A stretch of DNA of 64,000 nt from Candidatus Altiarchaeota archaeon (GTDB taxonomy: Archaea; Altiarchaeota; Altiarchaeia; IMC4; SCGC-AAA252-I15). Below the pieces are notes generated by a model. That model worked only from the letters and a program-made list of their open reading frames with translations, made no database searches and had not been told where the DNA came from. The stretch covers positions 5,550 through 69,549 of the forward strand of contig JAZDMS010000040.1 in the NCBI GenBank assembly GCA_043800705.1, in the 5' to 3' direction. The translations under genes were made by a program, and so were the position numbers. Positions 1-64,000 of this stretch are shown here, in pieces (positions within the stretch are counted from its first letter, which is position 1; each line of letters opens with the position of its first letter).

Positions 1-933
<933 letters not shown>

Positions 934-938
934 TCAAA

Positions 939-1487
939 GTGAAACTATCTAAGAATGATCTGGCTATATTGAAGCTGCTCATAGTGGACGGGCGCATCTC
1001 GGCATCGGAGATAGGCCGCCGCCTGAGCTTATCCTCCCAGGGCGCGGGCAAGATCATCCAAAGGCTTCAGAAGGAGGGAGTCATCAGGGGATTCTCAACC
1101 GACATAGATTACTCCGCCATCGGAATCACGGTATTCGCCGTGGCGCTCTTCAGGTTCAAGTCCGGCGCATGGAGCAGGCTGGAGAAGGAGGACATCCAGA
1201 AGAGGGTGAAAGGCCCGCACCTTATAAGGTTCTATCGCTTCTCCGAAGGGGACGTGACCCACATGGTCGTCTACGGCTTCCGGAGCCTGAAGGAGCTGGA
1301 CAACTACTTCCACGTCCTGCAGACAGAACGCGGCCACATATCCGAGCTGATGAAGCTGTATGTACTTTCCTCGGAGAGCGTGCTGAAAGACTCCCCCTCG
1401 GAACTCTACCTGGAGCTGATAAAGGAATACGGCTCCGAGAAGCTCGCGAGACCTGAGTCGCCGGCCAAGGAACACGAATACCCCTAG
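939..1487 (+). CDS. Lrp/AsnC-like transcriptional regulator with C-terminal extension (paralog 1)
   Basis: 182 aa ORF with a GTG start. It has an N-terminal HTH (LAILKLLIVDGRISASEIGRRLSLS) followed by a RAM-like domain. It is collinear with the next ORF, and an AT-rich promoter lies upstream. Confidence 0.75.
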   Translation: MKLSKNDLAILKLLIVDGRISASEIGRRLSLSSQGAGKIIQRLQKEGVIRGFSTDIDYSAIGITVFAVALFRFKSGAWSRLEKEDIQKRVKGPHLIRFYRFSEGDVTHMVVYGFRSLKELDNYFHVLQTERGHISELMKLYVLSSESVLKDSPSELYLELIKEYGSEKLARPESPAKEHEYP

Positions 1488-1584
1488 TCATGAAGAGAAT
1501 CTACCTATTTTTCTAGTATTTTTTTGATGTTTTTGGCAGGATTTTAAGATATTCTTAAATGTAAACTCATTATATTGTCTGCTT

Positions 1585-2136
1585 ATGAAACTTAGCCTTT
1601 CCGAGAACGAGAAGAGCGTCCTTGGGATGGTGATATCCGACGGGCGGCTGACCTGTACCGAGATGGGCAGGCGTATCGGCATCTCCTCCCAGGCGGTGGG
1701 AAAGATCGTGGACAAGCTGGAGTCTTCGGGCATCGTCACGGGATACACGGCCACCGTCGACTACGAGCGGCTGGGGGTCGAGGTGTTCGCGGTCGGATTC
1801 TTCCGGTTCAAATCCGGCTCGTGGGCGAGGCTGGAGGAGGCGGACATCAGGGAACGGCTGCGGGGGCCTCACCTCATACAGGTGATGCGTGTCGTAGAAG
1901 GCGACGCCACCCACATGATACTCTACGGTTTCAGGAGCATGAAGGAATTGGACAACTACTTCCACATACTGCAGCAGGAGCGGGGGCACATCTCGGAGCT
2001 GAGGAAACTGTACGTCCTGTCAGCGTCGAGCGTGCTTAAGGACTCCCCAAACGAACTCCTGCTGAAGGCTATATCGGAGCTCGGCGAGGAGGTCCTCGGG
2101 AGGCCGGAGCCTCCGAAGCCGCTTACCGAATCCTAG
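1585..2136 (+). CDS. Lrp/AsnC-like transcriptional regulator (paralog 2, tandem)
   Basis: 183 aa ORF alignable over its full length with the 939-1487 product (e.g. FRFKSG.W.RLE..DI..R..GPHLI, LKELDNYFH.LQ.ERGHISEL.KLYVLS). Confidence 0.75.
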   Translation: MKLSLSENEKSVLGMVISDGRLTCTEMGRRIGISSQAVGKIVDKLESSGIVTGYTATVDYERLGVEVFAVGFFRFKSGSWARLEEADIRERLRGPHLIQVMRVVEGDATHMILYGFRSMKELDNYFHILQQERGHISELRKLYVLSASSVLKDSPNELLLKAISELGEEVLGRPEPPKPLTES

Positions 2137-2543
2137 AACCTGAAGTCCTTGAAGTGGTAGGTCTCCTTGAACAGGCGGGGTATGAACTGCTTCACGACGT
2201 CCCTTGTGGTGAGTATCCCTATGACTTCGCCCTTTTCGACCACGGGCAGCCTCCTGAAGCTGTTCTCGTTGAAGACCCTGCATATCTCGTAGAGGTCTGT
2301 CGAGCCTTCGATGGTGGTGACCGGCGAAGTCATTATTTTCCCGGCCTGGACCTTTTTCGGGTCTTTCCCCTTCGCGACGACCTTGCTGGTGATGTCCCTC
2401 TCGGTGAGTATGCCAAGGCCCTTCTTCGACCTGATAAGGACCGAACCGATCCTCTTCCTGCTCATGAGCCCGGCGACGTCCGTCACCGGCATGTCAGCCT
2501 CGACGAACGTGTGCTGGTGCATTATCTTCCTGGCTTCGATCAT
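2133..2543 (-). CDS. CBS-domain pair protein
   Basis: 136 aa ORF with two CBS-like repeats (..IGSVLIRSKKGLGILTERDI.. and ..FRRLPVVEKGEVIGILTTRDVV..). Confidence 0.75.
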   Translation of the reverse strand: MIEARKIMHQHTFVEADMPVTDVAGLMSRKRIGSVLIRSKKGLGILTERDITSKVVAKGKDPKKVQAGKIMTSPVTTIEGSTDLYEICRVFNENSFRRLPVVEKGEVIGILTTRDVVKQFIPRLFKETYHFKDFRF

Positions 2544-2672
2544 TCATACACCTCGTCATATCCATTTGTCTCATTGTATATATAACGGCGCATGGAGTAA
2601 CGCATCATCAGTCCTCATATCATGTATGAACCTCCCCCTGCGTTTTTATTTCCCGGAGTGCAATACTGAGAA

Positions 2673-5000
2673 ATGGCCCTTTTCATCTTGTTCGGTCTCA
2701 CTGCGTTCGAACAGGCTGCAATACTCTCCGTCCTCGGCATCTCCCTCCTCGGCTTACTCTACGCCTACATCCTGCGCAGGCAGATAATGCGTGAGGACAC
2801 AGGCGACGACAAGATGCGGGAAGTCTGGGGCGCGATACGCGAAGGCGCGGAGGCATACCTTTGGAGGCAGCTGAAGGCGGTCCTCCCGCTCATACTGATT
2901 CTGACGGTCGCATTGTTCTTCTCGGTCTACGTCGTCCCCCCGTCTGAGGCGGCCGTGGAGCGCTTCAGCGAATACAGGGACCAGCCGGAGATGATCAGGC
3001 TCATCGTCGGATTGGGCAGGGCGATCGCTTTCGTCATGGGCGCGACGTTCTCGCTTCTTGTCGGCCAGCTCGGGATGCGTATCGCCATTCAGGGTAACAT
3101 CAGGGTCGCAGCGGCGTCGAGGAAATCGTTCGGCGATGCGCTCAGGATCGCATACAGGACGGGGACGGTCACAGGCATGCTCACCGACGGTCTCGGACTC
3201 TTCGGCGGAACAATCATCTTCCTCATATTCGGCGTCGCATCGCCTGACGCCCTGTTGGGCTTCGGGTTCGGCGGAACGCTCCTCGCCCTCTTCATGCGGG
3301 TGGGTGGGGGCATATACACTAAGGCCGCCGACGTCGGCGCGGACCTTGTCGGAAAGGTCGAGGCCGGCATACCCGAAGACGACCCCAGGAATCCGGCGGT
3401 CATAGCTGACCTCGTCGGCGACAACGTCGGCGACTGCGCCGGGATGGCGGCCGACATCTTCGAATCATACGAGGTCACCATAGTATCCTCTCTCATCCTC
3501 GGGCTGGCGCTGTATCAGATCAGCGGCCACATGGAATGGATAATCTATCCGCTCCTGGTGAGGGGGATAGGGGTCCTGTGCTCGATATTCGGCACATACA
3601 TGGTGAAGGCAGGCCCAGGCAAGAGCGGAGACGCGATGGCCGCGATATTCAAGGGCTACATGACATCAGCCCTTATCTCCATACTGCTCATCGGAGCCCT
3701 CGCATACCTCTACATGCAGGCAGTCCCCGGCGGATGGTGGAGGCCGTTCCTGGCGACTGTAGCCGGAATATTGCTGGCCATACTCATCGACCGCCTGACG
3801 GAGCATTTCACAGGCACCAACGGCGGCCCCGTCAACGAGATCAAAAAGGCCACAAGCAGCGGCCCCGCCACGACGATTCTCTCCGGTCTGGCCGTCGGCT
3901 ACGAGTCCGCGGTATGGGCGACGATAGTCATCGCAGCGACGATATTCTCGTCGGTCCTGATATTCGGGGGCATACCCGGCGTCGGCGCCTCCGACAACGT
4001 CACCTACATACTCTTCGGCGTCGCATTGACGGGCATCGGGATGCTCACATTGACGGGCAACAACGTCGCGATGGACACGTTCGGCCCCATCTCCGACAAC
4101 GCGAACGGGATAGGGGAGATGGCCTGGCACGACAAAAACGACGAGGAGACGAAGTCTGCAAGAAGGATCCTATCGGACCTGGACGGCGTCGGGAACACGA
4201 CTAAGGCGATCACGAAGGGTGTCGCGATCGGGTCTGCGGTCATCGCCGCGGTCTCGCTGTTCGGCTCATACATGGTCGACGTAAGCCAGGTGCAGGCTGT
4301 CATGGGCCTTCCTGCGGCCGAGCTTCTGAAGAACGTGGGCATAAGGGTTTCAATGCCCAACGTATTCATCGGCATGCTAATCGGGGGTGCGCTGCCCTGG
4401 CTGTTCTCGTGCTTTTCGATAATGGCAGTTAGCAGGGCCGCGTCGCTGATAGTCGAGGAGGTTAGGCGGCAGTTCCGCTCCGGCGTATTGGATGGGCGGG
4501 TCAAACCAGACTACCAGGCGGCTGTAAGCATATCCACTGCCGCGGCCCAGAAGGAACTGGTCAACCTAGCGCTCCTTGGCATCCTGTCCCCCATCCTCGT
4601 CGGGCTCCTTTTCGGAGTCGAGGCGCTTGGCGGATTCCTCGCGGGAACCATCGTCTCAGGGCAGCTTTTAGCGGTCTTCATGTCCAATGCGGGGGGCGCA
4701 TGGGACAACACGAAAAAGGTCATCGAGGACGAGCCGTCAGACATCCTGAAGAACACAGGAAAAGGCTCGGACCGCCACAAGGCGAGCGTCGTCGGAGACA
4801 CCGTCGGAGACCCGCTGAAGGACACGGCCGGGCCGGCCTTGAACCCCATGATAAAGGTCGTCAACCTTGTCTCCGTGATAATCGCGCCGATCATCGTCCA
4901 ATACGAAAGAAGCGGGGTAGTATACTGGGCGATAGTGGCGGTACTGCTTGGCATATTGGCATGGGCTATTATGGCGAGCAAAAGGCCGGTGCCGGGTTGA
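2673..5000 (+). CDS. hppA: Membrane-bound proton-translocating inorganic pyrophosphatase
   Basis: 775 aa polytopic ORF with the hallmark GGGIYTKAADVGADLVGKVEAGIPEDDPRNPAVIADLVGDNVGDCAGMAADIFESY and a C-terminal VGDTVGDPLKDTAGPALNPMIKV. Confidence 0.92.
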   Translation: MALFILFGLTAFEQAAILSVLGISLLGLLYAYILRRQIMREDTGDDKMREVWGAIREGAEAYLWRQLKAVLPLILILTVALFFSVYVVPPSEAAVERFSEYRDQPEMIRLIVGLGRAIAFVMGATFSLLVGQLGMRIAIQGNIRVAAASRKSFGDALRIAYRTGTVTGMLTDGLGLFGGTIIFLIFGVASPDALLGFGFGGTLLALFMRVGGGIYTKAADVGADLVGKVEAGIPEDDPRNPAVIADLVGDNVGDCAGMAADIFESYEVTIVSSLILGLALYQISGHMEWIIYPLLVRGIGVLCSIFGTYMVKAGPGKSGDAMAAIFKGYMTSALISILLIGALAYLYMQAVPGGWWRPFLATVAGILLAILIDRLTEHFTGTNGGPVNEIKKATSSGPATTILSGLAVGYESAVWATIVIAATIFSSVLIFGGIPGVGASDNVTYILFGVALTGIGMLTLTGNNVAMDTFGPISDNANGIGEMAWHDKNDEETKSARRILSDLDGVGNTTKAITKGVAIGSAVIAAVSLFGSYMVDVSQVQAVMGLPAAELLKNVGIRVSMPNVFIGMLIGGALPWLFSCFSIMAVSRAASLIVEEVRRQFRSGVLDGRVKPDYQAAVSISTAAAQKELVNLALLGILSPILVGLLFGVEALGGFLAGTIVSGQLLAVFMSNAGGAWDNTKKVIEDEPSDILKNTGKGSDRHKASVVGDTVGDPLKDTAGPALNPMIKVVNLVSVIIAPIIVQYERSGVVYWAIVAVLLGILAWAIMASKRPVPG

Positions 5001-5049
5001 ATCCGGTCTTTCAACATTTATCTTCGGGTGCTTCCTTTCTCATTATGCC

Positions 5050-5490
5050 ATGAATCAGCGAACTATGGACAAGGTCAGGCGGTTCGACCCTGGCATAATA
5101 GAGGCCAGTCCGAAGGCCGCCGAAGTCGTGGCGATCGCAATCGACCACGGATTCCAGCTGATTGAACCCAAGGGGTTGGGCGATTTCTCCAGGCTTGTCC
5201 CCCACCCGTTCGGTGAGAAAACGCCTGAACATAAGCGCGCCAAGTTCGTCTTTGCCATGAACGGCAGGGGCAAATCACTGGGCCTATCGCTCGAAGACCT
5301 CGAAGCAGTGCCCTGGCATCGGATCGACTTCACAGATGCTGACGGCCTGAGATTAAAAGAGCGCGTCGGAGCCCAGATAACTCCAGTGGCTGGCCTGGAT
5401 AACGGGCCTGGCGGCCCTAGAAATCGGATCGGCAAATTATCCACCCGGGACCATGAGATGCTGAAAACAGGACAATCTAGGACGATTTAG
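5050..5490 (+). CDS. Hypothetical protein
   Basis: I chose the ATG at 5050 inside the 4948-5490 track ORF, because the upstream part overlaps the hppA 3' end. No recognisable motifs. Confidence 0.4.
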   Translation: MNQRTMDKVRRFDPGIIEASPKAAEVVAIAIDHGFQLIEPKGLGDFSRLVPHPFGEKTPEHKRAKFVFAMNGRGKSLGLSLEDLEAVPWHRIDFTDADGLRLKERVGAQITPVAGLDNGPGGPRNRIGKLSTRDHEMLKTGQSRTI

Positions 5491-5497
5491 GTTCGTC

Positions 5498-6442
5498 TCA
5501 TCCCCAGTAGGGGTTCTTTACGTATTTGAACGCGTTGAGTCCCGCTAGCCCGCCTTCTCCGACTGCCTGCGGTATCCTTATCCATTTTCCGACGATGTCT
5601 CCTGCGGCGAATATTCCCGGGAGGTTCGTGCGCTGGTCGGCGTTGACTGTGACACGGCCCCTGTCGTCGGTTTTGACGCCTATCCTTTTGAGGAATTCGG
5701 TGTTTGCTTCCGTGCCGAGGCTGAACAGGATGACGTCGGCGTCCCAGACGTTCTCTGTGTTGTCCTTGTTGTTGAAGAGGCGTGCCCTCTCGACCTTCCC
5801 CATGCCTTCGATTTTCTTGATTTCGGTGTTCCAGAGCACGTTGACGCATTCGTCCTTTACGCATGCGACGTTCTTGTCGGTGGCTCTGAAGGTGTCCTTC
5901 CTGTGGACGATGACGACTTCGGTGCCTTTCTTCTTCATCTCGACTGCGCATTCGACTGCGGTGTCGCCGCCGCCGACTACAATCGCCTTCTTGCCCCTGT
6001 ATTTGCCGGGGTCCGGCAGGCAGTAGACGACGTTGTCGAGGGTCTCGCCGCCGACCCCCAGCTTCCTTGGCGCCCCCAGGCCGCATGCGAGGACAACAGC
6101 CTTCGCGGAGTATCTGCCCTTGTTGGTTGTGACAATGAGGTGTTCCTTGCTGTCGTCGGGGTTCGCTTCCCTCCTGACGTCGGTGACGGTCTCGTTCTCC
6201 CTGATCTTGACCCCCTCGTTTAGGGCGTGGTCGGTCATGAGTTTCGCGGCTTCCGCGCCAGTCTTCTCGTATACGCCGAGGTAGTTGTCGACGTGCTTCC
6301 ACGGGTACTGGTTGACGGGAGCCCCGCCTGAGTAAGCGGATTCTATGACCAGCGCCGAGACCTTGTAGTATGCCGCCGTTATCGCAGCCGACAAACCAGC
6401 CGGCCCTGCTCCGACCACGACGACGTCGTATTGCTCCTCCAT
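5498..6442 (-). CDS. Thioredoxin-reductase-like FAD/NAD(P) oxidoreductase lacking the CxxC redox centre
   Basis: N-terminal DVVVVGAGPAGLSAA, a second Rossmann motif KKAIVVGGGDTAVECA, and C-terminal GIFAAGD. The position of the TrxB CATCDG motif reads VVYCLPDPG, with a single Cys. Start chosen at MEEQYDVVVV; an alternative start lies at 6454. Confidence 0.75.
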   Translation of the reverse strand: MEEQYDVVVVGAGPAGLSAAITAAYYKVSALVIESAYSGGAPVNQYPWKHVDNYLGVYEKTGAEAAKLMTDHALNEGVKIRENETVTDVRREANPDDSKEHLIVTTNKGRYSAKAVVLACGLGAPRKLGVGGETLDNVVYCLPDPGKYRGKKAIVVGGGDTAVECAVEMKKKGTEVVIVHRKDTFRATDKNVACVKDECVNVLWNTEIKKIEGMGKVERARLFNNKDNTENVWDADVILFSLGTEANTEFLKRIGVKTDDRGRVTVNADQRTNLPGIFAAGDIVGKWIRIPQAVGEGGLAGLNAFKYVKNPYWG

Positions 6443-6502
6443 CTTAAGATACATCTACAACGGGGTTTAAATTTGGCGGGAAACAATATCTTCTCCGATC
6501 AA

Positions 6503-9109
6503 ATGGCTGGATACGAGCGTAAATGGCACGGCCTTGAGGCCTCCGACGCGTTGAGGGAGCTTGGCGGCTCCGAGTCGGGGCTGTCCGATGCGGAGGCAGT
6601 GAAGCGGCTGGTGCAATACGGCCGCAACGAGCTTGAGGAGAAGGGGGGCCGCAGCATGTTCGGCGTATTCCTCGGCCAGTTTAAGGACATACTCGTCCTC
6701 CTGCTGATAGTTTCCGCGGTGTTCGCGTTGGCAGCGGGGGAGATGGTTGACGGCTCCCTAATCCTCGGGATAGTCGTTTTGAACGGCGTCTTCGGATTTA
6801 TCCAGGACTACAAGGCCGAGCGGAACATGGACGAGCTGAAGAAGCTCAGCAAGCCGAAGGCGATCGTAATCCGTAACGGACGCGAGCTGGAGATACGGAG
6901 CGGCGAGCTCGTGCCCGGAGACATACTCCTCCTGATAGAGGGCGACAGCGTCCAGGCAGACGGCAGGGTCATCGAGTCCGTCAACCTAAACGTCGACGAA
7001 TCATCACTGACCGGTGAGAGCGTCCCCGTCCAGAAGGACGTGGCGAAGATCCCGGATGGCGCGCCTTTGGCCGAGCGCTACTGCATGGTGTACCAGGGCA
7101 CGAGCGTCGTCTCGGGCCGCGGCAGGATTGCCGTCGCTTCGACGGGTATGTCCACCGAGCTCGGGAAGATCGCGAAAGACCTCGATGCGATAGAGGACGA
7201 GCGCACCCCGTTCCAGAAGCACATGGACGAGCTAGGCGGAAAGATCGCCGTTGCGATATTGGGCCTGTGCTTCGTAGTCGGCCTGGTCATCCTCACGACC
7301 ACGGACACCCCATTTCTGAAGGTTCTACTGATTGCCATCGCCCTCGGCGTGGCGGCTATCCCGGAGGGCCTGCCCGCCGTCATCACGCTCTCGCTCGCCC
7401 TCGGCTCGAAGCGGATGATGCAGAAGCATGCGCTCCTTCGAAAGCTGCCAGTCGCCGAAGGCCTCGGCTCCGTTGACATCATCTGCACCGACAAGACCGG
7501 GACCCTCACCGAGAACCGGATGACCGTCCGGAGGCTGTACTTCGGCGGAAGGGTCATCGACGTGTCGGGGGCTGGCTACAGCCTCGACGGCGGGTTTTTC
7601 TCGCATGGCGTGGAGGTTCCCTTGGAGGAGCTGAAGCCCCTCCTTTATGCGGGGATGCACAACAACAACGCCCGCCACCTGGACGACGGCACCTTCAGCG
7701 GCGACCCCACGGAGATAGCGCTGCTCGTCTGCGGTATGAAGGCCGGCCTGAGGCCTAAATACCGGCGGGTCGACGAGATAGCGTTCTCGTCAGTGAGGAA
7801 GATGATGACGACCGTCCACGAGACGAAGAACGGGATCCTGTCTAATACTAAGGGCGCCCCGGAATTCATCATCGAACGCTGCGACCGGCTCCTTGAGTCG
7901 GGGAAGGTCAGGAAGATGTCTGCCGACGACCGTGCCAGGATCCTGAAGATGAACGAGGAGCTTGCGTCGCAGGCGCTGCGTGTGATAGGATTCGCATACG
8001 AGGAGGATACGGAGTCCCCCGAGGAGGGGATGATTTTCCTCGGCCTGCAGGGCATGCTCGACCCCCCTCGGAAGGAGGTGCCTGCCGCGATAGCCGACTG
8101 CAAGAGCGCTGGCATAAGGGTCATAATGATAACCGGCGACAGCAAGACCACCGCCCAGGCCATCGCCCGGGAGATCGGGTTGGATCCGAAGGCTCTCGAA
8201 GGCAGGGAGATAGACTCGATGTCGCAGGATCAGATCTACGAGGCCGCCAGGGACGTCTCCATATTCGCGCGGGTGTCGCCCGCCAACAAGCTTGCTATAC
8301 TCCTGGCCCTGAAGGCCCAGGGCCACATCGTCGCGATGACCGGCGACGGCGTCAACGACGCCCCCGCGATCAAGGCCGCGGACGTCGGCGTGTCGATGGG
8401 GATCCGCGGCACCGAGGTGGCGAAGCAGACGTCGGACATCGTCCTCCTGGACGACAACTTTGCGACGATCAAGGACGCGATCCTCGAGGGTAGGCGGATA
8501 TTCGACAACGTCAGGAAGTTCATCAACTACCTCTTCCCCTGCAACCTGGCGGAGGTCCTGGTCGTGTTCATCGCGGCGCTGCCTTTCATAGCGGGCACTC
8601 CCCTGGTCATACTCACCGCGGTCCAACTCCTTTGGATCAACATCGCAACGGACGGGCTGCCAGCCCTCGCATTGGGCGTCGACCCCCCGGCTGCGGGAAT
8701 AATGCGGCGCAAACCCCGCCCCAGGGGGGAGGGGATAATCAACCGCCGCATGGCATACCACATGGTCCTCATAGGCGTCGCGATGACCGCCGTCATCCTC
8801 GGCCTCTTCTACGCGTCCGGGCCGCTGGCAGACTTCCAGAGGGCGCAGACCATCGCATTCACCGCCATAGTCGTGTTCAAGATGGTGAGGGTCTACGAGA
8901 TACGCGTCGAGGACAGGCTCGGCCTCTTCTCCAACAAGTGGCTCCTCCTGGCCGTGTCAAGTTCGGTGGGGCTGCACCTGGCGCTCCTTTACTCCCCGGC
9001 AGCCTCCTACTTCAAGGTCGTCCCCCTCGGGCTCGAGGACTGGGGGATGGTATTGGCGGGTATGGCCGCGTTCGCGGCATTGTCGTATGCGATACGGAAA
9101 ATGGTGTAG
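6503..9109 (+). CDS. P-type cation-transporting ATPase (type II, Ca2+/cation family)
   Basis: Contains [14 protein letters not shown] (phosphorylation site), [22 protein letters not shown] and about 10 TM segments. Start chosen at [20 protein letters not shown]. Confidence 0.88.
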
Positions 9110-9239
9110 CCGGCATGGCCTATTCGGATTCGGCATAGAAGGCCTACAGGCTCCTGTTTATCTCCGTCGCCTTAGGGGCCGTCGCCCTGGCCCTGTCAGA
9201 GGTTGGCTCGAGGCTCCTCAGGACGTGGACATGAACTGT

Positions 9240-9370
9240 TAGCATGAGGTTTATATTCTATATAGCATATTTTTTTAATTTATTATTCATATAAGGGTCA
9301 AATTTTTATGCTATTATGGATATTTTGAAGCTTTTTATGCTTATGCGAATTTTACCTAATTTATTCCGGG
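9240..9370. promoter_or_regulatory. About 130 bp strongly AT-rich tract upstream of the SepCysS operon, a probable promoter region
   Basis: Runs of TATA-like sequence (tatattctatatagcatattttttt..) and a repeated TTTTATGCT(T)AT motif occur in an otherwise GC-rich genome. Confidence 0.4.
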
Positions 9371-9562
9371 ATGTCACATATCCTATGGATGACCGAAGAG
9401 ACCGAAGCCTGCTTCAGCGCGCTGTTCGCGCTGGAGGACGTCAGGGAGCTCCTGAGGGAGAGCGCACCTGAGCACAAGCTGAGCCCAGAGCAGAAGACGC
9501 GCCTTGCGGAGGCGCTGTTGAAGGCCAGAAACAATCTCTCCAGACTGGAGGCGAGGCTGTGA
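9371..9562 (+). CDS. Small helical protein translationally coupled to SepCysS (possible stand-alone SepCysSn/SepCysE-N-like helper)
   Basis: 63 aa ORF with a predicted helical, charged C-terminal half (LSPEQKTRLAEALLKARNNLSRLEARL). Its TGA overlaps the GTG start of the next gene (GTGA at 9559-9562). Confidence 0.45.
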   Translation: MSHILWMTEETEACFSALFALEDVRELLRESAPEHKLSPEQKTRLAEALLKARNNLSRLEARL

Positions 9563-10707
9563 ACGTCGGAGGCCTCGAACCCAGGGACAGGGAGGAGGAC
9601 TACATCAACGTCAACCCGTTGCAGACAGCGGGCAGGCCATATGCGGATGCGAGGAAGGCGGTACTATCCTACGTCGACGGGTACAGCGTCTGCGACTGGT
9701 GCAAGGGGGAGCTATGCGCGATGGAGAAGCCCCCCATCAAGGCGTTCCTCGACGACGCGTCGAAGTTCCTCGGCATGGATTCGACGATGCTCACCAACGG
9801 GGCGAGGGAGGCAAAGTTCGCGGTGCTGCATTCGATGACTGCCCCAGGCGACACGGTCGTCATGGACGGTAACAGGCACTACACGACCTACGTCGCCGCG
9901 GAGCTCGCAGGGCTTAAGATACGCGAGGTCCCGTCGTCGGGATCGCCAGAATACGTGATAGACCCGGACGGATACGCCGCCGCATTCGAACAGGTCAAGG
10001 CCGACACGGGAGCCCCGCCGAAGATGGCTGTCCTCACCCACGTCGACGGCAGCTACGGGAACCTCGTCGACGCTGAAAAGGTCGGGAAGATATGCAAACA
10101 GTACGACGTACCCCTCCTACTGAACACAGCCTACTCGTCAGGGCGGATGCCCGTCGACGGCAAAAGGCTGGGCGCCGATTTCATGGCATGCTCGGGCCAC
10201 AAAAGCTGGGCCGCAGGCGGCGGCAACATCGGCCTCCTTGCTGTCTGCGGCGAATGGGCCGGCAAGGTCTTCGCAAGGAGCGGGAAATACAAGGCGAAGC
10301 CGCTCGAGATACTCGGCTGCTCGTCAAGGGGTTCGGCTACGGTCGCGCTCATGGCCAGCTTCCCCCGTGTGATGGAGCGGGTTACGCGCTGGGACAAGGA
10401 AGTCGATAACGCCCGCTGGCTCGCATCAGAGCTGGAGAAGATGGGGCTCAAAGTCATCGGCGAGCGGCCAAGAGACCACGACATCCTATTCGTCGAATCC
10501 GACCTGCTGTTCCGGATATCCGAGACCCACAAGAAGAAGAACTACTACCTATACAGCGAACTGAAGGACAGGGGGGTAGTGGGGGTCAAGAGCGGCCTCA
10601 CGAAGAACTTCAAGCTCAGCGCCTACGGAAAGACGAGGCAGCAGGTCGAGCGCATAGCGTGGGCCTTCAGGGACATCATCGAAAAGTTCGGAGCCGAAAT
10701 GAGTTGA
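9559..10707 (+). CDS. pscS: O-phospho-L-seryl-tRNA:Cys-tRNA synthase (SepCysS)
   Basis: 382 aa PLP-enzyme fold with YINVNPLQTAGR, an N-terminal Cys cluster (SVCDWCKGELC), a PLP-lysine context ACSGHKSWAAGG, and LGCSSRG. This matches my memory of SepCysS sequences. Confidence 0.8.
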   Translation: MNVGGLEPRDREEDYINVNPLQTAGRPYADARKAVLSYVDGYSVCDWCKGELCAMEKPPIKAFLDDASKFLGMDSTMLTNGAREAKFAVLHSMTAPGDTVVMDGNRHYTTYVAAELAGLKIREVPSSGSPEYVIDPDGYAAAFEQVKADTGAPPKMAVLTHVDGSYGNLVDAEKVGKICKQYDVPLLLNTAYSSGRMPVDGKRLGADFMACSGHKSWAAGGGNIGLLAVCGEWAGKVFARSGKYKAKPLEILGCSSRGSATVALMASFPRVMERVTRWDKEVDNARWLASELEKMGLKVIGERPRDHDILFVESDLLFRISETHKKKNYYLYSELKDRGVVGVKSGLTKNFKLSAYGKTRQQVERIAWAFRDIIEKFGAEMS

Positions 10708-10759
10708 CGCCCGCTTTTACCTTCCACTAATTAATTAAACTGTGCTGCTTCATCTTACT

Positions 10760-11461
10760 ATGGCTAAAGAAGCTCCCGGCCCGAATCCTATCCGGGTGTC
10801 GAAAGAACAGGTCATGTCCTTCTATGAAGCCATCCGGGAGGCCGAGTACATAGTGGCCTCGAGGAAGCCGGACTTCATAGTGGCTCCTCTGCGCGGAGCA
10901 GAGCCATTAATCGAGTCAATGGCCGTTGTCGCCGACCTGGAGGGGCGCGATATGCCCGAAGTCGTGTACATAGAGACCGGGACCATCGGCTCAAGGATTG
11001 ACGGCAAGCCATTGCGGCCCCTCTTCCCGGAGGGAAAGGTCGCCCTGGTCTCGGAGAGGCTAGGCTCAAGATTTCGGGGAAAGGATGGGCGTCTGAGCAT
11101 CTGTCTGGTCGACGAAGTCGAATCCGGCGGCTCCATTGTGAAGAACTTCGACTACGTGAATGGGGCGATGCGTCTTTACTACCCGAAGGTTGATTTCGAT
11201 TTGTACGCCGTTGGCATATGCAGCAGATCACGTGAGAAATGCGGCAGGTTCGTGCAGCTATTGGGGATGGGCAAGATCACACCACTCTATGTGGATGACC
11301 TCTTCACAGTCGACCGCACCCGGTTTCTTTCGCCATTGGTCCGGAAGGACGACGACGTCCGCCGGCAAGGATTATACCCCGGCGATTCCAAAAATGAACT
11401 CTACAACAATATTGAGCGGATTCACAGGGAGCTTCAGGACAGACATGGCAGCAAAAAGTAG
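10760..11461 (+). CDS. Phosphoribosyltransferase-like domain protein
   Basis: Contains a PRPP-loop-like motif ICLVDEVESGGSIV. Start chosen at MAKEAPG. No closer assignment is possible. Confidence 0.45.
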   Translation: MAKEAPGPNPIRVSKEQVMSFYEAIREAEYIVASRKPDFIVAPLRGAEPLIESMAVVADLEGRDMPEVVYIETGTIGSRIDGKPLRPLFPEGKVALVSERLGSRFRGKDGRLSICLVDEVESGGSIVKNFDYVNGAMRLYYPKVDFDLYAVGICSRSREKCGRFVQLLGMGKITPLYVDDLFTVDRTRFLSPLVRKDDDVRRQGLYPGDSKNELYNNIERIHRELQDRHGSKK

Positions 11462-11462
11462 G

Positions 11463-12260
11463 ATGTTGTTAGATGCATACGGCATGCTTGAGCGGATACG
11501 CCTACGGAAGCCTCTCGTCCACCACATAACCAACTGGGTCACCATCTACGACTGCGCCAACATCACCCGCACATTCGGAGCCCTGCCAGTCATGGCCCAC
11601 GCCAGGGAAGAGGTCCAGGAGATGGTGGCCCTCGCCGGGGCCCTTGTGCTCAACATAGGCACCCTCACGCCAGAACTGATCGACACGATGGTCCTCGCAG
11701 GGAAGGCAGCCAACAAAAAAGGCATCCCCGTCGTACTGGACGCGGTCGGGGCAGGGGCGACACGGCTTCGGACAGACAGCGTCCTCAGGATGCTTAAGGC
11801 GTTCCGCATCGACGTATTGAAGGGCAACTTTGGCGAAGTCGGCGTTATCGCTGGCGCAAAGGCCGAAGTCAGAGGCGTCGAGTCGATGGGCCTTGACGGG
11901 GATCCCGTAAGGCTGGCTAAAGGCCTATCGTCGAAGCTGATGAACACGGTCGTGATGACCGGGAAGATGGACATCGTCTCAGGGGGCGGCAGGACATACC
12001 TCATAGACAACGGCACCGCTCAGATGGGCTCGATAGTAGGGACCGGCTGCATGGCAGCCTCCGTCATCGGCGCGTTCTGCGCCGTCGAAAAGGACTACCC
12101 GATGGCTTCAGCATCGGCATTGGCCTGCTACGGTATCGCAGGGGAACTGGCTGCGAAGGAGGCAAAGGGTCCGGGCTCGTTCAAAGAGGGATTCTACGAC
12201 GCGGTGGCGTCCCTGGACAGAAGGCATGTGGACTCAATGGCGAAGGTATCGGAAAAATAG
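11463..12260 (+). CDS. thiM: Hydroxyethylthiazole kinase
   Basis: MLLDAYGMLERIRLRKPLVHHITNWVTIYDCANITRTFGALPVMAH..VLNIGTL..PVVLDAVGAGAT.. is a typical ThiM pattern. The upstream part of the track ORF overlaps the previous gene. Confidence 0.85.
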   Translation: MLLDAYGMLERIRLRKPLVHHITNWVTIYDCANITRTFGALPVMAHAREEVQEMVALAGALVLNIGTLTPELIDTMVLAGKAANKKGIPVVLDAVGAGATRLRTDSVLRMLKAFRIDVLKGNFGEVGVIAGAKAEVRGVESMGLDGDPVRLAKGLSSKLMNTVVMTGKMDIVSGGGRTYLIDNGTAQMGSIVGTGCMAASVIGAFCAVEKDYPMASASALACYGIAGELAAKEAKGPGSFKEGFYDAVASLDRRHVDSMAKVSEK

Positions 12261-12378
12261 ATGTCTCACCTGCCAAAAACGCGTCCTATCCATATTTTGC
12301 CCCCATATTGGCACTGACTTTACCTCATCTTCTTGTATTGGGACATCCAAATGTAGTATAAGGAAAGGGTGAACTTAC

Positions 12379-12546
12379 ATGGACTCTGCAACCGCGCTTA
12401 CAGGCCTGGTATATATGGCGACCGCGTACATGATGGCGTATATTTTTTACCTCCTTTCAAGGGAGGCCGGGACCACCGGCATACTGGGTTTCCCGACTCA
12501 GCCTTACGACTCCAATCGCGTAATCCTCAGAAGAAGGTATATCTGA
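12379..12546 (+). CDS. Possible 55-aa small membrane protein
   Basis: My own translation gives MDSATALTGLVYMATAYMMAYIFYLLSREAGTTGILGFPTQPYDSNRVILRRRYI, with one hydrophobic helix. It is below the ORF-track size cut-off. Confidence 0.3.
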   Translation: MDSATALTGLVYMATAYMMAYIFYLLSREAGTTGILGFPTQPYDSNRVILRRRYI

Positions 12547-12573
12547 CTTAACCGCCCAAATGAAGCCGAATAA

Positions 12574-12602
12574 GGGGGCATGAGCGCCCACATCATGCCC
12601 CC
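12574..12602. terminator. Perfect 10-bp stem hairpin between convergent genes
   Basis: GGGGGCATGA-gcgcccaca-TCATGCCCCC, flanked by an A5/T5 run, lies between the stops at 12546 (+) and 12625 (-). Confidence 0.4.
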
Positions 12603-12624
12603 AAAAATCCGGTTTAATGGCCCC

Positions 12625-13533
12625 TTAAACGCACTCCACGTCGGCCTTGCAGCCATTCACCCCAGGGGACCTGACCATGACGCATTTTCCGCCGACGCAT
12701 TCGTTGTGCCTGCAGGACGAATCAGTCGTGCATCCGTCAATGCCCTTGCCATCAACCTTCCTGCAAAGCCCCCCCGAACATTCCGTGTGGTATTGATGTG
12801 CTGTTGTCGTCGGGGATCCGCGGCCGCTTTCTGCGAACTGCGTATCGTTAATCTTCGCCCCCGGGGTCGTCTTAATGGTCGACGAGTTCAGCACCAGCTG
12901 CCTGATGCATGCGCATGCCTGCGGGCTTCCCCTCCCATGGCAGCCCGAGCACCCTCCAAGATCGTATCCCCCCATGACTGCGACCTGGGTGTCCCATTCG
13001 CAGGTCGTGTTGTACAGGCACACCGCAAGCCTCCAGGCGGTTGGCGAGATCGAACAGACGCCGTCGGCTTTCGGGCAAATCCCGCCGATGTCGCATTCCT
13101 CTCCCTCATCCAGGATGCCGTTGCCGCATGGCAGGGTCGACGTCGTGGTAGTAGACGTCACCTGCAGCGTGGTCGAAACCGCGGCAGGCAGGGCCGTAGC
13201 CTCCTCCGGGGGCAGGATATGGGACATGTTGAGTTTGCCATAACAGTACCTCACCCATGTCATGTTCCCCATCCTGTCGCACAATGAAAGGTCGGAAGCG
13301 TCTATGGCGAGATTGGTGAGGCACGCAAACCTGAACTCGTCATCGTATTCCCCCTCGCATTGGCGGATCCTGGCATTATAACCCAACGTCGTCGACACAA
13401 CCCCCCGGCTCATGCATTCCTCTGGCCCCTGCGCCTGCCTGCCGTCCGGGCATGTGTAAGTTTCAGTCCCGCCAAGGCAGCCGCACATAACGGCCAAGGC
13501 GACAATCAAGGGCAGATGGGCCGGTTGGCGCAT
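12625..13533 (-). CDS. Secreted/lipoprotein-like Cys-rich protein with Thr/Ser linker
   Basis: Start chosen at MRQPAHLPLIVALAVMCGC (signal plus lipobox-like sequence). The upstream part of the track ORF overlaps thiE. The protein has more than 30 Cys, a TSTTTTST linker, and two C-terminal ECxGGxC modules (ECSGGLC, ECVGGKC). Confidence 0.6.
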   Translation of the reverse strand: MRQPAHLPLIVALAVMCGCLGGTETYTCPDGRQAQGPEECMSRGVVSTTLGYNARIRQCEGEYDDEFRFACLTNLAIDASDLSLCDRMGNMTWVRYCYGKLNMSHILPPEEATALPAAVSTTLQVTSTTTTSTLPCGNGILDEGEECDIGGICPKADGVCSISPTAWRLAVCLYNTTCEWDTQVAVMGGYDLGGCSGCHGRGSPQACACIRQLVLNSSTIKTTPGAKINDTQFAESGRGSPTTTAHQYHTECSGGLCRKVDGKGIDGCTTDSSCRHNECVGGKCVMVRSPGVNGCKADVECV

Positions 13534-13584
13534 ACTAAATATTATCCCCGCCAACATAAATACTAGCACTTCGTGTCTTATCAT

Positions 13585-14193
13585 ATGCGCGGATTCTACT
13601 ACATTACCGACTCGAAGATGTGCAGAAAACCCGAGCAGGACGCGGTCAGGGCGGCGATCGAAGGCGGCGCCGCAGTCGTCCAATACCGTGAGAAGGAGCT
13701 GCCGGTCGAGGAAAGGATCCCCATTGCAAGGAAGCTGAGGCTCCTTTGCAGCGGCAGGGCCATATTCATAGTCAACGACGAAGTCGAAGTAGCCCAGGCA
13801 TGCGACGCCGATGGTGTACACCTCGGACAAGATGATATGAGCGTCAAGACCGCACGCTACCTCCTTGGAAAAGACCGGCTGATAGGCGTAACGGTGCATA
13901 ACGTGCAAGAGGCAGTCGCAGCCGACCAGGCCGGCGCCGACTACGTCACAGTCTCGCCCGTGTTCGCCACCTCGACAAAGGCCGACGCCGGGCAGCCCGT
14001 CGGAATCCAGATGATAAAGGACGTAAAGGCCAAGGTGTTGATGCCGGTTGCCGCCATCGGCGGAATAGACGAAAATAACATAGACTCCGTCATCGCGGCA
14101 GGGGCCGACATGGCCTGCGCCATATCCGCCACCGTCTGCAAAGACGATATAAAGGCCGCAGTCAAATATTTCTCCACGAAATGGAAAAGATAG
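13585..14193 (+). CDS. thiE: Thiamine-phosphate synthase
   Basis: MRGFYYITD....VQYREK......IVNDEVEVA....DGVHLGQDD......GVTVHN..EA......ADYVTVSPVF.T.TK.... is a typical ThiE pattern. Confidence 0.85.
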   Translation: MRGFYYITDSKMCRKPEQDAVRAAIEGGAAVVQYREKELPVEERIPIARKLRLLCSGRAIFIVNDEVEVAQACDADGVHLGQDDMSVKTARYLLGKDRLIGVTVHNVQEAVAADQAGADYVTVSPVFATSTKADAGQPVGIQMIKDVKAKVLMPVAAIGGIDENNIDSVIAAGADMACAISATVCKDDIKAAVKYFSTKWKR

Positions 14194-15704
14194 TCGTCCT
14201 CGACTTCGGAGGCCAGTACTGCCACCTCATAGCACGGAGGATAAGGGAGCTTGGAGTCTACTCCGAGGTCATGGCCTCCGACACGTCCGCAAAGGAACTC
14301 AAGGCAACGGGCGGCCTCAAGGGTGTCATCCTCTCCGGCGGAGCCGCATCCGTCTACGACGCAGGCAGCCCGAAATACTCCCCTGACCTACTCGAAGCCG
14401 GAGTCCCGATACTCGGCATCTGCTACGGCCACCAGCTGATAGCGCACATTGCGGGCGGATCCGTCGAAGGCGGGAAGGCCGGAGAATACGGGCTCACGGA
14501 GCTCGCAGTCATGAAGGCGGAAGGCATCCTGAAGGGGGTCAACGGCCGCACGCCGGTCTGGATGAACCACCGCGACGTAGTGACCAAACTCCCGCCCGCG
14601 TACAAGGTCCTGGCCACAACCGCGAACACGCCTGTTGCGGCGTTCGGCAACCCTAAACAGAACATTCACGGCGTCCAATTCCACCCCGAGGTGACCCACA
14701 CCCGCGAGGGGATGAGCATACTCGAGAACTTCGTCGAGATATGCGGCGCAAGCCGCGACTGGAGCATGAAGGACTTCACCGTCAACTCCGTAGAGGAGGC
14801 GAAGTCGGTCATCGGCGGAAGGAGGGCGATCATCGGCCTGTCCGGCGGAGTCGACTCGTCGGCCGCTGCGGTCCTCCTGTCACGGGCCATCGGCGACAGG
14901 CTCACGGCGGTCTACGTCGACACCGGCCTCATGCGCTACCGAGAGACCGAGTTCATGGAAGAGACCTTCTCGGGCAGGGAGATGGACTTCAGGATCGTCA
15001 GGGCCGCCGACAGGTTCTTCGCGGCATTGAAGGGCGTCACCGACCCCGAGCAGAAGAGGAAGATTATCGGGGGCCTGTTCGTAGACATATTCGAGGAGGA
15101 AGCCGTGAAAGTCGGCGCCGAAGTCCTCGTCCAAGGCACGATATACTCGGACCGGATAGAGTCCGGGGTCACCAAGCACTCGGACAACATCAAAAGCCAC
15201 CACAACGTCGGCGGACTCAAGGAGAAGATGAAGCTGGAAGTCTACGAGCCGCTCCGGGACCTGTACAAGGACGAGGTCCGCGAGATCGCAAGGCAGCTGA
15301 AGCTCCCGGAGAAGATAATCACAAGGCACGTGTTCCCCGGCCCCGGCCTCGCCATAAGGATCATCGGAGAAGTCAACCCGAAGACGGCGGACATATGCAG
15401 GAAGGCGGGCAACATCGTCGAGGAGGAGCTGAAGAAGGCGGGAATCTACGAAAAATACTGGATGGGGTTCGCGGTCCTTCTGCCGATAAAGAGCGTCGGC
15501 ATCCAGGGCGACTGCCGAAGCTACAAGCACCCCGTCGTCGTGCGCATAATCGAGTCGAAGGACGCCATGACCGCCAACTTCAGCAAGGTCCCCTACGAGG
15601 TGTTGGAGTCCATATCGACGAGGATAACGAACGAGATAGCCGACATCAACAGGGTCGTCTACGACATAACCAACAAGCCCCCAGCGACCATGGAATGGGA
15701 GTGA
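14181..15704 (+). CDS. guaA: GMP synthase (glutamine-hydrolysing), fused GATase plus ATP-PPase
   Basis: 507 aa with GICYGHQL and HPE (GATase), the GLSGGVDSSAAA P-loop, and the C-terminal ...NRVVYDITNKPPATMEWE. Confidence 0.92.
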   Translation: MEKIVVLDFGGQYCHLIARRIRELGVYSEVMASDTSAKELKATGGLKGVILSGGAASVYDAGSPKYSPDLLEAGVPILGICYGHQLIAHIAGGSVEGGKAGEYGLTELAVMKAEGILKGVNGRTPVWMNHRDVVTKLPPAYKVLATTANTPVAAFGNPKQNIHGVQFHPEVTHTREGMSILENFVEICGASRDWSMKDFTVNSVEEAKSVIGGRRAIIGLSGGVDSSAAAVLLSRAIGDRLTAVYVDTGLMRYRETEFMEETFSGREMDFRIVRAADRFFAALKGVTDPEQKRKIIGGLFVDIFEEEAVKVGAEVLVQGTIYSDRIESGVTKHSDNIKSHHNVGGLKEKMKLEVYEPLRDLYKDEVREIARQLKLPEKIITRHVFPGPGLAIRIIGEVNPKTADICRKAGNIVEEELKKAGIYEKYWMGFAVLLPIKSVGIQGDCRSYKHPVVVRIIESKDAMTANFSKVPYEVLESISTRITNEIADINRVVYDITNKPPATMEWE

Positions 15705-15717
15705 CGGCGGTCCAAAC

Positions 15718-16458
15718 CTACAATACGACACTCTCTTGGCCGCTGACCCATCTGGCTATCTCCTGCGGGCTCGCATGTTCTATCTGGTGCATCCTGACGT
15801 CCGCCGCCGACTTGAGAAGCTGGAACAGGATTAGAAGCAGGGTCGGGCCTGCCATGCTCAGATAGTCCGCCGTGCTCCCCAGTCCAACGAGATACAAGCC
15901 CATGGACAGAAAGATCCCGCCGACGTAGATAAAACCCGAGGCGATTATGGTCAGGTGCATGGGCAAAATCCTGGCGAACGGGATTGCAGCCACGACCCCT
16001 ATGTTCAACCTTTTTGAGCTATCCTCCCTGACATTGTGTATGTAGGAGAATCCGTGGTTGACGAGGAATATTGCCACGGCCAGGAGCATCCACGGAATCT
16101 CCCCCGACAGGATCCGGTATCCCATATCACTCAAGGCAAAGAGCAGGAATACGGCGTAGGCGGCATGGAAAAATCCGAATCCGATAATAAAAATGACGGT
16201 CACCCAGGCTTTCACGGCCGATGAAGGGGTCAACGGCAGGCCGTTTATCTCCACCCCTTCGGTGGAATAATCCCCGAGGCTGAGCATCCTAAGTAGGCTG
16301 AATAGCCCGATGATGAGGCTCTGGCACCAGTAAACCCACAGGACCGTCATCAGGTTCCAACCCTCCAAGACAGCCAGCAGAATCACGAACAGATTAGAGG
16401 CTGCAAGCGACACTGCCGAAGGATCAGACCATGCACTCTTCGCCGCCGCCTCAGGCAT
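15718..16458 (-). CDS. Polytopic membrane protein (DUF6498-like)
   Basis: 246 aa with 6-7 hydrophobic segments. The family call is from memory only. Confidence 0.5.
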   Translation of the reverse strand: MPEAAAKSAWSDPSAVSLAASNLFVILLAVLEGWNLMTVLWVYWCQSLIIGLFSLLRMLSLGDYSTEGVEINGLPLTPSSAVKAWVTVIFIIGFGFFHAAYAVFLLFALSDMGYRILSGEIPWMLLAVAIFLVNHGFSYIHNVREDSSKRLNIGVVAAIPFARILPMHLTIIASGFIYVGGIFLSMGLYLVGLGSTADYLSMAGPTLLLILFQLLKSAADVRMHQIEHASPQEIARWVSGQESVVL

Positions 16459-16510
16459 AGCCTATATCTGACTGCAGTGATAATAAACCCTCAAACAAAG
16501 TAACTATGCT

Positions 16511-16606
16511 ATGAGAATCCGCGACATCGGCGGCGAATTCACGCTAATCAACCGACTCGTATACGACATAACCAATAAACCCCCCGCGACCATGGGGTGG
16601 GCGTGA
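16511..16606 (+). pseudogene. Chimeric relic ORF: thiL 5' end fused to guaA 3' end
   Basis: MRIRDIGGEFTLINR|LVYDITNKPPATMGWA*. The first half parallels thiL (MKIKDIGGEFALINRV at 20148) and the second half parallels the guaA end (NRVVYDITNKPPATMEWE* at 15704). Confidence 0.75.
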
Positions 16607-16609
16607 ACG

Positions 16610-17803
16610 TCAAAGCCCGGTTATTCTGTATCTGATATTCTTTCCGGCAGTTCCGTAACCCGCTTCGAATTCCAGCCTAGCCTCTTTATCCAGGTATCTG
16701 CCGGATATAATCCCTTTATCCTGCCATTGCGTGCCATTACCCTCAGCATCGAAGGAGACCGCGTAGTCATACTCTCCCCCCTTTACCCCACCGCAGCCGG
16801 GCCCTGAAGCCATCCCGTTCAACTGGAATACCATAGTCTTTGTGAACCTGACTACGGGCTTCTCGGCGAGATCCTGGTCCAGGAAAGTTCCCTCAGGCAT
16901 CATATCCCCGTAGCCCCTACCGCCAGTAATCCCCTGGTTCTGGGGCGGGTCCATGTCGACCCCATCCATCATCAAATTAGTTATCCTGCAATCGACTCCG
17001 TTCTTTGAGATTTTAAGGGTTGACCCGTCCAACTCCCCCTCTTCCCCCCCAAACACCAGGGTGAATACCGATTTGTCCGGCTCCGATGAGCCGAAGAAGG
17101 AAATGGGCGCGATAGCCAGCCTATCGAAACCGTCGACCCTTACGACCTCCGTCGGATTCAGGGGGCTGAGACCCGTCACGGATGAAAAAGCGAGCAGGAA
17201 AAAGATTGATGCCCCAAACAGCATCCCCCCCGGAATCAGCCAACATAGGACAGCCTTAATAGCGCTCATCCTGCAGGTCTGACGAAGGATAAGCGTCAGC
17301 AGATAGAATGAAAAAATATGCGGGATATAGCTTACGACGATAGCCCCCATTCCAAAGACCGGCGATATGACCCTCTCCAAAATCCCCTGGATCAACGGCT
17401 GCACAACAGCGGCGATGAGGATATAAACCGGGAAATAAACCGACGCCATCATATAATAGAGCTCAGTGAACGTGCATCTTCCGCCAAGGATCCGTGCGAC
17501 AAGATACTCCCCTCCTGCAAAAATGAACGAGGCAATGAGGCCCATGATGGGATACCCGACCAGGCAGAAGATGAACATGAGGCCTACGATCACAAGGGGG
17601 CTCCCGGTTGCCAGCATCATGAGGGGCAGGGCAAACGCAGCAAACAATGACGCAATAAGGACGACTTCCACGCCTCTCGTCATGGATGCCCGAGGCAGCT
17701 GCCTGGAAATCAGGGCGGAGGGGTTTTTAAACAAAAGAACGGCTTTTTCGCGGAACCTCAATTCCACGCTCAAATCATTTGCAGAAACCGGCTCACCTTC
17801 CAC
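16610..17803 (-). CDS. Membrane protein (Yip1-like N-terminal TM domain plus C-terminal extracytoplasmic domain)
   Basis: 397 aa with 5 TM helices in the first ~215 aa, then a soluble beta-rich region. GC looks lower than the flanks by eye. Confidence 0.5.
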   Translation of the reverse strand: MEGEPVSANDLSVELRFREKAVLLFKNPSALISRQLPRASMTRGVEVVLIASLFAAFALPLMMLATGSPLVIVGLMFIFCLVGYPIMGLIASFIFAGGEYLVARILGGRCTFTELYYMMASVYFPVYILIAAVVQPLIQGILERVISPVFGMGAIVVSYIPHIFSFYLLTLILRQTCRMSAIKAVLCWLIPGGMLFGASIFFLLAFSSVTGLSPLNPTEVVRVDGFDRLAIAPISFFGSSEPDKSVFTLVFGGEEGELDGSTLKISKNGVDCRITNLMMDGVDMDPPQNQGITGGRGYGDMMPEGTFLDQDLAEKPVVRFTKTMVFQLNGMASGPGCGGVKGGEYDYAVSFDAEGNGTQWQDKGIISGRYLDKEARLEFEAGYGTAGKNIRYRITGL

Positions 17804-17906
17804 TGAATAATCTATCTGCGGGAATCCCTTAAATAATCCCTATATCATCCGATCCGTCAGAACAAGGATCAGCAAAGTCCGGTACGAAGTGTTGGCGTCC
17901 CTCACA

Positions 17907-18581
17907 TTATTCCGATCGCCTGCAGTATCCGGTCACACAATACAGGTTGCCTATCTTTTTGACTTCATGACTGGGGAAGCCGCTTTCCGCCATCAACGAA
18001 TCCACGCGGCTTCTACTGTAGAAATATACTTCACACCCTCCCAGCATCAGCCTCGTCTTTCTGATAGGTGCCCTCCAGGTCATCAGCCTGGGAAAAGATA
18101 AAACGACCACGTCCCCTGTCGCATCCCGCATCTTCTTGAGTAATGGCAGAGGCTCCTTAACGTAGTCGAATAATCCCATGCCTATGCACGCATCGAATTT
18201 CTCTGCGCCAACGTAGGCGTCTAGGCTCGAATGTATGAAACTGCATCTGTCATCAACGCCGTTTTCCCGGGCGTTTCTCCTGGAAAGCCTTACCATGTTT
18301 TCCGATATGTCCAGGCCGACCACGCGCAGGGCTCCGTGTCTTGCGGCTTCCACGCTGTACTTCCCGCTTCCGCATCCCACGTCAAGAACAGTTTTCCCCT
18401 CCAATGGCCGGATCTTTCCCATCGCATACTCGAATCGCCCGTACATGTCTGCCCTGAAGATGCGGTCGATCAGGTTCGACAACGCCGACTTATCGTGAGA
18501 ATAAATCTTCTGGAACGACTCCGACTCGCTATTCCAATATTCCCTTTGGGTTTTCACAGCTCTAGACCCTCCCTTATGCAA
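17907..18581 (-). CDS. Class I SAM-dependent methyltransferase
   Basis: Contains the VLDVGCGSGKYS motif I and GLDISENM. Confidence 0.75.
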   Translation of the reverse strand: MHKGGSRAVKTQREYWNSESESFQKIYSHDKSALSNLIDRIFRADMYGRFEYAMGKIRPLEGKTVLDVGCGSGKYSVEAARHGALRVVGLDISENMVRLSRRNARENGVDDRCSFIHSSLDAYVGAEKFDACIGMGLFDYVKEPLPLLKKMRDATGDVVVLSFPRLMTWRAPIRKTRLMLGGCEVYFYSRSRVDSLMAESGFPSHEVKKIGNLYCVTGYCRRSE

Positions 18582-19375
18582 GTGAACCTGAAATCATCTA
18601 AAAGGCGCTCAAGCCGCCCGCGAGTCCCCCCGAGATTGCGGTAATGCCTGAACCTCTTGGTTAAGGGCAGTTCCACGCGAGGCTGCCCGGGATCGAGCTC
18701 CCAGGGATGTATATAAAAGACTACTGGCCGGCCATTATTATTGCAATTCCTGATACAGTACCTTGTATAGGCATACGGGAATATGCGGAAGTAGCCGCCG
18801 CCGCTGCAAGGCAGCCGCATGCCGAAAAACTCCGCGCAGGAGAGCGGGAATTCGGTTATTCCGGCGGATATCTTGTACGGCTTAAGCGGCGCATCGGGCA
18901 CGCCATAATCCGGATGGAAAGAGATAGGAAAAACTGACGAGTCATACTTGAGCCCATATTCCTCCAACACCTCCAACGCCCAAAAAGTCTCCGGTTTTAG
19001 CGTGAATGAGGGAGCCCGGTACCCCAGGATTTTCTGTTTAACGCCGCAGTCCCTGACGCAGTCCAAGGCCTTCCCGACGTCTATCCTAAATTCTTCCTTA
19101 TCCATCTGGCTCAACAGTGAATGGCCGTATCCGTGAATCCCTATCTCATGGCCGGCCTCGTCTATCTTCCGGATCAGATCAGGTACACGCTCCGCAATCC
19201 ATCCCAAAACGAAGAAAGTGGCCTTAACCTTGTGGATTTCGAGCAGATCAAGTATCTGGTTTAACCCAATCCCGACTCTCAACTCGCATGAGTCCCAATT
19301 GCGTCTGTCGATGACCCGGCTGAGATTGCTGACGCAAAACCAATCCTCCACATCCACGGAAAAATAATTCAACAT
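18554..19375 (-). CDS. Polysaccharide deacetylase family protein (DUF3473-type)
   Basis: N-terminal FSVDVEDWF and HEIGIHGYGH motifs, with an FR.TCI tail typical of the exopolysaccharide-locus deacetylase subfamily. Confidence 0.75.
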   Translation of the reverse strand: MLNYFSVDVEDWFCVSNLSRVIDRRNWDSCELRVGIGLNQILDLLEIHKVKATFFVLGWIAERVPDLIRKIDEAGHEIGIHGYGHSLLSQMDKEEFRIDVGKALDCVRDCGVKQKILGYRAPSFTLKPETFWALEVLEEYGLKYDSSVFPISFHPDYGVPDAPLKPYKISAGITEFPLSCAEFFGMRLPCSGGGYFRIFPYAYTRYCIRNCNNNGRPVVFYIHPWELDPGQPRVELPLTKRFRHYRNLGGTRGRLERLLDDFRFTCIREGLEL

Positions 19376-19511
19376 ATGCCGGTATAGTATTACCCCGCAG
19401 GATAAAAAATCTCCAGCTTAAAAACCGCCCTCAAACGGGGGATTGATGCGTCGGATCCTTAGGCGACGACGCTCTTGACACATATGAAGCCAACGGAATA
19501 CGATAGAACGA

Positions 19512-20108
19512 TCAGGCATCCTTCTCGATGCCGTCGGCTATATCGCATAATACGTTGATCATCTCAGCCATCCTCTTTGGCTCGTAGATTATCCTCCGGC
19601 TCTTGAATAAAATCTCCCCCTGTTCTGTCGATACCTCATCCCTGCTGTGAATCATCAATCTTTTCAGCCTGGATTCCACCGAATCGGTAAACACTCTGGC
19701 AGCTTTTGACTTGTCGGGCGCATAAATGTTCAATTCCCCGTTTTTCCCCTCGCCTCTTTTTACGAGAAAATTGTCGCTCTCACCCTCGTATGCCGCATAT
19801 ACCCATGTCGCATACCTCTCGATCAATCCTTTCCTTTCGAGTCGCACCCCCGCTTGTCTCCCCCTCACCTCGAAATCCACGCATGTTCCCGGATTCCATC
19901 CATCTGGTATTTCGCACCCCAGTTCCTCTGAAAGCTCCCTCAGCACCCTCTGAAACCTTGGTTTGGTGCTGATCTCATACCACATATACGGTTGGCTGCC
20001 GCTCAGCAGTATCATGCCCCCCTTCGGGCCGATCAAACGGGCGACTAACAGCATAAAGGCTGCGAAAGCTAACAGGATAATGGACGCCAGAGAAGAACTA
20101 ATCTCCAT
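19512..20108 (-). CDS. Hypothetical N-terminally anchored protein
   Basis: 198 aa with a single N-terminal TM segment (SSLASIILLAFAAFMLLVARLIG). No other motifs. Confidence 0.45.
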   Translation of the reverse strand: MEISSSLASIILLAFAAFMLLVARLIGPKGGMILLSGSQPYMWYEISTKPRFQRVLRELSEELGCEIPDGWNPGTCVDFEVRGRQAGVRLERKGLIERYATWVYAAYEGESDNFLVKRGEGKNGELNIYAPDKSKAARVFTDSVESRLKRLMIHSRDEVSTEQGEILFKSRRIIYEPKRMAEMINVLCDIADGIEKDA

Positions 20109-20147
20109 GGTGTTTTATTCATCTCAGTACAATAAATGCAAGATAAC

Positions 20148-21092
20148 ATGAAAATCAAGGACATAGGCGGCGAGTTCGCCCTCATCAACAGGGTTGCTCG
20201 GCCTGGCGGGGCGGTCGTCGGAGTAGGCGACGACGCGGCGGTCCTGAAGTATACGAAGGAGCGGTATCAGCTTTTCACGACCGACATGCTCTGCGACGGC
20301 GATCATTTCCGCCGCGACTGGGCCAGCCCCGAACAGATAGGGATGAAGGCGATGGAGGTCAACGTCTCAGACATCGCAGCAATGGGCGGCCTCCCCACAT
20401 ACGCTGTCATCTCAATATCACTGACACATGACACGTCGGTCGAGTTCATGGACCGCCTCTACAAAGGCTTGTACCACGTCGCCGACAAATACGACCTCAA
20501 CATCGTCGGCGGAGACACCACGCACGCGGACATGATGGTCATAAACGTCTCAATGCTCGGAGAAGTGGAAAAGGACAGATTATGCCTGCGCTCAGACGCG
20601 AAGGTCGGCGACCTCATATGCGTCACAGGCGACCTCGGAAAAAGCGCCGCAGGCCTCGAACTTTTGAAGGGGGGAATGCGCGGCGAGCTCACAGCGTATC
20701 TGGAGCCGAAATGCAGGCTAAAGGAGGCCAGGAAAATCTCACACTATGCAAACGCGATGATAGACGTCTCCGACGGCCTGGCAAGCGAAGTCAACCACAT
20801 CTGCCATATGAGCAAGGTCGGGGGCCTCGTGAGAAAGGAGGACATACCCATATCCAAATCCACTATCGAATCCGCGCATAAGGTCGGCAAAGACCCGTAC
20901 GATTACGCATTGAACGGGGGGGAAGACTTCGAGCTCGTGTTCACCGTCCCTCAAGCGTACCTGGGGAAGGTGGCGCACATAGATTGCCCGGTCACTGTCG
21001 TCGGAGAGATAGTGGAGAAAAGGCAGGGTTTGACGATTGAGTCGTGCGGCAGGAAAAAGCCCCTGAAGGGAGGATACGACCACTTCAAGTAG
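20148..21092 (+). CDS. thiL: Thiamine-monophosphate kinase
   Basis: MKIKDIGGEFALINRV..GDDAAVL.....TTDML..G.HF... has the AIR-synthase-like fold pattern. Start chosen at the second ATG, supported by the relic copy at 16511. Confidence 0.85.
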   Translation: MKIKDIGGEFALINRVARPGGAVVGVGDDAAVLKYTKERYQLFTTDMLCDGDHFRRDWASPEQIGMKAMEVNVSDIAAMGGLPTYAVISISLTHDTSVEFMDRLYKGLYHVADKYDLNIVGGDTTHADMMVINVSMLGEVEKDRLCLRSDAKVGDLICVTGDLGKSAAGLELLKGGMRGELTAYLEPKCRLKEARKISHYANAMIDVSDGLASEVNHICHMSKVGGLVRKEDIPISKSTIESAHKVGKDPYDYALNGGEDFELVFTVPQAYLGKVAHIDCPVTVVGEIVEKRQGLTIESCGRKKPLKGGYDHFK

Positions 21093-22674
21093 GTGTTTGG
21101 TTGAAGCGGAAAACCGCCATGGCCGGATATTCTCCCATTTCCACGCGCTCGTATTCGACGCTGTCCTTCATCATTTTCTCCAGTGTGGCGATGTCGACCT
21201 GATTTTTCGGAGCTAAACCGGATTCTAACGACACGTAAGCCGGATCATACGATCTTAACAGAGCCAGTCCGCCCTCAGGTTTCCACTCCCAATTCCTCAG
21301 GATGATTTGATCGCATTTTGCGCCATTTCGGAACCGGAAAAGGGCTGAATAATACTTTGCCTCCTGAGCCCGATAATCGTATCCGAAGATCTCGACAATC
21401 CTCATAGTACCGTTCGCCTGAAGGCCGCAGGCTTTCTCCATGAATCCCATAAGCTGCTCTTTATCGCTGTCGTGCGTCTGCAGCCCATTGAGGAAGGCTG
21501 TCCCGTCAGGTTTCCCCGCCAAACTGAAAGCCCACGAATCCACAAGGAGCAACTGTAATGTTAGGAGCGCTAAGGCGGCAAGCGCGAAAGTTCTCGCATA
21601 CTTGTCTGCCCGGCTTAAAATCCAACAGGAAACGACTGCGAAATATGGAAGTAGTGGGAGTAGGAATCTCGGGAACTCGTTGGTGGAAAAGGAAAAGACC
21701 AGATAAAACAGGATTATCTGAAAAATCGAGGCCATCAAATATATGTCCCACGATTTGAATCCCTTTTTCACCGTGATCCATGCGAGAGCAAAAGGGGCGA
21801 AGATGAACATTGCGATCGTGAAGCCTGTTGTCAGGTTCACCCCCGATATCCCGGCCAATATCTGGAGCTTGCTGATGACATCCGCCCTATGCCCCCATCG
21901 GGGGGATGTTGCGGAAGAAACCGCGTGGCCCCAGGCCGGGCCGATGTGTAAATAGAACCAGGCGGACGCCGACGCCGCCAAAACCAAGGCTGCGAACGCC
22001 AAGAGCGGGTTCAACTTCGCGAAGCCAAAGCCTTTCCCTCGGATTCTGGCCAACACTAGGGCCGCGGGCCCGATGCAGTAAAGGGGGGAGGACAGTTTCG
22101 AGAGGGCTCCTATGGATGCGGCTGCCAAAATGCTTGCAAGGATCGTTGCCTTGTCCATGGAGGCTGCACGGACCATAATCCTCATGAACAGGGTCACCGA
22201 CAGGAGGACGAAGACGTCAGAGTAATACTGCCCCGACATTGCGACGAATATCGGCGCGGCAGCGATAACGGCGCAGCCCGCAAGGGAGATGAGACGGTTG
22301 AAGTACATGGACTTCAGCGTTCCAAACATGATCCCAAGGGTCAGAACCTGCACAAGGAAGACCGGCAGCCGAAGGCCGAACTCCATCGATTTCGTCAACA
22401 ATCCAAGCGGGACGAAAAACTGCCCGACCCAAATCATCAAAGGCGGCTTATATGGGGATATTTGAAAAACCAAAGACAGCCAATTTTTGGGGTTGCTTTT
22501 TAGCTCCGAATAGAGCCTCAAAGACTCTTCGGCGTAGTCGAGGCAGTCGCCACTCGGAAGTTTGGCGTCTAGGGCTATCCACACCAGACTCGGAGCCGCA
22601 AGAAGCAGGATGAAAAGGACAGCATATGTGTCCCCTCCTGCACGGAGACTTTTCAGCCGAGATTCCGGCAGCAT
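21085..22674 (-). CDS. Dolichyl-phosphate-dependent glycosyltransferase (ArnT/PMT-like, GT-C fold)
   Basis: About 12 TM helices plus a C-terminal soluble domain. Start moved to MLPESRLKSL so that the AT-rich tract at 22680-22720 is intergenic. The start is uncertain (alternatives at 22728 or 22878). Confidence 0.55.
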   Translation of the reverse strand: MLPESRLKSLRAGGDTYAVLFILLLAAPSLVWIALDAKLPSGDCLDYAEESLRLYSELKSNPKNWLSLVFQISPYKPPLMIWVGQFFVPLGLLTKSMEFGLRLPVFLVQVLTLGIMFGTLKSMYFNRLISLAGCAVIAAAPIFVAMSGQYYSDVFVLLSVTLFMRIMVRAASMDKATILASILAAASIGALSKLSSPLYCIGPAALVLARIRGKGFGFAKLNPLLAFAALVLAASASAWFYLHIGPAWGHAVSSATSPRWGHRADVISKLQILAGISGVNLTTGFTIAMFIFAPFALAWITVKKGFKSWDIYLMASIFQIILFYLVFSFSTNEFPRFLLPLLPYFAVVSCWILSRADKYARTFALAALALLTLQLLLVDSWAFSLAGKPDGTAFLNGLQTHDSDKEQLMGFMEKACGLQANGTMRIVEIFGYDYRAQEAKYYSALFRFRNGAKCDQIILRNWEWKPEGGLALLRSYDPAYVSLESGLAPKNQVDIATLEKMMKDSVEYERVEMGEYPAMAVFRFNQTPT

Positions 22675-22771
22675 CCAAGGTAATCTATTTTCGATGAATA
22701 ATAATCGTTTTAAAAATGCCAGCCTCATGGCAATTCCACCGATTATATACTCCTTCGACAAATATCCCTTT

Positions 22772-23497
22772 ATGGTAGTGAACATCGTCGTGACCGGCAA
22801 GGTCCCTGACAATCCAACCATCATCGAAGCGTTCCCGAGCAGGGGATACGTCAGCACCATAGCAGGCAACCACCTCATCCGCCAGGAGAAGATGGAACAG
22901 ATCGGCTACATAGAGTCCGACAAGCTCGACGCCATCGCAGTCGTCCACGACGGCAAGCCCATGCACCCCATACGGATATACTCGAAGGGCGACCTGGTCG
23001 TCCTGTTCTCCGAGCTGATAATCCCCCTCAACCTCACACACGAGTTCAGCACCGAAGTCATAAACTGGTTCAAGAAGATCAAGCCGAAGAAGGCGATCCT
23101 CCTGGCAAGCATCCCCGGGGTCGAGACCAGCAAGGAGCATGAGATATTGGCCGTGTCCACCGACGGGCAGATGATCGAGAAGATCAAGGCGTTGAAGATC
23201 AAGCAGATGAACGAGGGCGTCCTCACCGGGATGAGCTCGAGCCTGATGATAAAATGCTGCTGCTTAGAAATACCAGTCACGTCTCTGATGGTGGAGACGA
23301 CCTACATACCCGACGTGCTCGCGGCGGCGAGCCTCATGAAGATGCTAAGCGACATCCTCGGCCTTACCGTCAGCATAGAGGAGCTAACGAAGGCGGGCCA
23401 CGACATCGAGGAGAAGTTCCGCGAAAACCTCGAACAGATGAAGATCGGCCAGGAAAACTTCAAAGAGATGCACCAACAATTGCCAATGTACAGATAG
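22772..23497 (+). CDS. PAC2-family (proteasome assembly chaperone-like) protein
   Basis: ..IIEAFPSRGYVSTIAGNHLI....IGYIES......V.V..G....PIRIY...DLVVLFSE..IP... is a typical PAC2/COG1938 layout. The start is uncertain (22727 or 22772). Confidence 0.65.
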   Translation: MVVNIVVTGKVPDNPTIIEAFPSRGYVSTIAGNHLIRQEKMEQIGYIESDKLDAIAVVHDGKPMHPIRIYSKGDLVVLFSELIIPLNLTHEFSTEVINWFKKIKPKKAILLASIPGVETSKEHEILAVSTDGQMIEKIKALKIKQMNEGVLTGMSSSLMIKCCCLEIPVTSLMVETTYIPDVLAAASLMKMLSDILGLTVSIEELTKAGHDIEEKFRENLEQMKIGQENFKEMHQQLPMYR

Positions 23498-23637
23498 CGG
23501 TCTTCCGTCTATCGCCCTGGCAAACGGTCCCGTCTTGGGCCTTGTTTGCGGCATGGGCTTGTTGCGGCGTCAGCCATCCATCAGAGAGACTGAGGCCTGA
23601 GGCCGAATGTCTCTCATTCGCCGGCCTTAGAAGGCCG

Positions 23638-23685
23638 CAGGAGAACTTCAAGGAAATGCACCAGCAGCTGCCGATGTACCGCTGA
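23638..23685 (+). pseudogene. Relic second copy of the last 15 codons plus stop of the PAC2-family gene
   Basis: QENFKEMHQQLPMYR* is encoded again 143 bp downstream of the live stop. There are 11 nt differences, all synonymous or stop-for-stop. Confidence 0.7.
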
Positions 23686-23742
23686 CCCCATGAACCGGCC
23701 GGGGCGCTGTCTTTATTTTCCTGTCCTCGTCGAATATGTATT

Positions 23743-24624
23743 ATGGCCTCCGAAGACAACCAACAAAAACTTACCCCCTTGCGGGAAACATCATCCCCCG
23801 CCTTGCCGCTGACAATGGGGCCCCTTGAGGCGACAAGCCTGTATTTCCGGGATGTCATGATGCGGATTGACTCCCTAAAGCTTAGGCATGAGGTTCTGAA
23901 GCTCGGTGAAGTCACCCACTCCCACAAGACCTACCCCCTGTATGCGATAAAATCTGGAAGCCGTATGCCGGATGCCCCGAATGTCATAATCTGCGCGGGC
24001 ATCCACGGGGATGAAAAGGCAGGGGTGCAGGCGGCGCTGGACTTCATGGAACAACACCATTCCCCATACTCCGGCAGGCTCAATTTCACCGTCATCCCCT
24101 GCATGAACCCATCGGGCTTCGAGGCAACGACCCGGGCATCAGCGTCTGGCACCGACATAAACCGCGACTTTGGCGAATCAAGCAGAACCCAGGAGGCCAC
24201 ATTGGTTCGCAGGTTCATAGAGGGAGAAAGCGCGAAATTCGTCCTCGGATGCACCCTGCATGAGGATAACAGCGAACTATCAGCCGGAGGCCGCCCATTG
24301 ACCGACAACCCCGATGGATTCTACCTGTACGAGTACCGGTCTAACGCATCAGGGAGCCTTGGCAGGGGAATTCTCGCGGATCTGGAGGGAAAAGGGGTCA
24401 GCGTCTACAAGAAGCCGATGATATACTCGGAAAAAAATGACCACGGCATGGTCCTCGAGGTAGGGCCCATGGACCCCAAGAGGCCGGATTCAGCCTCATT
24501 TGAGAACTTTCTCCGAAGGTGCGCAGCCTGTGTCATAAACACCGAGACACCAACCTCGTGGTCATGGGACTCAAGGGTCAAAGCGCAAATCCTCGGGATA
24601 AAGTCGGCCTTAGACCGACAATAG
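23743..24624 (+). CDS. M14-type zinc carboxypeptidase / succinylglutamate desuccinylase-aspartoacylase family protein
   Basis: ICAGIHGDEKAG (HxxE zinc site), ..NPSGF.., LH.D. Confidence 0.6.
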   Translation: MASEDNQQKLTPLRETSSPALPLTMGPLEATSLYFRDVMMRIDSLKLRHEVLKLGEVTHSHKTYPLYAIKSGSRMPDAPNVIICAGIHGDEKAGVQAALDFMEQHHSPYSGRLNFTVIPCMNPSGFEATTRASASGTDINRDFGESSRTQEATLVRRFIEGESAKFVLGCTLHEDNSELSAGGRPLTDNPDGFYLYEYRSNASGSLGRGILADLEGKGVSVYKKPMIYSEKNDHGMVLEVGPMDPKRPDSASFENFLRRCAACVINTETPTSWSWDSRVKAQILGIKSALDRQ

Positions 24625-24684
24625 GGGCGCCTATACGCAGAATGAGCCTTTAATAAGAGCGTCCGCCCTAATAGGTTGGGTAAA

Positions 24685-24852
24685 ATGCCATCTTTGAAGA
24701 AGGTTAAAAGGGACGGCCTTGCAGGCGGCGCGGGCCTCATCAGGTACTTCGACGTCGACGAGGGAGGGCCCAAGCTCGACCCGAAGATGTTCCTTGGCGC
24801 GGTAGTCGCCATAATATTGTTGGAGATACTCTCGAAGATAATCCTCTCCTGA
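24685..24852 (+). CDS. Preprotein translocase subunit Sec61beta
   Basis: 55-aa ORF found by hand: MPSLKKVKRDGLAGGAGLIRYFDVDEGGPKLDPKMFLGAVVAIILLEILSKIILS. It shows the archaeal Sec61beta pattern (AGLIRY.D, ...P, C-terminal TM). Confidence 0.8.
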   Translation: MPSLKKVKRDGLAGGAGLIRYFDVDEGGPKLDPKMFLGAVVAIILLEILSKIILS

Positions 24853-24896
24853 GGATTCTAGGCCGCCGGAAAGACGGCGGCGACGGTGATACTATT

Positions 24897-25631
24897 ATGG
24901 CTTCCGGGGGCCTTGGCGGCAAACGGGTCTGCGTAAACTGCGGCGAGATCGTCGAAGGGCAGGGCAACTGCCCGAAATGCGGATTCGAACCGAAGACTGT
25001 AAAGACATTCGAACGGACCAAGACAGCAGCCCCGAAACCCCCAGAAATCGAGGGGCCAATAGAGGGGCAAAAAACCGAAACCGCCCCTGCACTCTCGCCG
25101 GAGGAGGCGATCATGCAGGCCTCGAAGGAGGCGAGCGAATACCGCCAGACGCCGAAGCCTGCCAGCAAACCCGACATCAGGGTCGTAGCATTGGCGGGCA
25201 GCCTCGTAATCCTGCTGGCGCTCATCGGCCTCGTGTTCATGACATTCTCGGGAGGACTGAACCTAGACCTTTTAGGAACTACTACTACGACTACGGCGTC
25301 ATCAACCTCCACTACGTCGACGTCCTCGACTTCCACGACCACTTCCTCAACCACGTCGACGACCACATCGTCGACGACCACGTCGACGACCACTACGATG
25401 ATGTCCTTCCCCTGCTCCGTCAACATGGACTGCGGCAACGTGACCGAGGAGAGGATATGCCACCAGGGCGATGTCTACCTGAACCGGAGGACTCCGATAT
25501 GCCAGCACCCCGCGACTCCGTACGCGGTCTGCATAGAGAAGAACACGCTCGCCCGCTCGCCTGTTCAGGCGTGCAACAACGGATGCAAGGACGGGGAATG
25601 CCTGTCTATGTGGGTGAAACCTGGAGTTTAG
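24897..25631 (+). CDS. Zinc-ribbon / TM / Thr-Ser stalk / Cys-rich ectodomain protein
   Basis: CVNCG..(11)..CPKCG ribbon, TM helix VVALAGSLVILLALIGLVFM, about 50 aa of T/S only, then an 8-Cys domain (..CNNGCKDGEC..). Confidence 0.6.
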   Translation: MASGGLGGKRVCVNCGEIVEGQGNCPKCGFEPKTVKTFERTKTAAPKPPEIEGPIEGQKTETAPALSPEEAIMQASKEASEYRQTPKPASKPDIRVVALAGSLVILLALIGLVFMTFSGGLNLDLLGTTTTTTASSTSTTSTSSTSTTTSSTTSTTTSSTTTSTTTTMMSFPCSVNMDCGNVTEERICHQGDVYLNRRTPICQHPATPYAVCIEKNTLARSPVQACNNGCKDGECLSMWVKPGV

Positions 25632-25831
25632 GTGGCGGACATCCGGAAGTGGCTTCTTGGATCGACGCGCAGGTGGCTCCGGCGCGGTTCTCGCCCCCGC
25701 ACCCCCACAAGCACAGTCCACTGAAGTTATGGCTGCTGCCTTCCGGCCCTGACCAGATTCCTAAAATAGACCATCCAGTGAGACGAAGGCTCACGGTTCC
25801 GCACCGGACCCGCACGGCAACCCAAGACTCG

Positions 25832-25901
25832 CCTCCCGGCATTCAGCCCCGCCTAAGACGATTTGCGGCAACAGGCTACGCCTACCAGCCCGGCCTAGTC
25901 C
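25832..25901 (+). repeat. 70-bp direct repeat, copy 1
   Basis: CCTCCCGGCATTCAGCCCCGCCTAAGACGATTTGCGGCAACAGGCTACGCCTACCAGCCCGGCCTAGTCC matches 65/70 positions of the copy at 27402. Confidence 0.85.
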
Positions 25902-25979
25902 ACCGGTCAATGTATACGCAAAATCAGATTAAAAAACCAACCTCTCTCGCTCTTATACCTGGAAAATAATTTTTGTATT

Positions 25980-27374
25980 ATGTCCCCCATTATTCGTGTT
26001 CTCTTCGGCAAATCGAAAGGAAGATTTTTTCTGTTCATGCTATCCCTGCTGTCTGCTTTTATCGTTGTCGGCCAAGCGTCAGCCACCGAAGTCATTGTTG
26101 TCGGCAGGGAGCCGGCCACCAAGGTCATTCTTGTCGGCGGGGCGTCAGACAGGGAGCTTAAGGACTGCTGGGATAGCGGATACGCGCCCGAAAGGGTCTC
26201 ATGCTATGCGAGGTATGCTTTCGAAATGGACGATCCCGGAATATGCGATCAAAGCCCCTATCATAGGTTTGACCGGGATCCATGTTTTAAGCTCTTAACA
26301 ACGTCCTTGAAAAACAACACTCCGTGCGCAAGCATGAGGCGCGGGAATTCCCAAGCATTGTGCTATCGGATCATGTCCGTCTCAGACGACGGCGCACTCG
26401 CAGCATCGGTCCTCGGCAATTTCTCGGCCCCTGAAGACTGCGGTGTAGATTGCATGTCCCGCATCGCCGTTTTGATGCAAATGCCGGAAATCTGCAATAC
26501 GATGATGTTCAGTCGCGATTCCTGTTTTGCTGAAGTCGCGATTAGGCTAAACGATTCTGGCGTGTGCGAAAGGATGCTAGGAAACAGGGGTCGTTGCTAT
26601 TCCGCGATGGCTATGAGGCTCGGTAACATTTCATTCTGCGACAAGATTGAAACGCCTGACCTAAGGCTCGGCTGCCAGATTGAAATGGCTGTGTGGGCCG
26701 GTGACGCGTCAATCTGCCCTAAGGTCGCTGGCATTAACGTCTCCCGCGGCGACGAATGCTTCATGAAGCTTGCATTGGGGCTGGGGGACGCCTCCTTATG
26801 CGGTAACATATCCTTACATCCCGGGGGAAAATTCCTTAAGAATGATGCTAGCAGGGACAACTGCTTCGAGGAGGTTGCCTTGAGGCTGAGGAACGAATCC
26901 GTCTGCAAGAACATCGAAGGCGAGAAAGATTGGTGCATTGCAAGAATAGCAAAGGACTATGCCATGTGCGAGAATTTAGAGGGCCCATGCCAGGTATACG
27001 TCTGCATGTCCCGTTTGGATGGGGTGAAAATATCCAATCCGGCTCCCAGCGATTGCGAGATCTATCGCACCCCCCGGGCCATAGTCACCGTAACCTACAA
27101 CATCAGGATTTTATTACTGGTCATAAGCATATTCGTAGCGGCTCTATATTGTCTTGCACAAACCGCGAAAGAGTTGATTTCGTCCCGGAAGGCGGATAGA
27201 AGACCGGATATCAAAGCCTTGGCAAAGAAAATGATCCTGTTCGTCCTGATTTTGGCGGCATTAAACATCCTCGCCTATGCCTACGTATCCATCTATCTCG
27301 CATATGAGCCTCCGACGACCGCCGCCGCAAAATTCAGCGAAATGAAATTTTTTATGGAGGGAGGAGCAATTTGA
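25980..27374 (+). CDS. Secreted, C-terminally anchored protein built of about 10 tandem Cys-pair modules
   Basis: Signal/TM at the N-terminus and two TM helices at the C-terminus. The modules look like C[FY]xxhAhxLxDxShCxxh (e.g. CFAEVAIRLNDSGVCERM, CFEEVALRLRNESVCKNI, CFMKLALGLGDASLCGNI). Confidence 0.6.
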   Translation: MSPIIRVLFGKSKGRFFLFMLSLLSAFIVVGQASATEVIVVGREPATKVILVGGASDRELKDCWDSGYAPERVSCYARYAFEMDDPGICDQSPYHRFDRDPCFKLLTTSLKNNTPCASMRRGNSQALCYRIMSVSDDGALAASVLGNFSAPEDCGVDCMSRIAVLMQMPEICNTMMFSRDSCFAEVAIRLNDSGVCERMLGNRGRCYSAMAMRLGNISFCDKIETPDLRLGCQIEMAVWAGDASICPKVAGINVSRGDECFMKLALGLGDASLCGNISLHPGGKFLKNDASRDNCFEEVALRLRNESVCKNIEGEKDWCIARIAKDYAMCENLEGPCQVYVCMSRLDGVKISNPAPSDCEIYRTPRAIVTVTYNIRILLLVISIFVAALYCLAQTAKELISSRKADRRPDIKALAKKMILFVLILAALNILAYAYVSIYLAYEPPTTAAAKFSEMKFFMEGGAI

Positions 27375-27401
27375 CTGATACCACGGACGAGACAAAGCGT
27401 C

Positions 27402-27471
27402 CTCCCGGCACTCAGCCCCGCCTAAGACGATTTGCGGCGGCAGGCTGCGCCTGCCAGCCCGGCCTAGTCCG
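27402..27471 (+). repeat. 70-bp direct repeat, copy 2
   Basis: It has five transition differences from copy 1 and lies exactly 1570 bp downstream. It contains a perfect hairpin GGCAGGC-TGC-GCCTGCC that copy 1 lacks. Confidence 0.85.
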
Positions 27472-27492
27472 CTCAGAAAATATGCTGGGCTT

Positions 27493-28011
27493 CTATTTCA
27501 GGGCTTCGAAGGCTTCCTTCACCCTCGGGCTGTTGGACAGCCTCACTATGGCCGACTGTCCCTCCATATCCTTCTTGGGATCGTAAGGATCGATGTAGCC
27601 GTTCATCAAGCCCTCATCCCCGTTACCGATCATGAACTTGACCAAAAGGGACCGGGCCCTCATATACCCTGTTCCGCTCCTTTGCCCCCTTAGCGTATCA
27701 AGGGTGGCCGCATCTTCTGAGGTGGCTTTCATCCTTCTGTTTAACTCGTCAACCTCATTCCTGGCAGCAAGATATCGCGCCTTATCCTCTGCCGAAACCT
27801 CAGGAGCGATGTTCCGATCAAGTATGACGGCCTTCGCCTCCTCGGCCCGCCCCCCCAAAACAAGGCAAATTGCTTTGACCATCCTGGCCTCGTCACCCCT
27901 GAATGCCGGCTTCTGTGCTGACTTCGCATCAGAGGCTTGAAGAAGCTCGTCAACTTGCGGAATCATCGGGATAACTTTCCGCTCAGGCCCTCTCTGTAAT
28001 TCTCCCATCAT
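27493..28011 (-). CDS. Hypothetical protein
   Basis: 172 aa ORF with plausible codon usage and no recognisable motif. Confidence 0.45.
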   Translation of the reverse strand: MMGELQRGPERKVIPMIPQVDELLQASDAKSAQKPAFRGDEARMVKAICLVLGGRAEEAKAVILDRNIAPEVSAEDKARYLAARNEVDELNRRMKATSEDAATLDTLRGQRSGTGYMRARSLLVKFMIGNGDEGLMNGYIDPYDPKKDMEGQSAIVRLSNSPRVKEAFEALK

Positions 28012-28166
28012 ATTATACTACTAGGCGTACCCTTTTTTAATACGCTGTAGAGTGGCTGTGTCTCTTACGTTTATTGCTGGAACCAGAGTCTTGCCAGCAG
28101 ACTTCTGAAGATTCTTCCCTTATGACGTTGGATTTAAAAGGCCCCACACAATAGGTTACGGACATC

Positions 28167-29246
28167 ATGGATTCTATCGTTAATGCTGGCATCGAGCACG
28201 GCGTCCTGGAGAAGCGTCTCTATGACGAATTCGAGGATGCGGACCACCTCAGGATCGTCGTCTGCGGCGTCGGCGGCGGGGGGAACAACACAGTCAACCG
28301 TCTCAAACGCATCGGCATCGGCGGAGCCGACCTGGTAGCGGTCAACACAGACAAGCAGGACCTCCAAAAACTCAACCCGGAAATCACAAAGATACTGATA
28401 GGCGCGAAGCTGATGCGGGGCCTCGGCGCAGGCGGATTCCCGGAACTGGGGGCCAAAGCCGCGGAATCAAGCAAAGCCGAGCTCACGGACGTCCTGGCAG
28501 GCACGCACCTCATGTTCGTCGTCGCCGGCATGGGCGGAGGCACAGGGACCGGAGCGGCTCCGATAATCGCGGAGATAGGGAAGGGCATCGGAGCGATCGT
28601 GGTCGCGATAGTCACCTTCCCATTCAAGCTCGAGAGGGCCAGGCTCATAAAGGCGCGAGAGGGGATCGATGCGCTCAGGAAGGTCGCGGACACCGTCATC
28701 GTCGTCGACAACAACAAGCTCGTCGAATACGTCCCGAACCTGCCCTTGGACAAGGCGTTCAGCGTCGCAGACGAGATAGTCGCAAGGGCGGTGAAGGGCG
28801 TGACCGAGGCGATAATGGAGCCGAGCCTCATAAACATAGACTTCGCAGACCTCAAATCCATCATGGTAGGCGGGTCCGTGGCGGTCATAAGCGTCGGAGA
28901 GGCCGAAGGCGGGCAGGACAAGGTCGAGGCCGCTGTGAGAAACACCCTAGAGCATCCGCTATTGGACGTCGACTCCCGCGGGGCCACCGGCGCCCTCATA
29001 CACGTCACCGGCGGCGAGGGGCTCACCCTCGGCGAAGCCAACAAGGTCGGCGAGCTTCTGACGAAGGAGTTCGACCCGAAGGCAACCGTCATATGGGGCG
29101 CGAGGGTGGACCCGAAGATGGGGGAGAAGATAGAGGTCATAGCCATCGTCACCGGGGTGCACAGCCCCAACTTGGTCGGCCAGAACGCGACATCGGAATT
29201 CAGCACCCCGGAGGAGCCGATAAACTGGGAAGTAAAAGACGGGTGA
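28167..29246 (+). CDS. ftsZ: Cell division GTPase FtsZ
   Basis: VCGVGGGGNNTVNRL, the tubulin signature AGMGGGTGTGAAPIIA, and NTD.Q.L. Confidence 0.92.
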   Translation: MDSIVNAGIEHGVLEKRLYDEFEDADHLRIVVCGVGGGGNNTVNRLKRIGIGGADLVAVNTDKQDLQKLNPEITKILIGAKLMRGLGAGGFPELGAKAAESSKAELTDVLAGTHLMFVVAGMGGGTGTGAAPIIAEIGKGIGAIVVAIVTFPFKLERARLIKAREGIDALRKVADTVIVVDNNKLVEYVPNLPLDKAFSVADEIVARAVKGVTEAIMEPSLINIDFADLKSIMVGGSVAVISVGEAEGGQDKVEAAVRNTLEHPLLDVDSRGATGALIHVTGGEGLTLGEANKVGELLTKEFDPKATVIWGARVDPKMGEKIEVIAIVTGVHSPNLVGQNATSEFSTPEEPINWEVKDG

Positions 29247-29249
29247 GGG

Positions 29250-30458
29250 TCAATCCCCCCTCAATAGCCCCATGAGCCTGTACGATTCGACGGCCTTCTT
29301 CGGGCTCCTCTTCCTGATCTCCCGCTCCGTGAACGCGCAAGCGCCCACAGATTCCTTCGTCGAATCATATATCGCGTAGGGTATCGGCTCCTTAGTGTGC
29401 GTCCTGATTTCGATGGGTGTGGCGTGGTCCGGCAAAAGGAGCATCCTGAAGTCGCAGCCCATCCTGCCGAGGATCTCGCCCACGACATTCCTGTCGATGT
29501 CCTCGATGGCCCTGATCTTGTGCTCTATGCTGCCTTCATGGCCCGCCTCGTCGGTGCTCTCGATATGTACATATGTGAAGTCCACCCTTTTCAGGCTGTC
29601 CAAGGCGGCGTCGGCCTTGCCGATATAATTAGTGTCAATATAGCCTGTCGCTCCTTTGACGTCCAGCACATCCAAGCCGATGGTCTTGCCAATCCCCTTC
29701 AAGAGGTCGACGGCGGAGACAAGCGAGCCTTTCATCCCGAATTTCTCCTCAAAAGACGGAAGGTCGGGCCTGGTACCCGCGCCCCAGAACCAGACGCTGT
29801 TGGCGACGTTCTTGCCACGCGCCTTCCTCCCCCCATTCACGGGATGATCCTCAAGGACGGAAGCCGAATCGACGATGAGCCTGTTCAGGAGCCTTGCAGT
29901 CTCCTCACCCCTCTTCGAAGTCGCCTTGACCATGTTCCTTGAAACCAGGCCTCCGACGATGTCGTGGGGGGGCTTCGTGGAGATCCTATCCGAAGGCCTC
30001 AGGCGCTTCCTTATGACAAGGAGGTTCCTGTAGCTGACGCCTGGATAGAACTCCAAACCCGCGACCCCAAGCCTCTCCTTCAATGCCTCGATAAGCTCCG
30101 AACCCTCCTGCCTGGATATGTGCCCCGCGGTGAAATCCTTGATCCTGCCATCCGCTACGGTTATCAGGTTGCACCTGAGCGCCAGGTCCCCGTCCTCCAA
30201 GACGACTCCCAAGTTCGCTGCCTCGAGCGGTGATCGGCCTGTGAAGTATTTTCTCGGATCGTAGCCGAGTATCCCCATGTTCGCGATGCTCGAGTCATAC
30301 GGCAGCCCGGAATAGAAGGTCTTGGCCATGCCGCATGCGCCGCCCCTGGCGACTGCGTCCATGTTCGGGGTCTTTGCAGCCTCAAGGGGCGTCCTGCCGC
30401 CAAGCTCCTTCAGGGGCCTGTCTGCCATCCCGTCCGGAACAACGATCACATACTTCAT
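29250..30458 (-). CDS. apgM: 2,3-bisphosphoglycerate-independent phosphoglycerate mutase, archaeal type
   Basis: MKYVIVVPDGMADRP...LGGRTPLE.A.TPNMD... and ..ESTDEAGHEG.. metalloenzyme motifs. Confidence 0.85.
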   Translation of the reverse strand: MKYVIVVPDGMADRPLKELGGRTPLEAAKTPNMDAVARGGACGMAKTFYSGLPYDSSIANMGILGYDPRKYFTGRSPLEAANLGVVLEDGDLALRCNLITVADGRIKDFTAGHISRQEGSELIEALKERLGVAGLEFYPGVSYRNLLVIRKRLRPSDRISTKPPHDIVGGLVSRNMVKATSKRGEETARLLNRLIVDSASVLEDHPVNGGRKARGKNVANSVWFWGAGTRPDLPSFEEKFGMKGSLVSAVDLLKGIGKTIGLDVLDVKGATGYIDTNYIGKADAALDSLKRVDFTYVHIESTDEAGHEGSIEHKIRAIEDIDRNVVGEILGRMGCDFRMLLLPDHATPIEIRTHTKEPIPYAIYDSTKESVGACAFTEREIRKRSPKKAVESYRLMGLLRGD

Positions 30459-30497
30459 GCATCTGTGTTATTATCCGCTGCGTAAATAAATTATGCC

Positions 30498-30953
30498 ATG
30501 GCATTCACGGTCAGAGCCTACGAGCACAGGGACGCAGACGGAATACTGCGGCTCTACCGGCTCGCAGGCTCATGGTTCGAAGACGTGGAAGTCACCAGAG
30601 ACTTCATAGTAGCCTCCTCGGAGAGGCCTGATTTCAGGTTTCAGGTCGCGGAAGACGGGAAAAGCATGGTCGGCTTCATCGGCGCCCTATACTTCAAGGC
30701 AGTCGGAAGGGCGGAACTGGGGCCGATCGCGGTCGATGAATCCATACGGTGCATAGGCGTCGGCTCGGCGCTCGTGGCTTCGATGATGCGGTTCCTTTCG
30801 GTGGAGGGGATACGGCGCGTAACCGTCAAGGTCAAGTCCGAAAACAAGGCGGCTATCGGTTTTTTCATCGGCAAGGGGTTCAGCCATGACGCGTATCTGC
30901 GCAGGTATACGCTCAAAGGCGAGGATGTTGTGGAGTTGACCGCATCCCTCTGA
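30498..30953 (+). CDS. GNAT family N-acetyltransferase
   Basis: IAVDESIRCIGVGSALV (R/Q-x-x-G-x-G/A motif A); 151 aa. Confidence 0.75.
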   Translation: MAFTVRAYEHRDADGILRLYRLAGSWFEDVEVTRDFIVASSERPDFRFQVAEDGKSMVGFIGALYFKAVGRAELGPIAVDESIRCIGVGSALVASMMRFLSVEGIRRVTVKVKSENKAAIGFFIGKGFSHDAYLRRYTLKGEDVVELTASL

Positions 30954-31062
30954 TTGGGGGAACCACCTGCTCCAGGGTGGTCGTTTATATATTCCCCCGC
31001 CTTATAGTCAAATGGGGCGGCTGACTGGTGTCATATCAAAAGCAAAATACGACGAAAAGCGG

Positions 31063-33168
31063 ATGATGATGGACAACAAAGCCAAGATAACCCTCCTATT
31101 GCTGGCATTTTCGTTCATGTGCCCCCTTGCGGGCGCGGTCGAGATAACCAGCATCAAAATCTCGGAAGACCCCGTATCCTATCTCGGTAAATTCGACGTC
31201 ACAGCCCGGCTCAGCGGGTTGTCCGGCACCGAATGCAACCTGATCGCGGAATTCTACGTCGACGACTTCCGCTTCGACACCCTCAACATCCCCTGCGGCG
31301 CAAACGAGATAGAGGGCAGATTCGACCTCTCAGCCGATGACTGGGTTGCGAAGAACGTCCAATGCGGCGTACGCCAGGCGAGGGTCGAGCTCCACAGGCC
31401 CATCGGAAACGCCCTAGTCACCAATAAAACCGTCGAAATAAACATCGGTAACGTCCCCAACGTCGAATTGAACCCCTCCCAACCAACCGCTGAGAAGGAG
31501 GTCCGGGTCATTCTGACAGACAAGGATACAGGAGACCCCCTCCAAGGCGTCGACGTCAGGGTCAAGGACATCTATGGCGGGGAAGACATATCACGTAGGA
31601 CTATACAGGACGGCTCGTTCATGTTCACCCCCAAGGTCGCAGGCGAATATCACCTGACCATGTCCAACCGGCTTATCTGCGGCGAAATGGTCATATACGC
31701 GAAGCGGCCGCTCATGATAGACGGCCCAAGGCCGGATAATCCAGTCATCAACGAGATGGTCATGGTGGCTGTCCCATCCGGCGCCAGCGTCGGCGTCAAG
31801 ATACTCGACGCCAAAGGGAATCTGTTCAGGATAGTTCCAGTAACATTCAACGGCGGCGCCAACTTCTCGATCAGCCAGCCCGGGACATACACCCTAGTAG
31901 TAGGCGACCAGAGCACAAAATACTGGCCCCTAAACCGGACATTCGTCGTCTCAGACCGCCTCATCCCGGAGGTGAAGATCGCACCCGAACAGCCGGTCGT
32001 CGGAAAAACCGCCACCATAACCGTGACCTCGAGGGGTGAACCGCTGTCCGGAGCCGTCGTGACCGTGAAGCGCCCCGACGGGGTCGACAGGGACTATACC
32101 ACGTCCGACTACGGAACCATCAACTACGAAAACGTCCCCTCCACCGGGACCTACCCCATGAAGGTCACGAAGGACAGGTTCGGAGTAGGCTCCGCCTCCT
32201 TCGAGGCGAAACATGCATTAAACGTCAAATTCGAACCCCTGAGCCCGACAGTCAAAGACACCATAACGATCATAGTCAATGACCAGAACGACAAGCCAGT
32301 CAGCGACGTCCTCGTGGAGATACCCGACACCGGATTCAAACGCATCACTGACATGGCAGGCAAGGTCAGCTTCAACCTCCAGGAGGCGAGGGAATACCGG
32401 ATAAAGCTGACGAAGGACCTCTTCTGGGACTATACGGCTCAGCTGACCCCGTACGGGCTGCTCACCTTCGGGCAGTGCCTGAGCGAATTCGAACTCGGCA
32501 ACAGCGTCGAGCTCAAGGTCTTCGACACCTTCAACAATCCCGCGTCCGCAGAATTGACCGTCCGAGACCCGGACGGCATAATCAAACCATACAGCGGCTC
32601 CAGCCAAACACTGACGCCCGACAAACCCGGCCAATACCTGGTCACAGCCAGCAAGACGAACTACATAAACTCGAACCTCACCTTCACCGTGACCCCCCAC
32701 CCGCTCGATATAAACACTACTATGGCAAAGGGGCAGCTCACCGTACAGGTAAAGAGCAAAGGCCAGCCGGTGTCTCAGATGGCAGTGTCCGTGATAAAGG
32801 GGCAGGAGACATTCAACGGCACCACGAACGAGGCGGGAGCCGCGGTATTCAGCATAAACCGCGAAGGAAACGTCTCCATCACGGCGAACCTGGGAAAATT
32901 AAACCGGAACTATGGGGAACTAACCGTGCGGCAGATCATCGTCAGGTCATACGACCTCATACTGCTGACCACACCCCTCATCATCATATTCGCGATAACC
33001 CTCATGACCATCATCGCCATACAGCTCGGCCGCATGTACCTCGGCAGCGAATGGAAGATGCCCTCTTTCGGCTCAGGCGGCGTCGGATCGCACAAGGGCC
33101 GGACGAAACACGATTCCACCCTCCTTGGCGACAAGAAGCCCCACAAGTCCCGGCTCTCGAAGATGTGA
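31063..33168 (+). CDS. Large surface protein with repeated Ig-like/carboxypeptidase-regulatory-like beta domains and a C-terminal TM anchor
   Basis: Signal peptide MMMDNKAKITLLLLAFSFMCPLAGA. Repeated ~85-aa units (..V.V.D..G.P..GA.V.V....G....T...G...F...), a C-terminal TM LILLTTPLIIIFAITLMTIIAIQL, and a basic tail. Confidence 0.6.
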   Translation: MMMDNKAKITLLLLAFSFMCPLAGAVEITSIKISEDPVSYLGKFDVTARLSGLSGTECNLIAEFYVDDFRFDTLNIPCGANEIEGRFDLSADDWVAKNVQCGVRQARVELHRPIGNALVTNKTVEINIGNVPNVELNPSQPTAEKEVRVILTDKDTGDPLQGVDVRVKDIYGGEDISRRTIQDGSFMFTPKVAGEYHLTMSNRLICGEMVIYAKRPLMIDGPRPDNPVINEMVMVAVPSGASVGVKILDAKGNLFRIVPVTFNGGANFSISQPGTYTLVVGDQSTKYWPLNRTFVVSDRLIPEVKIAPEQPVVGKTATITVTSRGEPLSGAVVTVKRPDGVDRDYTTSDYGTINYENVPSTGTYPMKVTKDRFGVGSASFEAKHALNVKFEPLSPTVKDTITIIVNDQNDKPVSDVLVEIPDTGFKRITDMAGKVSFNLQEAREYRIKLTKDLFWDYTAQLTPYGLLTFGQCLSEFELGNSVELKVFDTFNNPASAELTVRDPDGIIKPYSGSSQTLTPDKPGQYLVTASKTNYINSNLTFTVTPHPLDINTTMAKGQLTVQVKSKGQPVSQMAVSVIKGQETFNGTTNEAGAAVFSINREGNVSITANLGKLNRNYGELTVRQIIVRSYDLILLTTPLIIIFAITLMTIIAIQLGRMYLGSEWKMPSFGSGGVGSHKGRTKHDSTLLGDKKPHKSRLSKM

Positions 33169-33232
33169 TGTTTTTTAAGGCCCATAATCAATATATATCG
33201 GGGAACGGTTGGCTAAAGTAGGTGTTCCCAAT

Positions 33233-35389
33233 ATGAAGTACAGCATGGATTATTCAAGGATTTTATCAGCCATATTTTTTGTTGCCGTCCTCTTGACCGC
33301 CATACCCCCGGCTAGCGCAGCCACCGGCATAGACGACATGGAAGTCAGCGTGCCCAATTCGATTGACACAGGCGGTAACTTCGACGTCTTCGTCAAATTC
33401 ACGGCCGCAGACGACGAGAACAACGCCGACGTCGACGTCGGAATAACAGTCGACGGAGTCCTCGTGCATCAGAAGGTCAGGTCCATCGACCTTGTCGACG
33501 GGCGCAGCTACAACTTCACAATCAACTCGAACGACTTCGAGCTGGAAGAGGACGACCTCGGCAGGGTCTGGTCCGAGAACCTCATGAACTACAGATGCGG
33601 TGACAACCTGGATGTCGAAGTGACCCTCTCCGGAGACATTGAAGACACGGTCGAATCAGACAAAATCGACATCAACGGCGACGACGGAGAATTGTCAGTG
33701 TCCCTCGACCCAGAGCTGCCAGCAATCGACGAGAAGTTCATCGTGGCGGTCATAGACGAGGACGACGACGAACTGAACGGCGCATCCGTCAAACTTACCT
33801 GGACGGACTACAACAGCGGGATAGACGACGCCACATGGGACGTCGACGACAAATCCAAGATCAAGACGACGGACTCCGACGGAGAGGCCGACTTCAAGAT
33901 ATCGAATGACATGGGCAAGAGCGCATACGGCAACTACCAGATAGACGTCACAAAGGCCGACTACTGCAAAGAGACCCTGACTATGTCGGTCCTCAACGGC
34001 CTCAACATGAGCGGCCCGACGCCGGCCAACCCGAAGGCGGGCGAGCAGTTCAGGGTCAACGTCACCTCCCTCTCGGGGAAGGCTGCAATAGGCCTCATCG
34101 TGACCCTCACGCCAGGAAACGTGAAGAGCCAGGTCCTTCAGGACGGGACAGCCCCGTTCACGATAGCATCGCCCGGGTCATACACGCTCATAGTCGGCGG
34201 CGGAACCACCGGGTATGACGAGGTGATGAAGACCGTCCAGGTCTCGACGAAGTCACAGCTGACGATCGACTTCTCCTCCGCGATGCCGCCTGTCGGCAAG
34301 GAGATGACCCTAACGGTCACGGCAAATGACGCCCCCGTTGAAGGCGCGACGGTCAAGGTCACTCCGCAGGGCGGCACCGAGCAGACCGTGGGGACGACCT
34401 CAAAGGACGGCACCGTAAAATACACCCCCGCCACATCTGTAAGCTACACGGTGAAGGCCTCAAAGACCACATACGACGAGGCTACCGACACGTTCACCTC
34501 AAAGGGGACCTTCCAGATAGAGCTCCCCCCGGCATCCGACCTCAAGAAGGGCAGCCAGGTGACGGTGACAGTCAAGGACGCATCAGGCAACCCCGTCCCG
34601 GCAGCCACGGTCTACGCAGGCCCAGGGATCACAGGACCCACGGACACGTCCGGCAAATACACGTTCACGCTGCCTGACGTCGGAACATACACGATCTCCG
34701 TCACAAAGGCCGGATACTCGGACGGAACGGCGACCCTCAGCACCACCGGCCAGCTGTCCGTCAAAGTCGACAAGAAGGAGATAGCCCTCGGAGACTCGGT
34801 AAAGATAACCGTCATGAATTCTAACGGGCAGCCTGTCGAATCATCCCTGGATATAACCGGCCCGTCCGTAGGCGACACGAAAACCGCATCGGAATACTCC
34901 TACACCCCGACCAAAGCCGGAGACTACCAGGTGCGGGCGTCCAAGGCCAGCTACGGCTCATCATCCGACACCTTCAAGGTATTGTCCAAGACGGTCACAG
35001 TGACCTACATGTTCCAGGAGGACAAACTATACGTCAACGTGACAAGCGGCGGCAGGCCCCAACAGGGCGTACCCCTGACTGTCACCCTAGGTAACGCATC
35101 ACTGAAGGCGTCGACTGACTCCACAGGCATGGCGAGCGTGCCGGCGAACGAGACAGGCGAATACGTTATCGCAGTCGCAGGCCCCGACTATACGGGAGCC
35201 CCGGTGACGGCGCTGAAATCAACGACGGCGATAATCTCCGATCTGTGGGTGCCAGTCCTCATAGTGCTGGTCGTACTCGTGCTGATCGGCATATTCGCAG
35301 TCGTCGCAATCAGCCTGATGCAGCGGCGCGGAGGCGGCTCGAAGCCCACATTCAAACGCCGCTCCGACGGGACCCACCTGGGACGTTAG
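33233..35389 (+). CDS. Large acidic surface protein with repeated Ig-like beta domains and a C-terminal TM anchor
   Basis: Signal MKYSMDYSRILSAIFFVAVLLTAIPPASA. Repeated units (..V.V....G.P..GATV......T..DG...YT....G.Y...A.K..Y..), a C-terminal TM plus RRGGGSK tail. Same architecture as the upstream gene. Confidence 0.6.
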   Translation: MKYSMDYSRILSAIFFVAVLLTAIPPASAATGIDDMEVSVPNSIDTGGNFDVFVKFTAADDENNADVDVGITVDGVLVHQKVRSIDLVDGRSYNFTINSNDFELEEDDLGRVWSENLMNYRCGDNLDVEVTLSGDIEDTVESDKIDINGDDGELSVSLDPELPAIDEKFIVAVIDEDDDELNGASVKLTWTDYNSGIDDATWDVDDKSKIKTTDSDGEADFKISNDMGKSAYGNYQIDVTKADYCKETLTMSVLNGLNMSGPTPANPKAGEQFRVNVTSLSGKAAIGLIVTLTPGNVKSQVLQDGTAPFTIASPGSYTLIVGGGTTGYDEVMKTVQVSTKSQLTIDFSSAMPPVGKEMTLTVTANDAPVEGATVKVTPQGGTEQTVGTTSKDGTVKYTPATSVSYTVKASKTTYDEATDTFTSKGTFQIELPPASDLKKGSQVTVTVKDASGNPVPAATVYAGPGITGPTDTSGKYTFTLPDVGTYTISVTKAGYSDGTATLSTTGQLSVKVDKKEIALGDSVKITVMNSNGQPVESSLDITGPSVGDTKTASEYSYTPTKAGDYQVRASKASYGSSSDTFKVLSKTVTVTYMFQEDKLYVNVTSGGRPQQGVPLTVTLGNASLKASTDSTGMASVPANETGEYVIAVAGPDYTGAPVTALKSTTAIISDLWVPVLIVLVVLVLIGIFAVVAISLMQRRGGGSKPTFKRRSDGTHLGR

Positions 35390-35487
35390 CGGTCTTCGGT
35401 TCTCGGTTCTCGGTTTTCCGTCAAGACTGAAAACTGAGAACTGAAAACTGAAAACTGAAAACTGCAGACAGGAAACCGCAGACCGTG
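35390..35487 (+). repeat. Heptad-periodic long hairpin element, copy 1 (possible 3'UTR/terminator structure)
   Basis: (CGGTTCT)2 CGGTTTT CCG-tcaaga-CT GAAAACT GAGAACT (GAAAACT)3 starts 1 nt after the TAG stop. The arms pair with one G-T (G-U) per heptad. Confidence 0.7.
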
Positions 35488-35548
35488 GGCTGAAGGCCGT
35501 GGACCTCCTATTTTAAGCCTTATTCTCCTATTCTTTCTGGATACCATC

Positions 35549-36625
35549 ATGCACCTTGTCACAAACGTACTCGGATCCTTCGTCATAAAGAACGGGAATA
35601 TAATCCTGCAGGCCCTTTTCCCGCAGGATGCGATACAGGTCGCAGAAAGGCTGCGCAAGACGGAGAGATCCTTCTGCCTGGAGGAGGCAAAGCTGATAAG
35701 GGAGCTGGTCGCGACCGGGAACAGGAAGGTCGAAGTCAACAATCCCCCAAGGTTCTCGGGATCCGGGCTCAACATGGCATTCGTCAACGAGGCCGAAAGG
35801 ATCTCGGTATACAAGATAGCGACGGACCTCTACCTCGACCGCAGGGACGTCGATTCCATGGTCCGGAAGGTCAACCGCCTCCTGGTCCGCGAACGAATGA
35901 AGGAAGTCGACAAAGACCAGATCCTCATGCAGGCCGTCGACAGCCTCAACGACATAGACGAGGCCGTGAACCGCCTCGTCGAACGCCTCAGGGAATGGTA
36001 CTCACTGCACTTCCCCGAACTGGACTACATGGTCGCCGCACACGACACATACGCCCGTCTCGTCGCCGAAGTCGGGGAAAGAGGCAACTTCGCATCAGCC
36101 AAGCTCAACTTCGAGCCGAAGCTGACCGACAGGATAATCAAATCCACCGGGGACTCGATGGGGGTCGCATTCGACGAAAAAGACATCAAAGCGGTACAAA
36201 CCCTGGCCAAACCGATACTCCACCTGTACCAGACCCAGAAGGAGGTCGAGGACTACATAGGGGAACTCATGCAGGATGTGGCGCCCAACATCAGCGCCCT
36301 CGCGGGAGCCGTCCTCGGGGCAAGGCTCATATCGCTCGCACACGGCCTCCAAAGGCTAGCGACCCTCCCCGCCGGCACCATACAGCTCCTCGGCGCAGAG
36401 GACGCATTCTTCAGGTTCCTCAAGACCGGGAAGAAGCCTCCGAAGCACGGCATCATATTCCAGCTGCCTGCGATTAGGGGGGCCAGCCGCAACACAAGAG
36501 GGAAGATATCTCGCACATTCGCCGCCAAACTCGCGATAGCGGCCAAAGTAGACGCCTTTAAAGGCCAATTCATAGGCGACAAACTGAAAGCCGACCTAGA
36601 AAAGAGGATAGCATCCCTGAAATAG
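35549..36625 (+). CDS. nop5: C/D box snoRNP core protein Nop5 (Nop56/58)
   Basis: 358 aa with the coiled-coil middle and a NOSIC/Nop domain (..LREWYSLHFPEL....PNISALAGAVLGARLISLAHGLQRLATLPAGTIQLLGAE.A.FR.....KPPKHG.IFQ.P). Confidence 0.88.
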   Translation: MHLVTNVLGSFVIKNGNIILQALFPQDAIQVAERLRKTERSFCLEEAKLIRELVATGNRKVEVNNPPRFSGSGLNMAFVNEAERISVYKIATDLYLDRRDVDSMVRKVNRLLVRERMKEVDKDQILMQAVDSLNDIDEAVNRLVERLREWYSLHFPELDYMVAAHDTYARLVAEVGERGNFASAKLNFEPKLTDRIIKSTGDSMGVAFDEKDIKAVQTLAKPILHLYQTQKEVEDYIGELMQDVAPNISALAGAVLGARLISLAHGLQRLATLPAGTIQLLGAEDAFFRFLKTGKKPPKHGIIFQLPAIRGASRNTRGKISRTFAAKLAIAAKVDAFKGQFIGDKLKADLEKRIASLK

Positions 36626-36631
36626 GCCCCC

Positions 36632-37279
36632 TCAGAGGCCTCTGAGAAGCCTCATACCAGCAATGCTAGTCCATCCTGCCAGTATCAACGCCTCTATGAA
36701 CTCTGGCACTGCGAAACCGACGCCCAGCATGTCGTCGACGCGAAACCAATACGCCGAACCTATCACTGCCAGAGCCGACAATCCGGCTCCTATGGAAAGA
36801 TAGCCGGTACCCGCCTCCCTCAAACGCAGGAGGCCGACCCCTGCAGACACCATCCCAAGGGGGTAGGCTATGAAATATACCGCAGAGACCAGGATGTGGG
36901 CGTTCAATGACTCCTCGGTGTATACTCCGACAAGGGCGAGGCCGACAGCCCCGGACAATAGCAGGACTGCAGTGGGCCTGATGAGCCCGCTCCTGCGATG
37001 CCTATGGACGAAGCCCAGTATGAAAAGGCAGCTCAAGATCCCAGCTATGATGAGGCAGCCGTTGAAGATCCACCCATGGCCGGTGACTCCCAGGTCGCTC
37101 AAAGCATTGGACCTCCAGCTGAAACCCCCGTCATCTCCCCGGGCTATCCACACGTTAACCCGGTATGGGACGGTTTCCGAACAACCCGGCCCGCAGGCCG
37201 CGACCGCTGCCAAGACGCCGAACACCCCGATCAAAGAGGCAATCACGCCACACAAACCAGCCAATCGGAGCATTTCCAC
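36632..37279 (-). CDS. DUF998-like membrane protein
   Basis: 215 aa with 6 TM helices and the SNALSDLG motif after the first loop. Confidence 0.55.
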   Translation of the reverse strand: MEMLRLAGLCGVIASLIGVFGVLAAVAACGPGCSETVPYRVNVWIARGDDGGFSWRSNALSDLGVTGHGWIFNGCLIIAGILSCLFILGFVHRHRRSGLIRPTAVLLLSGAVGLALVGVYTEESLNAHILVSAVYFIAYPLGMVSAGVGLLRLREAGTGYLSIGAGLSALAVIGSAYWFRVDDMLGVGFAVPEFIEALILAGWTSIAGMRLLRGL

Positions 37280-37400
37280 AGATAGGATATGGGAATAAGG
37301 ATATTATACCGTCCATCCGAGCTCAGCCCTTTCTTGCGAAGAATCCGGAAAGCTGCGCTTTCTGTCGCCGCGGAACTGCGTTCCGCGTAATCGCTAGCGG

Positions 37401-37457
37401 AAAGAAACATATTCGGTTGATATGTGCATGTTTGTCCATCAGCAGCTACCCTTGTCG
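37401..37457. repeat. 57-bp direct repeat, copy 1 (period 90 bp)
   Basis: AAAGAAACATATTCGGTTGATATGTGCATGTTTGTCCATCAGCAGCTACCCTTGTCG matches 54/57 positions of the copy at 37491. Confidence 0.9.
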
Positions 37458-37486
37458 CAAACTTTTCTTTTGTAAAGAAAAGTTTG
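37458..37486. other. Perfect 13-bp AT-rich hairpin between the two 57-bp repeats
   Basis: CAAACTTTTCTTT-tgt-AAAGAAAAGTTTG. Confidence 0.85.
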
Positions 37487-37490
37487 ACCA

Positions 37491-37547
37491 AAAGAAACAT
37501 ATTCGGTTGATATATGCATATCTGTCCATCAGCAGCTACCCTTGTCG
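37491..37547. repeat. 57-bp direct repeat, copy 2
   Basis: It has three substitutions relative to copy 1 and overlaps the 3' half of the C/D sRNA candidate on the minus strand. Confidence 0.9.
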
Positions 37548-37584
37548 TCACTGGTCGGACTACTTCGCTGTCATCACATGAACA
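37523..37584 (-). ncRNA. Candidate C/D box sRNA
   Basis: The minus strand reads uguucau-GUGAUGA(C)-cagcgaaguagu(12)-CCGA(D')-cca-GUGACGA(C')-caaggguagcug(12)-CUGA(D)-uggaca. It has the canonical 12-nt spacers and a possible 6-bp terminal stem (UGUUCA/UGGACA with one G-U). It is intergenic. Confidence 0.5.
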
Positions 37585-37778
37585 ATTATACTAAGCATAC
37601 TGGCTATATATCCGGAACAGTGGCCTCATTTTGCCCCAGTGCTAACCTTCCCCTCCTCCTTGAACATTATCCGAACGCTTCGCCGCTTTTATACTATTCC
37701 TCCAATAACTAAACCTATTCAGGAGGGGGGGTGAATAACACTACCTCTCTGATAAGTCAAATTGAGGTGAAAAGAAAA

Positions 37779-37985
37779 ATGGCTGACATATGGGGAGAAG
37801 TTGGAACATCCGCTGGAAAGCTATGGACCGCATTGAACAATGGAAAGCCCGCAACCTTGGCTGAAGTCAAGAAAAAAACAGGGCTCGACGACAACATGAT
37901 GGCTATGGCCATCGGATGGCTGGCCCGCGAAGAAAAAGTAATCATCGACCGCAAAGGCGCAGTAGTCTCGGTCAAGCTAAAATAG
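37779..37985 (+). CDS. Small winged-helix protein (DUF2582-like)
   Basis: MADIWGEVGTSAGKLWTALNNGKPATLAEVKKKTGLDDNMMAMAIGWLAREEKVIIDRKG. GAGGTGA lies 8 nt upstream of the ATG. Confidence 0.6.
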   Translation: MADIWGEVGTSAGKLWTALNNGKPATLAEVKKKTGLDDNMMAMAIGWLAREEKVIIDRKGAVVSVKLK

Positions 37986-38019
37986 GGATAAAAATACTCA
38001 TCTAGGGGGGTGAGGGGTA

Positions 38020-39186
38020 ATGCGCATAGCAGTATTCTCATGGGAGACGCTAAATTCCATACCTGTGGGGGGAGTAGCAGCCGTAGTCACGCAGCTGTCA
38101 GAGGCCCTTGCCGCAGGCGGTGACGAAGTCCACGTCTTCACGCGGATGTCGGAAGGCAAACAGGAGCATGAGCGGATAAACGGCGTCTGGGAACACCGCT
38201 GCCTCTGCCCCGCATGCGACGACTTCATCGAATACATGGACCACATGTGCGACAGCCTCGTCTCATGCTTCCACTGGGCAGAAGAGAAATACGGCAGATT
38301 CGACGCCGTACACGGCCACGACTGGCACGTCGTCAACGCCCTCGCGAACATAAAGGCGAACAAGGGCTACACGAACGTCGTCTGGACCGCCCACAGCACA
38401 GAATACGGCAGAAACGGCAACAACTACGCAGACAACTGGTTCTCGGCAAGGATCCGCCACAGGGAATGGCTCGGCGGCTACATATCCTGCAAAGTAACGA
38501 CAGTATCCCACATCATGCGAAACGAGCTCGGCCGCGAATACCAGATACCAGAGAACAAGGTCACAGTCATCTACAACGGCACCAACGTCAAAAAGTTCGA
38601 GGGCACCGTCGACGCAGGGCGGATAAAGGAAAGATACGGCTTCCACCCCCTCGACCCGCTGATACTCTTCTTCGGCCGCGTAGCCTACCAGAAAGGCCCC
38701 GACCTCCTATTGGAGGCGATGCCCGACGTCATACGCGAGTACTACAACGCAAGGCTCATCTTCGCAGGCTCGGGCGACATGATAGAACACCTCAAAGGCA
38801 GGGCAGCGTACCTCGGCGTGGGGGATAAGATGCGGGTCCTCGGCTACGTCAACGAGAAGACGAAGCTCGAGCTCTTCAAGTCATGCGACCTCGTCTGCGT
38901 CCCATCAAGGAACGAACCCTTCGGCATAATCACCCTCGAAGCCTGGGCCTGCGGCAAACCCGTCGTCGCATGCGACGTCGGAGGCCCATCCGAGATAATC
39001 GACAACTTCAGGACCGGAGTGAAGGTCAACATTACGCCGGAGAGCATCGCGTGGGGGATAAAATACCTCCTCGGCGACCGAAGCGGCCAAAGCCTGATGA
39101 AGATGGGCGCAGCCTGCCGCAAAGAGGCCGAAAAATACGACTGGAGAGAGCTCGCAAAACAATACCAGGCAGTATACCGGGCATAG
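38020..39186 (+). CDS. glgA: Glycogen synthase-like glycosyltransferase (GT-B, archaeal GlgA/GT5-GT4 type)
   Basis: MRIAVFSWETLNSIPVGGVAAVVTQLSEALAAGGDEVHVFT (K/N-x-GG motif), and C-terminal ..PSRNEPFGIITLEAWACGKPVVA..VGG.... Confidence 0.65.
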   Translation: MRIAVFSWETLNSIPVGGVAAVVTQLSEALAAGGDEVHVFTRMSEGKQEHERINGVWEHRCLCPACDDFIEYMDHMCDSLVSCFHWAEEKYGRFDAVHGHDWHVVNALANIKANKGYTNVVWTAHSTEYGRNGNNYADNWFSARIRHREWLGGYISCKVTTVSHIMRNELGREYQIPENKVTVIYNGTNVKKFEGTVDAGRIKERYGFHPLDPLILFFGRVAYQKGPDLLLEAMPDVIREYYNARLIFAGSGDMIEHLKGRAAYLGVGDKMRVLGYVNEKTKLELFKSCDLVCVPSRNEPFGIITLEAWACGKPVVACDVGGPSEIIDNFRTGVKVNITPESIAWGIKYLLGDRSGQSLMKMGAACRKEAEKYDWRELAKQYQAVYRA

Positions 39187-39226
39187 GAGTGGATAAACTA
39201 TAATGACCGCCTTCTTTTTGCCGAAT

Positions 39227-39844
39227 TTATGCCTTCAATATCCCCAAAAGATGCTGTTTAACGGCATCTATGTCCCTTTTTAGATGTCCCTTAGCCTTCA
39301 GGGACTCCAGATCTTCGATGACTGATTCGAGTTTTTCCCGAAGATCATGCTGGGTGACTCTTCTCTTGAAGTACTCGTAGTCAAACCTCCCGAGGTGAGT
39401 CTGGGAAAGAATCACTGACATGCTGCCTATTTCATCCGATTCGGAACCTTTGATCGCGAGTTTGGACGCCGCTAAATCCTCAGCTGAGATGAAATTCACA
39501 GCGACGCCTTCAAACTCCTCAGTTTGTCTGCGTCTCCATGCCTCATCGTCGAATTCGAACCCGTCCACCTTTACCCAGAAACCCGCCTCCCCTGCATCAG
39601 ACCTGAAAACAGTGTAGGAGTTACCCAGGAATTCCCTGAAGGATTTGCCCTCGACCTGCGAGAAACCCGCATCTTCAAGGGATTAAAAAAGGGAATCCTT
39701 TACCGTAGATCTGTCCAATGCGACCTCCAAGTCGAACGTCGCCATTGGCGTCCCATATTTTACGCTTGCCAAGCCGCCGATGACGAGATATCTAACGCAC
39801 TCTTCCTCTAAGAGCCGACCTAAGCTCCGAAGCAAACTCCCCAT
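39227..39844 (-). pseudogene. Nucleotidyltransferase-fold protein interrupted by an in-frame TAA
   Basis: My translation from the ATG at 39844 gives MGSLLRSLGRLLEEECVRYLVIGGLASVKYGTPMATFDLEVALDRSTVKDSLF*SLEDAGF...VDGFEFDDEAW.., continuing in frame into the 113-aa track ORF. The stop at 39683-39685 abuts a T6/A6 run. Confidence 0.55.
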
Positions 39845-39982
39845 CCTGGCCATCTTCCCTCAGCCTGTCGAACTCGGCGAGCCTCCTGCGCCAATCACAT
39901 CTTCCTGCCATCTCAAGGCATCGAAGAAGCCGCATCCGCCGACGATCCATAAGATAATACCTGCCTAAACCGAAATAAAAAG

Positions 39983-41254
39983 TCAAACCCCATTTTTCGG
40001 TTTTTTCACGGTCTTTTCGGCCTTTTTCCCGGATCCTCCGTTTTCGAGGTTGTATCTGACCACCTTCTCCTTGAAATCCATTATCGCCGCGTGGTAGTTG
40101 AGGCCCGCGTCGAACGGGTTGCCGTGGTGGCTGAAGTACTCGTGGACGGAGCCGTCGCCCATCCCCTTCGTGCACATGTAGTAATAGTGGTCGCTTATCT
40201 GGAACATCTTCCACACCTTCATCATCTCCGGGTTCTTGGAGGCCCTCACGTCGTTTTCCATCTCCTTCAGCCTGGAGAAGTTCAAATGCTGCATGTGGTT
40301 GCCGAGCCATGCGCTGGCGTCCCGCTCCATGTCAGCCCAGCTGACTGTCTCATACCAGGGGACCGTGATCTCCCCCCTCGGATAATACCTGTCCGCGACC
40401 TCGCTCGGCGTGTTGAACTCCAGGTTCTGCTTCTCCAGTATCTTATGCGGCATCGCATCCAGGAAGTGGAATATGCCAGTGTCCTCCCACTGGTGTTCGC
40501 CGAAGGTCTCATAGTCCATGAAGATGTTGATCGTGTCCTCGGCCGACCAGCTCAGCCAGTCCGCATACTTCTCCGCGGAAAGCGGCCAACCCGGCCACCA
40601 CTTCGCGCTGAAACGGTATCCGACGTCGTCGGAGAGCTTGTAATTCCTCAAAAGGACCTTCAGCTTCCCCCCCTTCCTCGTATAGACGAAATTAGGGCTT
40701 CTCCACCCGTCCAAGACCCTCTCGATCCCCTCGGTGAGTATGGCCTTGAACCCCATCTCCTCAGCCTCCTTCGCGATCGTGTCGTGGTACAGGAGCTCCG
40801 TGTTCCTGAACACCTTCGGCTTCTGGCCGAGGTAGTCCTTCACCATCTGCTGGTGCTCCAATACCTGCTCCCTGAACTCCTCCCTCTGCTCGAAGAGGCT
40901 CGCCAAGGAATGGTACCTGGTCTCGTTGATGAACTCGCAGCAGCCGGACTTCCCCAACTGCCTGAAAAGGTCCAAAAGGTCCGGCTCCCACCTCTCCATC
41001 TGCTCTAAAATGGAACCGGAAAGCGAATACGAGACCTTGAACTTCCTGTTCTGGCCTTTGAGGCGGTCGATGTTGGCCATGATGTTCTTCGTCGCAGGCC
41101 AATAACACTTCTTCGCCACCTTATGCAAAGTCCACTCATTGAGGCCGTTGTCGAAATAATAGTCCTCTAGGCCGTTCTTCGGGACCCCATTCGGCCAGAA
41201 CCACTTCAGACGAAACGGCTGGTGGACTTGAAAATATAAGCAGACGGATGTCAT
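39983..41254 (-). CDS. Glycoside hydrolase family 57 protein (alpha-amylase/glucanotransferase type)
   Basis: N-terminal MTSVCLYFQVHQPFRLKWF.., ..FMDYETFGEHQWE.. (catalytic region pattern), ..W.GN..Q. Confidence 0.8.
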   Translation of the reverse strand: MTSVCLYFQVHQPFRLKWFWPNGVPKNGLEDYYFDNGLNEWTLHKVAKKCYWPATKNIMANIDRLKGQNRKFKVSYSLSGSILEQMERWEPDLLDLFRQLGKSGCCEFINETRYHSLASLFEQREEFREQVLEHQQMVKDYLGQKPKVFRNTELLYHDTIAKEAEEMGFKAILTEGIERVLDGWRSPNFVYTRKGGKLKVLLRNYKLSDDVGYRFSAKWWPGWPLSAEKYADWLSWSAEDTINIFMDYETFGEHQWEDTGIFHFLDAMPHKILEKQNLEFNTPSEVADRYYPRGEITVPWYETVSWADMERDASAWLGNHMQHLNFSRLKEMENDVRASKNPEMMKVWKMFQISDHYYYMCTKGMGDGSVHEYFSHHGNPFDAGLNYHAAIMDFKEKVVRYNLENGGSGKKAEKTVKKPKNGV

Positions 41255-41394
41255 ATCACTCCCCCCGCTTTATTCGGCCCCTCTTTCTTTTTCGCCAGCG
41301 TTTTTCTTTCTGGGAGAGAAAGAAAAAGGCTGGGCTTGAACCACTTCAACCTGAACGGCTGATGGACTTGAAAGTATAGGCAGACTGAAGTCAT
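41251..41394 (-). CDS. 47-codon upstream ORF whose first 19 codons duplicate the GH57 N-terminus; its stop overlaps the GH57 start
   Basis: MTSVCLYFQVHQPFRLKWFKPSLFLSLPERKTLAKKKEGPNKAGGVI*. The TGA overlaps the ATG at 41254 (ATGA). It contains a perfect 10-bp hairpin at 41301-41327. Confidence 0.4.
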   Translation of the reverse strand: MTSVCLYFQVHQPFRLKWFKPSLFLSLPERKTLAKKKEGPNKAGGVI

Positions 41395-41559
41395 AACACA
41401 ACCCCCTCACGGCCTAGATGACAGATGCTGAACGAATATATCACCAATACACCCCCTAAAAATTCCCCCTAAAAACGACTGTAGAATCATTAGGCGGACG
41501 GATATAAAAGGAGAAGATTGCTTTTCGGCAGTTTTACGCCTATTGGGCCTTGTAGGCTT

Positions 41560-42885
41560 TTAAAATACGTATCCGAGCGATTTGAGCGCATCCAGTTCGT
41601 TGGGGTTCGCGGCCGTTTCGTGTTGCGTCATGTTCGAGTGGCGCGTTAGGGCGTCCGCCAGAGCCTTTTCCACTGCGGGATATTTGCCTATGAGGTCGTT
41701 TTTTTCTTCGGGGCCGTCTTTGAGGTCGTAGAGGTGGTTTTTGTCGGATTTGGTGTGGACGTATAGGTATCTGCCGTCAGTTATGCCCGCTACGGCATCG
41801 TTTGTGGTGCCGTATCCTTCGATGATCTCATATCTCCGGCGGTCATGGAAGATGTCGCCTCCTTGATAGCCTTCAGGGACGGTTATGTTCAGCATCGTAA
41901 GGACGGTGGGTGCCAGGTCGATCAGCCCGACGGGCTCCTGCACCCTGCGCCCCCGGCCGTTGAGGGGGTCGTAGATTATTAGGGGTATGCGGAAGACGCT
42001 TTGGGTTATCCTCGAATGGCCTATGTGGTTGTGTTCTCCGAGGGATTCGCCGTGGTCTGCGGTGACGACAATAATTGTCCTGTCCATGATCCCTTCGTCC
42101 TCCAGGGTCTTGACTATGGCGCCGACCTGTTCGTCGCCGAATCGCACGCCCATATCATATGCGTCATCCACCTCTTCGAGGTCTTCCTTGGCGTATTCCC
42201 GGTCCGGCCATTCGCTTAAGCTCATGTTGAGGCTGCCGTTGATCCCCCTATCGAACATGGATTTGTATTTGGGGTCCTGGGCGTACGGCGCATGCGTCGC
42301 GAGATAGTGGGCGTATATGAAGAATTTGCGGCCTTTTTTCCTTTCGATCATGCTTTTTGCGTGCTCTGTCAGGTTCCGGTCGTTGTTCAACTTCGTCGAG
42401 AGGATCATACGCACGTACTCCTGGAATCCCTGGCCGTAGTTGAGCGGCGCGCTTATGAATCCGTTCGAGAAGAAGCCGCCGGTCGCGTAGCCCTCGTAGC
42501 TTAGGCTTTCCGCGAACGTTGTCTCCTGGTCAGGCAGCCTGTTGTCGGCGATGTCGGGGGATCCGTTTAACGAGTAGGCATATGTCCTGTGAACGGAGGG
42601 ATATTTGGAGGTGAAGATGGTGGCGACAGACGGCTTCGTCCATACCCCCTGGGTGAAAGCCCTGTCGTAGACGATCCCTTTTTCGCAGAGCCTGTCTATG
42701 TTAGGGCTCGTGTTCCTGTAATACCCGTAGCATCCGAGGTGGTCGGGCCTGAGGGCGTCGATGACTATTACCACCACATTCATCCCAGCATTCCTCCCCG
42801 GGGCGGGCTCTTCCGCCCGCTGGCCTAGGGCATATGCGGCGATCAGAATCGCAGCCGCAATAAAGGCGAATATCCCCCTGCGCAT
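41560..42885 (-). CDS. Sulfatase-like hydrolase/transferase (alkaline-phosphatase superfamily), secreted
   Basis: N-terminal TM/signal, VVIVIDALRPDHLGCYGY, ..VTADHGE..GEH. The position of the Cys/Ser-x-P-x-R formylglycine motif reads WTKPSVATIFTSKYP, with Thr at the nucleophile position. Confidence 0.7.
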   Translation of the reverse strand: MRRGIFAFIAAAILIAAYALGQRAEEPAPGRNAGMNVVVIVIDALRPDHLGCYGYYRNTSPNIDRLCEKGIVYDRAFTQGVWTKPSVATIFTSKYPSVHRTYAYSLNGSPDIADNRLPDQETTFAESLSYEGYATGGFFSNGFISAPLNYGQGFQEYVRMILSTKLNNDRNLTEHAKSMIERKKGRKFFIYAHYLATHAPYAQDPKYKSMFDRGINGSLNMSLSEWPDREYAKEDLEEVDDAYDMGVRFGDEQVGAIVKTLEDEGIMDRTIIVVTADHGESLGEHNHIGHSRITQSVFRIPLIIYDPLNGRGRRVQEPVGLIDLAPTVLTMLNITVPEGYQGGDIFHDRRRYEIIEGYGTTNDAVAGITDGRYLYVHTKSDKNHLYDLKDGPEEKNDLIGKYPAVEKALADALTRHSNMTQHETAANPNELDALKSLGYVF

Positions 42886-43003
42886 GCTACCTTATGCTTT
42901 TGTCCTATTATATCTTGTATTTTATCCCGGATTCCAAATAATTGTCATGGTTGCCTCGGACCGATTGGGCGCTTTGAGCTATACTTGTGTGAAGCCGTCT
43001 GAG

Positions 43004-44842
43004 ATGGGTTTGGAGGCCGCCAAGCAGTATGAGTGGCTTTTGCCCAACAGGCTCGGTGGGTATTCGAGCTCGAGCGTATTGGGCCTTAATACGCGGAAGT
43101 ATCACGGTCTTTTGGTGGCTTCGAGGGGGAATCTTGAGGCCAGGCGGGTGGTTTTGGAGAGTTTGACGGAGGAGCTGGTCGCAGGCAACGATGTGTACCC
43201 GCTCGGCGTCACGGAGTATTCGGACACCGTCGATTCCAGGGGCGTCCAGCGGCTGAAGAGGTTCACGAGGGGCGTGGAACATGTGAAGTTCGAGTACGAC
43301 GTCAACGGGACCACTTTGGTGAAGATAATCTACTCGGTGCCGGGGATGAATGCGCTCATAGTCTCGTACGGGGTCAGGAACAACTTCGGCCAGACCGTCA
43401 CGTTGAATGTCCGCCCGCTCGTCAATTCGAGGGCCATCCACGAGTTGAATCCTCCGGGGAGGGATTTCAAGAGCGTCATCTACGATGGGAAGATCCTGGG
43501 CTCCGGCTGCAACGGCGACAATCTGATGTTCGTCAGCGACGACATGGCTCCGCGCTCCGAGGGCGTATGGTACAAGAACGTCAGGTATTCAATGGAGGTG
43601 GAAAGGGGGGAGGCATCGGACGAGGACGTCTACTGTCCCGGCATACTTGAACTCAGGGTCGCTTCCTTCAGCACGCGGGAGGCGGAGCTGTTCGTCCTGT
43701 TGGCGGACGGGGAAGTCGATCCTGTCAAGACGTTCGCGGGGATACATGAGCCGCAGTTTCAGAAGTTCCAGCCGGACCCGGTGCATATCCTTGAGTCGGC
43801 AGCGGAGTCGTTCATAATCGACATCGCAGACATGAAGAGCGTTATCGCGGGTTATCATTGGTTCGCGGACTGGGGCAGGGACACGATGATATCCCTCCCA
43901 GGACTCACCTTGGTGAACAGGAACTTCCGGGATGCGGAGGAGATATTCGCAAGGTGGATAGACAATATCGACGGGGGACGGATTCCGACGAAGTTTACCG
44001 TCAACGGCCCGGAATACTACGACTTCGACGGCACCCTTTGGATGCTGGACCGTTTGGGCGATTATTGCAGGCGCGTCGGCCCCGACCGGGCGGCGAGGTT
44101 CCTCGCGCCGAGGTGGCATCTTCTGAAGAGCATAGTCCCGTACTACCTGGGCCTTCTGGAGAACGGCCTCATAAAACACAAGGCTGGGACGTGGATGGAC
44201 ACCCTGGAGCGGAGCAATGCTGTGGAGGTCCAGGCCCTGTGGTATAATGCGATCTTCGTCCTGGAGGACGTCTCCAGGATGGTCGGCGACCCGTTGGACG
44301 GGGAGAAGCTGAAGGCGGACTTCGAAGCCTCATTCATGGACAAATACTGGAACGGGAATTACCTGAGGGACTGCCTCGAAGACGATTCGATCAGGCCCAA
44401 TCAGGTCATCGCAATCTCACTTGGCCACAGTCCCGTCCCTGACAGGGACGCCAAGGAGGTGCTGAAGATAGCGAGGGAGGAGCTTCTGAGTCCGTGCGGC
44501 CTCAGGACCCTTGACAAAAACGACCCGAAATACTGTCCGAAATACGCGGGCGGGGTCTCGGAGCGGGCTAAGGCGTACCATAACGGGACCGTGTGGCCGT
44601 GGCTCATCGGGCCGTATGCGAAGGCCTGCACGAATCTATACGGTGAAAAGGGGAGGAAACTCGCGTTCGAAGCAGTGAAGCCGGTCCTTTCTAGGCTGAC
44701 CGACGGGTGCATTTGCACGTTGGCGGAAATATACGATGCCGAGCCGCCTCATGCTGCGAGGGGTGCCGCGAGCCAGGCGTGGAGCGTCGCTGAGGTGTTG
44801 AGGGCGTGTTTGGAGGATGCGAAGGTCGACAGGGTGGAGTAG
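43004..44842 (+). CDS. Glycogen debranching enzyme (amylo-alpha-1,6-glucosidase, archaeal GDE type)
   Basis: Start chosen at MGLEAAKQYEWLLPNRLGGYSSSSVLGLNTRKYHGLLVA. Also has ..AGYHWFADWGRDTMISLPGL.., ..EVQALWYNA.., ..AYHNGTVWPWLIGPY... Confidence 0.8.
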   Translation: MGLEAAKQYEWLLPNRLGGYSSSSVLGLNTRKYHGLLVASRGNLEARRVVLESLTEELVAGNDVYPLGVTEYSDTVDSRGVQRLKRFTRGVEHVKFEYDVNGTTLVKIIYSVPGMNALIVSYGVRNNFGQTVTLNVRPLVNSRAIHELNPPGRDFKSVIYDGKILGSGCNGDNLMFVSDDMAPRSEGVWYKNVRYSMEVERGEASDEDVYCPGILELRVASFSTREAELFVLLADGEVDPVKTFAGIHEPQFQKFQPDPVHILESAAESFIIDIADMKSVIAGYHWFADWGRDTMISLPGLTLVNRNFRDAEEIFARWIDNIDGGRIPTKFTVNGPEYYDFDGTLWMLDRLGDYCRRVGPDRAARFLAPRWHLLKSIVPYYLGLLENGLIKHKAGTWMDTLERSNAVEVQALWYNAIFVLEDVSRMVGDPLDGEKLKADFEASFMDKYWNGNYLRDCLEDDSIRPNQVIAISLGHSPVPDRDAKEVLKIAREELLSPCGLRTLDKNDPKYCPKYAGGVSERAKAYHNGTVWPWLIGPYAKACTNLYGEKGRKLAFEAVKPVLSRLTDGCICTLAEIYDAEPPHAARGAASQAWSVAEVLRACLEDAKVDRVE

Positions 44843-44843
44843 T

Positions 44844-46694
44844 CTAGCACCTGACGTTCCTGACGGCGAGCTGGTGCGCTTTTACGTAGTTCTTGATGAG
44901 CATCTTCCAGTCGGCGAGGCCTGCGAGCTCCTTCGCGTTCATCCTTCGGCGTGTGAGTTCCTTCTTCTCCAGGCCTATTATATCGTACATCTTGTTGTAG
45001 AGTTCGTCTACTACTTTGTCGTATTCTATGCCGTCGAGCTTGAGGACCTGGATTCCGTCTCCTTTGCCGTCGATGAACTGGCCGAATCCTGCGAGGTCGG
45101 TCGTGATGGCGAGCGTCCCCTGCGCCGCGGTCTCAAGGGGAGTGTATCCCCATGGCTCGTAGTAGGATGGGAATACGCCGACGTCGCATGTGAGGGTGCC
45201 GGGGTTGTAGTCCAGGGATATGAGCCTGTCCGCCGACGAGAGGTAGGCGGGGTAGAATATGACCTTGACCTTGTCTTCCTCCCTGTTAAGAAGCTCGTTG
45301 CGGCGGAATGCCTGGATTATGCTGTCGCTGTCCAGGCTGTAGTTGAGTTCGAACGCGCACAGGGGCGCGCTCCCCCCCTTCTTCTCCGCGAAGTGGGCGG
45401 TCAGCTTCCTTATCAGCGTCAGGAATTCCTCGCTGAAGACGTTGCCGTCGGGCTTCTGCCCCTTGATGATAAGCTCCAGCAGGTTGTCCTTTATCTCGGG
45501 GAGGCTTCCGTCGATCTGGTCGTGGATCTCCTCATAGAGGGCCTTGTTCTTCAGGACCTGCATTTCCTCGCCCCTGGTGTCGGTGGGGACGAATATGAAC
45601 GCTACTACGTGCTTCTTGGAGTTTTCGGCCTTCAGTTTCTTGTTCAGCTTGCCAAGGGCGTCTATGTAGACGTCGATGCCCTTGTTGTGGTACTCGTATC
45701 TGCCTGAGAGGAACATGCTGCGGATGTTCATCAGGTCCATGTAGTAGTATCTGCAGAAGTACGAGATGAGGAATTCCCTCATCCTGATCCTGTATTTGTG
45801 CCTCATGACGGCGAGCTCCTCCATCTCCGGGAACTTGCTCGTGTCCAGGCCGTTGAAAAGGAGGACTTCGGGCTTCTTGCCGAGGATGTAGGCTGCCTCC
45901 CTGCCCGTTATCTCGCTGACTGTGGTGAAGACGTCTGCGCTCTTGACGCAGGCGACCTCTGTCGAGTGCTTGTCCTCGCACCTGTACTGCCTTGCAAGCT
46001 CGATCGTTGCGGATTCCTTCTTCCTCAGCCCTTCGTTGACCATCCCGTAAAGGTCGTGGCCGGAGCCGCTTATGTTTCTGCCGAGCATGGTGGCGTGGGT
46101 CGTGAACACGGTCCCGACCGGAATCTTGTTCTTGTGTATGTGGAGTATCGCGAAGCCGGAGAGCCACTCGTGGAAATGGCCCACGACGCCGCTGCCCTTG
46201 TATGGGGCCTCCTTCATCAGCTCCTCGATGAGCCTGCCGACGGCGGTCGACCAGAGAAGGGGGTCGTTGAACCATGCGTCGCTGCGTATGGAGTCGATCT
46301 CGTAATCTTCCCAGAGGTGCTTCTTGAGGTCGTTGACGTTGGCCTGATATCCGCGGACGTCGAGCAATATCACATGCGGCCTGCCGGCGGTCAGCCAGGT
46401 CCCAAAATGGCATTTGATGCCTTCGGATTCAAGCCTCTTAAAGGCCTTGGCGAGGCCTGCCGGCGGCTGGGATTCGTCGAATTCCAGCCTTGATTTGGCT
46501 AGGTCGTAGTATCCGACGGCACAGTATCCTTCGCCGTACTCTTCGACCATGCGTGCGGCCTTCGACTTTATGACGGTGTATATTCCCCCTACTTTGTTGC
46601 AGACTTCGTAGGAGGCCTCGAAGACGTAATCTACCCCCTTCATAGGATATAGCATTACCTCGTGGAGCTTATATACTAGCTTTTTTATATTCAT
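44844..46694 (-). CDS. Glycogen(starch) synthase of the eukaryote-like GT3 family
   Basis: FEASYEVCNKVGGIYTVIKSKA.. and ..GHFHEWLSG.., ..FTTHATMLGR.., ..CDVGVFPSYYEPWGYTPLE.. match my memory of GT3 glycogen synthase motifs. Confidence 0.75.
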   Translation of the reverse strand: MNIKKLVYKLHEVMLYPMKGVDYVFEASYEVCNKVGGIYTVIKSKAARMVEEYGEGYCAVGYYDLAKSRLEFDESQPPAGLAKAFKRLESEGIKCHFGTWLTAGRPHVILLDVRGYQANVNDLKKHLWEDYEIDSIRSDAWFNDPLLWSTAVGRLIEELMKEAPYKGSGVVGHFHEWLSGFAILHIHKNKIPVGTVFTTHATMLGRNISGSGHDLYGMVNEGLRKKESATIELARQYRCEDKHSTEVACVKSADVFTTVSEITGREAAYILGKKPEVLLFNGLDTSKFPEMEELAVMRHKYRIRMREFLISYFCRYYYMDLMNIRSMFLSGRYEYHNKGIDVYIDALGKLNKKLKAENSKKHVVAFIFVPTDTRGEEMQVLKNKALYEEIHDQIDGSLPEIKDNLLELIIKGQKPDGNVFSEEFLTLIRKLTAHFAEKKGGSAPLCAFELNYSLDSDSIIQAFRRNELLNREEDKVKVIFYPAYLSSADRLISLDYNPGTLTCDVGVFPSYYEPWGYTPLETAAQGTLAITTDLAGFGQFIDGKGDGIQVLKLDGIEYDKVVDELYNKMYDIIGLEKKELTRRRMNAKELAGLADWKMLIKNYVKAHQLAVRNVRC

Positions 46695-46702
46695 TCTTTG
46701 TC

Positions 46703-47311
46703 ATGGACGACTTCATGAAGAGGAACCGCAGGTTCAGGGACGGATTCGAGGATTTCATGGGCGACGACTTCTTCGCCGAGTTCGAGGGGGAGTTCCGGAG
46801 GATGCAGGATCACATGAGCCACCTCTTCGACGAGGCGCTGAGGAACAACGAGACGGACCATGTCAGGAGGTACGTCTACGGCTTCACGATGCATACCGGC
46901 CCCGACGGGAAGCCGGTCCTGGAGGAGTTCGGCAACGTCCCCAGGCACGGCGAGGACCAGATACCCGGCGAGAGGGAGCCGATGGTCGACGTCATAGACG
47001 GCAGGGACGAGGTCACCGTCATCGCGGAGCTGCCCGGAGTCGACAAGAAGAACATAGACCTTAAGTCGGACGAGACGTCGCTGACGATATCAGTCCGCGA
47101 CCACGCCCGAAGGTACCACAAGGTCCTGGATATGCCGGGGGAGGTCGACCCCGAATCAATAAAGGCCCAGTACAAGAACGGCATACTCGAAGTCAAGCTG
47201 AAGAAGGCCAGGAAGAAGAACGGATCCAAGAGGATAAAGAACGGCATACTCGAAGTCAAGCTGAAGAAGGCCAGGAAGAAGAACGGAACCAAGAGGATAA
47301 AGGTCGAATAG
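46703..47311 (+). CDS. hsp20: Hsp20/alpha-crystallin small heat-shock protein with duplicated C-terminal strand
   Basis: ACD pattern: VDVIDGRDEVTVIAELPGVDKKNIDLKSDETSLTISV......Y.KVLDMPGEVDPESIKAQYKNGILEVKL. Confidence 0.85.
   Translation: MDDFMKRNRRFRDGFEDFMGDDFFAEFEGEFRRMQDHMSHLFDEALRNNETDHVRRYVYGFTMHTGPDGKPVLEEFGNVPRHGEDQIPGEREPMVDVIDGRDEVTVIAELPGVDKKNIDLKSDETSLTISVRDHARRYHKVLDMPGEVDPESIKAQYKNGILEVKLKKARKKNGSKRIKNGILEVKLKKARKKNGTKRIKVE
47177..47302 (+). repeat. Perfect-frame 63-bp tandem duplication inside hsp20 (2 x 21 codons)
   Basis: NGILEVKLKKARKKNG(S/T)KRIK is encoded twice. There is one nt difference (TCC/ACC) in 63. Confidence 0.95.
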
Positions 47312-47341
47312 GGTTTAAAGCCCCGTTGTGTATATTGTTCC

Positions 47342-47772
47342 ATGTCCAAGCTGACGGGAACCGTCGAGGACAAAGGCGGCGGGGCCTGGGTCTGGGTCGC
47401 GGCAGCGGCCGCAGTATCGTTAATTTTCCTGGTGTCAGGGGGGGTAGTGGCTGCGTGGTATCTTGTTTCCACGAGCACCACGACCACGTCCTCGAGCACA
47501 ACGACCTCCTCCTCCGCGTCGACGTCGTCCACGACGTCACGACCTGGTCGACCACCACCACCTCAGTGACGACAACGTCGACCAGCACCACGTTGGCGCC
47601 GATAGAACTGGCTACAACGTCGACCATCTCCCTGAAGTGCGGCGGCCTCTATCAGCGGGCCTGCCAGGGCGGAAAATGCAGCCACGGGCTCGCCCCCGGC
47701 GCCAACAACCTCTGCAGACCCTCTAAAAGCGCATCAAAAGGGCCTAACCCGTTCCTGGACAAGTGGACGTAA
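47342..47772 (+). pseudogene. TM / Thr-Ser stalk / Cys-rich domain protein split by a 1-nt frameshift in the stalk
   Basis: The frame starting at 47342 gives MSKLTGTVEDKGGGAWVWVAAAAAVSLIFLVSGGVVAAWYLVSTSTTTTSSS.. and stops at 47569. The frame ending at 47772 continues ..TTWSTTTTSVTTTSTSTTLAPIE..LKCGGLYQRACQGGKCSHG..NNLC. The switch lies near 47537-47541. Confidence 0.5.
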
Positions 47773-47810
47773 TTGCAGTCACCTGTCTACGGTCTTGGGT
47801 CATGTTGGGT

Positions 47811-47890
47811 GTCTTCGGTTTTCGGTTTTCGGTTTTCCGTTTTCCGTCAAGACTGGAAACTGAGAACTGGAAACTGGGGACTGCGGACCG
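47811..47890 (+). repeat. Heptad-periodic long hairpin element, copy 2
   Basis: CTT (CGGTTTT)3 CCGTTTT CCG-tcaaga-CTG GAAACTG AGAACTG GAAACTG GGGACTG. It shares the core GGTTTTCCGTCAAGACTG.AAACTGAGAACTG with copy 1 and lies between convergent gene ends. Confidence 0.7.
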
Positions 47891-47894
47891 GGGA

Positions 47895-48614
47895 CTATTT
47901 TAGTTTCCGCGCTACGGTCAGGAATCCCGTATGTCCGAGCATTCGCGTGTCAGGGGACATCTTGTCTGCCTTCCAGTCCCTTAGCATGGTCTCAAAGGTC
48001 TCATGGAGCCAGGTGGTGCCCAGCACCTCCACCAGTTGCCTGTTCTGGTTGATGCTCGGCGAGTATGATACGAGTATCCCCCCGACTTTCAGGGCCCCCT
48101 CCAGTTTAGGCACTACGCGCCATGGTTCCGTCAGGTCCAAAAACACGGCGTCGAGGCCCTTCTCGTCTATCCCGTTGTATGTGTCCCTCAGCTCGAGACG
48201 GACGTTCTTGGCGCCGAACCTCTCGAAGTTCTTCTTCGCTATCTGCGCGAAGTCCTCCCTCAACTCGTAGGTGACTACTGTTTCAGGATGCACGATGTGG
48301 CTCAGATAAAGCGTGAAGAGGCCGGAGCCGGTTCCGGACTCGAAGACCCTGCTGCCTGAGCGGATGCCGGAATAGGCGACTGCGAGGCCCATGTCCTTCA
48401 GGGTCATCGCCTGCGGGCCGCGTCGGGCTTTGGAGATGTAATCTAGGATGTTCGGCTCCAGGACCGCGAATTTTATCCCAGTATTAGATTCCAGCACCGC
48501 CCCCGGCTGGGCGGCTGCGATGGCGTCAGCCTTCACGACCCCGTATTTGGTATGGAGGTCGTTTCCGTCGTTGACCAGGTACCTGTCGCCTTTGGAGTCT
48601 ATGAGCAGACGCAT
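47895..48614 (-). CDS. trmI: tRNA (adenine-N1-)-methyltransferase TrmI/Gcd14 family
   Basis: MRLLIDSKGDRYLV.. N-terminal beta domain, FESGTGSGLFTLYL SAM motif, D.VFLDL..PW. Start chosen so that the AT-rich tract at 48615-48678 is intergenic. Confidence 0.75.
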   Translation of the reverse strand: MRLLIDSKGDRYLVNDGNDLHTKYGVVKADAIAAAQPGAVLESNTGIKFAVLEPNILDYISKARRGPQAMTLKDMGLAVAYSGIRSGSRVFESGTGSGLFTLYLSHIVHPETVVTYELREDFAQIAKKNFERFGAKNVRLELRDTYNGIDEKGLDAVFLDLTEPWRVVPKLEGALKVGGILVSYSPSINQNRQLVEVLGTTWLHETFETMLRDWKADKMSPDTRMLGHTGFLTVARKLK

Positions 48615-48678
48615 AGTGAGTATTAGCGTACCTGTTATTTTAAAGCTTTTTTTAACGTAGGTCGCACGATATATTATC

Positions 48679-49623
48679 ATGAGCAGTCAAATGCAGCCTG
48701 TAAGCGGCAATGTCCCCCAGCTTTTTGGTACGCAAGATGTCGATGTCTTCGAGATTTCACAGGGTTCAGCCAAGGCCAGACTCGATCCTCATGGTGCCCT
48801 ATTGAAAAGCTGGGCCGTCGATGGCAGGGAACTGCTCTTTTCGAGTTCGATTCCCACCCACAGGCTTCGCGCCACCCATCCGATCGGCCCCATCTGCGGG
48901 AGGGCTTTCGACCCGGTCACAAGGGTTATAGACGACATTGTCACACTCGAAGGACTGCAGGTCAAACTGCCCCTGCACGGCGGCCTAAGGGAGGCCAATT
49001 GGGAGAGGATCGGAGGGGATAAGGAAGGCAGCGCCGCCCTGGCTCTAGACTATGAAGCGGGCAAACTCGACAACACGCAATATCCGTATGGGAGCAGATG
49101 GAATCAGGTGGTAAGCCTAGACGGGAATAAGCTGACCTGGAGCCTTTCCTTCACCAGCCTTGCCCAAGGCGTCATAGCCCCGGCAGACATGGGTTGCCAC
49201 CTCTATCTTCCTCATAGCGAAGGATTGAAGATACACGGCTTGGACGGCCTGCCCTATAAGAACCTCACCGTCTGGGATGCGCCGGCCGAAGGGACAATCC
49301 GCGGGCCTGGCGCCTTCAGCGATAACGTGAACCGTGACTGGCAGATACGGTTGAAGCCTGAGACGGGAGACCCTGTCAGGGCGGTCGAGATCGAATATCC
49401 CCGGGAAAAATACGGCATAAAGATGAGGCTATTGTCCCCCCGGGCAGACAACATGATCGTATGGTCCAACCCGACATTGGCGACCCAGATCGGGGGCCCG
49501 TTCATCTGCCCCGAGTTCTGGCTTGCAGAACGTAACTCCATCACAAATGGCACAGCGGCTAAAGTCGGATCTAATCAGACCGAAACGCTGGCTTTCGAGA
49601 TGGAATACCTGCCGAAAAAATAA
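48679..49623 (+). CDS. Aldose 1-epimerase-like (galactose mutarotase fold) protein
   Basis: 314 aa and beta-rich. The assignment rests on weak pattern similarity (..HG..R...W........, ..H.Y....) and proximity to the glycogen cluster. Confidence 0.45.
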   Translation: MSSQMQPVSGNVPQLFGTQDVDVFEISQGSAKARLDPHGALLKSWAVDGRELLFSSSIPTHRLRATHPIGPICGRAFDPVTRVIDDIVTLEGLQVKLPLHGGLREANWERIGGDKEGSAALALDYEAGKLDNTQYPYGSRWNQVVSLDGNKLTWSLSFTSLAQGVIAPADMGCHLYLPHSEGLKIHGLDGLPYKNLTVWDAPAEGTIRGPGAFSDNVNRDWQIRLKPETGDPVRAVEIEYPREKYGIKMRLLSPRADNMIVWSNPTLATQIGGPFICPEFWLAERNSITNGTAAKVGSNQTETLAFEMEYLPKK

Positions 49624-49678
49624 AAGACTGTAAGCAGCGCACGATGTTCGTCCATTGTTCCGCGAACGGAATTAATAA

Positions 49679-51916
49679 ATGCGCGGCCTTAATAACTACC
49701 CAATGACCGAAGAATCGTCAGACTATAGCCATTTTGGCGCATATCATAGCAGGGCCGGCCCCCGGGCGGACGCTTTCCTGCTCACCGGAATCGCTATCAT
49801 ATTCGCGGTCTTTGCGTCTTCTGCGTCGGCGGCGTCGACGAATTCCTCGGGATCGAACAGCCTCTTCATACAGATGTGGTCCACCGACCTCGGCGGCGAG
49901 ATCAACGACCTTAAGCTCGTAGACCTCAACAGCGACGGCTCGGGAGAGGTAGTCGCGTCCAGCCTCTACACCTCCTCCTTCGGCAAGAGCGGGACCATAT
50001 TCGGATTGGACGGCCGCGGTCAGCAGGTCTGGAAGTTCCTCGCCGGACTCCTGGAGGATTCATATACTACCGAGCGGGGTTACACCGTCGTGGGTTCCGG
50101 CCCCTACCTCGAGTTCATAGGTCCGAGCGGGCAGGAGGCTTGGAAGCGGGCGACGAGGGTATCTGCTGCGCAGAGCATTACCGCCCAGAAGGTTTATGCG
50201 GCGGACGTCAACGGCGACGGCAAAGACGACGCCCTCGTAGGGACCAGCATGGGGACGAAGGGGGCATCGCTGACCGTCTGGGACAGCGCAGGCGGCGAAT
50301 TGGCGACGATTCCCTTTAAAAACCTGGACACTCCGTCCGCCATCGACGTGGCCGACCTCAGCGGCGACGGCAGGAAGGAGATAATGGTCGGCACCGTCAA
50401 ATACGCCCCTAACACCATCGGTGGCGTGTATCAGGCCGCGCATTCGAAGCCTACAGTATTCTCGGTGTTCACCTCTACGGGTGCGCTCCTCTGGTCGGAC
50501 AACTTCCCGGCATCGGTCACTGCCGTCAAGGCGTGCGACCTGGACGCCGACGGCAACCTGGAAGTCCTTGCGGGAAGCCAGGGTAAATTATCCGCTTACT
50601 CGGTGCAGGGGAAGAGGATGTGGGATGCGAAGATCGACGGGCAGGCCTACTCCATCGACTGCGGAAGCCTTGAAGGCAACAAGACCATGGACGTCGTCGT
50701 GGGGGCTGGCAACGTTTACGCATTCAACGGCGCGACCGGGAAGCAGCTTTGGATGTACGGGTCTGGGACCGCGTTAGCGGTCAAGGTCTACGACTTCGGG
50801 CAGACAGGGACGGCGGATGTCGTAATAGGCACAAGCAGCGTCCGGGTGGTGGACTCCGCAGGCCAGATGGTCTACCGCTCCGAGGCCATGGGCCAGGTGA
50901 CGTCCCTCGGCATCGGAAAGATGGGCAGCCTCCTCGCGATAGTGGCCGGCTCCAAAGACCACCGGGTAAGGGCCATAGACGCATCCGACTATGCGCAGAT
51001 AAAGTCGGCAGACTACTACTACAAGCTCGCGGAGGCGGCCTACAAGGGCAGCGAATACAACCTGACAAGCTATTTCGGGCTACAGGCCAAGGACTACTAC
51101 GAGCTCGGAGGCAAGGCCGAAGGCAAGGTCAAGGCCGCCGCATTGGTCGACAAGGCCATGAAATACTCCAACGGCGACACCTACCGCAACTTCACGTTCT
51201 ATTACTTCGGCATCGGGGACTATGCACAGGCCATCTCATACGCGGACAAGGCGACGGAGGAATACAAGAGGGTGGGGGAGACCAGGAAACTCGACGAGCT
51301 GGCGGATGTGAAGAAGAAGGCCCAGCTGATCCCGAACGCCGAGCTTTACATCAACCAGTCCAGGCGGTTCTTCGATGACGGGATGTACGCAAATGCGAGC
51401 GCATCCGCCGCATCCGCGAAGACCGCATACGTCGCCCTCGGAAACGACGCCCTCGCAAGGGAGGCCTCCGGGATCGCGGAAAAGTCGGCGATCTACATCG
51501 AATTCTACCGGCAGCTGGACGCGGCGTTCCGGTATGCAGAAGCCAACGACCACGGCAACTCCACGCATCACCTCATCCTCGCAAAGGCCGAATACGACAA
51601 GCTCAACGACACGTATCTCCTGCCGCAGTACGAGAACGCGTCGACGATGGCGGGCTTGATAAAGCGCGACAAGGACGTCGTCGTATACGGCGGAATAGGG
51701 GTCGTGGCCCTCATCGTCCTGCTCATAGCCGTGGCCGCCGTCCTCATGATAGTGTACTTCTTCCAGAAGGGCGGGTTTTCCGCGTTCGGGAAAATGCTGG
51801 AAGGCAAGGGCCCCAGGGAAAACAAGTACTCAAGCAGCCCGCAGGACGGTTCGGGAGGCCTCCGGGAGCTGAGGGGCAAACGCGGGGAAAGCATCGGGGA
51901 CTCGTTCAAGCGCTAA
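49679..51916 (+). CDS. FG-GAP/VCBS-like beta-propeller surface protein with helical-repeat region and C-terminal TM anchor
   Basis: Six to seven D.(N/D).DG...(E/D)hhhG motifs (DLNSDGSGEVVAS, DVNGDGKDDALVGT, DLSGDGRKEIMVGT, DLDADGNLEVLAGS..), then TPR-like Y/A-rich helices, then TM VVYGGIGVVALIVLLIAVAAVLMIVYFF. Confidence 0.6.
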   Translation: MRGLNNYPMTEESSDYSHFGAYHSRAGPRADAFLLTGIAIIFAVFASSASAASTNSSGSNSLFIQMWSTDLGGEINDLKLVDLNSDGSGEVVASSLYTSSFGKSGTIFGLDGRGQQVWKFLAGLLEDSYTTERGYTVVGSGPYLEFIGPSGQEAWKRATRVSAAQSITAQKVYAADVNGDGKDDALVGTSMGTKGASLTVWDSAGGELATIPFKNLDTPSAIDVADLSGDGRKEIMVGTVKYAPNTIGGVYQAAHSKPTVFSVFTSTGALLWSDNFPASVTAVKACDLDADGNLEVLAGSQGKLSAYSVQGKRMWDAKIDGQAYSIDCGSLEGNKTMDVVVGAGNVYAFNGATGKQLWMYGSGTALAVKVYDFGQTGTADVVIGTSSVRVVDSAGQMVYRSEAMGQVTSLGIGKMGSLLAIVAGSKDHRVRAIDASDYAQIKSADYYYKLAEAAYKGSEYNLTSYFGLQAKDYYELGGKAEGKVKAAALVDKAMKYSNGDTYRNFTFYYFGIGDYAQAISYADKATEEYKRVGETRKLDELADVKKKAQLIPNAELYINQSRRFFDDGMYANASASAASAKTAYVALGNDALAREASGIAEKSAIYIEFYRQLDAAFRYAEANDHGNSTHHLILAKAEYDKLNDTYLLPQYENASTMAGLIKRDKDVVVYGGIGVVALIVLLIAVAAVLMIVYFFQKGGFSAFGKMLEGKGPRENKYSSSPQDGSGGLRELRGKRGESIGDSFKR

Positions 51917-51950
51917 TATAACCCTAATCCAATTAGCTTAAGGTGATCGT

Positions 51951-52379
51951 ATGGCTCTGAAGGTAAAACGTGCAGCGAAACAAAAAAAGAAATATTTGAA
52001 ATCCAAAGCCAAGCTCAAGAAGCCCCCGAAGAAGGCCCGGATAAGCAAGTCCGACTCCGAGCTGTCCCGCATCGGCCGCGAGCTGAGGCGGGATTCCAGG
52101 CCCGCCATGTTCCGCTCCGGGGGCTCAGAGGACAGCACGTCGAAGCTTGTCAAGCTCGACGCCGAGGCGAGGACCGACAGCATGATGTCATACTACAGGG
52201 ACATGATGTTCCGCTGCGTCAAATGCGACGGGAAATTCGACCACAAGGCGAGCCTTCCCCCGCTTGAGTACGAGCTCAAATGCCCCCACTGCAGCGAAGT
52301 GCACGTGTTGAAGTTCACGCCCGCATCAAACCTTTTCACCGTCCAGTCGAAGACCGTCGACGTCATGGAAAATGTATAA
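51951..52379 (+). CDS. Lys-rich N-terminus plus C-terminal zinc-ribbon protein
   Basis: KRAAKQKKKYLKSKAKLKKPPKKAR.. then CVKCDG..(19)..CPHC. Confidence 0.5.
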   Translation: MALKVKRAAKQKKKYLKSKAKLKKPPKKARISKSDSELSRIGRELRRDSRPAMFRSGGSEDSTSKLVKLDAEARTDSMMSYYRDMMFRCVKCDGKFDHKASLPPLEYELKCPHCSEVHVLKFTPASNLFTVQSKTVDVMENV

Positions 52380-52651
52380 TTAATGTGTGTGGTGTGGGTT
52401 GACCTATTGGAAATCATGTGACTGAAGGGCTTCTTTTTCCTGGTCTTTTTCGGGGGCGGCCTTGCGGTCGGCCTTTTGCAGAAGGTCTATCGCAGGTTGG
52501 CATTCGGGGTGATCTTCCTGGTAATCGCCTATTACCTGGAGGAGATCGCATACGGCCTGTTTTTCCTGGTGAGCACGTTCTTCTCATCCGAGCTCAAGGA
52601 AGTATTCGCCCAGCGGAAGATTACGCTTGATGGCCGCAAAAGGATCCGCAT

Positions 52652-53230
52652 CTAGCCGCCACCGGTCGCCAGTATCCTGCCGCGGCTGACCTGCAGGTCA
52701 GGTCCGTTTTCGGATTCGATCGCGTATCGCGTGACGATATCGTAGGCCACGCCCGCTCCTATGAGTTTGGTCGTGTCGCATCCAGATGCGCTGAGGGATA
52801 TGACCCTGCCGTTGTCGTATCCGATCCTCGCGCATTTTCTCCCAGTCTCGTTGTTTATGACCTCGATGCCTTCGATGGATATCTCCGTCTCGATAACTTT
52901 CAGGAACCTTACCTCCAGCGTCCCCCGGTCGATGTCGGCTTCGGTCCCGATCGGCTGCAGTACGTTGAATCCGCTGGCCTTCGTCCCGGAGCGTCCTGCG
53001 GAGTCGATTGTTGGGGGCGGTTCTACGTAAATGGTGGTGGTTGTCGGGGCTGCGGGGATCGGAGCCATCTGATTCTTGGCCGCGAAGCCGGTGGGCGGGT
53101 CGATGGGGGATGCCACTTGGATGCCCAGTGCGTATGCGAGGATGAACATGATGGCGAAATAGGACAATGTGAACCTGTACGGGACTCTAAGGTTGGAATA
53201 GTACGGGAACTTCGGATTCCTTGCAGGCAT
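52652..53230 (-). CDS. Hypothetical N-terminally anchored extracytoplasmic protein
   Basis: TM FTLSYFAIMFILAYALGI followed by a Pro/Thr linker and a beta-rich domain. Confidence 0.45.
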   Translation of the reverse strand: MPARNPKFPYYSNLRVPYRFTLSYFAIMFILAYALGIQVASPIDPPTGFAAKNQMAPIPAAPTTTTIYVEPPPTIDSAGRSGTKASGFNVLQPIGTEADIDRGTLEVRFLKVIETEISIEGIEVINNETGRKCARIGYDNGRVISLSASGCDTTKLIGAGVAYDIVTRYAIESENGPDLQVSRGRILATGGG

Positions 53231-53318
53231 AAGTTATCCCTGGAAAGACAGACATATATACTGTACAATGTTCATTTTGTCTAGGTATCAAAATAGAGTT
53301 TCGCGTTTTTTATGAGGC

Positions 53319-53445
53319 CAAATTCGCCGCATCGAATTTGACATACTGCGGCTTTGAAGCCGCAGCCGATATACTTTTCGAAATATAATGCCAAAATCGC
53401 GCGTAACGCATTTTGATGTTACCGAATTCGTCTGGGACGAATTCG
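53319..53445. other. Cluster of four consecutive Watson-Crick hairpins in a 244-bp intergenic region
   Basis: CAAATTCG-ccgcat-CGAATTTG (53319-53340), CTGCGGC-tttgaa-GCCGCAG (53346-53365), CAAAAT(c)GCG-cgtaa-CGCATTTTG (53392-53415), and CGAATTCGTC-tgg-GACGAATTCG (53423-53445). Confidence 0.8.
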
Positions 53446-53474
53446 TCATATCGCACCCTTCAGTGTGTGATATT

Positions 53475-53927
53475 TTATTCAATGAGGGGTCTGGCTGCGC
53501 ACCTTCTCCACGTAGGCGGATTCTCGAATACTGCGGTGAATCTGCTGCTCTCCCCCGGTCCAAGGCTTTCCTTCTCTATGAGCCTCATCCCGCCTGCAAC
53601 CATCGTCCCTGTCTCATCCTGCAATTGGACTGCCAGATAGAACTGTCCGGAGGAGCCGTTGCCCCTATTGGTCACGTATCCTGCGACCATCGTGTTGTTG
53701 TAGTCGTCTTCGTCGCAGCCGGCTATGAAAAGTGTCAGGTCGCGGGCGCCGGCGTGCGCTGTAATATTCGCAGGCTGGCTCGCATCAGGTAATTTGGTGT
53801 CGGCTGTTGTGGATGTCGATGTCGAGGGGAGGGGGGGCAATCCCGGGGCGGTATTCTGCCCGACCTCGCTGCCCATGCAGCCTGCGATCATCAGGAATGC
53901 CAAGAGACACATCGGCATTTTTTCCAT
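53475..53927 (-). CDS. Lipoprotein-like secreted protein (FxLYD-type beta domain)
   Basis: MEKMPMCLLAFLMIAGC lipobox-like sequence, S/T/P linker, ..GYVTNRGNGSSGQFYLAVQLQDETGT..... Confidence 0.5.
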   Translation of the reverse strand: MEKMPMCLLAFLMIAGCMGSEVGQNTAPGLPPLPSTSTSTTADTKLPDASQPANITAHAGARDLTLFIAGCDEDDYNNTMVAGYVTNRGNGSSGQFYLAVQLQDETGTMVAGGMRLIEKESLGPGESSRFTAVFENPPTWRRCAARPLIE

Positions 53928-53957
53928 GATTATTACATTTCCCAGCGGATTTATTAA

Positions 53958-55454
53958 TTGTCATTCATAATCATTTCAATGCTTCTGGAGGTCACGGCAT
54001 TCGTCTGTGGGATGGCTATCATGGTCATCGAGCTGCTCGGAGCAAGGATGATTTCCCCGTTTTTCGGCAATTCCTTCTACATATGGACCGGCGTCATCGG
54101 GGTCGTGCTTGTATCAATGACCCTCGGATACTGGCGCGGGGGCATTCTCGCAGACCGGTCCAAGGGCCTGCGGAGCCTCTCGGAAAAGATCTTCATCGCT
54201 GGCGTGACCACCATAATACTGCCTCTGCTCGTCACATTCTTCGGCGGGCTAGGGTTCTTCTTTGGCATGCAGTGGGGCGCGGTCATAACTTCCGTATTCA
54301 GCCTCTCGATCCCGTGCTACTTCCTGGCCATGGTCTCCCCCTATTGTATCCGTCTCTCACCCAAGGATCATGAGAACATTGGGGCAGTCAGCGGAAGGCT
54401 GTATTCCATATCGACCCTTGGCAGCATATTCGGGGTCTTCATGTCCGGGTTCATACTGCTGCCCTATTTCAAGGTGAGGGTGACCCTCTACATACTCGGC
54501 GTAGCACTCGTTCTATTGTCCGTAGGCCTATATCTCAAGGGATCCGCGCATTCCAAGCTGGACGTCGCCCAAGTGGCCGTGATGTCGGTGTCGTCGCTGG
54601 CATTCATCATCCTCCAACTCGTGTATCTTCCGCCGTTCATCCCCGACCTGCGCGGCACCAACCAGACGATCCTGAGGACGGACGAGACGAAATACAACTC
54701 CATCGCCGTAGTCGAGACGAGCATAGGCTCCGAGAGGTACCGGCTTATGTCGTTGGGCAGCCTGGTCCAGGGTGGGATAGAGGTCTCCTCGAACACCAGC
54801 TACTACCGGTATGCCGACTACCTGGAATACATGTGGGCCGTGAACCCCGACATACACGATGTGCTCATCATGGGCAACGGCGCCGCTGTCCTTGTAGGGA
54901 AGATCAGGGCGGAGCACCCGGAAGTCATGGTGGATGTAGTGGACATTGACCCGGTGGTGTTCGAATACGCTTCCGAGTACTTCGGGGAGCGCGAGGACTC
55001 GCACACCCGGTTCATCGTCGATGACGCCAGGATGTACCTCAAGGGCACGAATAAGAAATACGACCTCATAGTCATGGACATATTTGGCGCCACCCATGTC
55101 ATCCCGTTCCACATAGCCACGGTCGAGATGCTGGACAGCGTATCCAGCCACCTGAATCCGAAGGGGGCCTATTTCCTGAACCTCGTGTCGAGCATCGAAG
55201 GGCCGAGGTCCATCCTGTTCAAGAGCGAGTTGAAAACATTCGGGGAGGTATTCCCCCAGAACTATGTCGTGCAGGTGAAGGGGAAGGACGCGGTCGACAC
55301 GGTCCTGCTCATATCCGGGGGACAGGACTATCCCGGGGAGCGGCTGAGATCGATCGACAACCTGACCGGCCGGCTGTTCGAGTCATCCCACTATGACCTT
55401 TCCGATGGCATTATACTGACGGACGAATACGCCCCTGTTGAAGCGATGCTCTAG
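53958..55454 (+). CDS. Membrane-fused spermidine synthase-like (polyamine aminopropyltransferase family) protein
   Basis: About 7 N-terminal TM helices, then a methyltransferase fold (VLIMGNGAAV, VDVVDIDP.V, YDLIVMDIF). The start is TTG at 53958 or ATG at 53979. Confidence 0.65.
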   Translation: MSFIIISMLLEVTAFVCGMAIMVIELLGARMISPFFGNSFYIWTGVIGVVLVSMTLGYWRGGILADRSKGLRSLSEKIFIAGVTTIILPLLVTFFGGLGFFFGMQWGAVITSVFSLSIPCYFLAMVSPYCIRLSPKDHENIGAVSGRLYSISTLGSIFGVFMSGFILLPYFKVRVTLYILGVALVLLSVGLYLKGSAHSKLDVAQVAVMSVSSLAFIILQLVYLPPFIPDLRGTNQTILRTDETKYNSIAVVETSIGSERYRLMSLGSLVQGGIEVSSNTSYYRYADYLEYMWAVNPDIHDVLIMGNGAAVLVGKIRAEHPEVMVDVVDIDPVVFEYASEYFGEREDSHTRFIVDDARMYLKGTNKKYDLIVMDIFGATHVIPFHIATVEMLDSVSSHLNPKGAYFLNLVSSIEGPRSILFKSELKTFGEVFPQNYVVQVKGKDAVDTVLLISGGQDYPGERLRSIDNLTGRLFESSHYDLSDGIILTDEYAPVEAML

Positions 55455-56836
55455 TACGTCTTGGCAACGTGGATTCCGTGCCCCTTCTTCCCGCAGACGA
55501 CGCAGGTCCCGTCATCTTCGGAGACAGACAGTATCGTCCCCTCCTCCTCTATCGGTTTTGCGCATTCTTTGTTCCCGCACCAGCCGACCTTGACTATCCC
55601 CCCCCCGACTAGGTCCTTGAACTTCGGCAGCGTGTCGGCCTCGCAGATCCTCTCGTCAAATCTCTTCTGCGCCTTGGACCGCATGTTGGACTCTATGTCC
55701 GAGAACACGGCCTGCAGGTCGAGATCCTTCACTGGAACGCCTCTCTTTTCGCCAGTGTCCCTTCTTACAAGCATCACCTTGCCTTCTTTGATGTCCCTGG
55801 GGCCGACCTCGATACGAAGAGGGACGCCTTTCTGCTCCCACTTGAAGAATTTTGCTCCCGGGCGCTCATCGCCTGCGTCGACCTTGACCCTGTAACCCCC
55901 CGACTTCAGCGTTTTCTCAAGCTCTTCGACGTGGGCCATGACATCGGCCTTGTCGGCGTCCTTGAACACTATCGGTATTATCACCGCCTGTACCGGCGCG
56001 ACCCTTGGGGGCAGTATCATCCCCTTTTCGTCCCCGTGGACCGAAACGACTGCGGCAAGGAGCCTGCCGAATCCGGGCCCGTATGACGTCTGCCAGACGT
56101 GCTTTTTCTGCCCCTTCTCGTCGTCATACTCTATCCCGAAGACCTTGCTGAAGTGCTGGCCGAGGTTGTGGACAGTCGCGACCTGCAGCGTCCTTCCGTC
56201 CGGCATCATCGTGTCGAAAGCGACCGTGAACTCGGCTCCCGGGAACTTGTCCCAGTCGGGCCTCTGGTTCACCATGACCGGCAGGCACAGTAGGCCGTTT
56301 ATCATCTGGCTATATATGCCCTTAACGGTCTTCACGTTCTCCAGGGCCTCCTGCCTCGTCGCGAAGGCGGTGTGGCCCTCGTTCCAGTAGAATTCCCTGC
56401 TTCTGATGAGCGGCCTCGTCTGCTTCGTCTCGCAGCGGTAGACCGTCACCGTCTGGTGGACCTTTATCGGCAGGTCTTGGTGGGTCCTGGTCCATAGGGC
56501 GAACATCGGATACATGCACGTCTCGCTCGTCGGGCGCAGGGCAAGCCTCCGCTCCAGCGGCGTCTTCCCGCCGTGGGTGACCCAGTAGACCTGGTCCTCG
56601 AAGCCTGCTATGTGTTCTGCCTCCTTCATGAGGAGGTTCTCGGGTATAAGCAAGGGGAACAGTGTCGGTTCGTGGCCGTCCTTCTCGAGTTCGGCCTCAA
56701 GGAACCTTGACATCTCCCTAATGATCCGCATCCCGTCGCCGCGGTAGACGAGCATCCCCTTGACGTCGTATCTGTCGTCGACGAGTTTGTTCTCCGAGAG
56801 CATCCGCCGGTACCATTCCCCAAAATCCTCTTCCAT
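55451..56836 (-). CDS. proS: Prolyl-tRNA synthetase, archaeal/eukaryotic type
   Basis: 461 aa with class II motifs (..LRPTSET.., ..VYRCE.., ..GPGFGRLL..) and a C-terminal zinc-binding tail (CGNKEC...C.VCG). Confidence 0.88.
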   Translation of the reverse strand: MEEDFGEWYRRMLSENKLVDDRYDVKGMLVYRGDGMRIIREMSRFLEAELEKDGHEPTLFPLLIPENLLMKEAEHIAGFEDQVYWVTHGGKTPLERRLALRPTSETCMYPMFALWTRTHQDLPIKVHQTVTVYRCETKQTRPLIRSREFYWNEGHTAFATRQEALENVKTVKGIYSQMINGLLCLPVMVNQRPDWDKFPGAEFTVAFDTMMPDGRTLQVATVHNLGQHFSKVFGIEYDDEKGQKKHVWQTSYGPGFGRLLAAVVSVHGDEKGMILPPRVAPVQAVIIPIVFKDADKADVMAHVEELEKTLKSGGYRVKVDAGDERPGAKFFKWEQKGVPLRIEVGPRDIKEGKVMLVRRDTGEKRGVPVKDLDLQAVFSDIESNMRSKAQKRFDERICEADTLPKFKDLVGGGIVKVGWCGNKECAKPIEEEGTILSVSEDDGTCVVCGKKGHGIHVAKTY

Positions 56837-56940
56837 TACAAGGAGATATTAGAACCTGTGCGATAAAAACAAGCGGACGGCCCGCCTGCATGCACTCCTT
56901 TCCAGCCTTTAAATACCGTCGCGTGGATAGTTTATATCCT

Positions 56941-57930
56941 ATGGATATCCGGCAGCTCATGAAGGAGAAATCGTCCGCGGTCGAACCCTATCTGCGGGAA
57001 TATGCGAAGATGGGGGACAGCAAGATCCAGGAGATGATCCTCCACCCGATCGAAGCCGGCGGAAAACGCATACGGCCCTTCCTGACCCTCTTGGCATGCG
57101 AGGCCGTAGGCGGCGACCCTAAACTGGCGCTCCCCGCAGCGGCGTCGGTGGAGCTTCTGCACACGTTCACCCTCGTACACGACGACCTCATGGACCACGA
57201 CCTTGAACGTCGCGGGAGGCCTACCGTCCACAGCATATGGGGGGAGGAGATGGGCATCATAGTCGGCGACACACTCTATTCAAGCTCGTTCAAGGCTCTG
57301 GTCGACACGCGGAAGAAGGGCGTGCCTGCCGACAGGGTGCTCGATGCCGTCGACGTCCTGGTAGCGGCTAACGGAGACCTTCAGGAGGGGCAGATCATGG
57401 ACATGCTCTTCGAAGACAGGGGGACCGTCGGCGAGGACGAATACATGGAGATGGTGCGCAAGAAGACCGGAGTCCTCATAGAGGCCGCTGTCAAGATCGG
57501 CTGCATAGTCGGCGGCGGCTCGCCCACGGAGCTTCAGGCCCTTTCGGTATATGGAAACAACATCGGCGTCTCGTTCCAGATAAAGGACGACGTACTCGAC
57601 CTCACGGCAAACCAGAAGGAGCTTGGCAAGCCTATCGGCTCGGACATCAGGAAAGGCAAGAAGACCCTGGTAATCGTCCACGCCCTGGAGCATGGGGGGC
57701 GGAAAGACAAAAAAACCATCCTAAAGACGCTCGGCAAGGAGAAAGCGAAGGCCGCCGACGTGAAGAAGGTCATAGAGGCCCTTAAGAGGACCGGCTCCAT
57801 CGACTACGCAGAGCGGAAGGTCCAGGAGCTTATAGACGAGTCGAAGAATGCCCTGAACGTATTGCCGGACTCCGAGGCAAGGAAGGCGCTTGCCCTGCTC
57901 GCGGACTATCTCATCGAAAGGAGGATGTAA
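56941..57930 (+). CDS. idsA: Geranylgeranyl diphosphate synthase (short-chain trans-prenyltransferase)
   Basis: Contains the two aspartate-rich motifs LVHDDLMD (first) and QIKDDVLD (second). Start chosen at MDIRQLMKEK. Confidence 0.85.
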   Translation: MDIRQLMKEKSSAVEPYLREYAKMGDSKIQEMILHPIEAGGKRIRPFLTLLACEAVGGDPKLALPAAASVELLHTFTLVHDDLMDHDLERRGRPTVHSIWGEEMGIIVGDTLYSSSFKALVDTRKKGVPADRVLDAVDVLVAANGDLQEGQIMDMLFEDRGTVGEDEYMEMVRKKTGVLIEAAVKIGCIVGGGSPTELQALSVYGNNIGVSFQIKDDVLDLTANQKELGKPIGSDIRKGKKTLVIVHALEHGGRKDKKTILKTLGKEKAKAADVKKVIEALKRTGSIDYAERKVQELIDESKNALNVLPDSEARKALALLADYLIERRM

Positions 57931-58919
57931 TGATGAAGGCACGAAAGACCGATCACCTCAGGATCTCGGCAAAGGAGGACGTGGAAGCCGGCGACAGCGG
58001 ACTTGGGCGGATACGCCTCCAGCACAAGGCGTCGCCTCAGATGAGGTTCGCCGACGTCGACACGACGGTCAGGTTCCTCGGGAAAGACATGGCATTCCCC
58101 CTCATATTCGAAGCGATAACGGGCGGCACCCCCGAAGCCGGAAAGATCAACAGGACGCTCGCGAAAGTCGCCCAAAAACACGGCCTCGGGATGGGAGTCG
58201 GCAGCCAGAGGGCTGCGATAGAGGATCCGAAGCTCGCATCGACGTACCAGGTGCGCGAGCTGGCCCCCGACATACTCCTCCTAGGCAACCTGGGAGCAGT
58301 CCAACTCAACTACGGCTACGGCCTGGAGGAATGCAAGGCCGCCGTCGAAATGCTTCAGGCAGACGCGCTCGCCCTCCACCTGAATCCCCTGCAGGAGGCG
58401 GTGCAGCCCGAAGGCGACACCGACTTCCGGGGCATCATAGGGAAGATCAACAAGGCGGCAGCTGGCATGCGCACTCCGGTAATCGCGAAGGAAGTGGGAT
58501 GCGGGCTCGACTACGACACCGCCAAGGCGCTGAAGGTCGCCGCCTACGACTGCGGAGGCCTGGGCGGCACCTCATGGAGCCTCGTCGAAAGCTACCGGAA
58601 CCCGAGCCTCATGGGAGAAGTCGGGGCCCTATACTCTGACTGGGGCATACCCACTGCCGAGGCGGTCGCCGAACTTTCCCGGCTGAAGAAGCCTCTCATA
58701 GCATCCGGCGGGGTTAGAACCGGCCTCGACGGCGCAAAATGCGTCGCATTGGGGGCGAACGTCGTCGGCGTCGCGCTCCCCGTCCTCCGGGCATATTACT
58801 CAGGCGGGCAGAAGGCCGTGGACAGGTTCGCTGAGAGATTCATAGCCGAGTTCAAGACGGCGATGTTCCTGACCGGCTCATCAAAGGTGTCAGATCTGAC
58901 CGGCAGGGTGCGCCGATGA
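57930..58919 (+). CDS. fni: Isopentenyl-diphosphate delta-isomerase, type 2 (FMN-dependent)
   Basis: MMKARKTDHLRIS.., ..MGVGSQRAA.., ..KEVGCGL.., ..GGLGGTSW.. TIM-barrel pattern. The start overlaps the idsA stop (TAATG). Confidence 0.85.
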   Translation: MMKARKTDHLRISAKEDVEAGDSGLGRIRLQHKASPQMRFADVDTTVRFLGKDMAFPLIFEAITGGTPEAGKINRTLAKVAQKHGLGMGVGSQRAAIEDPKLASTYQVRELAPDILLLGNLGAVQLNYGYGLEECKAAVEMLQADALALHLNPLQEAVQPEGDTDFRGIIGKINKAAAGMRTPVIAKEVGCGLDYDTAKALKVAAYDCGGLGGTSWSLVESYRNPSLMGEVGALYSDWGIPTAEAVAELSRLKKPLIASGGVRTGLDGAKCVALGANVVGVALPVLRAYYSGGQKAVDRFAERFIAEFKTAMFLTGSSKVSDLTGRVRR

Positions 58920-59137
58920 AAGACATAGTCATGGTCAGGGTCGGAAAGAACGGCGTAACCCCAGCCCTGATCGAGGAGATAATATCGGTCTTGAAGAAGC
59001 ACAAGAAAATCAAGATCAAGATGCTGAAGTCCTCCCTCGAAGGCGCCGACAAGCACGAACAGGCAGAAGACATCAGAAGGATGTGCAAAGCCAAGAGGGC
59101 GAGCCTACTCGGGCACACGATAACGCTGGAACAGTGA
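58916..59137 (+). CDS. YhbY/CRS1-type RNA-binding domain protein
   Basis: 73 aa: VRVGKNGVTPALIEEIISVLKKHKKIKIKML... It overlaps the fni stop (ATGA). Confidence 0.7.
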   Translation: MKDIVMVRVGKNGVTPALIEEIISVLKKHKKIKIKMLKSSLEGADKHEQAEDIRRMCKAKRASLLGHTITLEQ

Positions 59138-59139
59138 CG

Positions 59140-60144
59140 TCACCTGTCCTCTTTAGCCAATTCCCTGTTTGGCTTGACCTCGCGCGGATCTGATATGGTG
59201 AACGTGAACATCCTCGGTTTACCCGTCTTGGGGTCAATCGCCTCGATGCGGTGGTACTTCCCCATGTCGTCGAACGGCTGATGTTTGCCTCCCTTGGCGA
59301 ACCTGCGAAACTCCTCCTCACTCTCCTGTGCAAAGCCGAATCCGGCATTGGCCCATGGGCTAGTCTCATCCGTCGCCTCGGACTCGTATCCCAGCCTCTT
59401 GAATATCACCCCAAACTGCGCGAGGCCGACAAATATGTGCGGCTCCCCTGGCGGATGCCTGGCCCTCTGCTTCCGCTCGGTCTTCGAGACCATCTTCAGC
59501 GACAGGCCGTATCCCCTATACTCATGGTCCGCAATAGCCATATGGCCGAGGTCGTCGGTTCTGTAGAAAAATGAGTTCACCTGGCTTTGTCCGCCTATAT
59601 CCTTCTCGACCCAGTACTCTTCATGGACGGATTTCGGCCTTTCATTGCCGACCTGTTCCCTCCGGGTCGTCTTGAATCTCTCAAGGCGGAAAAGCTCAAG
59701 CTGGTCCGGCCCCCATCTGCTCTTCGGCCAGGTCCTGGCCACAACGTAGCCTTTGCCTGGGATCTTGTATACCCCCTGTAATGCCTGGAAATCCCCATTC
59801 TCGCAGCGTGAGGAAAGAAGCAGAGGCAGTTCGATGACTGTGTCGCCGTCTCGGAAGACCATTCGCCCCCGCTTAATGGCTTCCTGCCTCTCATCAAGGC
59901 TTCCGATGCGGATCGGCTGGGCCTTCGGTTTGACCCAATCCCTTCCCGCCATCAGCTGTTCCCGCATCAGCTGCTTCTTAATCTGCTCTTTTTCCCATCT
60001 GGTCTGGACGCCTTGGAACTGCTCTTTTCGGGCCTGCACGAGGAGATATGGGATGCCGCGAAATTTATATTGCCTGTAAGGCCATGGCGTCGCTGGGCGG
60101 GCGATATAAAGGCGCCAACCCAATTCTTTAATGATGGCGCTCAA
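59140..60144 (-). CDS. Hypothetical protein
   Basis: 334-aa ORF rich in W/K/R/E. It may carry a GNAT-like motif (HEYRGYGLSLKMV). The TTG start is uncertain, and GC looks lower by eye. Confidence 0.35.
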   Translation of the reverse strand: MSAIIKELGWRLYIARPATPWPYRQYKFRGIPYLLVQARKEQFQGVQTRWEKEQIKKQLMREQLMAGRDWVKPKAQPIRIGSLDERQEAIKRGRMVFRDGDTVIELPLLLSSRCENGDFQALQGVYKIPGKGYVVARTWPKSRWGPDQLELFRLERFKTTRREQVGNERPKSVHEEYWVEKDIGGQSQVNSFFYRTDDLGHMAIADHEYRGYGLSLKMVSKTERKQRARHPPGEPHIFVGLAQFGVIFKRLGYESEATDETSPWANAGFGFAQESEEEFRRFAKGGKHQPFDDMGKYHRIEAIDPKTGKPRMFTFTISDPREVKPNRELAKEDR

Positions 60145-61051
60145 GCGGATTCCCGCCAGGCAGGTGTCTGCGGACCATAGGCTATTGGATCAGTTGGAGG
60201 ATAACAGGGTCTATTCGGACAGCATAAATGTTGGTGGAGCCGATGTCAGATTCTTGGGGGTTTTGCACGGCACTTCGAAAAACAACATGGGCAATAACAC
60301 CGAAAAGGCAGTCGATTACATAGCGAGGGCGAATGATGGACTTTTGTTTGTCGAAAGCTCGGTACTTGAGACTTCCGGACTATTTCGCAAACACATGGCA
60401 CGGATAGTCCCAATAGACCGGGTGGATTCGATCTTTTCCCTGACCTTCGATGAGACGCGGACTGTGAAGCGGTTGCCTACGTATCGCCGGCTTGACCCCG
60501 ACGAGATCGTGCAGAGGGTCAACAAGCTCCCTTTCGACCCTGCTGAAGGGGGCGTGGCCGTCGTCGAAGGGAGGTATCCTTCGCGCAGATACGGAAAATC
60601 CGCGACCCTGGCGAGGGAATGGGAGAGTATTAATGCGGAGAACAAGGCACGGTTGTCATCCAACGGTCGGAGACAGCTGGATGATGAGGACTTTTTCCAG
60701 GGCATCAAGCTAGACGACCGGGGAAGGAGCCTCCTCATGGCTGCGGAGGTCCTCTGCGGATTGGAAGAAAAGAATCCTACTGAGGCGCTGGTTGTTCAGG
60801 GCATGTACCACATGTCCGACACCATGCACTTCATCGAGTGCCCCGAGGTTGCTGTGAGGTACATTGACCTGATGCAGCGAGGATTTGAGCGAATCATTGG
60901 CGATGAAATCCCAGAATCCAGCAAGCCCAGTTTCTACGCTGACAAGGATGATTTTGAAAAGGAGGATTATAAGAGGCGGGTTGTGGGATTCCTAAAAGAC
61001 CTCGAGAAGGCAAGGGCGGCGTTCGAGAGGCGGATAAAAGACACGCCCTAG
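60131..61051 (+). CDS. Hypothetical protein (weak TraB/GumN-like N-terminal pattern)
   Basis: 306 aa. The pattern VRFLGVLHGTSKNN...LLFVESSV faintly resembles the GTAHVS...VAVEL pattern. The 5' end overlaps the divergent ORF by 14 nt as called. Confidence 0.35.
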   Translation: MMALKRIPARQVSADHRLLDQLEDNRVYSDSINVGGADVRFLGVLHGTSKNNMGNNTEKAVDYIARANDGLLFVESSVLETSGLFRKHMARIVPIDRVDSIFSLTFDETRTVKRLPTYRRLDPDEIVQRVNKLPFDPAEGGVAVVEGRYPSRRYGKSATLAREWESINAENKARLSSNGRRQLDDEDFFQGIKLDDRGRSLLMAAEVLCGLEEKNPTEALVVQGMYHMSDTMHFIECPEVAVRYIDLMQRGFERIIGDEIPESSKPSFYADKDDFEKEDYKRRVVGFLKDLEKARAAFERRIKDTP

Positions 61052-62025
61052 AGCCTGTCCGCAATCTCCAGTATGTCTCCGAGTATCGCGCTCGAGGTCT
61101 CCTTCGGCCCCGCCCCGGCTCCTATGAGTGTTATGTCTCCCGCGGTGTCGGCCTCTACGAGGACCGCGTTCAGGTTGCCCGGGACGTTCAGGGGGTGCTC
61201 TACGGGAATCATCCTGGGGCTCACTTCTGCTGCCGCGACGTCTCCGACGAGCTTGATCGCATACCCGTAGTCTTTGGCCAGCTCTAACGCCTCCGGGGTG
61301 ACTCCTTCGATGCCCGTCACCTTAAGGTCCTTGAGCTTCAAGTCCCTGCCCATGATAGAGTTGGCGAGTATTATCACCTTCGCGGCGGTGTCTATCCCCT
61401 TGATGTCGTAGTCGGGGTTGGATTCGGCGAAGCCGAGGTTCTGCGCCTCCTTGAGCGCCGTCTTGAAGTCGACGCCTTCCTCGCTCATCTTCCAGAGTAT
61501 GAAGTTCGTCGTCCCATTGAATATGCCGTAGATGTTCCTGATGCCGTTGGCTTTGAGCTCGCTGGTGCAGGTGTTGATGACCGGTATGGCCCCCCCTACA
61601 GTTGCCTCGAACCTCAACTGGACTCCCATCTCCTTAGCCAGTGCCGCAAGCTCCCCATAGGCGATGATGAGCGGGCTCTTGTTGGATGTGGCAACATTCT
61701 TCCTGGCATTCAAAGCGGCCCTGATGTGGCTAAGGCCAGGTTCGCCGGTGTTCATATTCCCCGGCGTCAGCTCGACGACGATGTCTGCGTCGACGTCCCT
61801 TATCGCATCCAGTGTCTTCTTCTCCTCCCACTTCAGCCTCCCCTCTACAAGCTTTTTCAGGTCCAGTCCGCCATCGTCGATGGCGCACCCCTTGAGCTCG
61901 CAGACCGCGACCACCTTTATGTCGTAGCCTAGCGCCTTCAGGTGCTGGGCCTTGTCAAGAAGCGTCTGGGCCAGTCCCTTTCCGATGATGCCGAACCCGA
62001 CTATCATAATCCTTACGGCCTTCAT
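61048..62025 (-). CDS. hom: Homoserine dehydrogenase
   Basis: MKAVRIMIVGFGIIGKG NAD site, ..VATSNKSPL.., ..FEATVGGAIPVI.., ..GIFNGTTNFIL... Confidence 0.85.
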   Translation of the reverse strand: MKAVRIMIVGFGIIGKGLAQTLLDKAQHLKALGYDIKVVAVCELKGCAIDDGGLDLKKLVEGRLKWEEKKTLDAIRDVDADIVVELTPGNMNTGEPGLSHIRAALNARKNVATSNKSPLIIAYGELAALAKEMGVQLRFEATVGGAIPVINTCTSELKANGIRNIYGIFNGTTNFILWKMSEEGVDFKTALKEAQNLGFAESNPDYDIKGIDTAAKVIILANSIMGRDLKLKDLKVTGIEGVTPEALELAKDYGYAIKLVGDVAAAEVSPRMIPVEHPLNVPGNLNAVLVEADTAGDITLIGAGAGPKETSSAILGDILEIADRL

Positions 62026-62516
62026 CCTGCGACCCCCCTTATGAGCATGATCCTCTTCCTTTTGCAGACGTCCTGAAGCGTCTCGTTGAGTCTCCCCATC
62101 CTCCCCTCGTCGATGTTCACTGTCATGAGCACCGCGGACTCCTCGTCGGGGTTGGCCATCCGCACCTCGATGTTCCGCACCAGCCCTACCTTGTTGATCT
62201 GGTCTATTGTGTCCTGGAGGTCCTGGTCTATGACGTGGCCTACGAGTATGAAAGACAGCCTCTTCTTGCGGTTGTACCTGTGGCCTTCGACCTTCACTTC
62301 CCTGTATTCGACCTTCTCCTTCTTGAAGGCTTCGAGTATCCTGTTGAGGGTCTCGTCGTCCTTGGCCTTGAAGGAGACGTTGACGTCCACCAGGTCGCCC
62401 TTTCCGCGGCTGTGGAGAACGCTGACTATGTTGCCTCCATTAGCCGATACGGGCTCCAATGCCCTCACAAGGGCTCCAGGGACGTCTCTCAGCCCCAACA
62501 CCATCTCTACGAACAT
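62022..62516 (-). CDS. ACT-domain protein, co-transcribed with hom
   Basis: 164 aa with two ACT-like halves (DVPGALVRALEPVS..GGNIVSV). It has a 4-nt overlap with hom. Confidence 0.65.
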   Translation of the reverse strand: MFVEMVLGLRDVPGALVRALEPVSANGGNIVSVLHSRGKGDLVDVNVSFKAKDDETLNRILEAFKKEKVEYREVKVEGHRYNRKKRLSFILVGHVIDQDLQDTIDQINKVGLVRNIEVRMANPDEESAVLMTVNIDEGRMGRLNETLQDVCKRKRIMLIRGVAG

Positions 62517-62582
62517 GTTGCTCCCACTATTATTCCATTTTGTCGTTAAAACTGAGAAATAGGTTGCAGGAGGCCGTACAGT

Positions 62583-63482
62583 TCATTCTTTCAAGGCCGC
62601 CAAGAGCAGGTCCCTGCCTTCCTGGTATACCGGAACCCTTCCTGTGATGTCAAGGGTTTTGGTGCTGTGGTATGACAACGCCTCGTTCACGTTTGCCACG
62701 GTCAATCCCTCGAGCCGTATCCTCCTCGTCTCCGGGTTCATCCCCGCAAAGGTGCGGATCTCATCGTCGGATGCGGGTTGAAAGTCGTTGTCTCCCCTGT
62801 AGATTCTTCCCTCTATGAAACCGAGCCTGCTGTCGCCATTTGCCACTCCCCTTATCATGGAATGGATGAACATCTTTTGGACTGCCTGCCCGCCTGCTTC
62901 GGCCTGTCCTATCACTTCCCTGGCCTTGCTGGCCAGGCTTTCGACGACTTTAGGTTCTCTCACGATCCGTGCAGGCCTTTTCAGGAGCATTCTCCCCTCT
63001 GTGTCGGGAACGTTCATGGGAAACCTCTGCCAAGGCGCCGAAGCCAATGCCTTAGGGACGTCATTATCTAGGATCTCATTCGACACGTTTCCTGCCGCGT
63101 CCATCCCGATTCGCGTAAAAGTCGCGGGTATGTGGCTTTTTTCGTCATAGAAGCCGTCGGGGACAGAATAGGCCAAATCCTTGATTTTGCCGTCCCTGCC
63201 GTATGTCACTTTAACTCCGTCAAGCACCGGGTTGGCGACCGCTGCAGTCCTTCCTCCGTCAGCATTCTGCACGGGATTCACCTCCACGAGCGGCATGCCG
63301 CCTTTGACTGCCGCCCAGGCACTGGTCAGGAATTTTTTCCCGTCCGTCAGGGTCTGCCTGTCCGTCCACGCGCTAATCTGCATCCTCGTGAGGTCTTCCC
63401 TAATCCTATCCAACGGGTCAGCCTGTCCTCTCCTTTCTCCCGTAACCTCTATCGCCATGATATTTATCCGATGGATAAGCAT
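62583..63482 (-). CDS. Hypothetical protein
   Basis: 299-aa ORF with no recognisable motif. An alternative start lies at 63458 (MAIEVTG). Confidence 0.4.
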   Translation of the reverse strand: MLIHRINIMAIEVTGERRGQADPLDRIREDLTRMQISAWTDRQTLTDGKKFLTSAWAAVKGGMPLVEVNPVQNADGGRTAAVANPVLDGVKVTYGRDGKIKDLAYSVPDGFYDEKSHIPATFTRIGMDAAGNVSNEILDNDVPKALASAPWQRFPMNVPDTEGRMLLKRPARIVREPKVVESLASKAREVIGQAEAGGQAVQKMFIHSMIRGVANGDSRLGFIEGRIYRGDNDFQPASDDEIRTFAGMNPETRRIRLEGLTVANVNEALSYHSTKTLDITGRVPVYQEGRDLLLAALKE

Positions 63483-63518
63483 AAAAGGGCGCTATTATCC
63501 TCCCCATTCCTTTTATTT

Positions 63519-64000
63519 ATGATGCTATTGCGCAAGCGACAGCCCATTGACTCCCTAAAGGACGGAAACATGGTTGATGACGTCTTCGCCGTGAAGCTGA
63601 AGAAGGGCGTCCAGCCCTATGCGAAAGGCCACACGTTCCACCTACTGCTCACGGACTCCAGCGGCAGGAGCATCGACTACAAATACTGGGGCGGACCGGA
63701 CGCCGCCAAGGTGAAGGCATTGTACGACAGCATCCCCTCCGACGGCGTCGTCCATGTCCTGGGGAAGGTGACGACCTATCAGGACAAGCCGCAGATATCC
63801 ACCAACGAACCTGACACGGTCCGGTCATTGGCGGAAGGGGAATACGACAGTTCGGACTTCATCCCAGTCGCAAGGAGGGACGTCGAGGCCATGTGGGCGG
63901 AACTGGAAGGCCTCATCGGCGGCGTAAAGGACCCAGCGACAAGGGAACTCCTCGAAACGGTGTTCAACGACCCCCGGATACGGGAGAAATTCAAGAATCA
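63519..64000 (+). CDS. OB-fold nucleic-acid-binding protein, N-terminal part (likely OB plus HD nuclease; runs off the window end)
   Basis: My translation gives MMLLRKRQPIDSLKDGNMVDDVFAVKLKKGVQPYAKGHTFHLLLTDSSGRSIDYKYWGG....VHVLGKVTTYQDKPQIS.., an OB-fold pattern as in YhaM-like exonucleases. No stop falls within the window. Confidence 0.5.
   Translation, partial: MMLLRKRQPIDSLKDGNMVDDVFAVKLKKGVQPYAKGHTFHLLLTDSSGRSIDYKYWGGPDAAKVKALYDSIPSDGVVHVLGKVTTYQDKPQISTNEPDTVRSLAEGEYDSSDFIPVARRDVEAMWAELEGLIGGVKDPATRELLETVFNDPRIREKFKN

Follow-up and report, generated by a model that had tools for sequence, protein, structure and literature searches.

A 31-codon open reading frame (ORF) lying between guaA and thiL (16511..16606, plus strand) was confirmed to be a true junction of the 5' end of thiL with the 3' end of guaA. 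It lies within a 64,000-nucleotide stretch of DNA from an uncultured Altiarchaeota archaeon, referred to here as the window. The best reading of this mini-ORF is that of a non-functional recombination scar in a composite gene island that was assembled step-wise, by accretion. The scar lies where gene blocks of separate acquisition meet, wedged into the normally tight thiE-guaA-thiL operon. As to how this seam arose, we lean towards a history in which an illegitimate crossover between two diverged haplotypes with different cargos left the junction as a relic. The scar is informative but of a known kind, and no new kind of system is involved.

The junction ORF and its parent genes

The resident operon genes are all on the plus strand. 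Thiamine-phosphate synthase, thiE (13573..14193; Pfam TMP-TENI, E 5e-60), is the first gene of the conserved thiE-guaA-thiL backbone, and the thiE-guaA order is also found in lineages L001, L002, L081, L085, and L086. The guaA gene (14181..15704; Pfam GATase and GMP_synt_C) is intact and encodes 507 aa ending in PPATMEWE*; it is 80% identical to guaA of L001. Likewise intact, thiL (20148..21092; Pfam AIRS and AIRS_C) encodes 314 aa from the ATG at 20148, the position at which the NCBI protein (MFH0863307.1) also begins.

The mini-ORF is translated as MRIRDIGGEFTLINRLVYDITNKPPATMGWA*. It consists of a thiL head part (16511-16546), a crossover zone (16547-16558; ATC AAC CGA CTC, encoding INRL), and a guaA tail part (16559-16606), which ends in GWA* in place of EWE*. 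Nucleotide alignment reproduced the difference counts of the preliminary description. Between the thiL head (20148-20192) and the mini-ORF (16511-16555), 11 of 45 nt differ, with the replacements K2R, K4R, and A11T relative to the resident thiL, while 8 of 51 nt differ between the guaA tail (15654-15704) and 16556-16606, with five of these differences falling on third codon positions. Both relationships were recovered on the plus strand by the repeat search. The thiL pair (16511-16552 and 20148-20189) is a 42-nt direct repeat with 79% identity, and the guaA pair (15645-15704 and 16547-16606) is a 60-nt direct repeat with 83% identity (blastn E 1.7e-10), the first copy of which holds an INRV patch. 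Over all window positions, the chance of at least 50 matches in 60 is about 2e-12 (guaA part) and that of at least 33 matches in 42 is about 1e-5 (thiL part). The two pieces also adjoin in frame, which goes beyond these per-piece figures. Thus, the in-frame thiL-5'::guaA-3' chimera proposed earlier stands far beyond chance.

Codons 1-15 of the mini-ORF follow the thiL head and codons 17-31 follow the guaA tail, which brackets the switch to codons 13-16. As originally described, the switch falls inside INR(L/V), a short patch encoded by thiL and guaA alike. An unequal or illegitimate crossover between thiL and guaA characteristically leaves this order, with the head of the downstream gene placed ahead of the upstream gene's tail. 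The preliminary description had also placed a 12-nt microhomology at the join. The string CATCAACAGGGT is indeed identical in both full-length genes (15644-15655 in guaA and 20183-20194, the INRV patch, in thiL), but the chimera carries ATCAACCGACTC instead, with CGA rather than AGG for Arg. Since the string of the residents is absent from the chimera, CATCAACAGGGT cannot be shown to be the substrate. Its identity in the resident genes is partly expected from codon bias; we estimate from the genome's codon frequencies that an identical INRV peptide would give it in 5-10% of cases. The identity further depends on a guaA Ile that is present in only 6 of 68 homologues. In relatives, CGN Arg codons are found at the INR patch of both guaA and thiL.

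NCBI lists the mini-ORF as a hypothetical protein (MFH0863302.1; V1875_09800), which forms a singleton cluster among about 15 billion proteins. An NCBIfam scan of it returned the guaA C-terminus only. Among 168 fetched loci there was no counterpart of the mini-ORF, all matches being ordinary guaA tails or thiL heads, and a degenerate junction pattern gave 0 matches in the JGI metagenomes. This speaks against a conserved independent gene at this position, an outcome that had been named as refuting the chimera. It also bears on the proposal, which we regard as extremely improbable, that the 31-aa product is a functional micro-protein under selection. There is an ATG followed by an open frame, and a TATA-like sequence, ATAATAAA, seen by eye about 27 nt upstream of the ATG in the 52-nt A/T-rich spacer, from which the ORF might be expressed. 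The low omega of the ORF relative to its parents would also fit, but that value reflects the constraints on the parents and not a function of the chimera. Moreover, the ORF has no homologue in clusters, metagenomes, or relatives, and the most conserved guaA residues (EWE) have been lost.

Cargo at the guaA/thiL boundary

In six related Altiarchaeota lineages (L001, L002, L003, L081-083, L084, and L087), guaA and thiL are adjacent or overlapping. The stop and start overlap as GTGA in L001 and as TAATG in L081, and the gap is 0-27 nt in L002, L003, L084, and L087. The 4.4 kb that separates the two genes in the window thus represents DNA inserted into a coupled operon, and this synteny comparison shows the intervening genes to be lineage-specific. 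Five other relatives carry different cargo at the same junction, which makes it a hot spot. On the minus strand, L085 has a 47-aa ORF, a radical-SAM/HemN_C gene, and an HTH gene, contig P0029 has 47-aa and 442-aa genes, and contig P0023 has a 458-aa gene; a HAD hydrolase on the plus strand is found in L086 and on contig P0027. Altogether, at least five different cargo sets occupy the boundary among 12 lineages.

All five genes between guaA and thiL in the window are on the minus strand, in agreement with the preliminary description. Block X (15705..16510) consists of a DUF6498 gene (15718-16458; Pfam E 1.6e-38) and the A/T-rich spacer. The best non-self homologues of this gene are about 40% identical and occur in bacterial-type contexts. 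Block Y begins beyond the mini-ORF. Its first part, Y1 (16610..17803), encodes a Yip1-like multi-pass membrane protein (Pfam Yip1 E 2e-4, below the cut-off), which is 357 aa with the NCBI start (16610-17683) and has its stop codon 3 nt past that of the mini-ORF. A search of 5.8 billion proteins returned no match for it except itself. The second part, Y2 (17907..20147), contains a class-I SAM methyltransferase (17907-18581; Pfam), a polysaccharide deacetylase (18554-19375; Pfam Polysacc_deac_1 and DUF3473), and a 198-aa protein with no family match (19512-20108); a spacer of 39 nt separates the last of these from thiL. The deacetylase was assigned by NCBIfam to TIGR03006, the XrtA-system deacetylase (332 bits against a cut-off of 276). 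For both blocks, a guaA-type stop lies 3-13 nt before the start, and a thiL-type ATG follows the end at a distance of 39-52 nt.

The order of guaA, chimera, and thiL had been taken as the expected duplication product across the present 4.5 kb. This did not hold, as the 0.8-kb left block and the 3.5-kb right block share no similarity. In a self-blastn, X (15705-16510) and Y (16607-20147) did not match, and their gene contents differ. A simple tandem duplication of the guaA-to-thiL interval was rejected on the same grounds: the junction fits, but the flanking units are non-homologous.

The lower GC of the island, which had been judged by eye, is real but modest. At 0.52, positions 16001-20000 are the lowest 4-kb block of the window (mean 0.564), and GC3 is 0.62-0.72 in the island (0.62-0.64 for the Y2 genes) compared to 0.84 in guaA and 0.75 in thiL; several other window genes are just as low. 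The idea that the five genes are accessory cargo is supported by their lineage specificity. They were not simply gained after the event, which itself most likely joined two different cargos.

A possible second guaA relic was found by local alignment between the start of the Yip1-like gene and the stop of the methyltransferase gene (17835..17906, plus strand), corresponding to GuaA residues of about 450-479. Its core (17869-17900) is identical to guaA 15580-15611 at 27 of 32 nt and reads ISKVRYEVLASL in frame, compared to FSKVPYEVLESI. The local score of 22 exceeds the maxima of 20 for 24 other window blocks and 21 for 40 shuffles, which is suggestive of a genuine relic. As a probable additional guaA fragment located between Y1 and Y2, it suggests that such events happened more than once.

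Repeated insertion at the guaA 3' end could also have been driven by an integrase. Under this improbable alternative, site-specific insertions accreted at the end of guaA, the thiL head came from an earlier aberrant excision, and the integrase has since been lost with most of its element. Attachment at the 3' end of guaA is documented (GIsul2 and streptococcal ICEs), the 60-nt guaA-tail repeats lie on both sides of X, and the archaeal contig L056 has three direct guaA-tail copies with small cargo between them. A second island in the window is also flanked by 70-nt repeats, in that case of the SRP-RNA 5' end. Yet Pfam and NCBIfam scans found an integrase, recombinase, or transposase domain in none of the five island proteins. 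Simple duplication of an attachment site yields tail-cargo-tail rather than the observed fusion of a thiL head with a guaA tail, and the scenario requires an additional step of aberrant excision. In addition, the guaA and thiL repeat pairs are interleaved, an arrangement that two independent attachment-type insertions cannot produce.

Divergence of the chimera and its possible origin

The chimera differs from the resident genes at 19 nt, distributed 4/4/11 over the three codon positions, and only six amino acids are changed. Multi-step codon swaps are included, such as AAG to CGC (K to R) and AGG to CGA (Arg kept). For these 31 codons, pN/pS was 0.10/0.575, giving an omega of about 0.10. In simulated neutral decay, six or fewer amino acid changes arose with P = 0.003, again a test on 31 codons, and when all change was placed in the relic the result was 0 of 3,455 runs. 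Neutral decay of an in-situ copy was therefore rejected, and the 19 differences likewise dismiss a junction made from near-identical resident copies.

This selection-like divergence, mostly synonymous or conservative, points to a divergence of these gene ends within functional genes of a different lineage. The nucleotide differences to the window genes (11 for the thiL half and 8 for the guaA half) lie within the range for orthologues from metagenome-assembled genomes (MAGs; 7-13 and 5-9), so that neither half is nearer to the window genes than are orthologues from MAGs whose ThiL identity is 63-79%. For the thiL half, L081 is the closest match (8 differences compared to 11 for the window thiL), and its R2, R4, and L16 occur naturally in the ThiL N-termini of relatives. 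The final GWA, where 92 of 92 other guaA tails have EWE, and the rare codons CGA, AGA, and AAT (genome frequencies of 3%, 6%, and 14%) indicate some decay after the event and show that the guaA half is not in a working guaA.

A misassembly could mimic a second lineage if the contig combined sequence from two related populations that occur together, fused at shared thiL-head/guaA-tail sequence. The window does come from a MAG, and the chimera halves do appear to derive from a second lineage. We nevertheless consider an artefact very unlikely. The patch shared by the resident genes is at most 12 nt, far under assembler k-mers, and the GWA ending, against EWE in 92 of 92 real tails, is not the end of another population's live guaA. 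The two flanks show synteny and comparable identities to one set of relatives, and housekeeping GC3 is alike on both sides.

A rather unlikely, though more serious, alternative is that a micro-duplication in situ came first. A unit of about 100 nt would have been doubled by slippage or unequal sister exchange to give guaA-chimera-thiL, with X and Y inserted later. They may have entered separately at the two guaA-stop/thiL-start copies, perhaps by homologous recombination with foreign ends. The INR patches would be about 96-110 nt apart in a compact ancestor, an easy substrate for slippage; two insertions are conceivable at a demonstrated hot spot, and the cargo edges lie just past guaA-type stops and just before thiL-type ATGs. 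On the other hand, three events are required rather than two, and a bare duplication was seen in none of the six compact relatives. As plain neutral decay was rejected (P about 0.003), this scenario also needs xenologous ends imported with each cargo.

We favour instead a crossover between two haplotypes. The chimera itself, the ancestral adjacency, the hot spot, the lack of homology between X and Y, and the selection-like divergence are shown, whereas the crossover and its route are inferred. The ancestor had a tight thiE-guaA-thiL operon, with the guaA stop touching or overlapping the thiL start, and this boundary is a recurrent insertion hot spot in this Altiarchaeota clade. Two diverged haplotypes or lineages, guaA-X-thiL and guaA-Y-thiL, would then have recombined unequally, with the INR(V/L) patch near the thiL start of one pairing with the near-identical patch near the guaA end of the other. 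This microhomology-guided, illegitimate crossover may have been the non-homologous end of homology-facilitated illegitimate recombination or, alternatively, the Campbell-type integration of a circle that had been closed at the INR(V/L) patch. The additive product would be guaA - X - [thiL head::guaA tail] - Y - thiL, in which full guaA and thiL stay intact, both cargos are retained, and the junction is the 31-codon ORF, which has since begun to decay (EWE to GWA and rare codons). Several points weigh against such a crossover. The selection test is based on 31 codons, and a small in-situ duplication plus import of each cargo with flanking gene ends by homologous recombination would give the identical pattern. 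Also, neither an affinity switch nor a mosaic breakpoint appeared when guaA was compared in sliding segments with five relatives (at most 80% identical, and so of low power). Among close relatives, neither a haplotype with X alone nor one with Y alone was found; the nearest ThiL is 79% identical.

Comparison with known systems

The mini-ORF resembles the junction ORFs left by unequal crossover, with the guaA tail fused in frame behind the thiL head, the switch in a patch that both genes encode, and intact parent genes on both sides. It differs from tandem-duplication junctions since the segments beside it are unrelated and the chimera is 16-24% diverged from the residents in a selection-like pattern. 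It is therefore not the product of a duplication that arose recently in a single genome.

In homology-facilitated illegitimate recombination, foreign DNA is added by one homologous anchor and one microhomology join; the descriptions of this mechanism concern naturally transformable bacteria rather than Altiarchaeota. The island is similar in having additive foreign DNA beside conserved genes, a new joint at few shared nucleotides, and donor and recipient ends that are about 20% diverged. In contrast, no homologous anchor was located in guaA with relatives of at most 80% identity, a search of low power. The concept is used in PMC6382021.

GIsul2 integrates at the guaA 3' end, at the site GAGTGGGA, which corresponds to the EWE codons (PMC9376610), and streptococcal ICEs also use this end (PMC4701971). 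As in these islands, a guaA-tail direct repeat flanks cargo that begins right past the stop. As in tandem accretion, several blocks are parted by fragments of the target gene, for which L056, with its three guaA tails, is an archaeal analogue. Unlike the GIsul2 and ICE islands, the present island has no recombinase, its relic holds the head of the downstream gene, and its repeat pairs are interleaved.

Flexible islands at hot spots between core genes are, as a general concept, exchanged by recombination in their flanks. The guaA/thiL island shares with them its conserved flanks and the variety of cargo sets at the boundary. It differs in that its flanking genes belong to a single operon and are coupled in translation, and in that one exchange left a chimeric relic of the flanks, which records the crossover.

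A chimeric ORF made of thiL and guaA ends

The 31-codon ORF at 16511-16606 on the forward strand, annotated as V1875_09800, translates as MRIRDIGGEFTLINRLVYDITNKPPATMGWA followed by a stop. The preliminary description had read it as a thiL head fused to a guaA tail, and this composition was confirmed, far beyond chance. The first 45 nt differ from the thiL start (20148) at 11 positions, and the last 51 nt differ from the guaA end (15654-15704) at 8. These segments adjoin each other and share one reading frame, and the crossover can be placed in codons 13-16, no finer. A repeat search and blastn gave the guaA-tail/chimera repeat (60 nt, 83%) and the thiL-head/chimera repeat (42 nt, 79%) as the top local repeats, with about 1e-12 and 1e-5 expected by chance, respectively.

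Both full-length genes contain a short INR(V/L)-coding stretch, the INR patch, near the end of guaA (15644-15655) and the start of thiL (20183-20194). The same 12-nt string, CATCAACAGGGT, is present in both, as had been noted before. It had also been proposed as the crossover substrate, but the chimera reads ATC AAC CGA CTC instead. The Arg codon CGA is rare in the window's genome (3% usage), and relatives use CGN Arg codons at this site in guaA and thiL alike. The 12-nt identity of the resident genes is partly predicted by codon bias on an identical INRV peptide (usage in this genome is 48% for AGG, 86% for AAC, and 48% for ATC), and it may be a coincidence or a by-product. The match needs an Ile in guaA, which is found in 6 of 68 homologues. 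The residue before NR in guaA is Ile in the window and Val in 62 of the 68, including every close relative examined. Around the INRV patch, 20 of 24 nt are common to 15632-15655 in guaA and 20171-20194 in thiL, which could be a coincidence or a conversion footprint left when the two patches recombined.

To measure divergence, the chimera was compared with a composite built from the resident guaA and thiL. There are 19 nt differences, distributed 4/4/11 over the three codon positions, and six amino-acid changes. Several of the differences are multi-step codon swaps within one residue class, among them AAG to CGC (K to R) and AGG to CGA (Arg kept). Compared to the resident parents, pN is 0.10 and pS is 0.575, giving an omega of about 0.10 (Nei-Gojobori). 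When a relic was simulated under neutral drift, with only synonymous change in the parents, six or fewer amino-acid changes were seen in 0.3% of runs; when all the change was placed in the relic, this occurred in 0 of 3,455 runs. The distances of the two halves from the window genes (11 and 8) lie beside those of orthologues from other MAGs (7-13 and 5-9). The closest match of the thiL half is L081, a locus from a related Altiarchaeota lineage, and residues R2, R4, and L16 of this half are also present in natural ThiL N-termini. We infer that most of the divergence arose inside working genes, in another lineage, because the amino-acid changes are few, the distances are orthologue-like, and the variant residues are natural ones.

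Decay has been added on top of this earlier divergence. All 92 other guaA tails in the retrieved loci end in EWE; the chimera ends in GWA and contains AAT, AAA, GAA, CTA, and CGA, codons unusual for this genome. A chimeric contig is less likely because the half ending in GWA is not the terminus of a functioning guaA, and misassembly is considered unlikely. It is also unlikely that the ORF encodes a functional micro-protein. Its 31-aa product is a singleton in a collection of 15 billion proteins, and a degenerate pattern of the junction peptide had 0 matches in JGI metagenome contigs. No chimera, spare thiL head, or spare guaA tail was found in those loci of relatives that include DNA. We suggest that V1875_09800, a "hypothetical protein," be annotated as a relic rather than a gene.

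Insertions at the guaA/thiL boundary and candidate insertions elsewhere in the window

Relatives were found by GuaA- and ThiL-based searches and are Altiarchaeota-like MAGs or metagenome contigs, the closest of which are 80% identical in GuaA and 79% in ThiL. The synteny check called for in the preliminary description was informative: guaA and thiL abut or overlap in six independent lineages, which carry a compact thiE-guaA-thiL operon. The stop and start overlap as GTGA in locus L001 and as TAATG in L081-083, and the gap is 0-27 nt in L084, L087, L002, and L003. Therefore, the 4.4 kb in the window is an insertion into a translationally coupled pair.

Other relatives carry different, unrelated cargo at this boundary. 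In locus L085 the opposite strand holds three genes: one of 47 aa, one of radical-SAM/HemN_C type, and one of HTH type. Three JGI metagenome contigs of sample 3300075153 were available as gene tables. In the contig of protein P0029, the 47-aa gene is accompanied by one of 442 aa, both in the opposite orientation. That of P0023 has one 458-aa gene, again on the opposite strand, which is separated by 3 nt from the upstream gene (cut by the contig end and assumed to be guaA) and by 52 nt from thiL. In L086 and in the contig of P0027, the boundary is occupied by a HAD hydrolase on the same strand as guaA and thiL. In total, cargo is present in 6 of 12 lineages with at least five different contents, and the boundary is therefore an insertion hot spot.

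Two of these cargos deserve separate mention. The reverse-strand stop of the 47-aa Lys-rich ORF (L085 1969-2112, minus strand; also in the P0029 contig) directly abuts the guaA stop, and the remaining cargo differs between the two relatives; the ORF could be either a small conserved gene or a piece of a common cargo end. The HAD-family hydrolase inserted between guaA and thiL (L086 7812-8654, plus strand; also in the P0027 contig) might contribute a function to the thiamine operon, such as that of a phosphatase.

The five island genes in the window are all on the minus strand, in agreement with the earlier assignments: a DUF6498 gene, a weak Yip1-like membrane protein, a SAM methyltransferase, a TIGR03006-type polysaccharide deacetylase, and a 198-aa protein without a family. 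No recombinase domains were found in them. The Yip1-like protein matched only itself in a protein search, and no link was established between it and the relatives' cargo genes of 442 and 458 aa. A guaA/thiL context was sought for DUF6498 homologues and not found; their neighborhoods are bacterial-type. The earlier impression of low GC was borne out in part. The island is the lowest 4-kb block (0.52, compared to 0.564 for the window), and its GC3 is 0.62-0.72, compared to 0.84 for guaA and 0.75 for thiL, but some other window genes are equally low in GC3. A putative second guaA fragment (residues ~450-479) lies at 17835-17906 on the plus strand, between the Yip1-like and methyltransferase genes. 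Its core is identical to guaA at 27 of 32 nt and reads ISKVRYEVLASL against FSKVPYEVLESI. The similarity score is above controls by a narrow margin, and the segment is probably a decayed guaA fragment. Its position hints that the cargo to the right of the chimera could be two blocks, fused by an event like the one that made the chimera.

Further candidate insertions were seen nearby. A PMT_2-type glycosyltransferase gene (21085-22878, minus strand, GC3 0.64) lies between thiL and a PAC2-family gene, and in L081 and L082 PAC2 directly follows thiL; this gene is probably a further lineage-specific insertion beside the operon. The window is archaeal, and its proteins are deposited under a Candidatus Altiarchaeota MAG; an archaeal SRP RNA is encoded at 25633-25905 on the minus strand. 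Its 5' ~70 nt are repeated 1.5 kb away with 93% identity (25832-25901 and 27401-27470), and the repeats flank a 464-aa ORF (25980-27374, GC3 0.61) with no family match. In L082, the SRP RNA is followed directly by a 193-aa minus-strand ORF. The flanked segment in the window has the look of a second insertion specific to this lineage: the target end is duplicated, and there is no integrase.

The remaining repeats are of other kinds. A dispersed 61-nt element (35390-35450 and 47816-47876, 90% identical) consists of GGTT(C/T)TC heptamers, a CGTCAAGACTG center, and complementary GA(A/G)AACT heptamers, which form a long hairpin. It is placed just past gene ends and resembles a REP or terminator-like repeat. 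An HSP20-family gene has an internal in-frame 63-nt tandem duplication (47174-47302, 98.5%). Paired copies were also found at 37401-37547 (two of 57 nt, 90 nt apart, 95%) and 41198-41406 (two of 69 nt, 140 nt apart, 83%). At 939-2136, a pair of paralogous genes lies in tandem (74% over 268 nt).

Origin of the chimera and comparison with known systems

The present gene order had been explained as the duplication product of unequal exchange between the guaA and thiL ends. This explanation was not upheld. Unequal exchange would leave homologous DNA on either side of the junction, and no homology was found between the DNA to the left of the chimera (15705-16510, cargo X) and that to the right (16607-20147, cargo Y). 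Duplication of the whole 4.4 kb is therefore ruled out.

Let r denote the INR patch, b the guaA tail, and c the thiL head; the order now seen is then a-r-b, X, c'-r'-b', Y, c-r-d. It would be obtained from two parent haplotypes, a-r-b-X-c'-r'-d' and a''-r'-b'-Y-c-r-d, if the thiL patch of the X haplotype crossed over with the guaA patch of the Y haplotype. This could have happened by direct unequal exchange, by homology-facilitated illegitimate recombination of imported DNA, or by Campbell-type insertion of a circle closed at r; all three routes give the same product and are indistinguishable in the window sequence. A crossover of two haplotypes with different cargos is the most likely origin of the chimera, since different cargos occupy the same boundary and the omega test points to xenologous gene ends. 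A sliding-window comparison of guaA for a mosaic breakpoint was uninformative, with even the closest relatives just 80% identical.

The main alternative is that about 100 nt were duplicated in a compact ancestor, where the INR patches are just ~100 nt apart, and that two insertions followed. The short distance makes this alternative attractive. However, it requires more events, and the omega result demands imported foreign gene ends here too.

For integrase-driven accretion at the 3' end of guaA there are good precedents: the EWE codons of guaA are the integration site of GIsul2 (PMC9376610), streptococcal ICEs also target this gene (PMC4701971), and three guaA tails are found in L056, a Methanobacteriota MAG contig. 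Nevertheless, the island has no recombinase, and att duplication yields no head-tail chimera with interleaved repeats. Two independent att-type integrations, at the guaA tail and the thiL head, were also rejected: they predict tail-E1-tail-head-E2-head, but in the window a head precedes a tail in the middle and the repeat pairs interleave. In L056 itself, the final 101 nt of guaA occur three times in direct orientation (2467-2567, 3494-3594, and 3682-3782), the second and third copies being 91% and 76% identical to the first. Between the first two lie an ORF of 61 aa and, on the opposite strand, one of 171 aa. This layout is the classical tandem pattern of guaA 3'-end integration, in an archaeon.

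A broader proposal, which we regard as improbable, is that the guaA-stop/thiL-start boundary with its INR patches is an integrase-independent, circle-mediated gene-capture site. The patches of every guaA tail and thiL head would flank cargo as short direct repeats, the cargo would loop out, and closure of the circle would join a thiL head to a guaA tail. The circle would then enter another genome via short-homology recombination. The chimera would be a fixed attP-like circle junction, and the SRP-RNA-flanked insertion would be a second case of short-homology capture.

The chimera is a rare readable record of gene addition in an uncultured archaeal lineage without a visible integrase, and the recurrent insertion site is the boundary of an operon that is essential and translationally coupled. 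The chimera suggests that genomes ~20% diverged crossed over illegitimately within a stretch of a few codons in one of the insertion steps, and that islands at this boundary grow additively, with pieces of the neighboring genes left behind as seams. Head-to-tail chimeras of adjacent genes can also serve as searchable markers of such events.

When compared to known systems, the chimera does not behave as a simple tandem duplication, nor the island as an integrase-bearing element. The chimera resembles both the joints left by unequal crossover or illegitimate recombination and the seams of gene fragments in accretive islands, and is a further example of an already known kind.

Follow-up and report, generated by a model that had tools for sequence, protein, structure and literature searches.

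Some integrative elements bring a replacement for the gene end at which they insert; e14 and phage 21 at icd in E. coli, and the elements that integrate at tRNA genes, are examples. Insertion sequences of the IS1634/IS1549 type, a family common in Euryarchaeota, give direct repeats of 8-514 bp (PMC2266710), and among archaea the highest density of MITEs is that of Ca. Altiarchaeum (PMC11602168). In bacteria, variable loci are marked by intrastrand triplex motifs of the TMECO/BoxC type, which have the identical block order to the elements described here (Holder et al. 2015, PMC4666352).

We analyzed a 64-kb stretch of Altiarchaeota chromosomal DNA (the window) in which several gene ends are present twice. 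Small hairpin-forming inserts adjoin gene ends there, and next to them 50-75 bases from the beginning or end of the gene are found as a spare copy. The elements found between such copies, in the window and in related sequences, run from a pyrimidine arm through a loop to a purine arm, and then through a linker to a mirror copy of the purine arm. This matches the pyrimidine stem, loop, purine stem, loop and second mirroring purine stem of the bacterial motifs in 12 of 12 elements, and the predicted layout is of the intrastrand-triplex type. Both systems also have many dispersed copies, linked to variable, rearranged loci. However, the stems here are of T/C and A/G and thus A/T-rich, whereas the bacterial ones are G/C-rich; the loops between blocks are 1-6 nt in bacteria, while the second linker here is either 3-10 nt or, where additional GC hairpins are present, about 60 nt. 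An archaeal lineage is the host, and the elements stand between displaced and intact gene termini, an arrangement not reported in PMC4666352. As with IS1634/IS1549, direct target duplications of variable length, from tens to hundreds of bp, lie on either side of the inserts, but the inserts are only 33-140 bp, the old duplicates differ at synonymous sites only and end at gene limits, and we found no transposase or integrase in the 64-kb window, nor any window protein with a transposase domain. The inserts resemble MITEs in being short and non-coding, in having palindromes or inverted-repeat ends, and in occupying some orthologous sites but not others. Unlike MITEs, the three window copies are not near-identical when compared within the 64 kb, the asymmetric third tract gives each element a polarity, and there is no short target duplication of fixed length, the flank repeats being 25-74 bp at gene ends and 270 bp on the viral-collection contig L180. 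The likeness to elements with a substitute gene end lies in a gene end that occurs twice, in silent differences between working and displaced copies and in a repeat that ends at the gene limit; in the hairpin cases, however, integrase and cargo are absent, the inserts are far smaller, and both ends of one tRNA are affected. Slippage or microhomology joining resembles what we see at hsp20 (63 bp, AAG) and in a thiL/guaA chimera (11-nt ATCAACAGGGT), but leaves the hairpin-bearing cases unaccounted for, as the unit there is not simply repeated.

Local duplications in the window

A preliminary description of this DNA listed five local duplications (thiL/guaA, PAC2, 37.4 kb, GH57 and hsp20), and we recovered all five where it had placed them, with gene identities checked by Pfam. 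A sixth duplication, which copies part of the SRP RNA 5' end, is also present in the window, as is an older, decayed copy of an sRNA tail. Counting direct repeats of 35-150 bp with at least 78% identity and no more than 2.5 kb apart gives 5 in the 64 kb (6 with PAC2), or 78/Mb; the rate is about 23-24/Mb both for Altiarchaeota loci outside the window (173 kb) and for other loci (1.97 Mb). The enrichment is thus roughly threefold (Poisson P ~0.005-0.02), in a window picked for having these repeats. The description had suggested one ongoing process behind all five, in which a hairpin element may take part. The hairpin element and part of the pattern hold up; the single ongoing process does not, as the GH57 duplication is ancient and the hsp20 and thiL/guaA duplications lack a hairpin. 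The duplications in the window are therefore not all products of hairpin inserts.

The hsp20 repeat (47174-47299, + strand) is a 63-bp in-frame tandem duplication of 21 residues. Its units, 47174-47236 and 47237-47299, are 98% identical with 1 mismatch, and they abut with no spacer and no hairpin at a 3-nt AAG microhomology. The unit is single-copy in the relative L163, and the repeat is plain replication slippage.

At thiL/guaA, a chimeric 31-codon ORF (16511-16606, +) begins with a thiL-like head (16511-16552), which passes at ATCAAC into a copy of the guaA tail (16547-16606), which is 83% identical to the working guaA 3' tail at 15645-15704 (+). The working tail contains ATCAACAGGGT, the 11-nt microhomology that it has in common with the real thiL head (MKIKDIGGEFALINR; 20148-20192, +, in thiL at 20136-21092). 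In relatives, thiL directly follows guaA, overlaps it or is separated from it by other genes, and the inserted genes have a third-codon-position G+C (GC3) of 0.62-0.64, as against 0.75-0.87 in core genes. The chimera is a hairpin-less microhomology junction in a variable gene-insertion site. Specifically, it would be the junction of a tandem duplication of about 100 bp across the border between the guaA stop and the thiL start, made at the 11-nt microhomology, with accessory genes inserted later on either side. The SRP RNA gene (25633-25905, -) has its 5' 70 nt, at 25832-25901, repeated with 93% identity and 5 transitions at 27401-27470, within a partial copy at 27381-27474 (-). An ORFan (25980-27374) stands between the two, and the copy would be a partial duplicate that this inserted ORFan has parted from its gene. 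No hairpin is present at the junctions of either the SRP or the guaA duplication.

A three-part element between displaced and intact gene ends

The intact-side copy of the GH57 repeat is the working head of the gene (39983-41254) together with a 12-nt ribosome-binding region, at 41193-41266 (-). A displaced head with its ribosome-binding site lies at 41333-41406 (-) and opens an upstream ORF of 47 codons; this ORF runs from 41394 to 41251, and its TGA overlaps with the ATG of the gene proper. The two copies are 81% identical, and the 8 codons that differ are all synonymous. Between them, at 41267-41332 (-), is a three-part element, in which a hairpin (core TTTTTCTTTCT/AGAAAGAAAAA) is formed by one arm at 41295-41311 and another at 41317-41333. 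The linker is CGCTGGCG, and towards the intact gene lies the mirror purine tract AAAAAGAAAGA, which reads TCTTTCTTTTT on the + strand at 41283-41293. Orthologous elements are found in L001 and L084; the truncation point of the displaced fragment varies among species, and the similarities of the heads are crossed between the window and L001. The process had been thought ongoing, but here the duplication is ancient: intact in three species, present as relics in two more (L039, L182) and absent from L162 and L163.

What had been taken for a duplicated 57-bp intergenic segment at 37.4 kb is really the 3' end of a C/D box sRNA gene, namely its last 21 nt, plus 36 nt downstream. The gene (37527-37581, -) has four boxes (C GTGATGA, D' CCGA, C' GTGACGA, D CTGA) with candidate guides of about 12 nt, CAGCGAAGTAGT and CAAGGGTAGCTG, and both boxes and guides are conserved in L162 and L163, where the gene is kept. 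It matches sR2 at E=0.009 with 21.8 bits, below the gathering threshold of 42, as is expected because such families are guide-specific. The intact-side repeat (37491-37547, -) is 95% identical to the displaced unit (37401-37457, -), and a 33-bp insert (37458-37490) separates them. It comprises a perfect palindrome with 13-bp arms, CAAACTTTTCTTT-TGT-AAAGAAAAGTTTG, followed by ACCA (Watson-Crick DNA fold z = -4.8); the third tract, AAAAGAAA at 37490-37497, lies inside the intact-side repeat unit and so may have existed before the new hairpin. Next to this is an older layer, common to L162 (37308-37409), with a decayed copy of the sRNA tail at about 37308-37330 and an older long-linker element. 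Its hairpins are a short CTTTCTT/AAGAA, GGAAAGC-TGC-GCTTTCT and CGCGGAAC-TGC-GTTCCGCG, its linker is CGCTAGCG and its third tract GAAAGAAAC.

At PAC2, the working 3' tail (23450-23497, +) encodes QENFKEMHQQLPMYR and a stop, with a C-terminal HbYX-type MYR. A 140-bp structured insert (23498-23637, +; fold z = -3.7) follows, with terminal inverted repeats matching at 8/10 positions (CGGTCTTCCG ... CTTAGAAGGCCG) and a hairpin, GGCCTT-AG-AAGGCC, 1 nt from the displaced tail (23638-23685, +). The tails encode 15 identical residues with 9 synonymous substitutions in 15 sense codons, and end in TAG (working) and TGA (displaced). GC3 is 0.60 in the working tail and 0.93, as in the gene body, in the displaced one (0.835 over the whole gene). 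This insert is bounded by inverted repeats and lacks a clear third tract, so we place it in the family only tentatively.

The two A/T-rich hairpins of the window, at GH57 and 37.4 kb, are members of the three-part element and not generic terminators. As had been proposed, they have a core in common: TTTCTTT..AAAGAAA occurs exactly twice in the 64 kb, with 0 expected, each time in a duplication spacer, and these are the top two looped hairpins of the window. The words TTTCTTT/AAAGAAA are rare there, with 7 of 11 matches inside the two elements. Each of the 12 elements that we examined has, on one side only, a third tract whose mirror match to the purine arm extends over 8-12 nt and is longer than the direct match; against composition-preserving shuffles the mirror match has P of 0.000-0.06 per element. 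Hairpin loops are 0-5 nt. The second linker mostly spans 3-10 nt, but in the older window element, L084 and L007b it reaches about 57-60 nt. Altiarchaeota-type sequence, about 237 kb in all, yielded 8 elements, compared to 2 chance-like matches in 1.97 Mb of other loci; three viral-collection contigs carry them too, one copy lying between 270-nt direct repeats.

A search for further copies again led to elements between displaced and intact gene ends. The independent sites with flank duplication are the GH57 head (window, L001, L084), the sRNA tail in its new and old layers, and, in L007, one tRNA-Arg at its head as well as its tail, where the element likewise separates displaced from intact end. 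Every such site shows one orientation of the element, with the displaced fragment next to the hairpin and the intact gene beyond the mirror tract. No flank duplication was detectable at the elements in L005, L167 and L177. The anatomy and its polarity recur at unrelated genes in several genomes. Some orthologous sites are empty and wholly without the hairpin, namely the GH57 site in L162 and L163 and the sRNA site in L163. The GH57 and sRNA loci are variable, with neighbours that differ among relatives.

Origin of the second gene-end copy

We see an even chance that events of three kinds are combined in the window: insertion of structured elements at gene ends, a microhomology junction with a partial RNA copy, and slippage. 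The duplications of the GH57 head and, twice over, of the C/D sRNA tail would be junction scars of small structured inserts, as probably would that of the PAC2 tail. These inserts would come from a family common to Altiarchaeota-type genomes that includes the palindromes with pyrimidine arm, purine arm and mirror third tract. The insertion point would lie in the terminal 20-75 bp of a gene, at either end, and the carriers observed would be those with the gene end present twice, the intact gene on the side of the mirror tract and the cut-off fragment against the hairpin. We infer that the second copy arose either by long target duplication or by import of a diverged gene end. For the young cases we favor insertion with a long, variable, IS1634/IS1549-like target duplication, and for the old protein-coding cases a diverged but functional gene end that may have been imported together with the insert. 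The preliminary description had noted silent-only divergence, which stands for GH57 and PAC2 (P < 2e-5 each; by randomization, P < 5e-6 each) and fails for the chimera, where both the thiL-head and the guaA-tail halves carry non-synonymous changes. Its rule that silent divergence marks an older duplicate is doubtful, since a decaying spare copy should not change silently only; the silent-only spare copies suggest either continued constraint or derivation from another functional allele. Several observations count against inserts as the cause. The PAC2, guaA and GH57 repeats stop exactly at the gene limit, which a mechanical target duplication would not predict, nor would target duplication followed by decay predict synonymous-only differences. 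The window elements differ from one another in sequence, unlike a recently active MITE family; the lack of transposase or integrase in the window, the variable duplication lengths and the elements without flank duplication weigh in the same direction.

Alternatively, resident hairpin- or triplex-forming tracts may stall replication or break, and repair would then duplicate the adjacent gene end, through a template switch or an out-of-register join that uses a sister chromosome copy or a relative's imported DNA, with no mobile element involved. This is possible but unlikely. It would fit the conservation of architecture alone, each hairpin matching its own neighbouring tract rather than a shared sequence, the recurrence of events at the same gene ends, the placement of the sRNA third tract within the duplicated unit, and the tie of triplex motifs to variable E. 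coli loci by a mechanism not known (PMC4666352). But the hairpin is wholly absent from empty orthologous sites, a simple tandem duplication would have repeated the element too, which we do not observe, and no templated route produces a mirror repeat. For GH57 alone, the upstream ORF may be a selected leader, translated through the T-rich hairpin to the real start and coupling or attenuating expression. The ORF stays open through the element in three species, ending in ATGA in the window and L001, and in L084 with a TAA placed 1 nt ahead of the ATG. All three heads show codon-level constraint, and the hairpin is conserved as nucleotides yet read in different frames. We nevertheless judge such a leader distinctly unlikely: the arrangement has decayed or is missing in the other relatives, chance would readily produce open frames and overlaps, given stop-poor purine/pyrimidine tracts and an ATGA start, no reason is given for a leader peptide to stay identical to the enzyme's N-terminus, and the idea is inapplicable to RNA genes or PAC2.

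Integrative elements with a replacement gene end, later shrunk to short remnants between attL and attR, are improbable as a source, even though the copies differ only in function-preserving ways, both look functional, the repeat ends at the gene limit and one case is at a tRNA gene (L007). The foreign-looking GC3 of the proximal PAC2 tail, beside a distal tail that matches its gene, and the crossed GH57 head similarities would also suit them. However, we found no integrase or site-specific recombinase within or near the inserts in the window, the remnants are merely 33-140 bp, a tRNA duplicated at both head and tail is unlike classic integration, and the GH57 truncation point differs by species. 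Finally, there is very little chance that unrelated accidents or assembly artefacts share one window. The modest enrichment in a window chosen for it, and the lack of common junction features at hsp20, guaA/thiL and SRP, speak for accident; the occurrence of the GH57 arrangement in independent assemblies of three species, the older sRNA layer common to L162 and the statistical specificity of the motif largely refute it for the hairpin-bearing cases. Collectively, as comparable inserts occur in related archaea, the reshuffling of gene borders by hairpin inserts looks like a lineage-wide process.

Local duplications and their rate

The window comes from the core chromosome of an Altiarchaeota archaeon: the best relatives of its GH57 gene (39983-41254, minus strand) are Altiarchaeota MAGs at 80-86% identity, and the relatives of its PAC2 gene (ending at 23497; true length 241 aa) are Altiarchaeota too. 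Genes around the repeats were named by Pfam. All five local repeats reported in the preliminary description, at GH57, PAC2, guaA/thiL, hsp20 and 37.4 kb, were found in place, and a wider scan added a sixth, in which the 5' 70 nt of the SRP RNA gene are found again at 27401-27470 with 93% identity; no further real repeats of 20-45 bp were found in the window. The six duplications measure 48-74 bp each, irrespective of spacer (0, 33, 66, 140, 842 and 1499 bp). In a uniform self-alignment scan, the window contains 78 local repeats per Mb, compared with 23-24 both in other Altiarchaeota loci (173 kb) and in further loci from archaea and bacteria (1.97 Mb). The excess over these 64 kb is roughly threefold (Poisson P 0.005-0.02) and has to be discounted because the window was chosen for its repeats. 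Elsewhere in the window, tandem paralogous genes (939-1487 and 1585-2136) are 71% identical over 300 nt.

The idea that the duplications share one process did not hold, as the guaA/thiL, SRP RNA and hsp20 cases differ in kind from the hairpin-bearing ones. Relatives have the order thiE-guaA-thiL-(x)-PAC2, with thiL overlapping the end of guaA or other genes between them. In the window, 4.4 kb of accessory genes with low third-codon-position G+C (GC3) separates guaA (14181-15704) from thiL (20136-21092). In the chimera, ATCAAC marks where a thiL-like head passes into a guaA tail. ATCAACAGGGT is found both in the real head of thiL and in the real tail of guaA, and head-then-tail order is expected for a tandem-duplication junction across the guaA/thiL border. 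Non-synonymous changes are present in the head as well as in the tail, and they include the loss of the terminal EWE. We rejected a single 7-kb import bounded by this chimera and the PAC2 tail, since PAC2 (GC3 0.835) and thiL (0.746) look native; within the guaA-PAC2 stretch, GC3 is low only in the accessory genes. The interval 15705-20135 forms a variable insertion site. It holds five genes, encoding a DUF6498 protein (15718-16458, minus strand; GC3 0.72) and Yip1-like, methyltransferase, polysaccharide deacetylase and 198-aa ORFan products (GC3 0.62-0.64); in another compared locus, L081, guaA and thiL are adjacent. A viral or defence origin of inserted genes was also rejected, as they have no PHROGs or NCBIfam matches except those of the sulfatase to two PHROGs families of unknown function. 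A 597-aa protein used as query in the first metagenome scan found no relative.

The SRP RNA gene (25633-25905, minus strand; Rfam) is separated by an ORFan (25980-27374) from the partial copy of its 5' 70 nt (27381-27474, minus strand; 93% identical). Five transitions set the copy apart from the gene in a structural alignment, and two of them fall on conserved unpaired positions; the copy thus resembles a fragment in decay, and an earlier reading of compensatory changes is withdrawn for the same reason. The copy is followed by GUCCGUG, which is predicted to be able to pair with the copy's own 5' end. The repeat in hsp20 (46703-47311) is a 63-bp tandem without a spacer, with 3-nt microhomology and one mismatch; it takes in the final beta strand and leaves the I-x-V motif at the end of the protein in place. 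One copy is present in the hsp20 of the related locus L163.

A three-part element between displaced and intact gene ends

The hairpins in the spacers might have been common A/T-rich terminator sequence. This objection does not apply, because the window has the core TTTCTTT..AAAGAAA twice where zero copies are expected, both times within duplication spacers; these two are the window's best looped hairpins, and both heptamers, TTTCTTT and AAAGAAA, are rare, with seven of their 11 hits falling within the two elements. On the strand leading away from the intact gene, each element reads pyrimidine tract, linker, pyrimidine arm, loop, purine arm; on the opposite strand, it reads pyrimidine arm, loop, purine arm, linker, purine tract. 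This outer tract mirrors the adjoining hairpin arm, matching over 8-12 nt in 12 of 12 elements. This match is one-sided, never worse than the direct match and longer in all 12, and composition-preserving shuffles rarely reach it (P 0.000-0.06 per element). In sequence layout alone, the block order is that of the intrastrand triplex motif of E. coli, which runs C-rich stem, loop, G-rich stem, loop, G-rich stem (Holder et al., PMC4666352) and marks unusually variable loci by a mechanism that is unknown (PMC4666352).

A search for further copies of the hairpin, as had been proposed, recovered the same architecture in relatives. We count eight elements in ~237 kb of Altiarchaeota-type sequence (two each in the window, L005 and L007, one each in L001 and L084), compared with two chance-like hits in 1.97 Mb of other loci. 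A third window element at ~37322-37409 is older and degenerate, visible only through alignment with L162. Scanning viral contigs revealed the architecture on three, among them the 8982-bp contig IMGVR_UViG_3300029620_000416 (classed viral, 57% G+C), which has two elements in inverted orientation. These two lie at L177 6513-6555 and L180 282-308, and one of them is flanked by 270-nt direct repeats (L180 3-274 and 465-741). At L005 745-855, two elements of opposite orientation stand back to back with 9 nt between them and no repeats at their flanks, which gives them the look of a pair without cargo. The 140-bp PAC2 spacer is probably, though not certainly, a relative: it has a strong fold (z = -3.7), inverted ends matching at 8 of 10 positions and a hairpin, GGCCTT-AG-AAGGCC, 1 nt from the displaced tail, and lacks an A/T-rich core. 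Two long hairpins of 7-nt periodic units, (CGGTTYT)n ... (RAAACTG)n, occupy 35390-35486 and 47811-47898 on the plus strand, directly 3' of plus-strand genes, with G.U pairs on that strand only; the first begins with TAGCGGTCTTC, the 11-mer that opens the PAC2 insert after the stop codon.

In every independent case (GH57, sRNA and the tRNA of L007), the hairpin adjoins the displaced fragment and the mirror tract lies toward the intact gene. This polarity is the same whichever way the genes are transcribed, which points to a process at the DNA level. At GH57, the order is native promoter side, displaced head copy, hairpin, linker, mirror tract, ribosome-binding site and intact gene. In the single-cell genome L007, an element separates a tRNA-Arg(TCG) gene, which has an intron of 86 nt, from an upstream repeat of the gene's first 19 nt; downstream, an element of opposite orientation separates it from a repeat of its last 25 nt. 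In addition, 56 nt of the intron are repeated directly 3' of the gene (13668-13723 and 13789-13844; 80% identical).

The 57-bp repeat at 37.4 kb, described as intergenic, is in fact the last 21 nt of a minus-strand C/D box sRNA gene plus 36 nt downstream. This unannotated gene (37527-37581) lies between those for Nop5 (35549-36625) and a DUF2582 winged-helix protein (37731-37985); a DUF998 gene (36632-37279, minus strand) stands between Nop5 and the sRNA in the window. Its boxes and 12-nt guides can be aligned with sRNA models from archaea at scores below gathering, as guide-specific families are expected to do. In L162 and L163, where it sits beside Nop5, the sRNA is almost unchanged, and its boxes and both guides are conserved. 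The site reads sRNA, mirror tract, linker, hairpin, displaced tail copy. Past the displaced tail lies an older layer, a long-linker element with a decayed tail copy, which the window has in common with L162; L163 lacks both element and tail copy. From this distribution in the aligned sequences, we infer that the sRNA gene end was hit twice. The proposed recency of the 37.4-kb duplication fits the 95% identity across the unit, non-coding DNA included; the tRNA head of L007 is 19/19 identical, and both cases look like young, fresh target duplications.

Old duplications with silent-only divergence

The GH57 duplication, proposed to be older, is shared by relatives: L001 (GH57 86% identical) and L084 (83%) have the displaced head copy with the same hairpin and mirror tract as the window. 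L039 (80%) retains a decayed head copy and a linker remnant, L182 (86%) has decayed head fragments with the hairpin missing, and L162 (84%) and L163 (82%) have clean sites. As a distance tree nests these clean sites among carriers, either the insertion is older than the group and was lost precisely twice, or the site was hit repeatedly; precise loss would be easy via the flanking repeats. Five neighbouring genes rank the relatives as GH57 does, giving no signal of GH57-specific horizontal transfer, which we rejected. The displaced head breaks off at codon 21 in the window, 22 in L084 and 13 in L001, and the hairpin edge CCTTTTTC is constant. We also rejected the idea that the 37.4-kb and 41.3-kb hairpins enclose a composite unit, as L001 has only the GH57 element, without the sRNA, and the ages differ greatly. 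The gene lies in a glycogen cluster (38020-46694) of GT4 synthase (38020-39186), GH57, debranching enzyme and glycogen synthase genes. Relative to L162, L163, L084 and L039, a sulfatase gene (41560-42885, minus strand) splits GH57 from the debranching enzyme gene; L001 has a small TatA-like gene in its place.

Silent-only divergence of the GH57 and PAC2 copies, noted before, is confirmed. Displaced and working GH57 heads differ at eight codons (9 nt) in the window, eight in L084 and six in L001, and the PAC2 tails at eight codons plus the stop codon; all codon differences are synonymous. When equal numbers of substitutions were placed at random, this outcome arose never or almost never (P < 5e-6, < 5e-6, 1.5e-5 and < 5e-6 for the GH57 heads of the window, L084 and L001 and the PAC2 tails, respectively). 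The decayed copies in L039 and L182 give the picture of neutral decay. Gene conversion homogenising the GH57 copies was rejected because synonymous differences are near saturation, codon 14 included. This silent-only divergence is the main unexplained fact and the most surprising point of the analysis.

Both PAC2 copies keep a phenylalanine absent from 30 of 30 relatives with C-termini compared. The displaced tail shares the gene's codon usage (GC3 0.93, against 0.835 in the gene), and GC3 is 0.60 in the working tail, as if the latter had come with the insert. In PAC2 and guaA the repeats end exactly at the stop codon; in GH57 the limit is 12 nt before the ATG. The GH57 heads are crossed: the window's displaced head is nearest the working head of L001 (three differences in 38 nt), and the displaced head of L001 is nearest the window's working head (four in 38). 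Together with the synonymous-only changes, these features fit an origin from another functional allele, or spares used periodically; mechanical target duplication and subsequent decay are a poorer fit. PAC2 ends in ...LPMYR (23450-23497), a hydrophobic-Tyr-X type C-terminus as in proteasome-binding chaperones, hence the strong constraint on its tail.

Possible origins and their meaning

Structured inserts arriving at gene ends are the explanation to which we give about an even chance. Because old cases are silent-only and young ones near-identical, we keep both routes open, fresh target duplication for the young and copying from another functional allele for the old. IS1634 and IS1549, of a family common in Euryarchaeota, make inserts with variable direct repeats of 8-514 bp (PMC2266710) and may offer a precedent for inserts with long variable repeats, as in the young cases. 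Ca. Altiarchaeum hamiconexum is the archaeon with the highest MITE density in a published survey (PMC11602168), and CAAACTTTTC, CCAGCCTTTTTC and CGGTCTTC are proposed for comparison with transposase ends. Scars of an integrase are a very doubtful source; no window protein tested has an integrase or transposase domain. Duplication induced in place by the structure itself is unlikely. That the GH57 upstream ORF serves as a regulatory leader, which would be compatible with the other readings, is quite improbable: it is open across the element in three species and terminates at, or 1 nt ahead of, the real ATG, but stop-poor tracts and the ATGA start make the open frame and overlap partly expected by chance. 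Programmed frameshifting from this ORF into GH57 was rejected, as it needs -1 in the window and L001 and +1 in L084, and so was bulge-helix-bulge splicing of the insert, whose motif is absent from the folds of the GH57 and PAC2 regions (z-scores modest).

A bolder and rather improbable proposal is that the triplex-type hairpin is the end mark of DNA segments swapped repeatedly at gene borders, with alternating gene ends that are both selected. Exchange would occur between chromosome copies or related Altiarchaeota, through a recombination system recognising structure, not sequence, and would leave 50-75-bp gene-end duplications for any cargo from 0 bp to 1.5 kb. If true, swapping would account for the silent-only divergence, the crossed head similarities and the pattern of presence and absence. 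Silent-only spare ends would mean that the short upstream or downstream copies are functional, or that lineages exchange gene ends far more frequently than they do gene bodies. In annotation, short pseudo-starts and pseudo-ends close to hairpins are best left uncalled as genes, and the 37.4-kb "intergenic repeat" should be entered as a C/D box sRNA. If the proposal is true, the elements would be an archaeal counterpart of the triplex motifs of bacteria, which are linked to genome instability by no known mechanism, and that link would gain a testable footprint, with a hairpin by the displaced fragment and a mirror tract by the intact gene. A poorly known archaeal phylum would then have a structure-defined family of inserts that remodels gene borders while sparing the genes.

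Follow-up and report, generated by a model that had tools for sequence, protein, structure and literature searches.

A displaced second 3′ end of a PAC2-family gene in an Altiarchaeota contig, the probable scar of a small in-register insertion

The gene for a PAC2-family protein on an Altiarchaeota contig ends twice: beyond its last 15 codons and stop lies a second copy of the same end, which encodes the same peptide in another reading frame. We consider it probable (at roughly 0.6) that this duplicate is a non-functional recombination scar, formed when a foreign gene tail, together with its stop codon and 140 nt of adjoining DNA, was inserted in register and displaced the native end of the gene. 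The window, i.e., the whole stretch of DNA that was analysed, comprises 64 kb of the contig and has a GC content of 56%; the junctions discussed below are known from the assembled sequence. The features of the PAC2 locus are as follows.

21085-22728, minus strand: PMT_2-type glycosyltransferase gene (Pfam), between ThiL and PAC2; lineage-specific and without a flanking duplicate
22772-23497, plus strand: live PAC2-family gene (proteasome assembly chaperone, 241 aa), with an HbYX-type tail, MYR, and a TAG stop
23450-23497, plus strand: live tail, the last 15 codons and TAG (CAGGAAAACTTCAAAGAGATGCACCAACAATTGCCAATGTACAGATAG), with rare A/T-ending codons; the putative incoming (xenologous) end
23498-23637, no strand assigned: unique non-coding spacer of 140 nt (143 counting the TAG); the putative foreign 3′ flank of the live tail
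23638-23685, plus strand: relic tail, the same 15 codons and TGA (CAGGAGAACTTCAAGGAAATGCACCAGCAGCTGCCGATGTACCGCTGA), out of the PAC2 frame; the putative displaced native end
23743-24624, plus strand: M14/AstE-like peptidase gene (Pfam), the ancestral downstream neighbour of PAC2 in the sub-lineage

The PAC2 protein matches Pfam family PF09754 over residues 18-218 with 128.9 bits (cutoff 25.8; E 3e-37). The homologue search returned 56 homologues, derived from Altiarchaeota in every case with a named source, and the nearest of these shares 72% protein identity with the protein of the window; the relatives with 72% and 69% identity in PAC2, and one with 85% in GH57, come from JGI sample 3300075153. 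The HbYX (hydrophobic-Tyr-X) motif has an established role in archaeal PbaA/PbaB, where it serves C-terminal docking on the proteasome. Such a motif, M-Y-R, stands at the extreme end of both tails. Since M239 and Y240 are invariant across 30 homologues (with R241 conserved in at least 90%), loss of the tail would be expected to inactivate PAC2. A tblastn search with 57 homologues for further PAC2 fragments recovered the relic tail only.

Translation of both 23450-23497 and 23638-23685 yields QENFKEMHQQLPMYR followed by a stop, which confirms the second copy of the gene end that the first-pass annotation of this DNA had described. The 11 nucleotide differences between the copies (a divergence of 23%), which had been reported there as all silent, break down into nine in eight sense codons, every one of them synonymous, and two in the stop codon (TAG/TGA); they run in both directions (A/G, G/A, T/C, A/C). 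The relic was also correctly described as out of frame with the live gene, the coordinate modulo 3 being 2 for the live tail and 1 for the relic. Similarity is lost sharply at both edges of the repeat. The longest exact word common to the tails measures 8 nt (AACTTCAA, ATGCACCA), and the identical block at the inner edge of the repeat is only 5 nt long (CAGGA). GGCC precedes both tails with a 2-nt offset, a resemblance for which no donor sequence is known with which the junction could be compared.

The purely silent character of these differences is informative on the history of the two tails. When 11 substitutions were placed at random, peptide and stop were both kept in none of 300,000 trials. 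For an in-situ duplication followed by neutral evolution of the relic, we estimate that about 40% of the differing codons would be silent, against 8 of 8 observed (p ~7e-4). Neither chance nor neutral decay after a local duplication can account for the two tails. At 8 of 13 codons with the same amino acid the tails use different triplets, compared with a fraction of 0.40-0.51 between the PAC2 gene of the window and its orthologues of 60-68% amino-acid identity; the silent sites are, therefore, saturated and the tails are as distant from each other as those of different genera. A silent distance equal to that of other-genus orthologues, with no amino-acid change at all, implies either that both tails evolved as working gene ends before they were joined or that both are still under selection.

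Several observations bear on the question of which tail is native. The GC content at third codon positions (GC3) is 0.83 for PAC2, 0.93 for the relic tail, and 0.60 for the live tail, in agreement with the earlier remark that the relic uses GC-rich codons and the live copy A/T-ending ones. Along PAC2, GC3 is 0.81-1.0 in most 48-nt windows up to 23443 and falls only in the tail. The codon choice of the live tail ranks within the lowest 1.6% when synonymous encodings are sampled from the usage of the window, whereas that of the relic is typical. A departure of the whole PAC2 gene from its neighbours in codon usage or GC3, for which a check had been proposed, was not observed, its GC3 of 0.83 being typical of core genes here. 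In a relative with 68% PAC2 identity (L011) the genes follow the order ThiL-PAC2-M14-Sec61beta, and M14 starts 39 nt after the stop of PAC2. The corresponding distance in the window, from the TGA of the relic to the M14 start downstream of it, is 57 nt, with a TATA-like sequence (CTTTATTTT, 23711-23719) in between. Judging from this spacing to M14, which is as in L011, from codons that match the PAC2 body, and from the rarity of those in the live tail, the copy downstream most likely represents the native end of the gene after its displacement.

This assignment rests on synteny and codon usage because even the closest orthologue has a protein identity of only 72%, and codon usage as evidence for the native tail is confounded by a shared GC bias. 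The comparison of both tails with orthologues that the first-pass annotation had suggested gave an answer of the same sign: across the 11 sites that distinguish the tails, the relic is matched 36 times and the live tail 17 times by the six nearest GC-rich relatives (L001, L002, L004, L011, L013, and L014), a weak pointer to a native relic because the shared GC bias confounds it. No specific lineage affinity of either tail emerged, the orthologues being too distant and the relic just slightly closer to them, with the same confounding bias. None of the 21 orthologous loci that carry the 3′ flank contains a second PAC2 tail, so that the arrangement is found in no relative.

The spacer between the tails contains a terminator-like hairpin with a T-rich run (23526-23551) and two further hairpins (23584-23615 and 23620-23638). 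Its fold as a whole is not unusual (z -1.2), while that of its 3′ half reaches z -2.85. A search for other copies, also proposed at first pass, found none in the window, 25 related loci, viral contigs, or GTDB representative genomes: 23495-23640, compared by blastn-short with the window and 23 loci, gave only matches of 10-13 nt, which is chance level, and exact scans of the viral contigs and GTDB genomes gave none for the spacer and 0 matches for the tail pattern. The spacer as a repeated or mobile element was ruled out on these grounds. A known RNA was likewise ruled out, as Rfam gave no match even with E values of up to 10 allowed and the overall fold is unremarkable, and so was a tRNA-type attachment site, the window containing no tRNA or tmRNA gene. 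The spacer shows no similarity to the flank before the live tail or to that after the relic tail (p 0.06-0.92). It is not a copy of adjacent sequence and therefore not the product of a simple tandem duplication; such a duplication in situ is rejected on this ground and by the silent-only pattern, which does not allow for neutral decay.

Two resemblances of the spacer to other parts of the window had been pointed out earlier. The 11-mer TAGCGGTCTTC does recur at 35387 but has a third copy, at 4669, inside the coding sequence of the H+-pyrophosphatase, and nine different 11-mers of the spacer match exactly elsewhere in the window (E ~1.7 each); we have, therefore, rejected it as a signal, its recurrence being at chance level. 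The likeness to the hairpin region at 47790-47815 consists of one 13/15 match (p ~0.03, uncorrected for 12 comparisons); the match is real, but the proposed link does not exceed chance. The motif GTCTTGGGYCWTGTT is confined to 23532 and 47792.

The sequence of events that we propose would start from an ancestral locus in which PAC2, with its native tail and TGA, was followed after ~40-60 nt by the M14 peptidase gene. DNA of 188 bp, derived from an element or a diverged relative, would then have been joined in register to PAC2 at codon Q227. This piece would have carried the functional last 15 PAC2 codons, TAG, and a 140-nt 3′ flank, the PAC2 gene of the donor thus ending in ...CAACAATTGCCAATGTACAGATAG and continuing into the spacer sequence. 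The incoming tail would have completed PAC2 and kept its essential HbYX motif (M-Y-R); the C-terminal docking motif would have survived the insertion because a copy of it came with the incoming DNA. The native tail would have moved 188 nt downstream, where it is out of frame, lacks a start codon of its own, and is presumably untranslated, with too little time having passed for decay. That all differences between the tails are silent would follow from the evolution of both under protein-level selection in separate lineages before they met.

Joining in register would require guidance, either by homology or by an attachment (att) site that mimics the gene. One option is att-type site-specific integration, comparable to that of e14 in icd, of an element that was later almost wholly deleted or was non-autonomous. 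The anatomy of the locus agrees with this: the proximal copy completes the open reading frame, the distal copy is a fragment, a direct repeat flanks the insert, and 8 of 8 differing sense codons are silent. The 5 nt of CAGGA are short for an att core, and no recombinase domain was detected in the 22 window proteins scanned, nor an ORF with a coding signal in the 140-nt spacer. The other option is homology-guided repair or transformation with a homeologous template and a microhomology join at the far end (HFIR/SDSA-like). Homologous recombination with a ~20% diverged donor is very inefficient. Element-free, HFIR-like repair would suit the small size of the inserts and the ATCAAC at the guaA/ThiL junction described below. 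No donor lineage, second spacer copy, or integrase was found in the related loci, viral contigs, GTDB genomes, and window proteins scanned; for lack of a donor or second copy, the foreign origin of the live tail and the spacer, like the joining mechanism, is something that we infer rather than show. The suggestion of the first-pass annotation that an insertion displaced the resident 3′ end is, with that reservation as to the foreign source, the best-supported explanation in view of synteny, codon usage, the rejection of decay, the silent distance, and the e14-like anatomy.

Three other explanations of the locus were weighed. A duplication in situ of which the second tail is functional and kept by selection seems very unlikely to us. 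It might take the form of a -1 frameshift isoform (with an insert of ~60 aa and the same HbYX tail), of a TTG-initiated 47-aa HbYX peptide, or of upstream regulatory DNA of M14. It would account for the fact that all tail differences are silent, and the relic frame is indeed open from 23254 to 23685, across the whole spacer; the relic of the GH57 gene described below likewise gives rise to an ORF, of 47 aa, with a TGA that overlaps the real ATG. However, a frame remains open over 143 nt in 24% of shuffles, and the GC content by codon position of the ORF 23254-23685 (plus strand) is 0.68/0.53/0.47, compared with 0.50/0.31/0.83 for PAC2, i.e., a non-coding periodicity with a GC3 below the 0.61-0.84 of the genes in the window. 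No Pfam family was found for this ORF, and an antisense ORF (23460-23927, minus strand; 0.48/0.58/0.60) is also without coding periodicity. The relic tail is, therefore, not part of a credible overlapping gene. A programmed frameshift was rejected, as no canonical slippery heptamer was seen in 23440-23497, ahead of the relic. Regulatory DNA would not keep its coding potential over 48 nt, and the absence of the arrangement from all relatives means that there is no conservation. Among more exotic candidates, a diversity-generating retroelement was discarded because the differences are not confined to adenines and none changes the protein, and because no reverse transcriptase domain occurs among the neighbours scanned; a BHB intron is implausible by reasoning alone, since direct repeats cannot give the required exon-intron pairing in register.

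The other two explanations concern the extent and the reality of the exchange. Allelic replacement of the entire PAC2 gene, possibly together with PMT_2, plus the 140-nt donor flank, with the last 16 resident codons left behind, is improbable, though less so than a functional second tail. Four relatives (L011, L013, L015, and L020) have no PMT_2 gene between ThiL and PAC2, so that the upstream side has been remodelled as well, and in HFIR-type events the resident DNA that lies between the homologous anchor and the microhomology join is indeed replaced (PMC6382021). Replacement of the whole gene is, however, difficult to reconcile with a PAC2 GC3 that is high up to 23443 and drops in the tail only, or with concordant rankings of ThiL and PAC2 in their identity to relatives; the GC3 of PMT_2 is 0.64, so PMT_2 and PAC2 do not look like one block, and in the flanks of PMT_2 no duplicate and no relic of the PAC2 head or the ThiL tail was found. 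Least probable of all is an assembly artefact, a chimeric join of two strains or species co-occurring in the metagenome. The contig is metagenomic, and four such duplicates in 64 kb are unusually many. Nevertheless, with a longest shared word of 8 nt no de Bruijn path can link the tails, a join at 23637/23638 would need a second genome in which the end of the spacer lies upstream of a PAC2 tail, which is the same arrangement, and the genes on either side follow a single syntenic order.

An insertion scar at the end of PAC2 would have known counterparts. The element e14 integrates into the 3′ end of icd in E. coli, leaving the pseudogene icdC (PMC13626634). For reference, the final 165 nt of icd in E. 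coli K-12 and their counterpart in icdC differ at 12 positions, comprising nine silent codons and two D/E exchanges, with a sharp inner edge. As proposed for PAC2, the end brought in by e14 or phage 21 completes the gene in frame and the native end is a promoterless fragment beyond the insert; the sharp inner edge of the repeat and the almost exclusively synonymous differences of e14 are also shared. In contrast, e14 is 15.2 kb long and carries an integrase and an excisionase, whereas the PAC2 case comprises 140 non-coding nt with no recombinase in the genes examined, and its repeat (48 nt, 23% divergence) is shorter and more diverged than that of e14 (165 nt, 7%).

In HFIR, foreign DNA is joined by homology on one side and by 3-10 bp of microhomology on the other (de Vries & Wackernagel 2002; Prudhomme et al. 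2002, in PMC6382021). Such an event would, like that at PAC2, create an in-register new gene end with a foreign flank and possibly leave the resident end; it needs no mobile element and fits the tiny cargo. HFIR concerns naturally transformable bacteria and near-identical anchors, whereas the donor of the PAC2 tail would be ~20% diverged and no anchor boundary is visible. CIME-like elements and tycheposon remnants have attL/attR-like partial gene copies with small or no cargo and no integrase, but they usually target tRNA or tmRNA genes and have an identical core of at least 15 nt. The targets in the window are instead the ends of protein genes and an SRP RNA gene, with identical blocks of 5-10 nt. 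The PAC2 scar is, then, of a known type, namely gene-end replacement at insertion, to which its minimal size, the lack of a recombinase, and the recurrence of such duplicates, including one at an RNA gene, add interest.

This recurrence became apparent from a scan of the window and its relatives for nearby repeated peptides, complemented by a repeat finder. Gene-end duplicates number four in the 64-kb window (the PAC2 3′ end, the GH57 5′ end, guaA/ThiL, and the SRP RNA 5′ end) and one in a distant Altiarchaeota relative (L019); none was found in the other relatives examined. In most of these duplicates the differences are function-neutral; that of guaA/ThiL shows amino-acid changes. The insertion of PMT_2 without a flanking duplicate indicates that duplicates arise only where an insertion fell within conserved genes or at their overlap. 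The PAC2 scar alone is a small curiosity and the pattern of recurrence is more useful. Gene-end relics may serve to date DNA exchange between uncultivated archaea of deep divergence and to show its direction, and they illustrate the entry of accessory genes (DUF6498, a 464-aa secreted protein, and a presumed toxin-antitoxin pair) into densely packed operons. If relics were counted genome-wide, gene flow could be measured in a phylum that lacks genetics, and a dedicated family of elements, should there be one, could come to light. It is conceivable, if doubtful, that this lineage, whose gene backbone is very compact with overlapping genes, gains DNA recurrently and independently of recombinases, through small cassettes or homeologous fragments that home via a working copy of the end of a conserved neighbouring gene and join in register without removing the native end. 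The 188-bp PAC2 and 140-bp GH57 inserts would in that case be minimal members of a new 'gene-end-mimic' class of mobile DNA and not one-off scars. The further duplicates in the window are the following.

41193-41266, minus strand: GH57 live head, comprising the initial 19-20 codons and the ribosome-binding region of the gene (39983-41254, minus strand)
41333-41406, minus strand: GH57 relic head, the same 19 codons (MTSVCLYFQVHQPFRLKWF), 140 nt upstream
15645-15704, plus strand: guaA live tail (INRVVYDITNKPPATMEWE and stop)
16511-16606, plus strand: guaA/ThiL relic, a 31-codon ORF in which the ThiL head (MRIRDIGGEFTLINR) is fused to the guaA tail (LVYDITNKPPATMGWA and stop) at a shared ATCAAC
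25633-25905, minus strand: SRP RNA gene, live (Rfam RF01857, 132 bits; a syntenic SRP RNA is present in L011)
27401-27470, minus strand: SRP RNA fragment, a 70-nt copy of SRP RNA nt 5-74 (25832-25901), 93% identical

The two GH57 heads differ at 9 of 57 coding nt, all of them silent, and the 66-nt spacer between them holds a perfect 11-bp hairpin. The live head, the relic head, and the orthologue in another relative (L026) are mutually ~80% identical, which places the GH57 relic as far from the live head as another genus. The guaA/ThiL relic sits between the DUF6498 gene (15718-16458, minus strand) and a Yip1-like gene, and the DUF6498 gene and four other genes now flank the chimera. The stop of guaA overlaps or abuts the start of ThiL in four relatives (L011, L002, L020, and L004). 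Amino-acid changes occur in 6 of the 15 differing codons of this case, which is compatible with a local 96-nt duplication between two ATCAAC motifs that might then have decayed.

The SRP RNA fragment lies beyond an inserted gene of 464 aa (25980-27374). Of its five differences from the live gene, three fall in a helix (G.U -> G-C), one in the loop of that helix, and one further 3′. Here the live copy is closer than the fragment to the SRP RNA of L011, and the equation of relic with native end is, therefore, not universal in the window. The attachment site of phage phiEf11 lies in ffs, an SRP RNA gene, which shows that such a gene can be targeted for integration with duplication of a segment (PMC12540744). 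In type of target this resembles the SRP RNA case (25832-25901 and 27401-27470), although phiEf11 is a bacterial system with a 27-nt identical core and a full prophage.

The duplicate in the relative L019 is a 73-nt stretch from the 5′ part of a gene, repeated beyond two small minus-strand genes. From its N-terminal sequence we take the repeated gene to be SepCysS, and the two small genes look to us like a toxin-antitoxin pair.

The GH57 gene (39983-41254, minus strand) carries a second copy of its head 140 nt upstream, which comprises the ribosome-binding region and 19 codons and differs from the live copy by silent changes only. A 47-aa ORF (41251-41394, minus strand) begins in this upstream copy and its TGA overlaps the ATG of the real GH57 gene (ATGA), while the spacer between the two heads contains a perfect 11-bp hairpin (TTTTTCTTTCT/AGAAAGAAAAA). 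Nucleotides 5-74 of the SRP RNA gene are likewise present as a 70-nt copy at 27401-27470, beyond an inserted gene for a 464-aa Cys-rich protein to which no Pfam family could be assigned. The helix differences between this copy and the gene turn G.U pairs into G-C pairs.

41193-41406, minus strand: GH57 head, live and upstream copy (ribosome-binding region and first 19 codons)
25633-25905, minus strand: archaeal SRP RNA gene (132 bits)
15645-15704, 16511-16606 and 20148-20192: guaA/ThiL pieces
L019, 643-715 and 1958-2030: duplicate gene segment, 73 nt each, 95% identical

In relatives guaA and ThiL overlap (TAATG / ATGA). In the window they are now separated by five accessory genes, i.e., those for DUF6498, a Yip1-like protein, a methyltransferase, a polysaccharide deacetylase and a 198-aa ORF, and a ThiL head is fused to a guaA tail at ATCAAC, forming an intact chimeric ORF of 31 codons. 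The stop of ThiL overlaps by 8 nt (21085-21092) with that of the convergent glycosyltransferase gene PMT_2, which is missing from this position in the related loci L011, L013, L015 and L020.

In L019, a locus of a low-GC Altiarchaeota relative, the 73-nt gene segment is repeated on either side of two small minus-strand genes, which we take to resemble a RelE-type toxin and its antitoxin; the N-terminus of the duplicated gene presumably resembles SepCysS. A frameshifted NPIQ trace lies upstream of the distal copy.

The window also holds two long, very stable hairpins made of heptad repeats, (CGGTTYT)n / (ACTGRRA)n, each directly 3' of a plus-strand gene.

35389-35480, plus strand: long hairpin, z -5.2
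47811-47898, plus strand: long hairpin, z -5.6

In both, G.U pairs occur on the plus strand only, and they may act at the RNA level as terminators or stabilisers.

Other repeats in the window are a 57-nt repeat with a spacing of 90 nt (37401-37547; 95% identical), located in the intergenic stretch that separates a glycosyltransferase gene from the one for DUF998, and a near-perfect, in-frame tandem duplication of 63 nt (KNGILEVKLKKARKKNG...; 47174-47299) within a plus-strand coding region. A tandem pair of paralogues of ca. 182 aa each occupies 939-2136; their proteins are 57% identical in an alignment of 179 residues and the genes 71% identical across 300 nt, and the proteins, judging from their sequence, presumably have a helix-turn-helix N-terminus.
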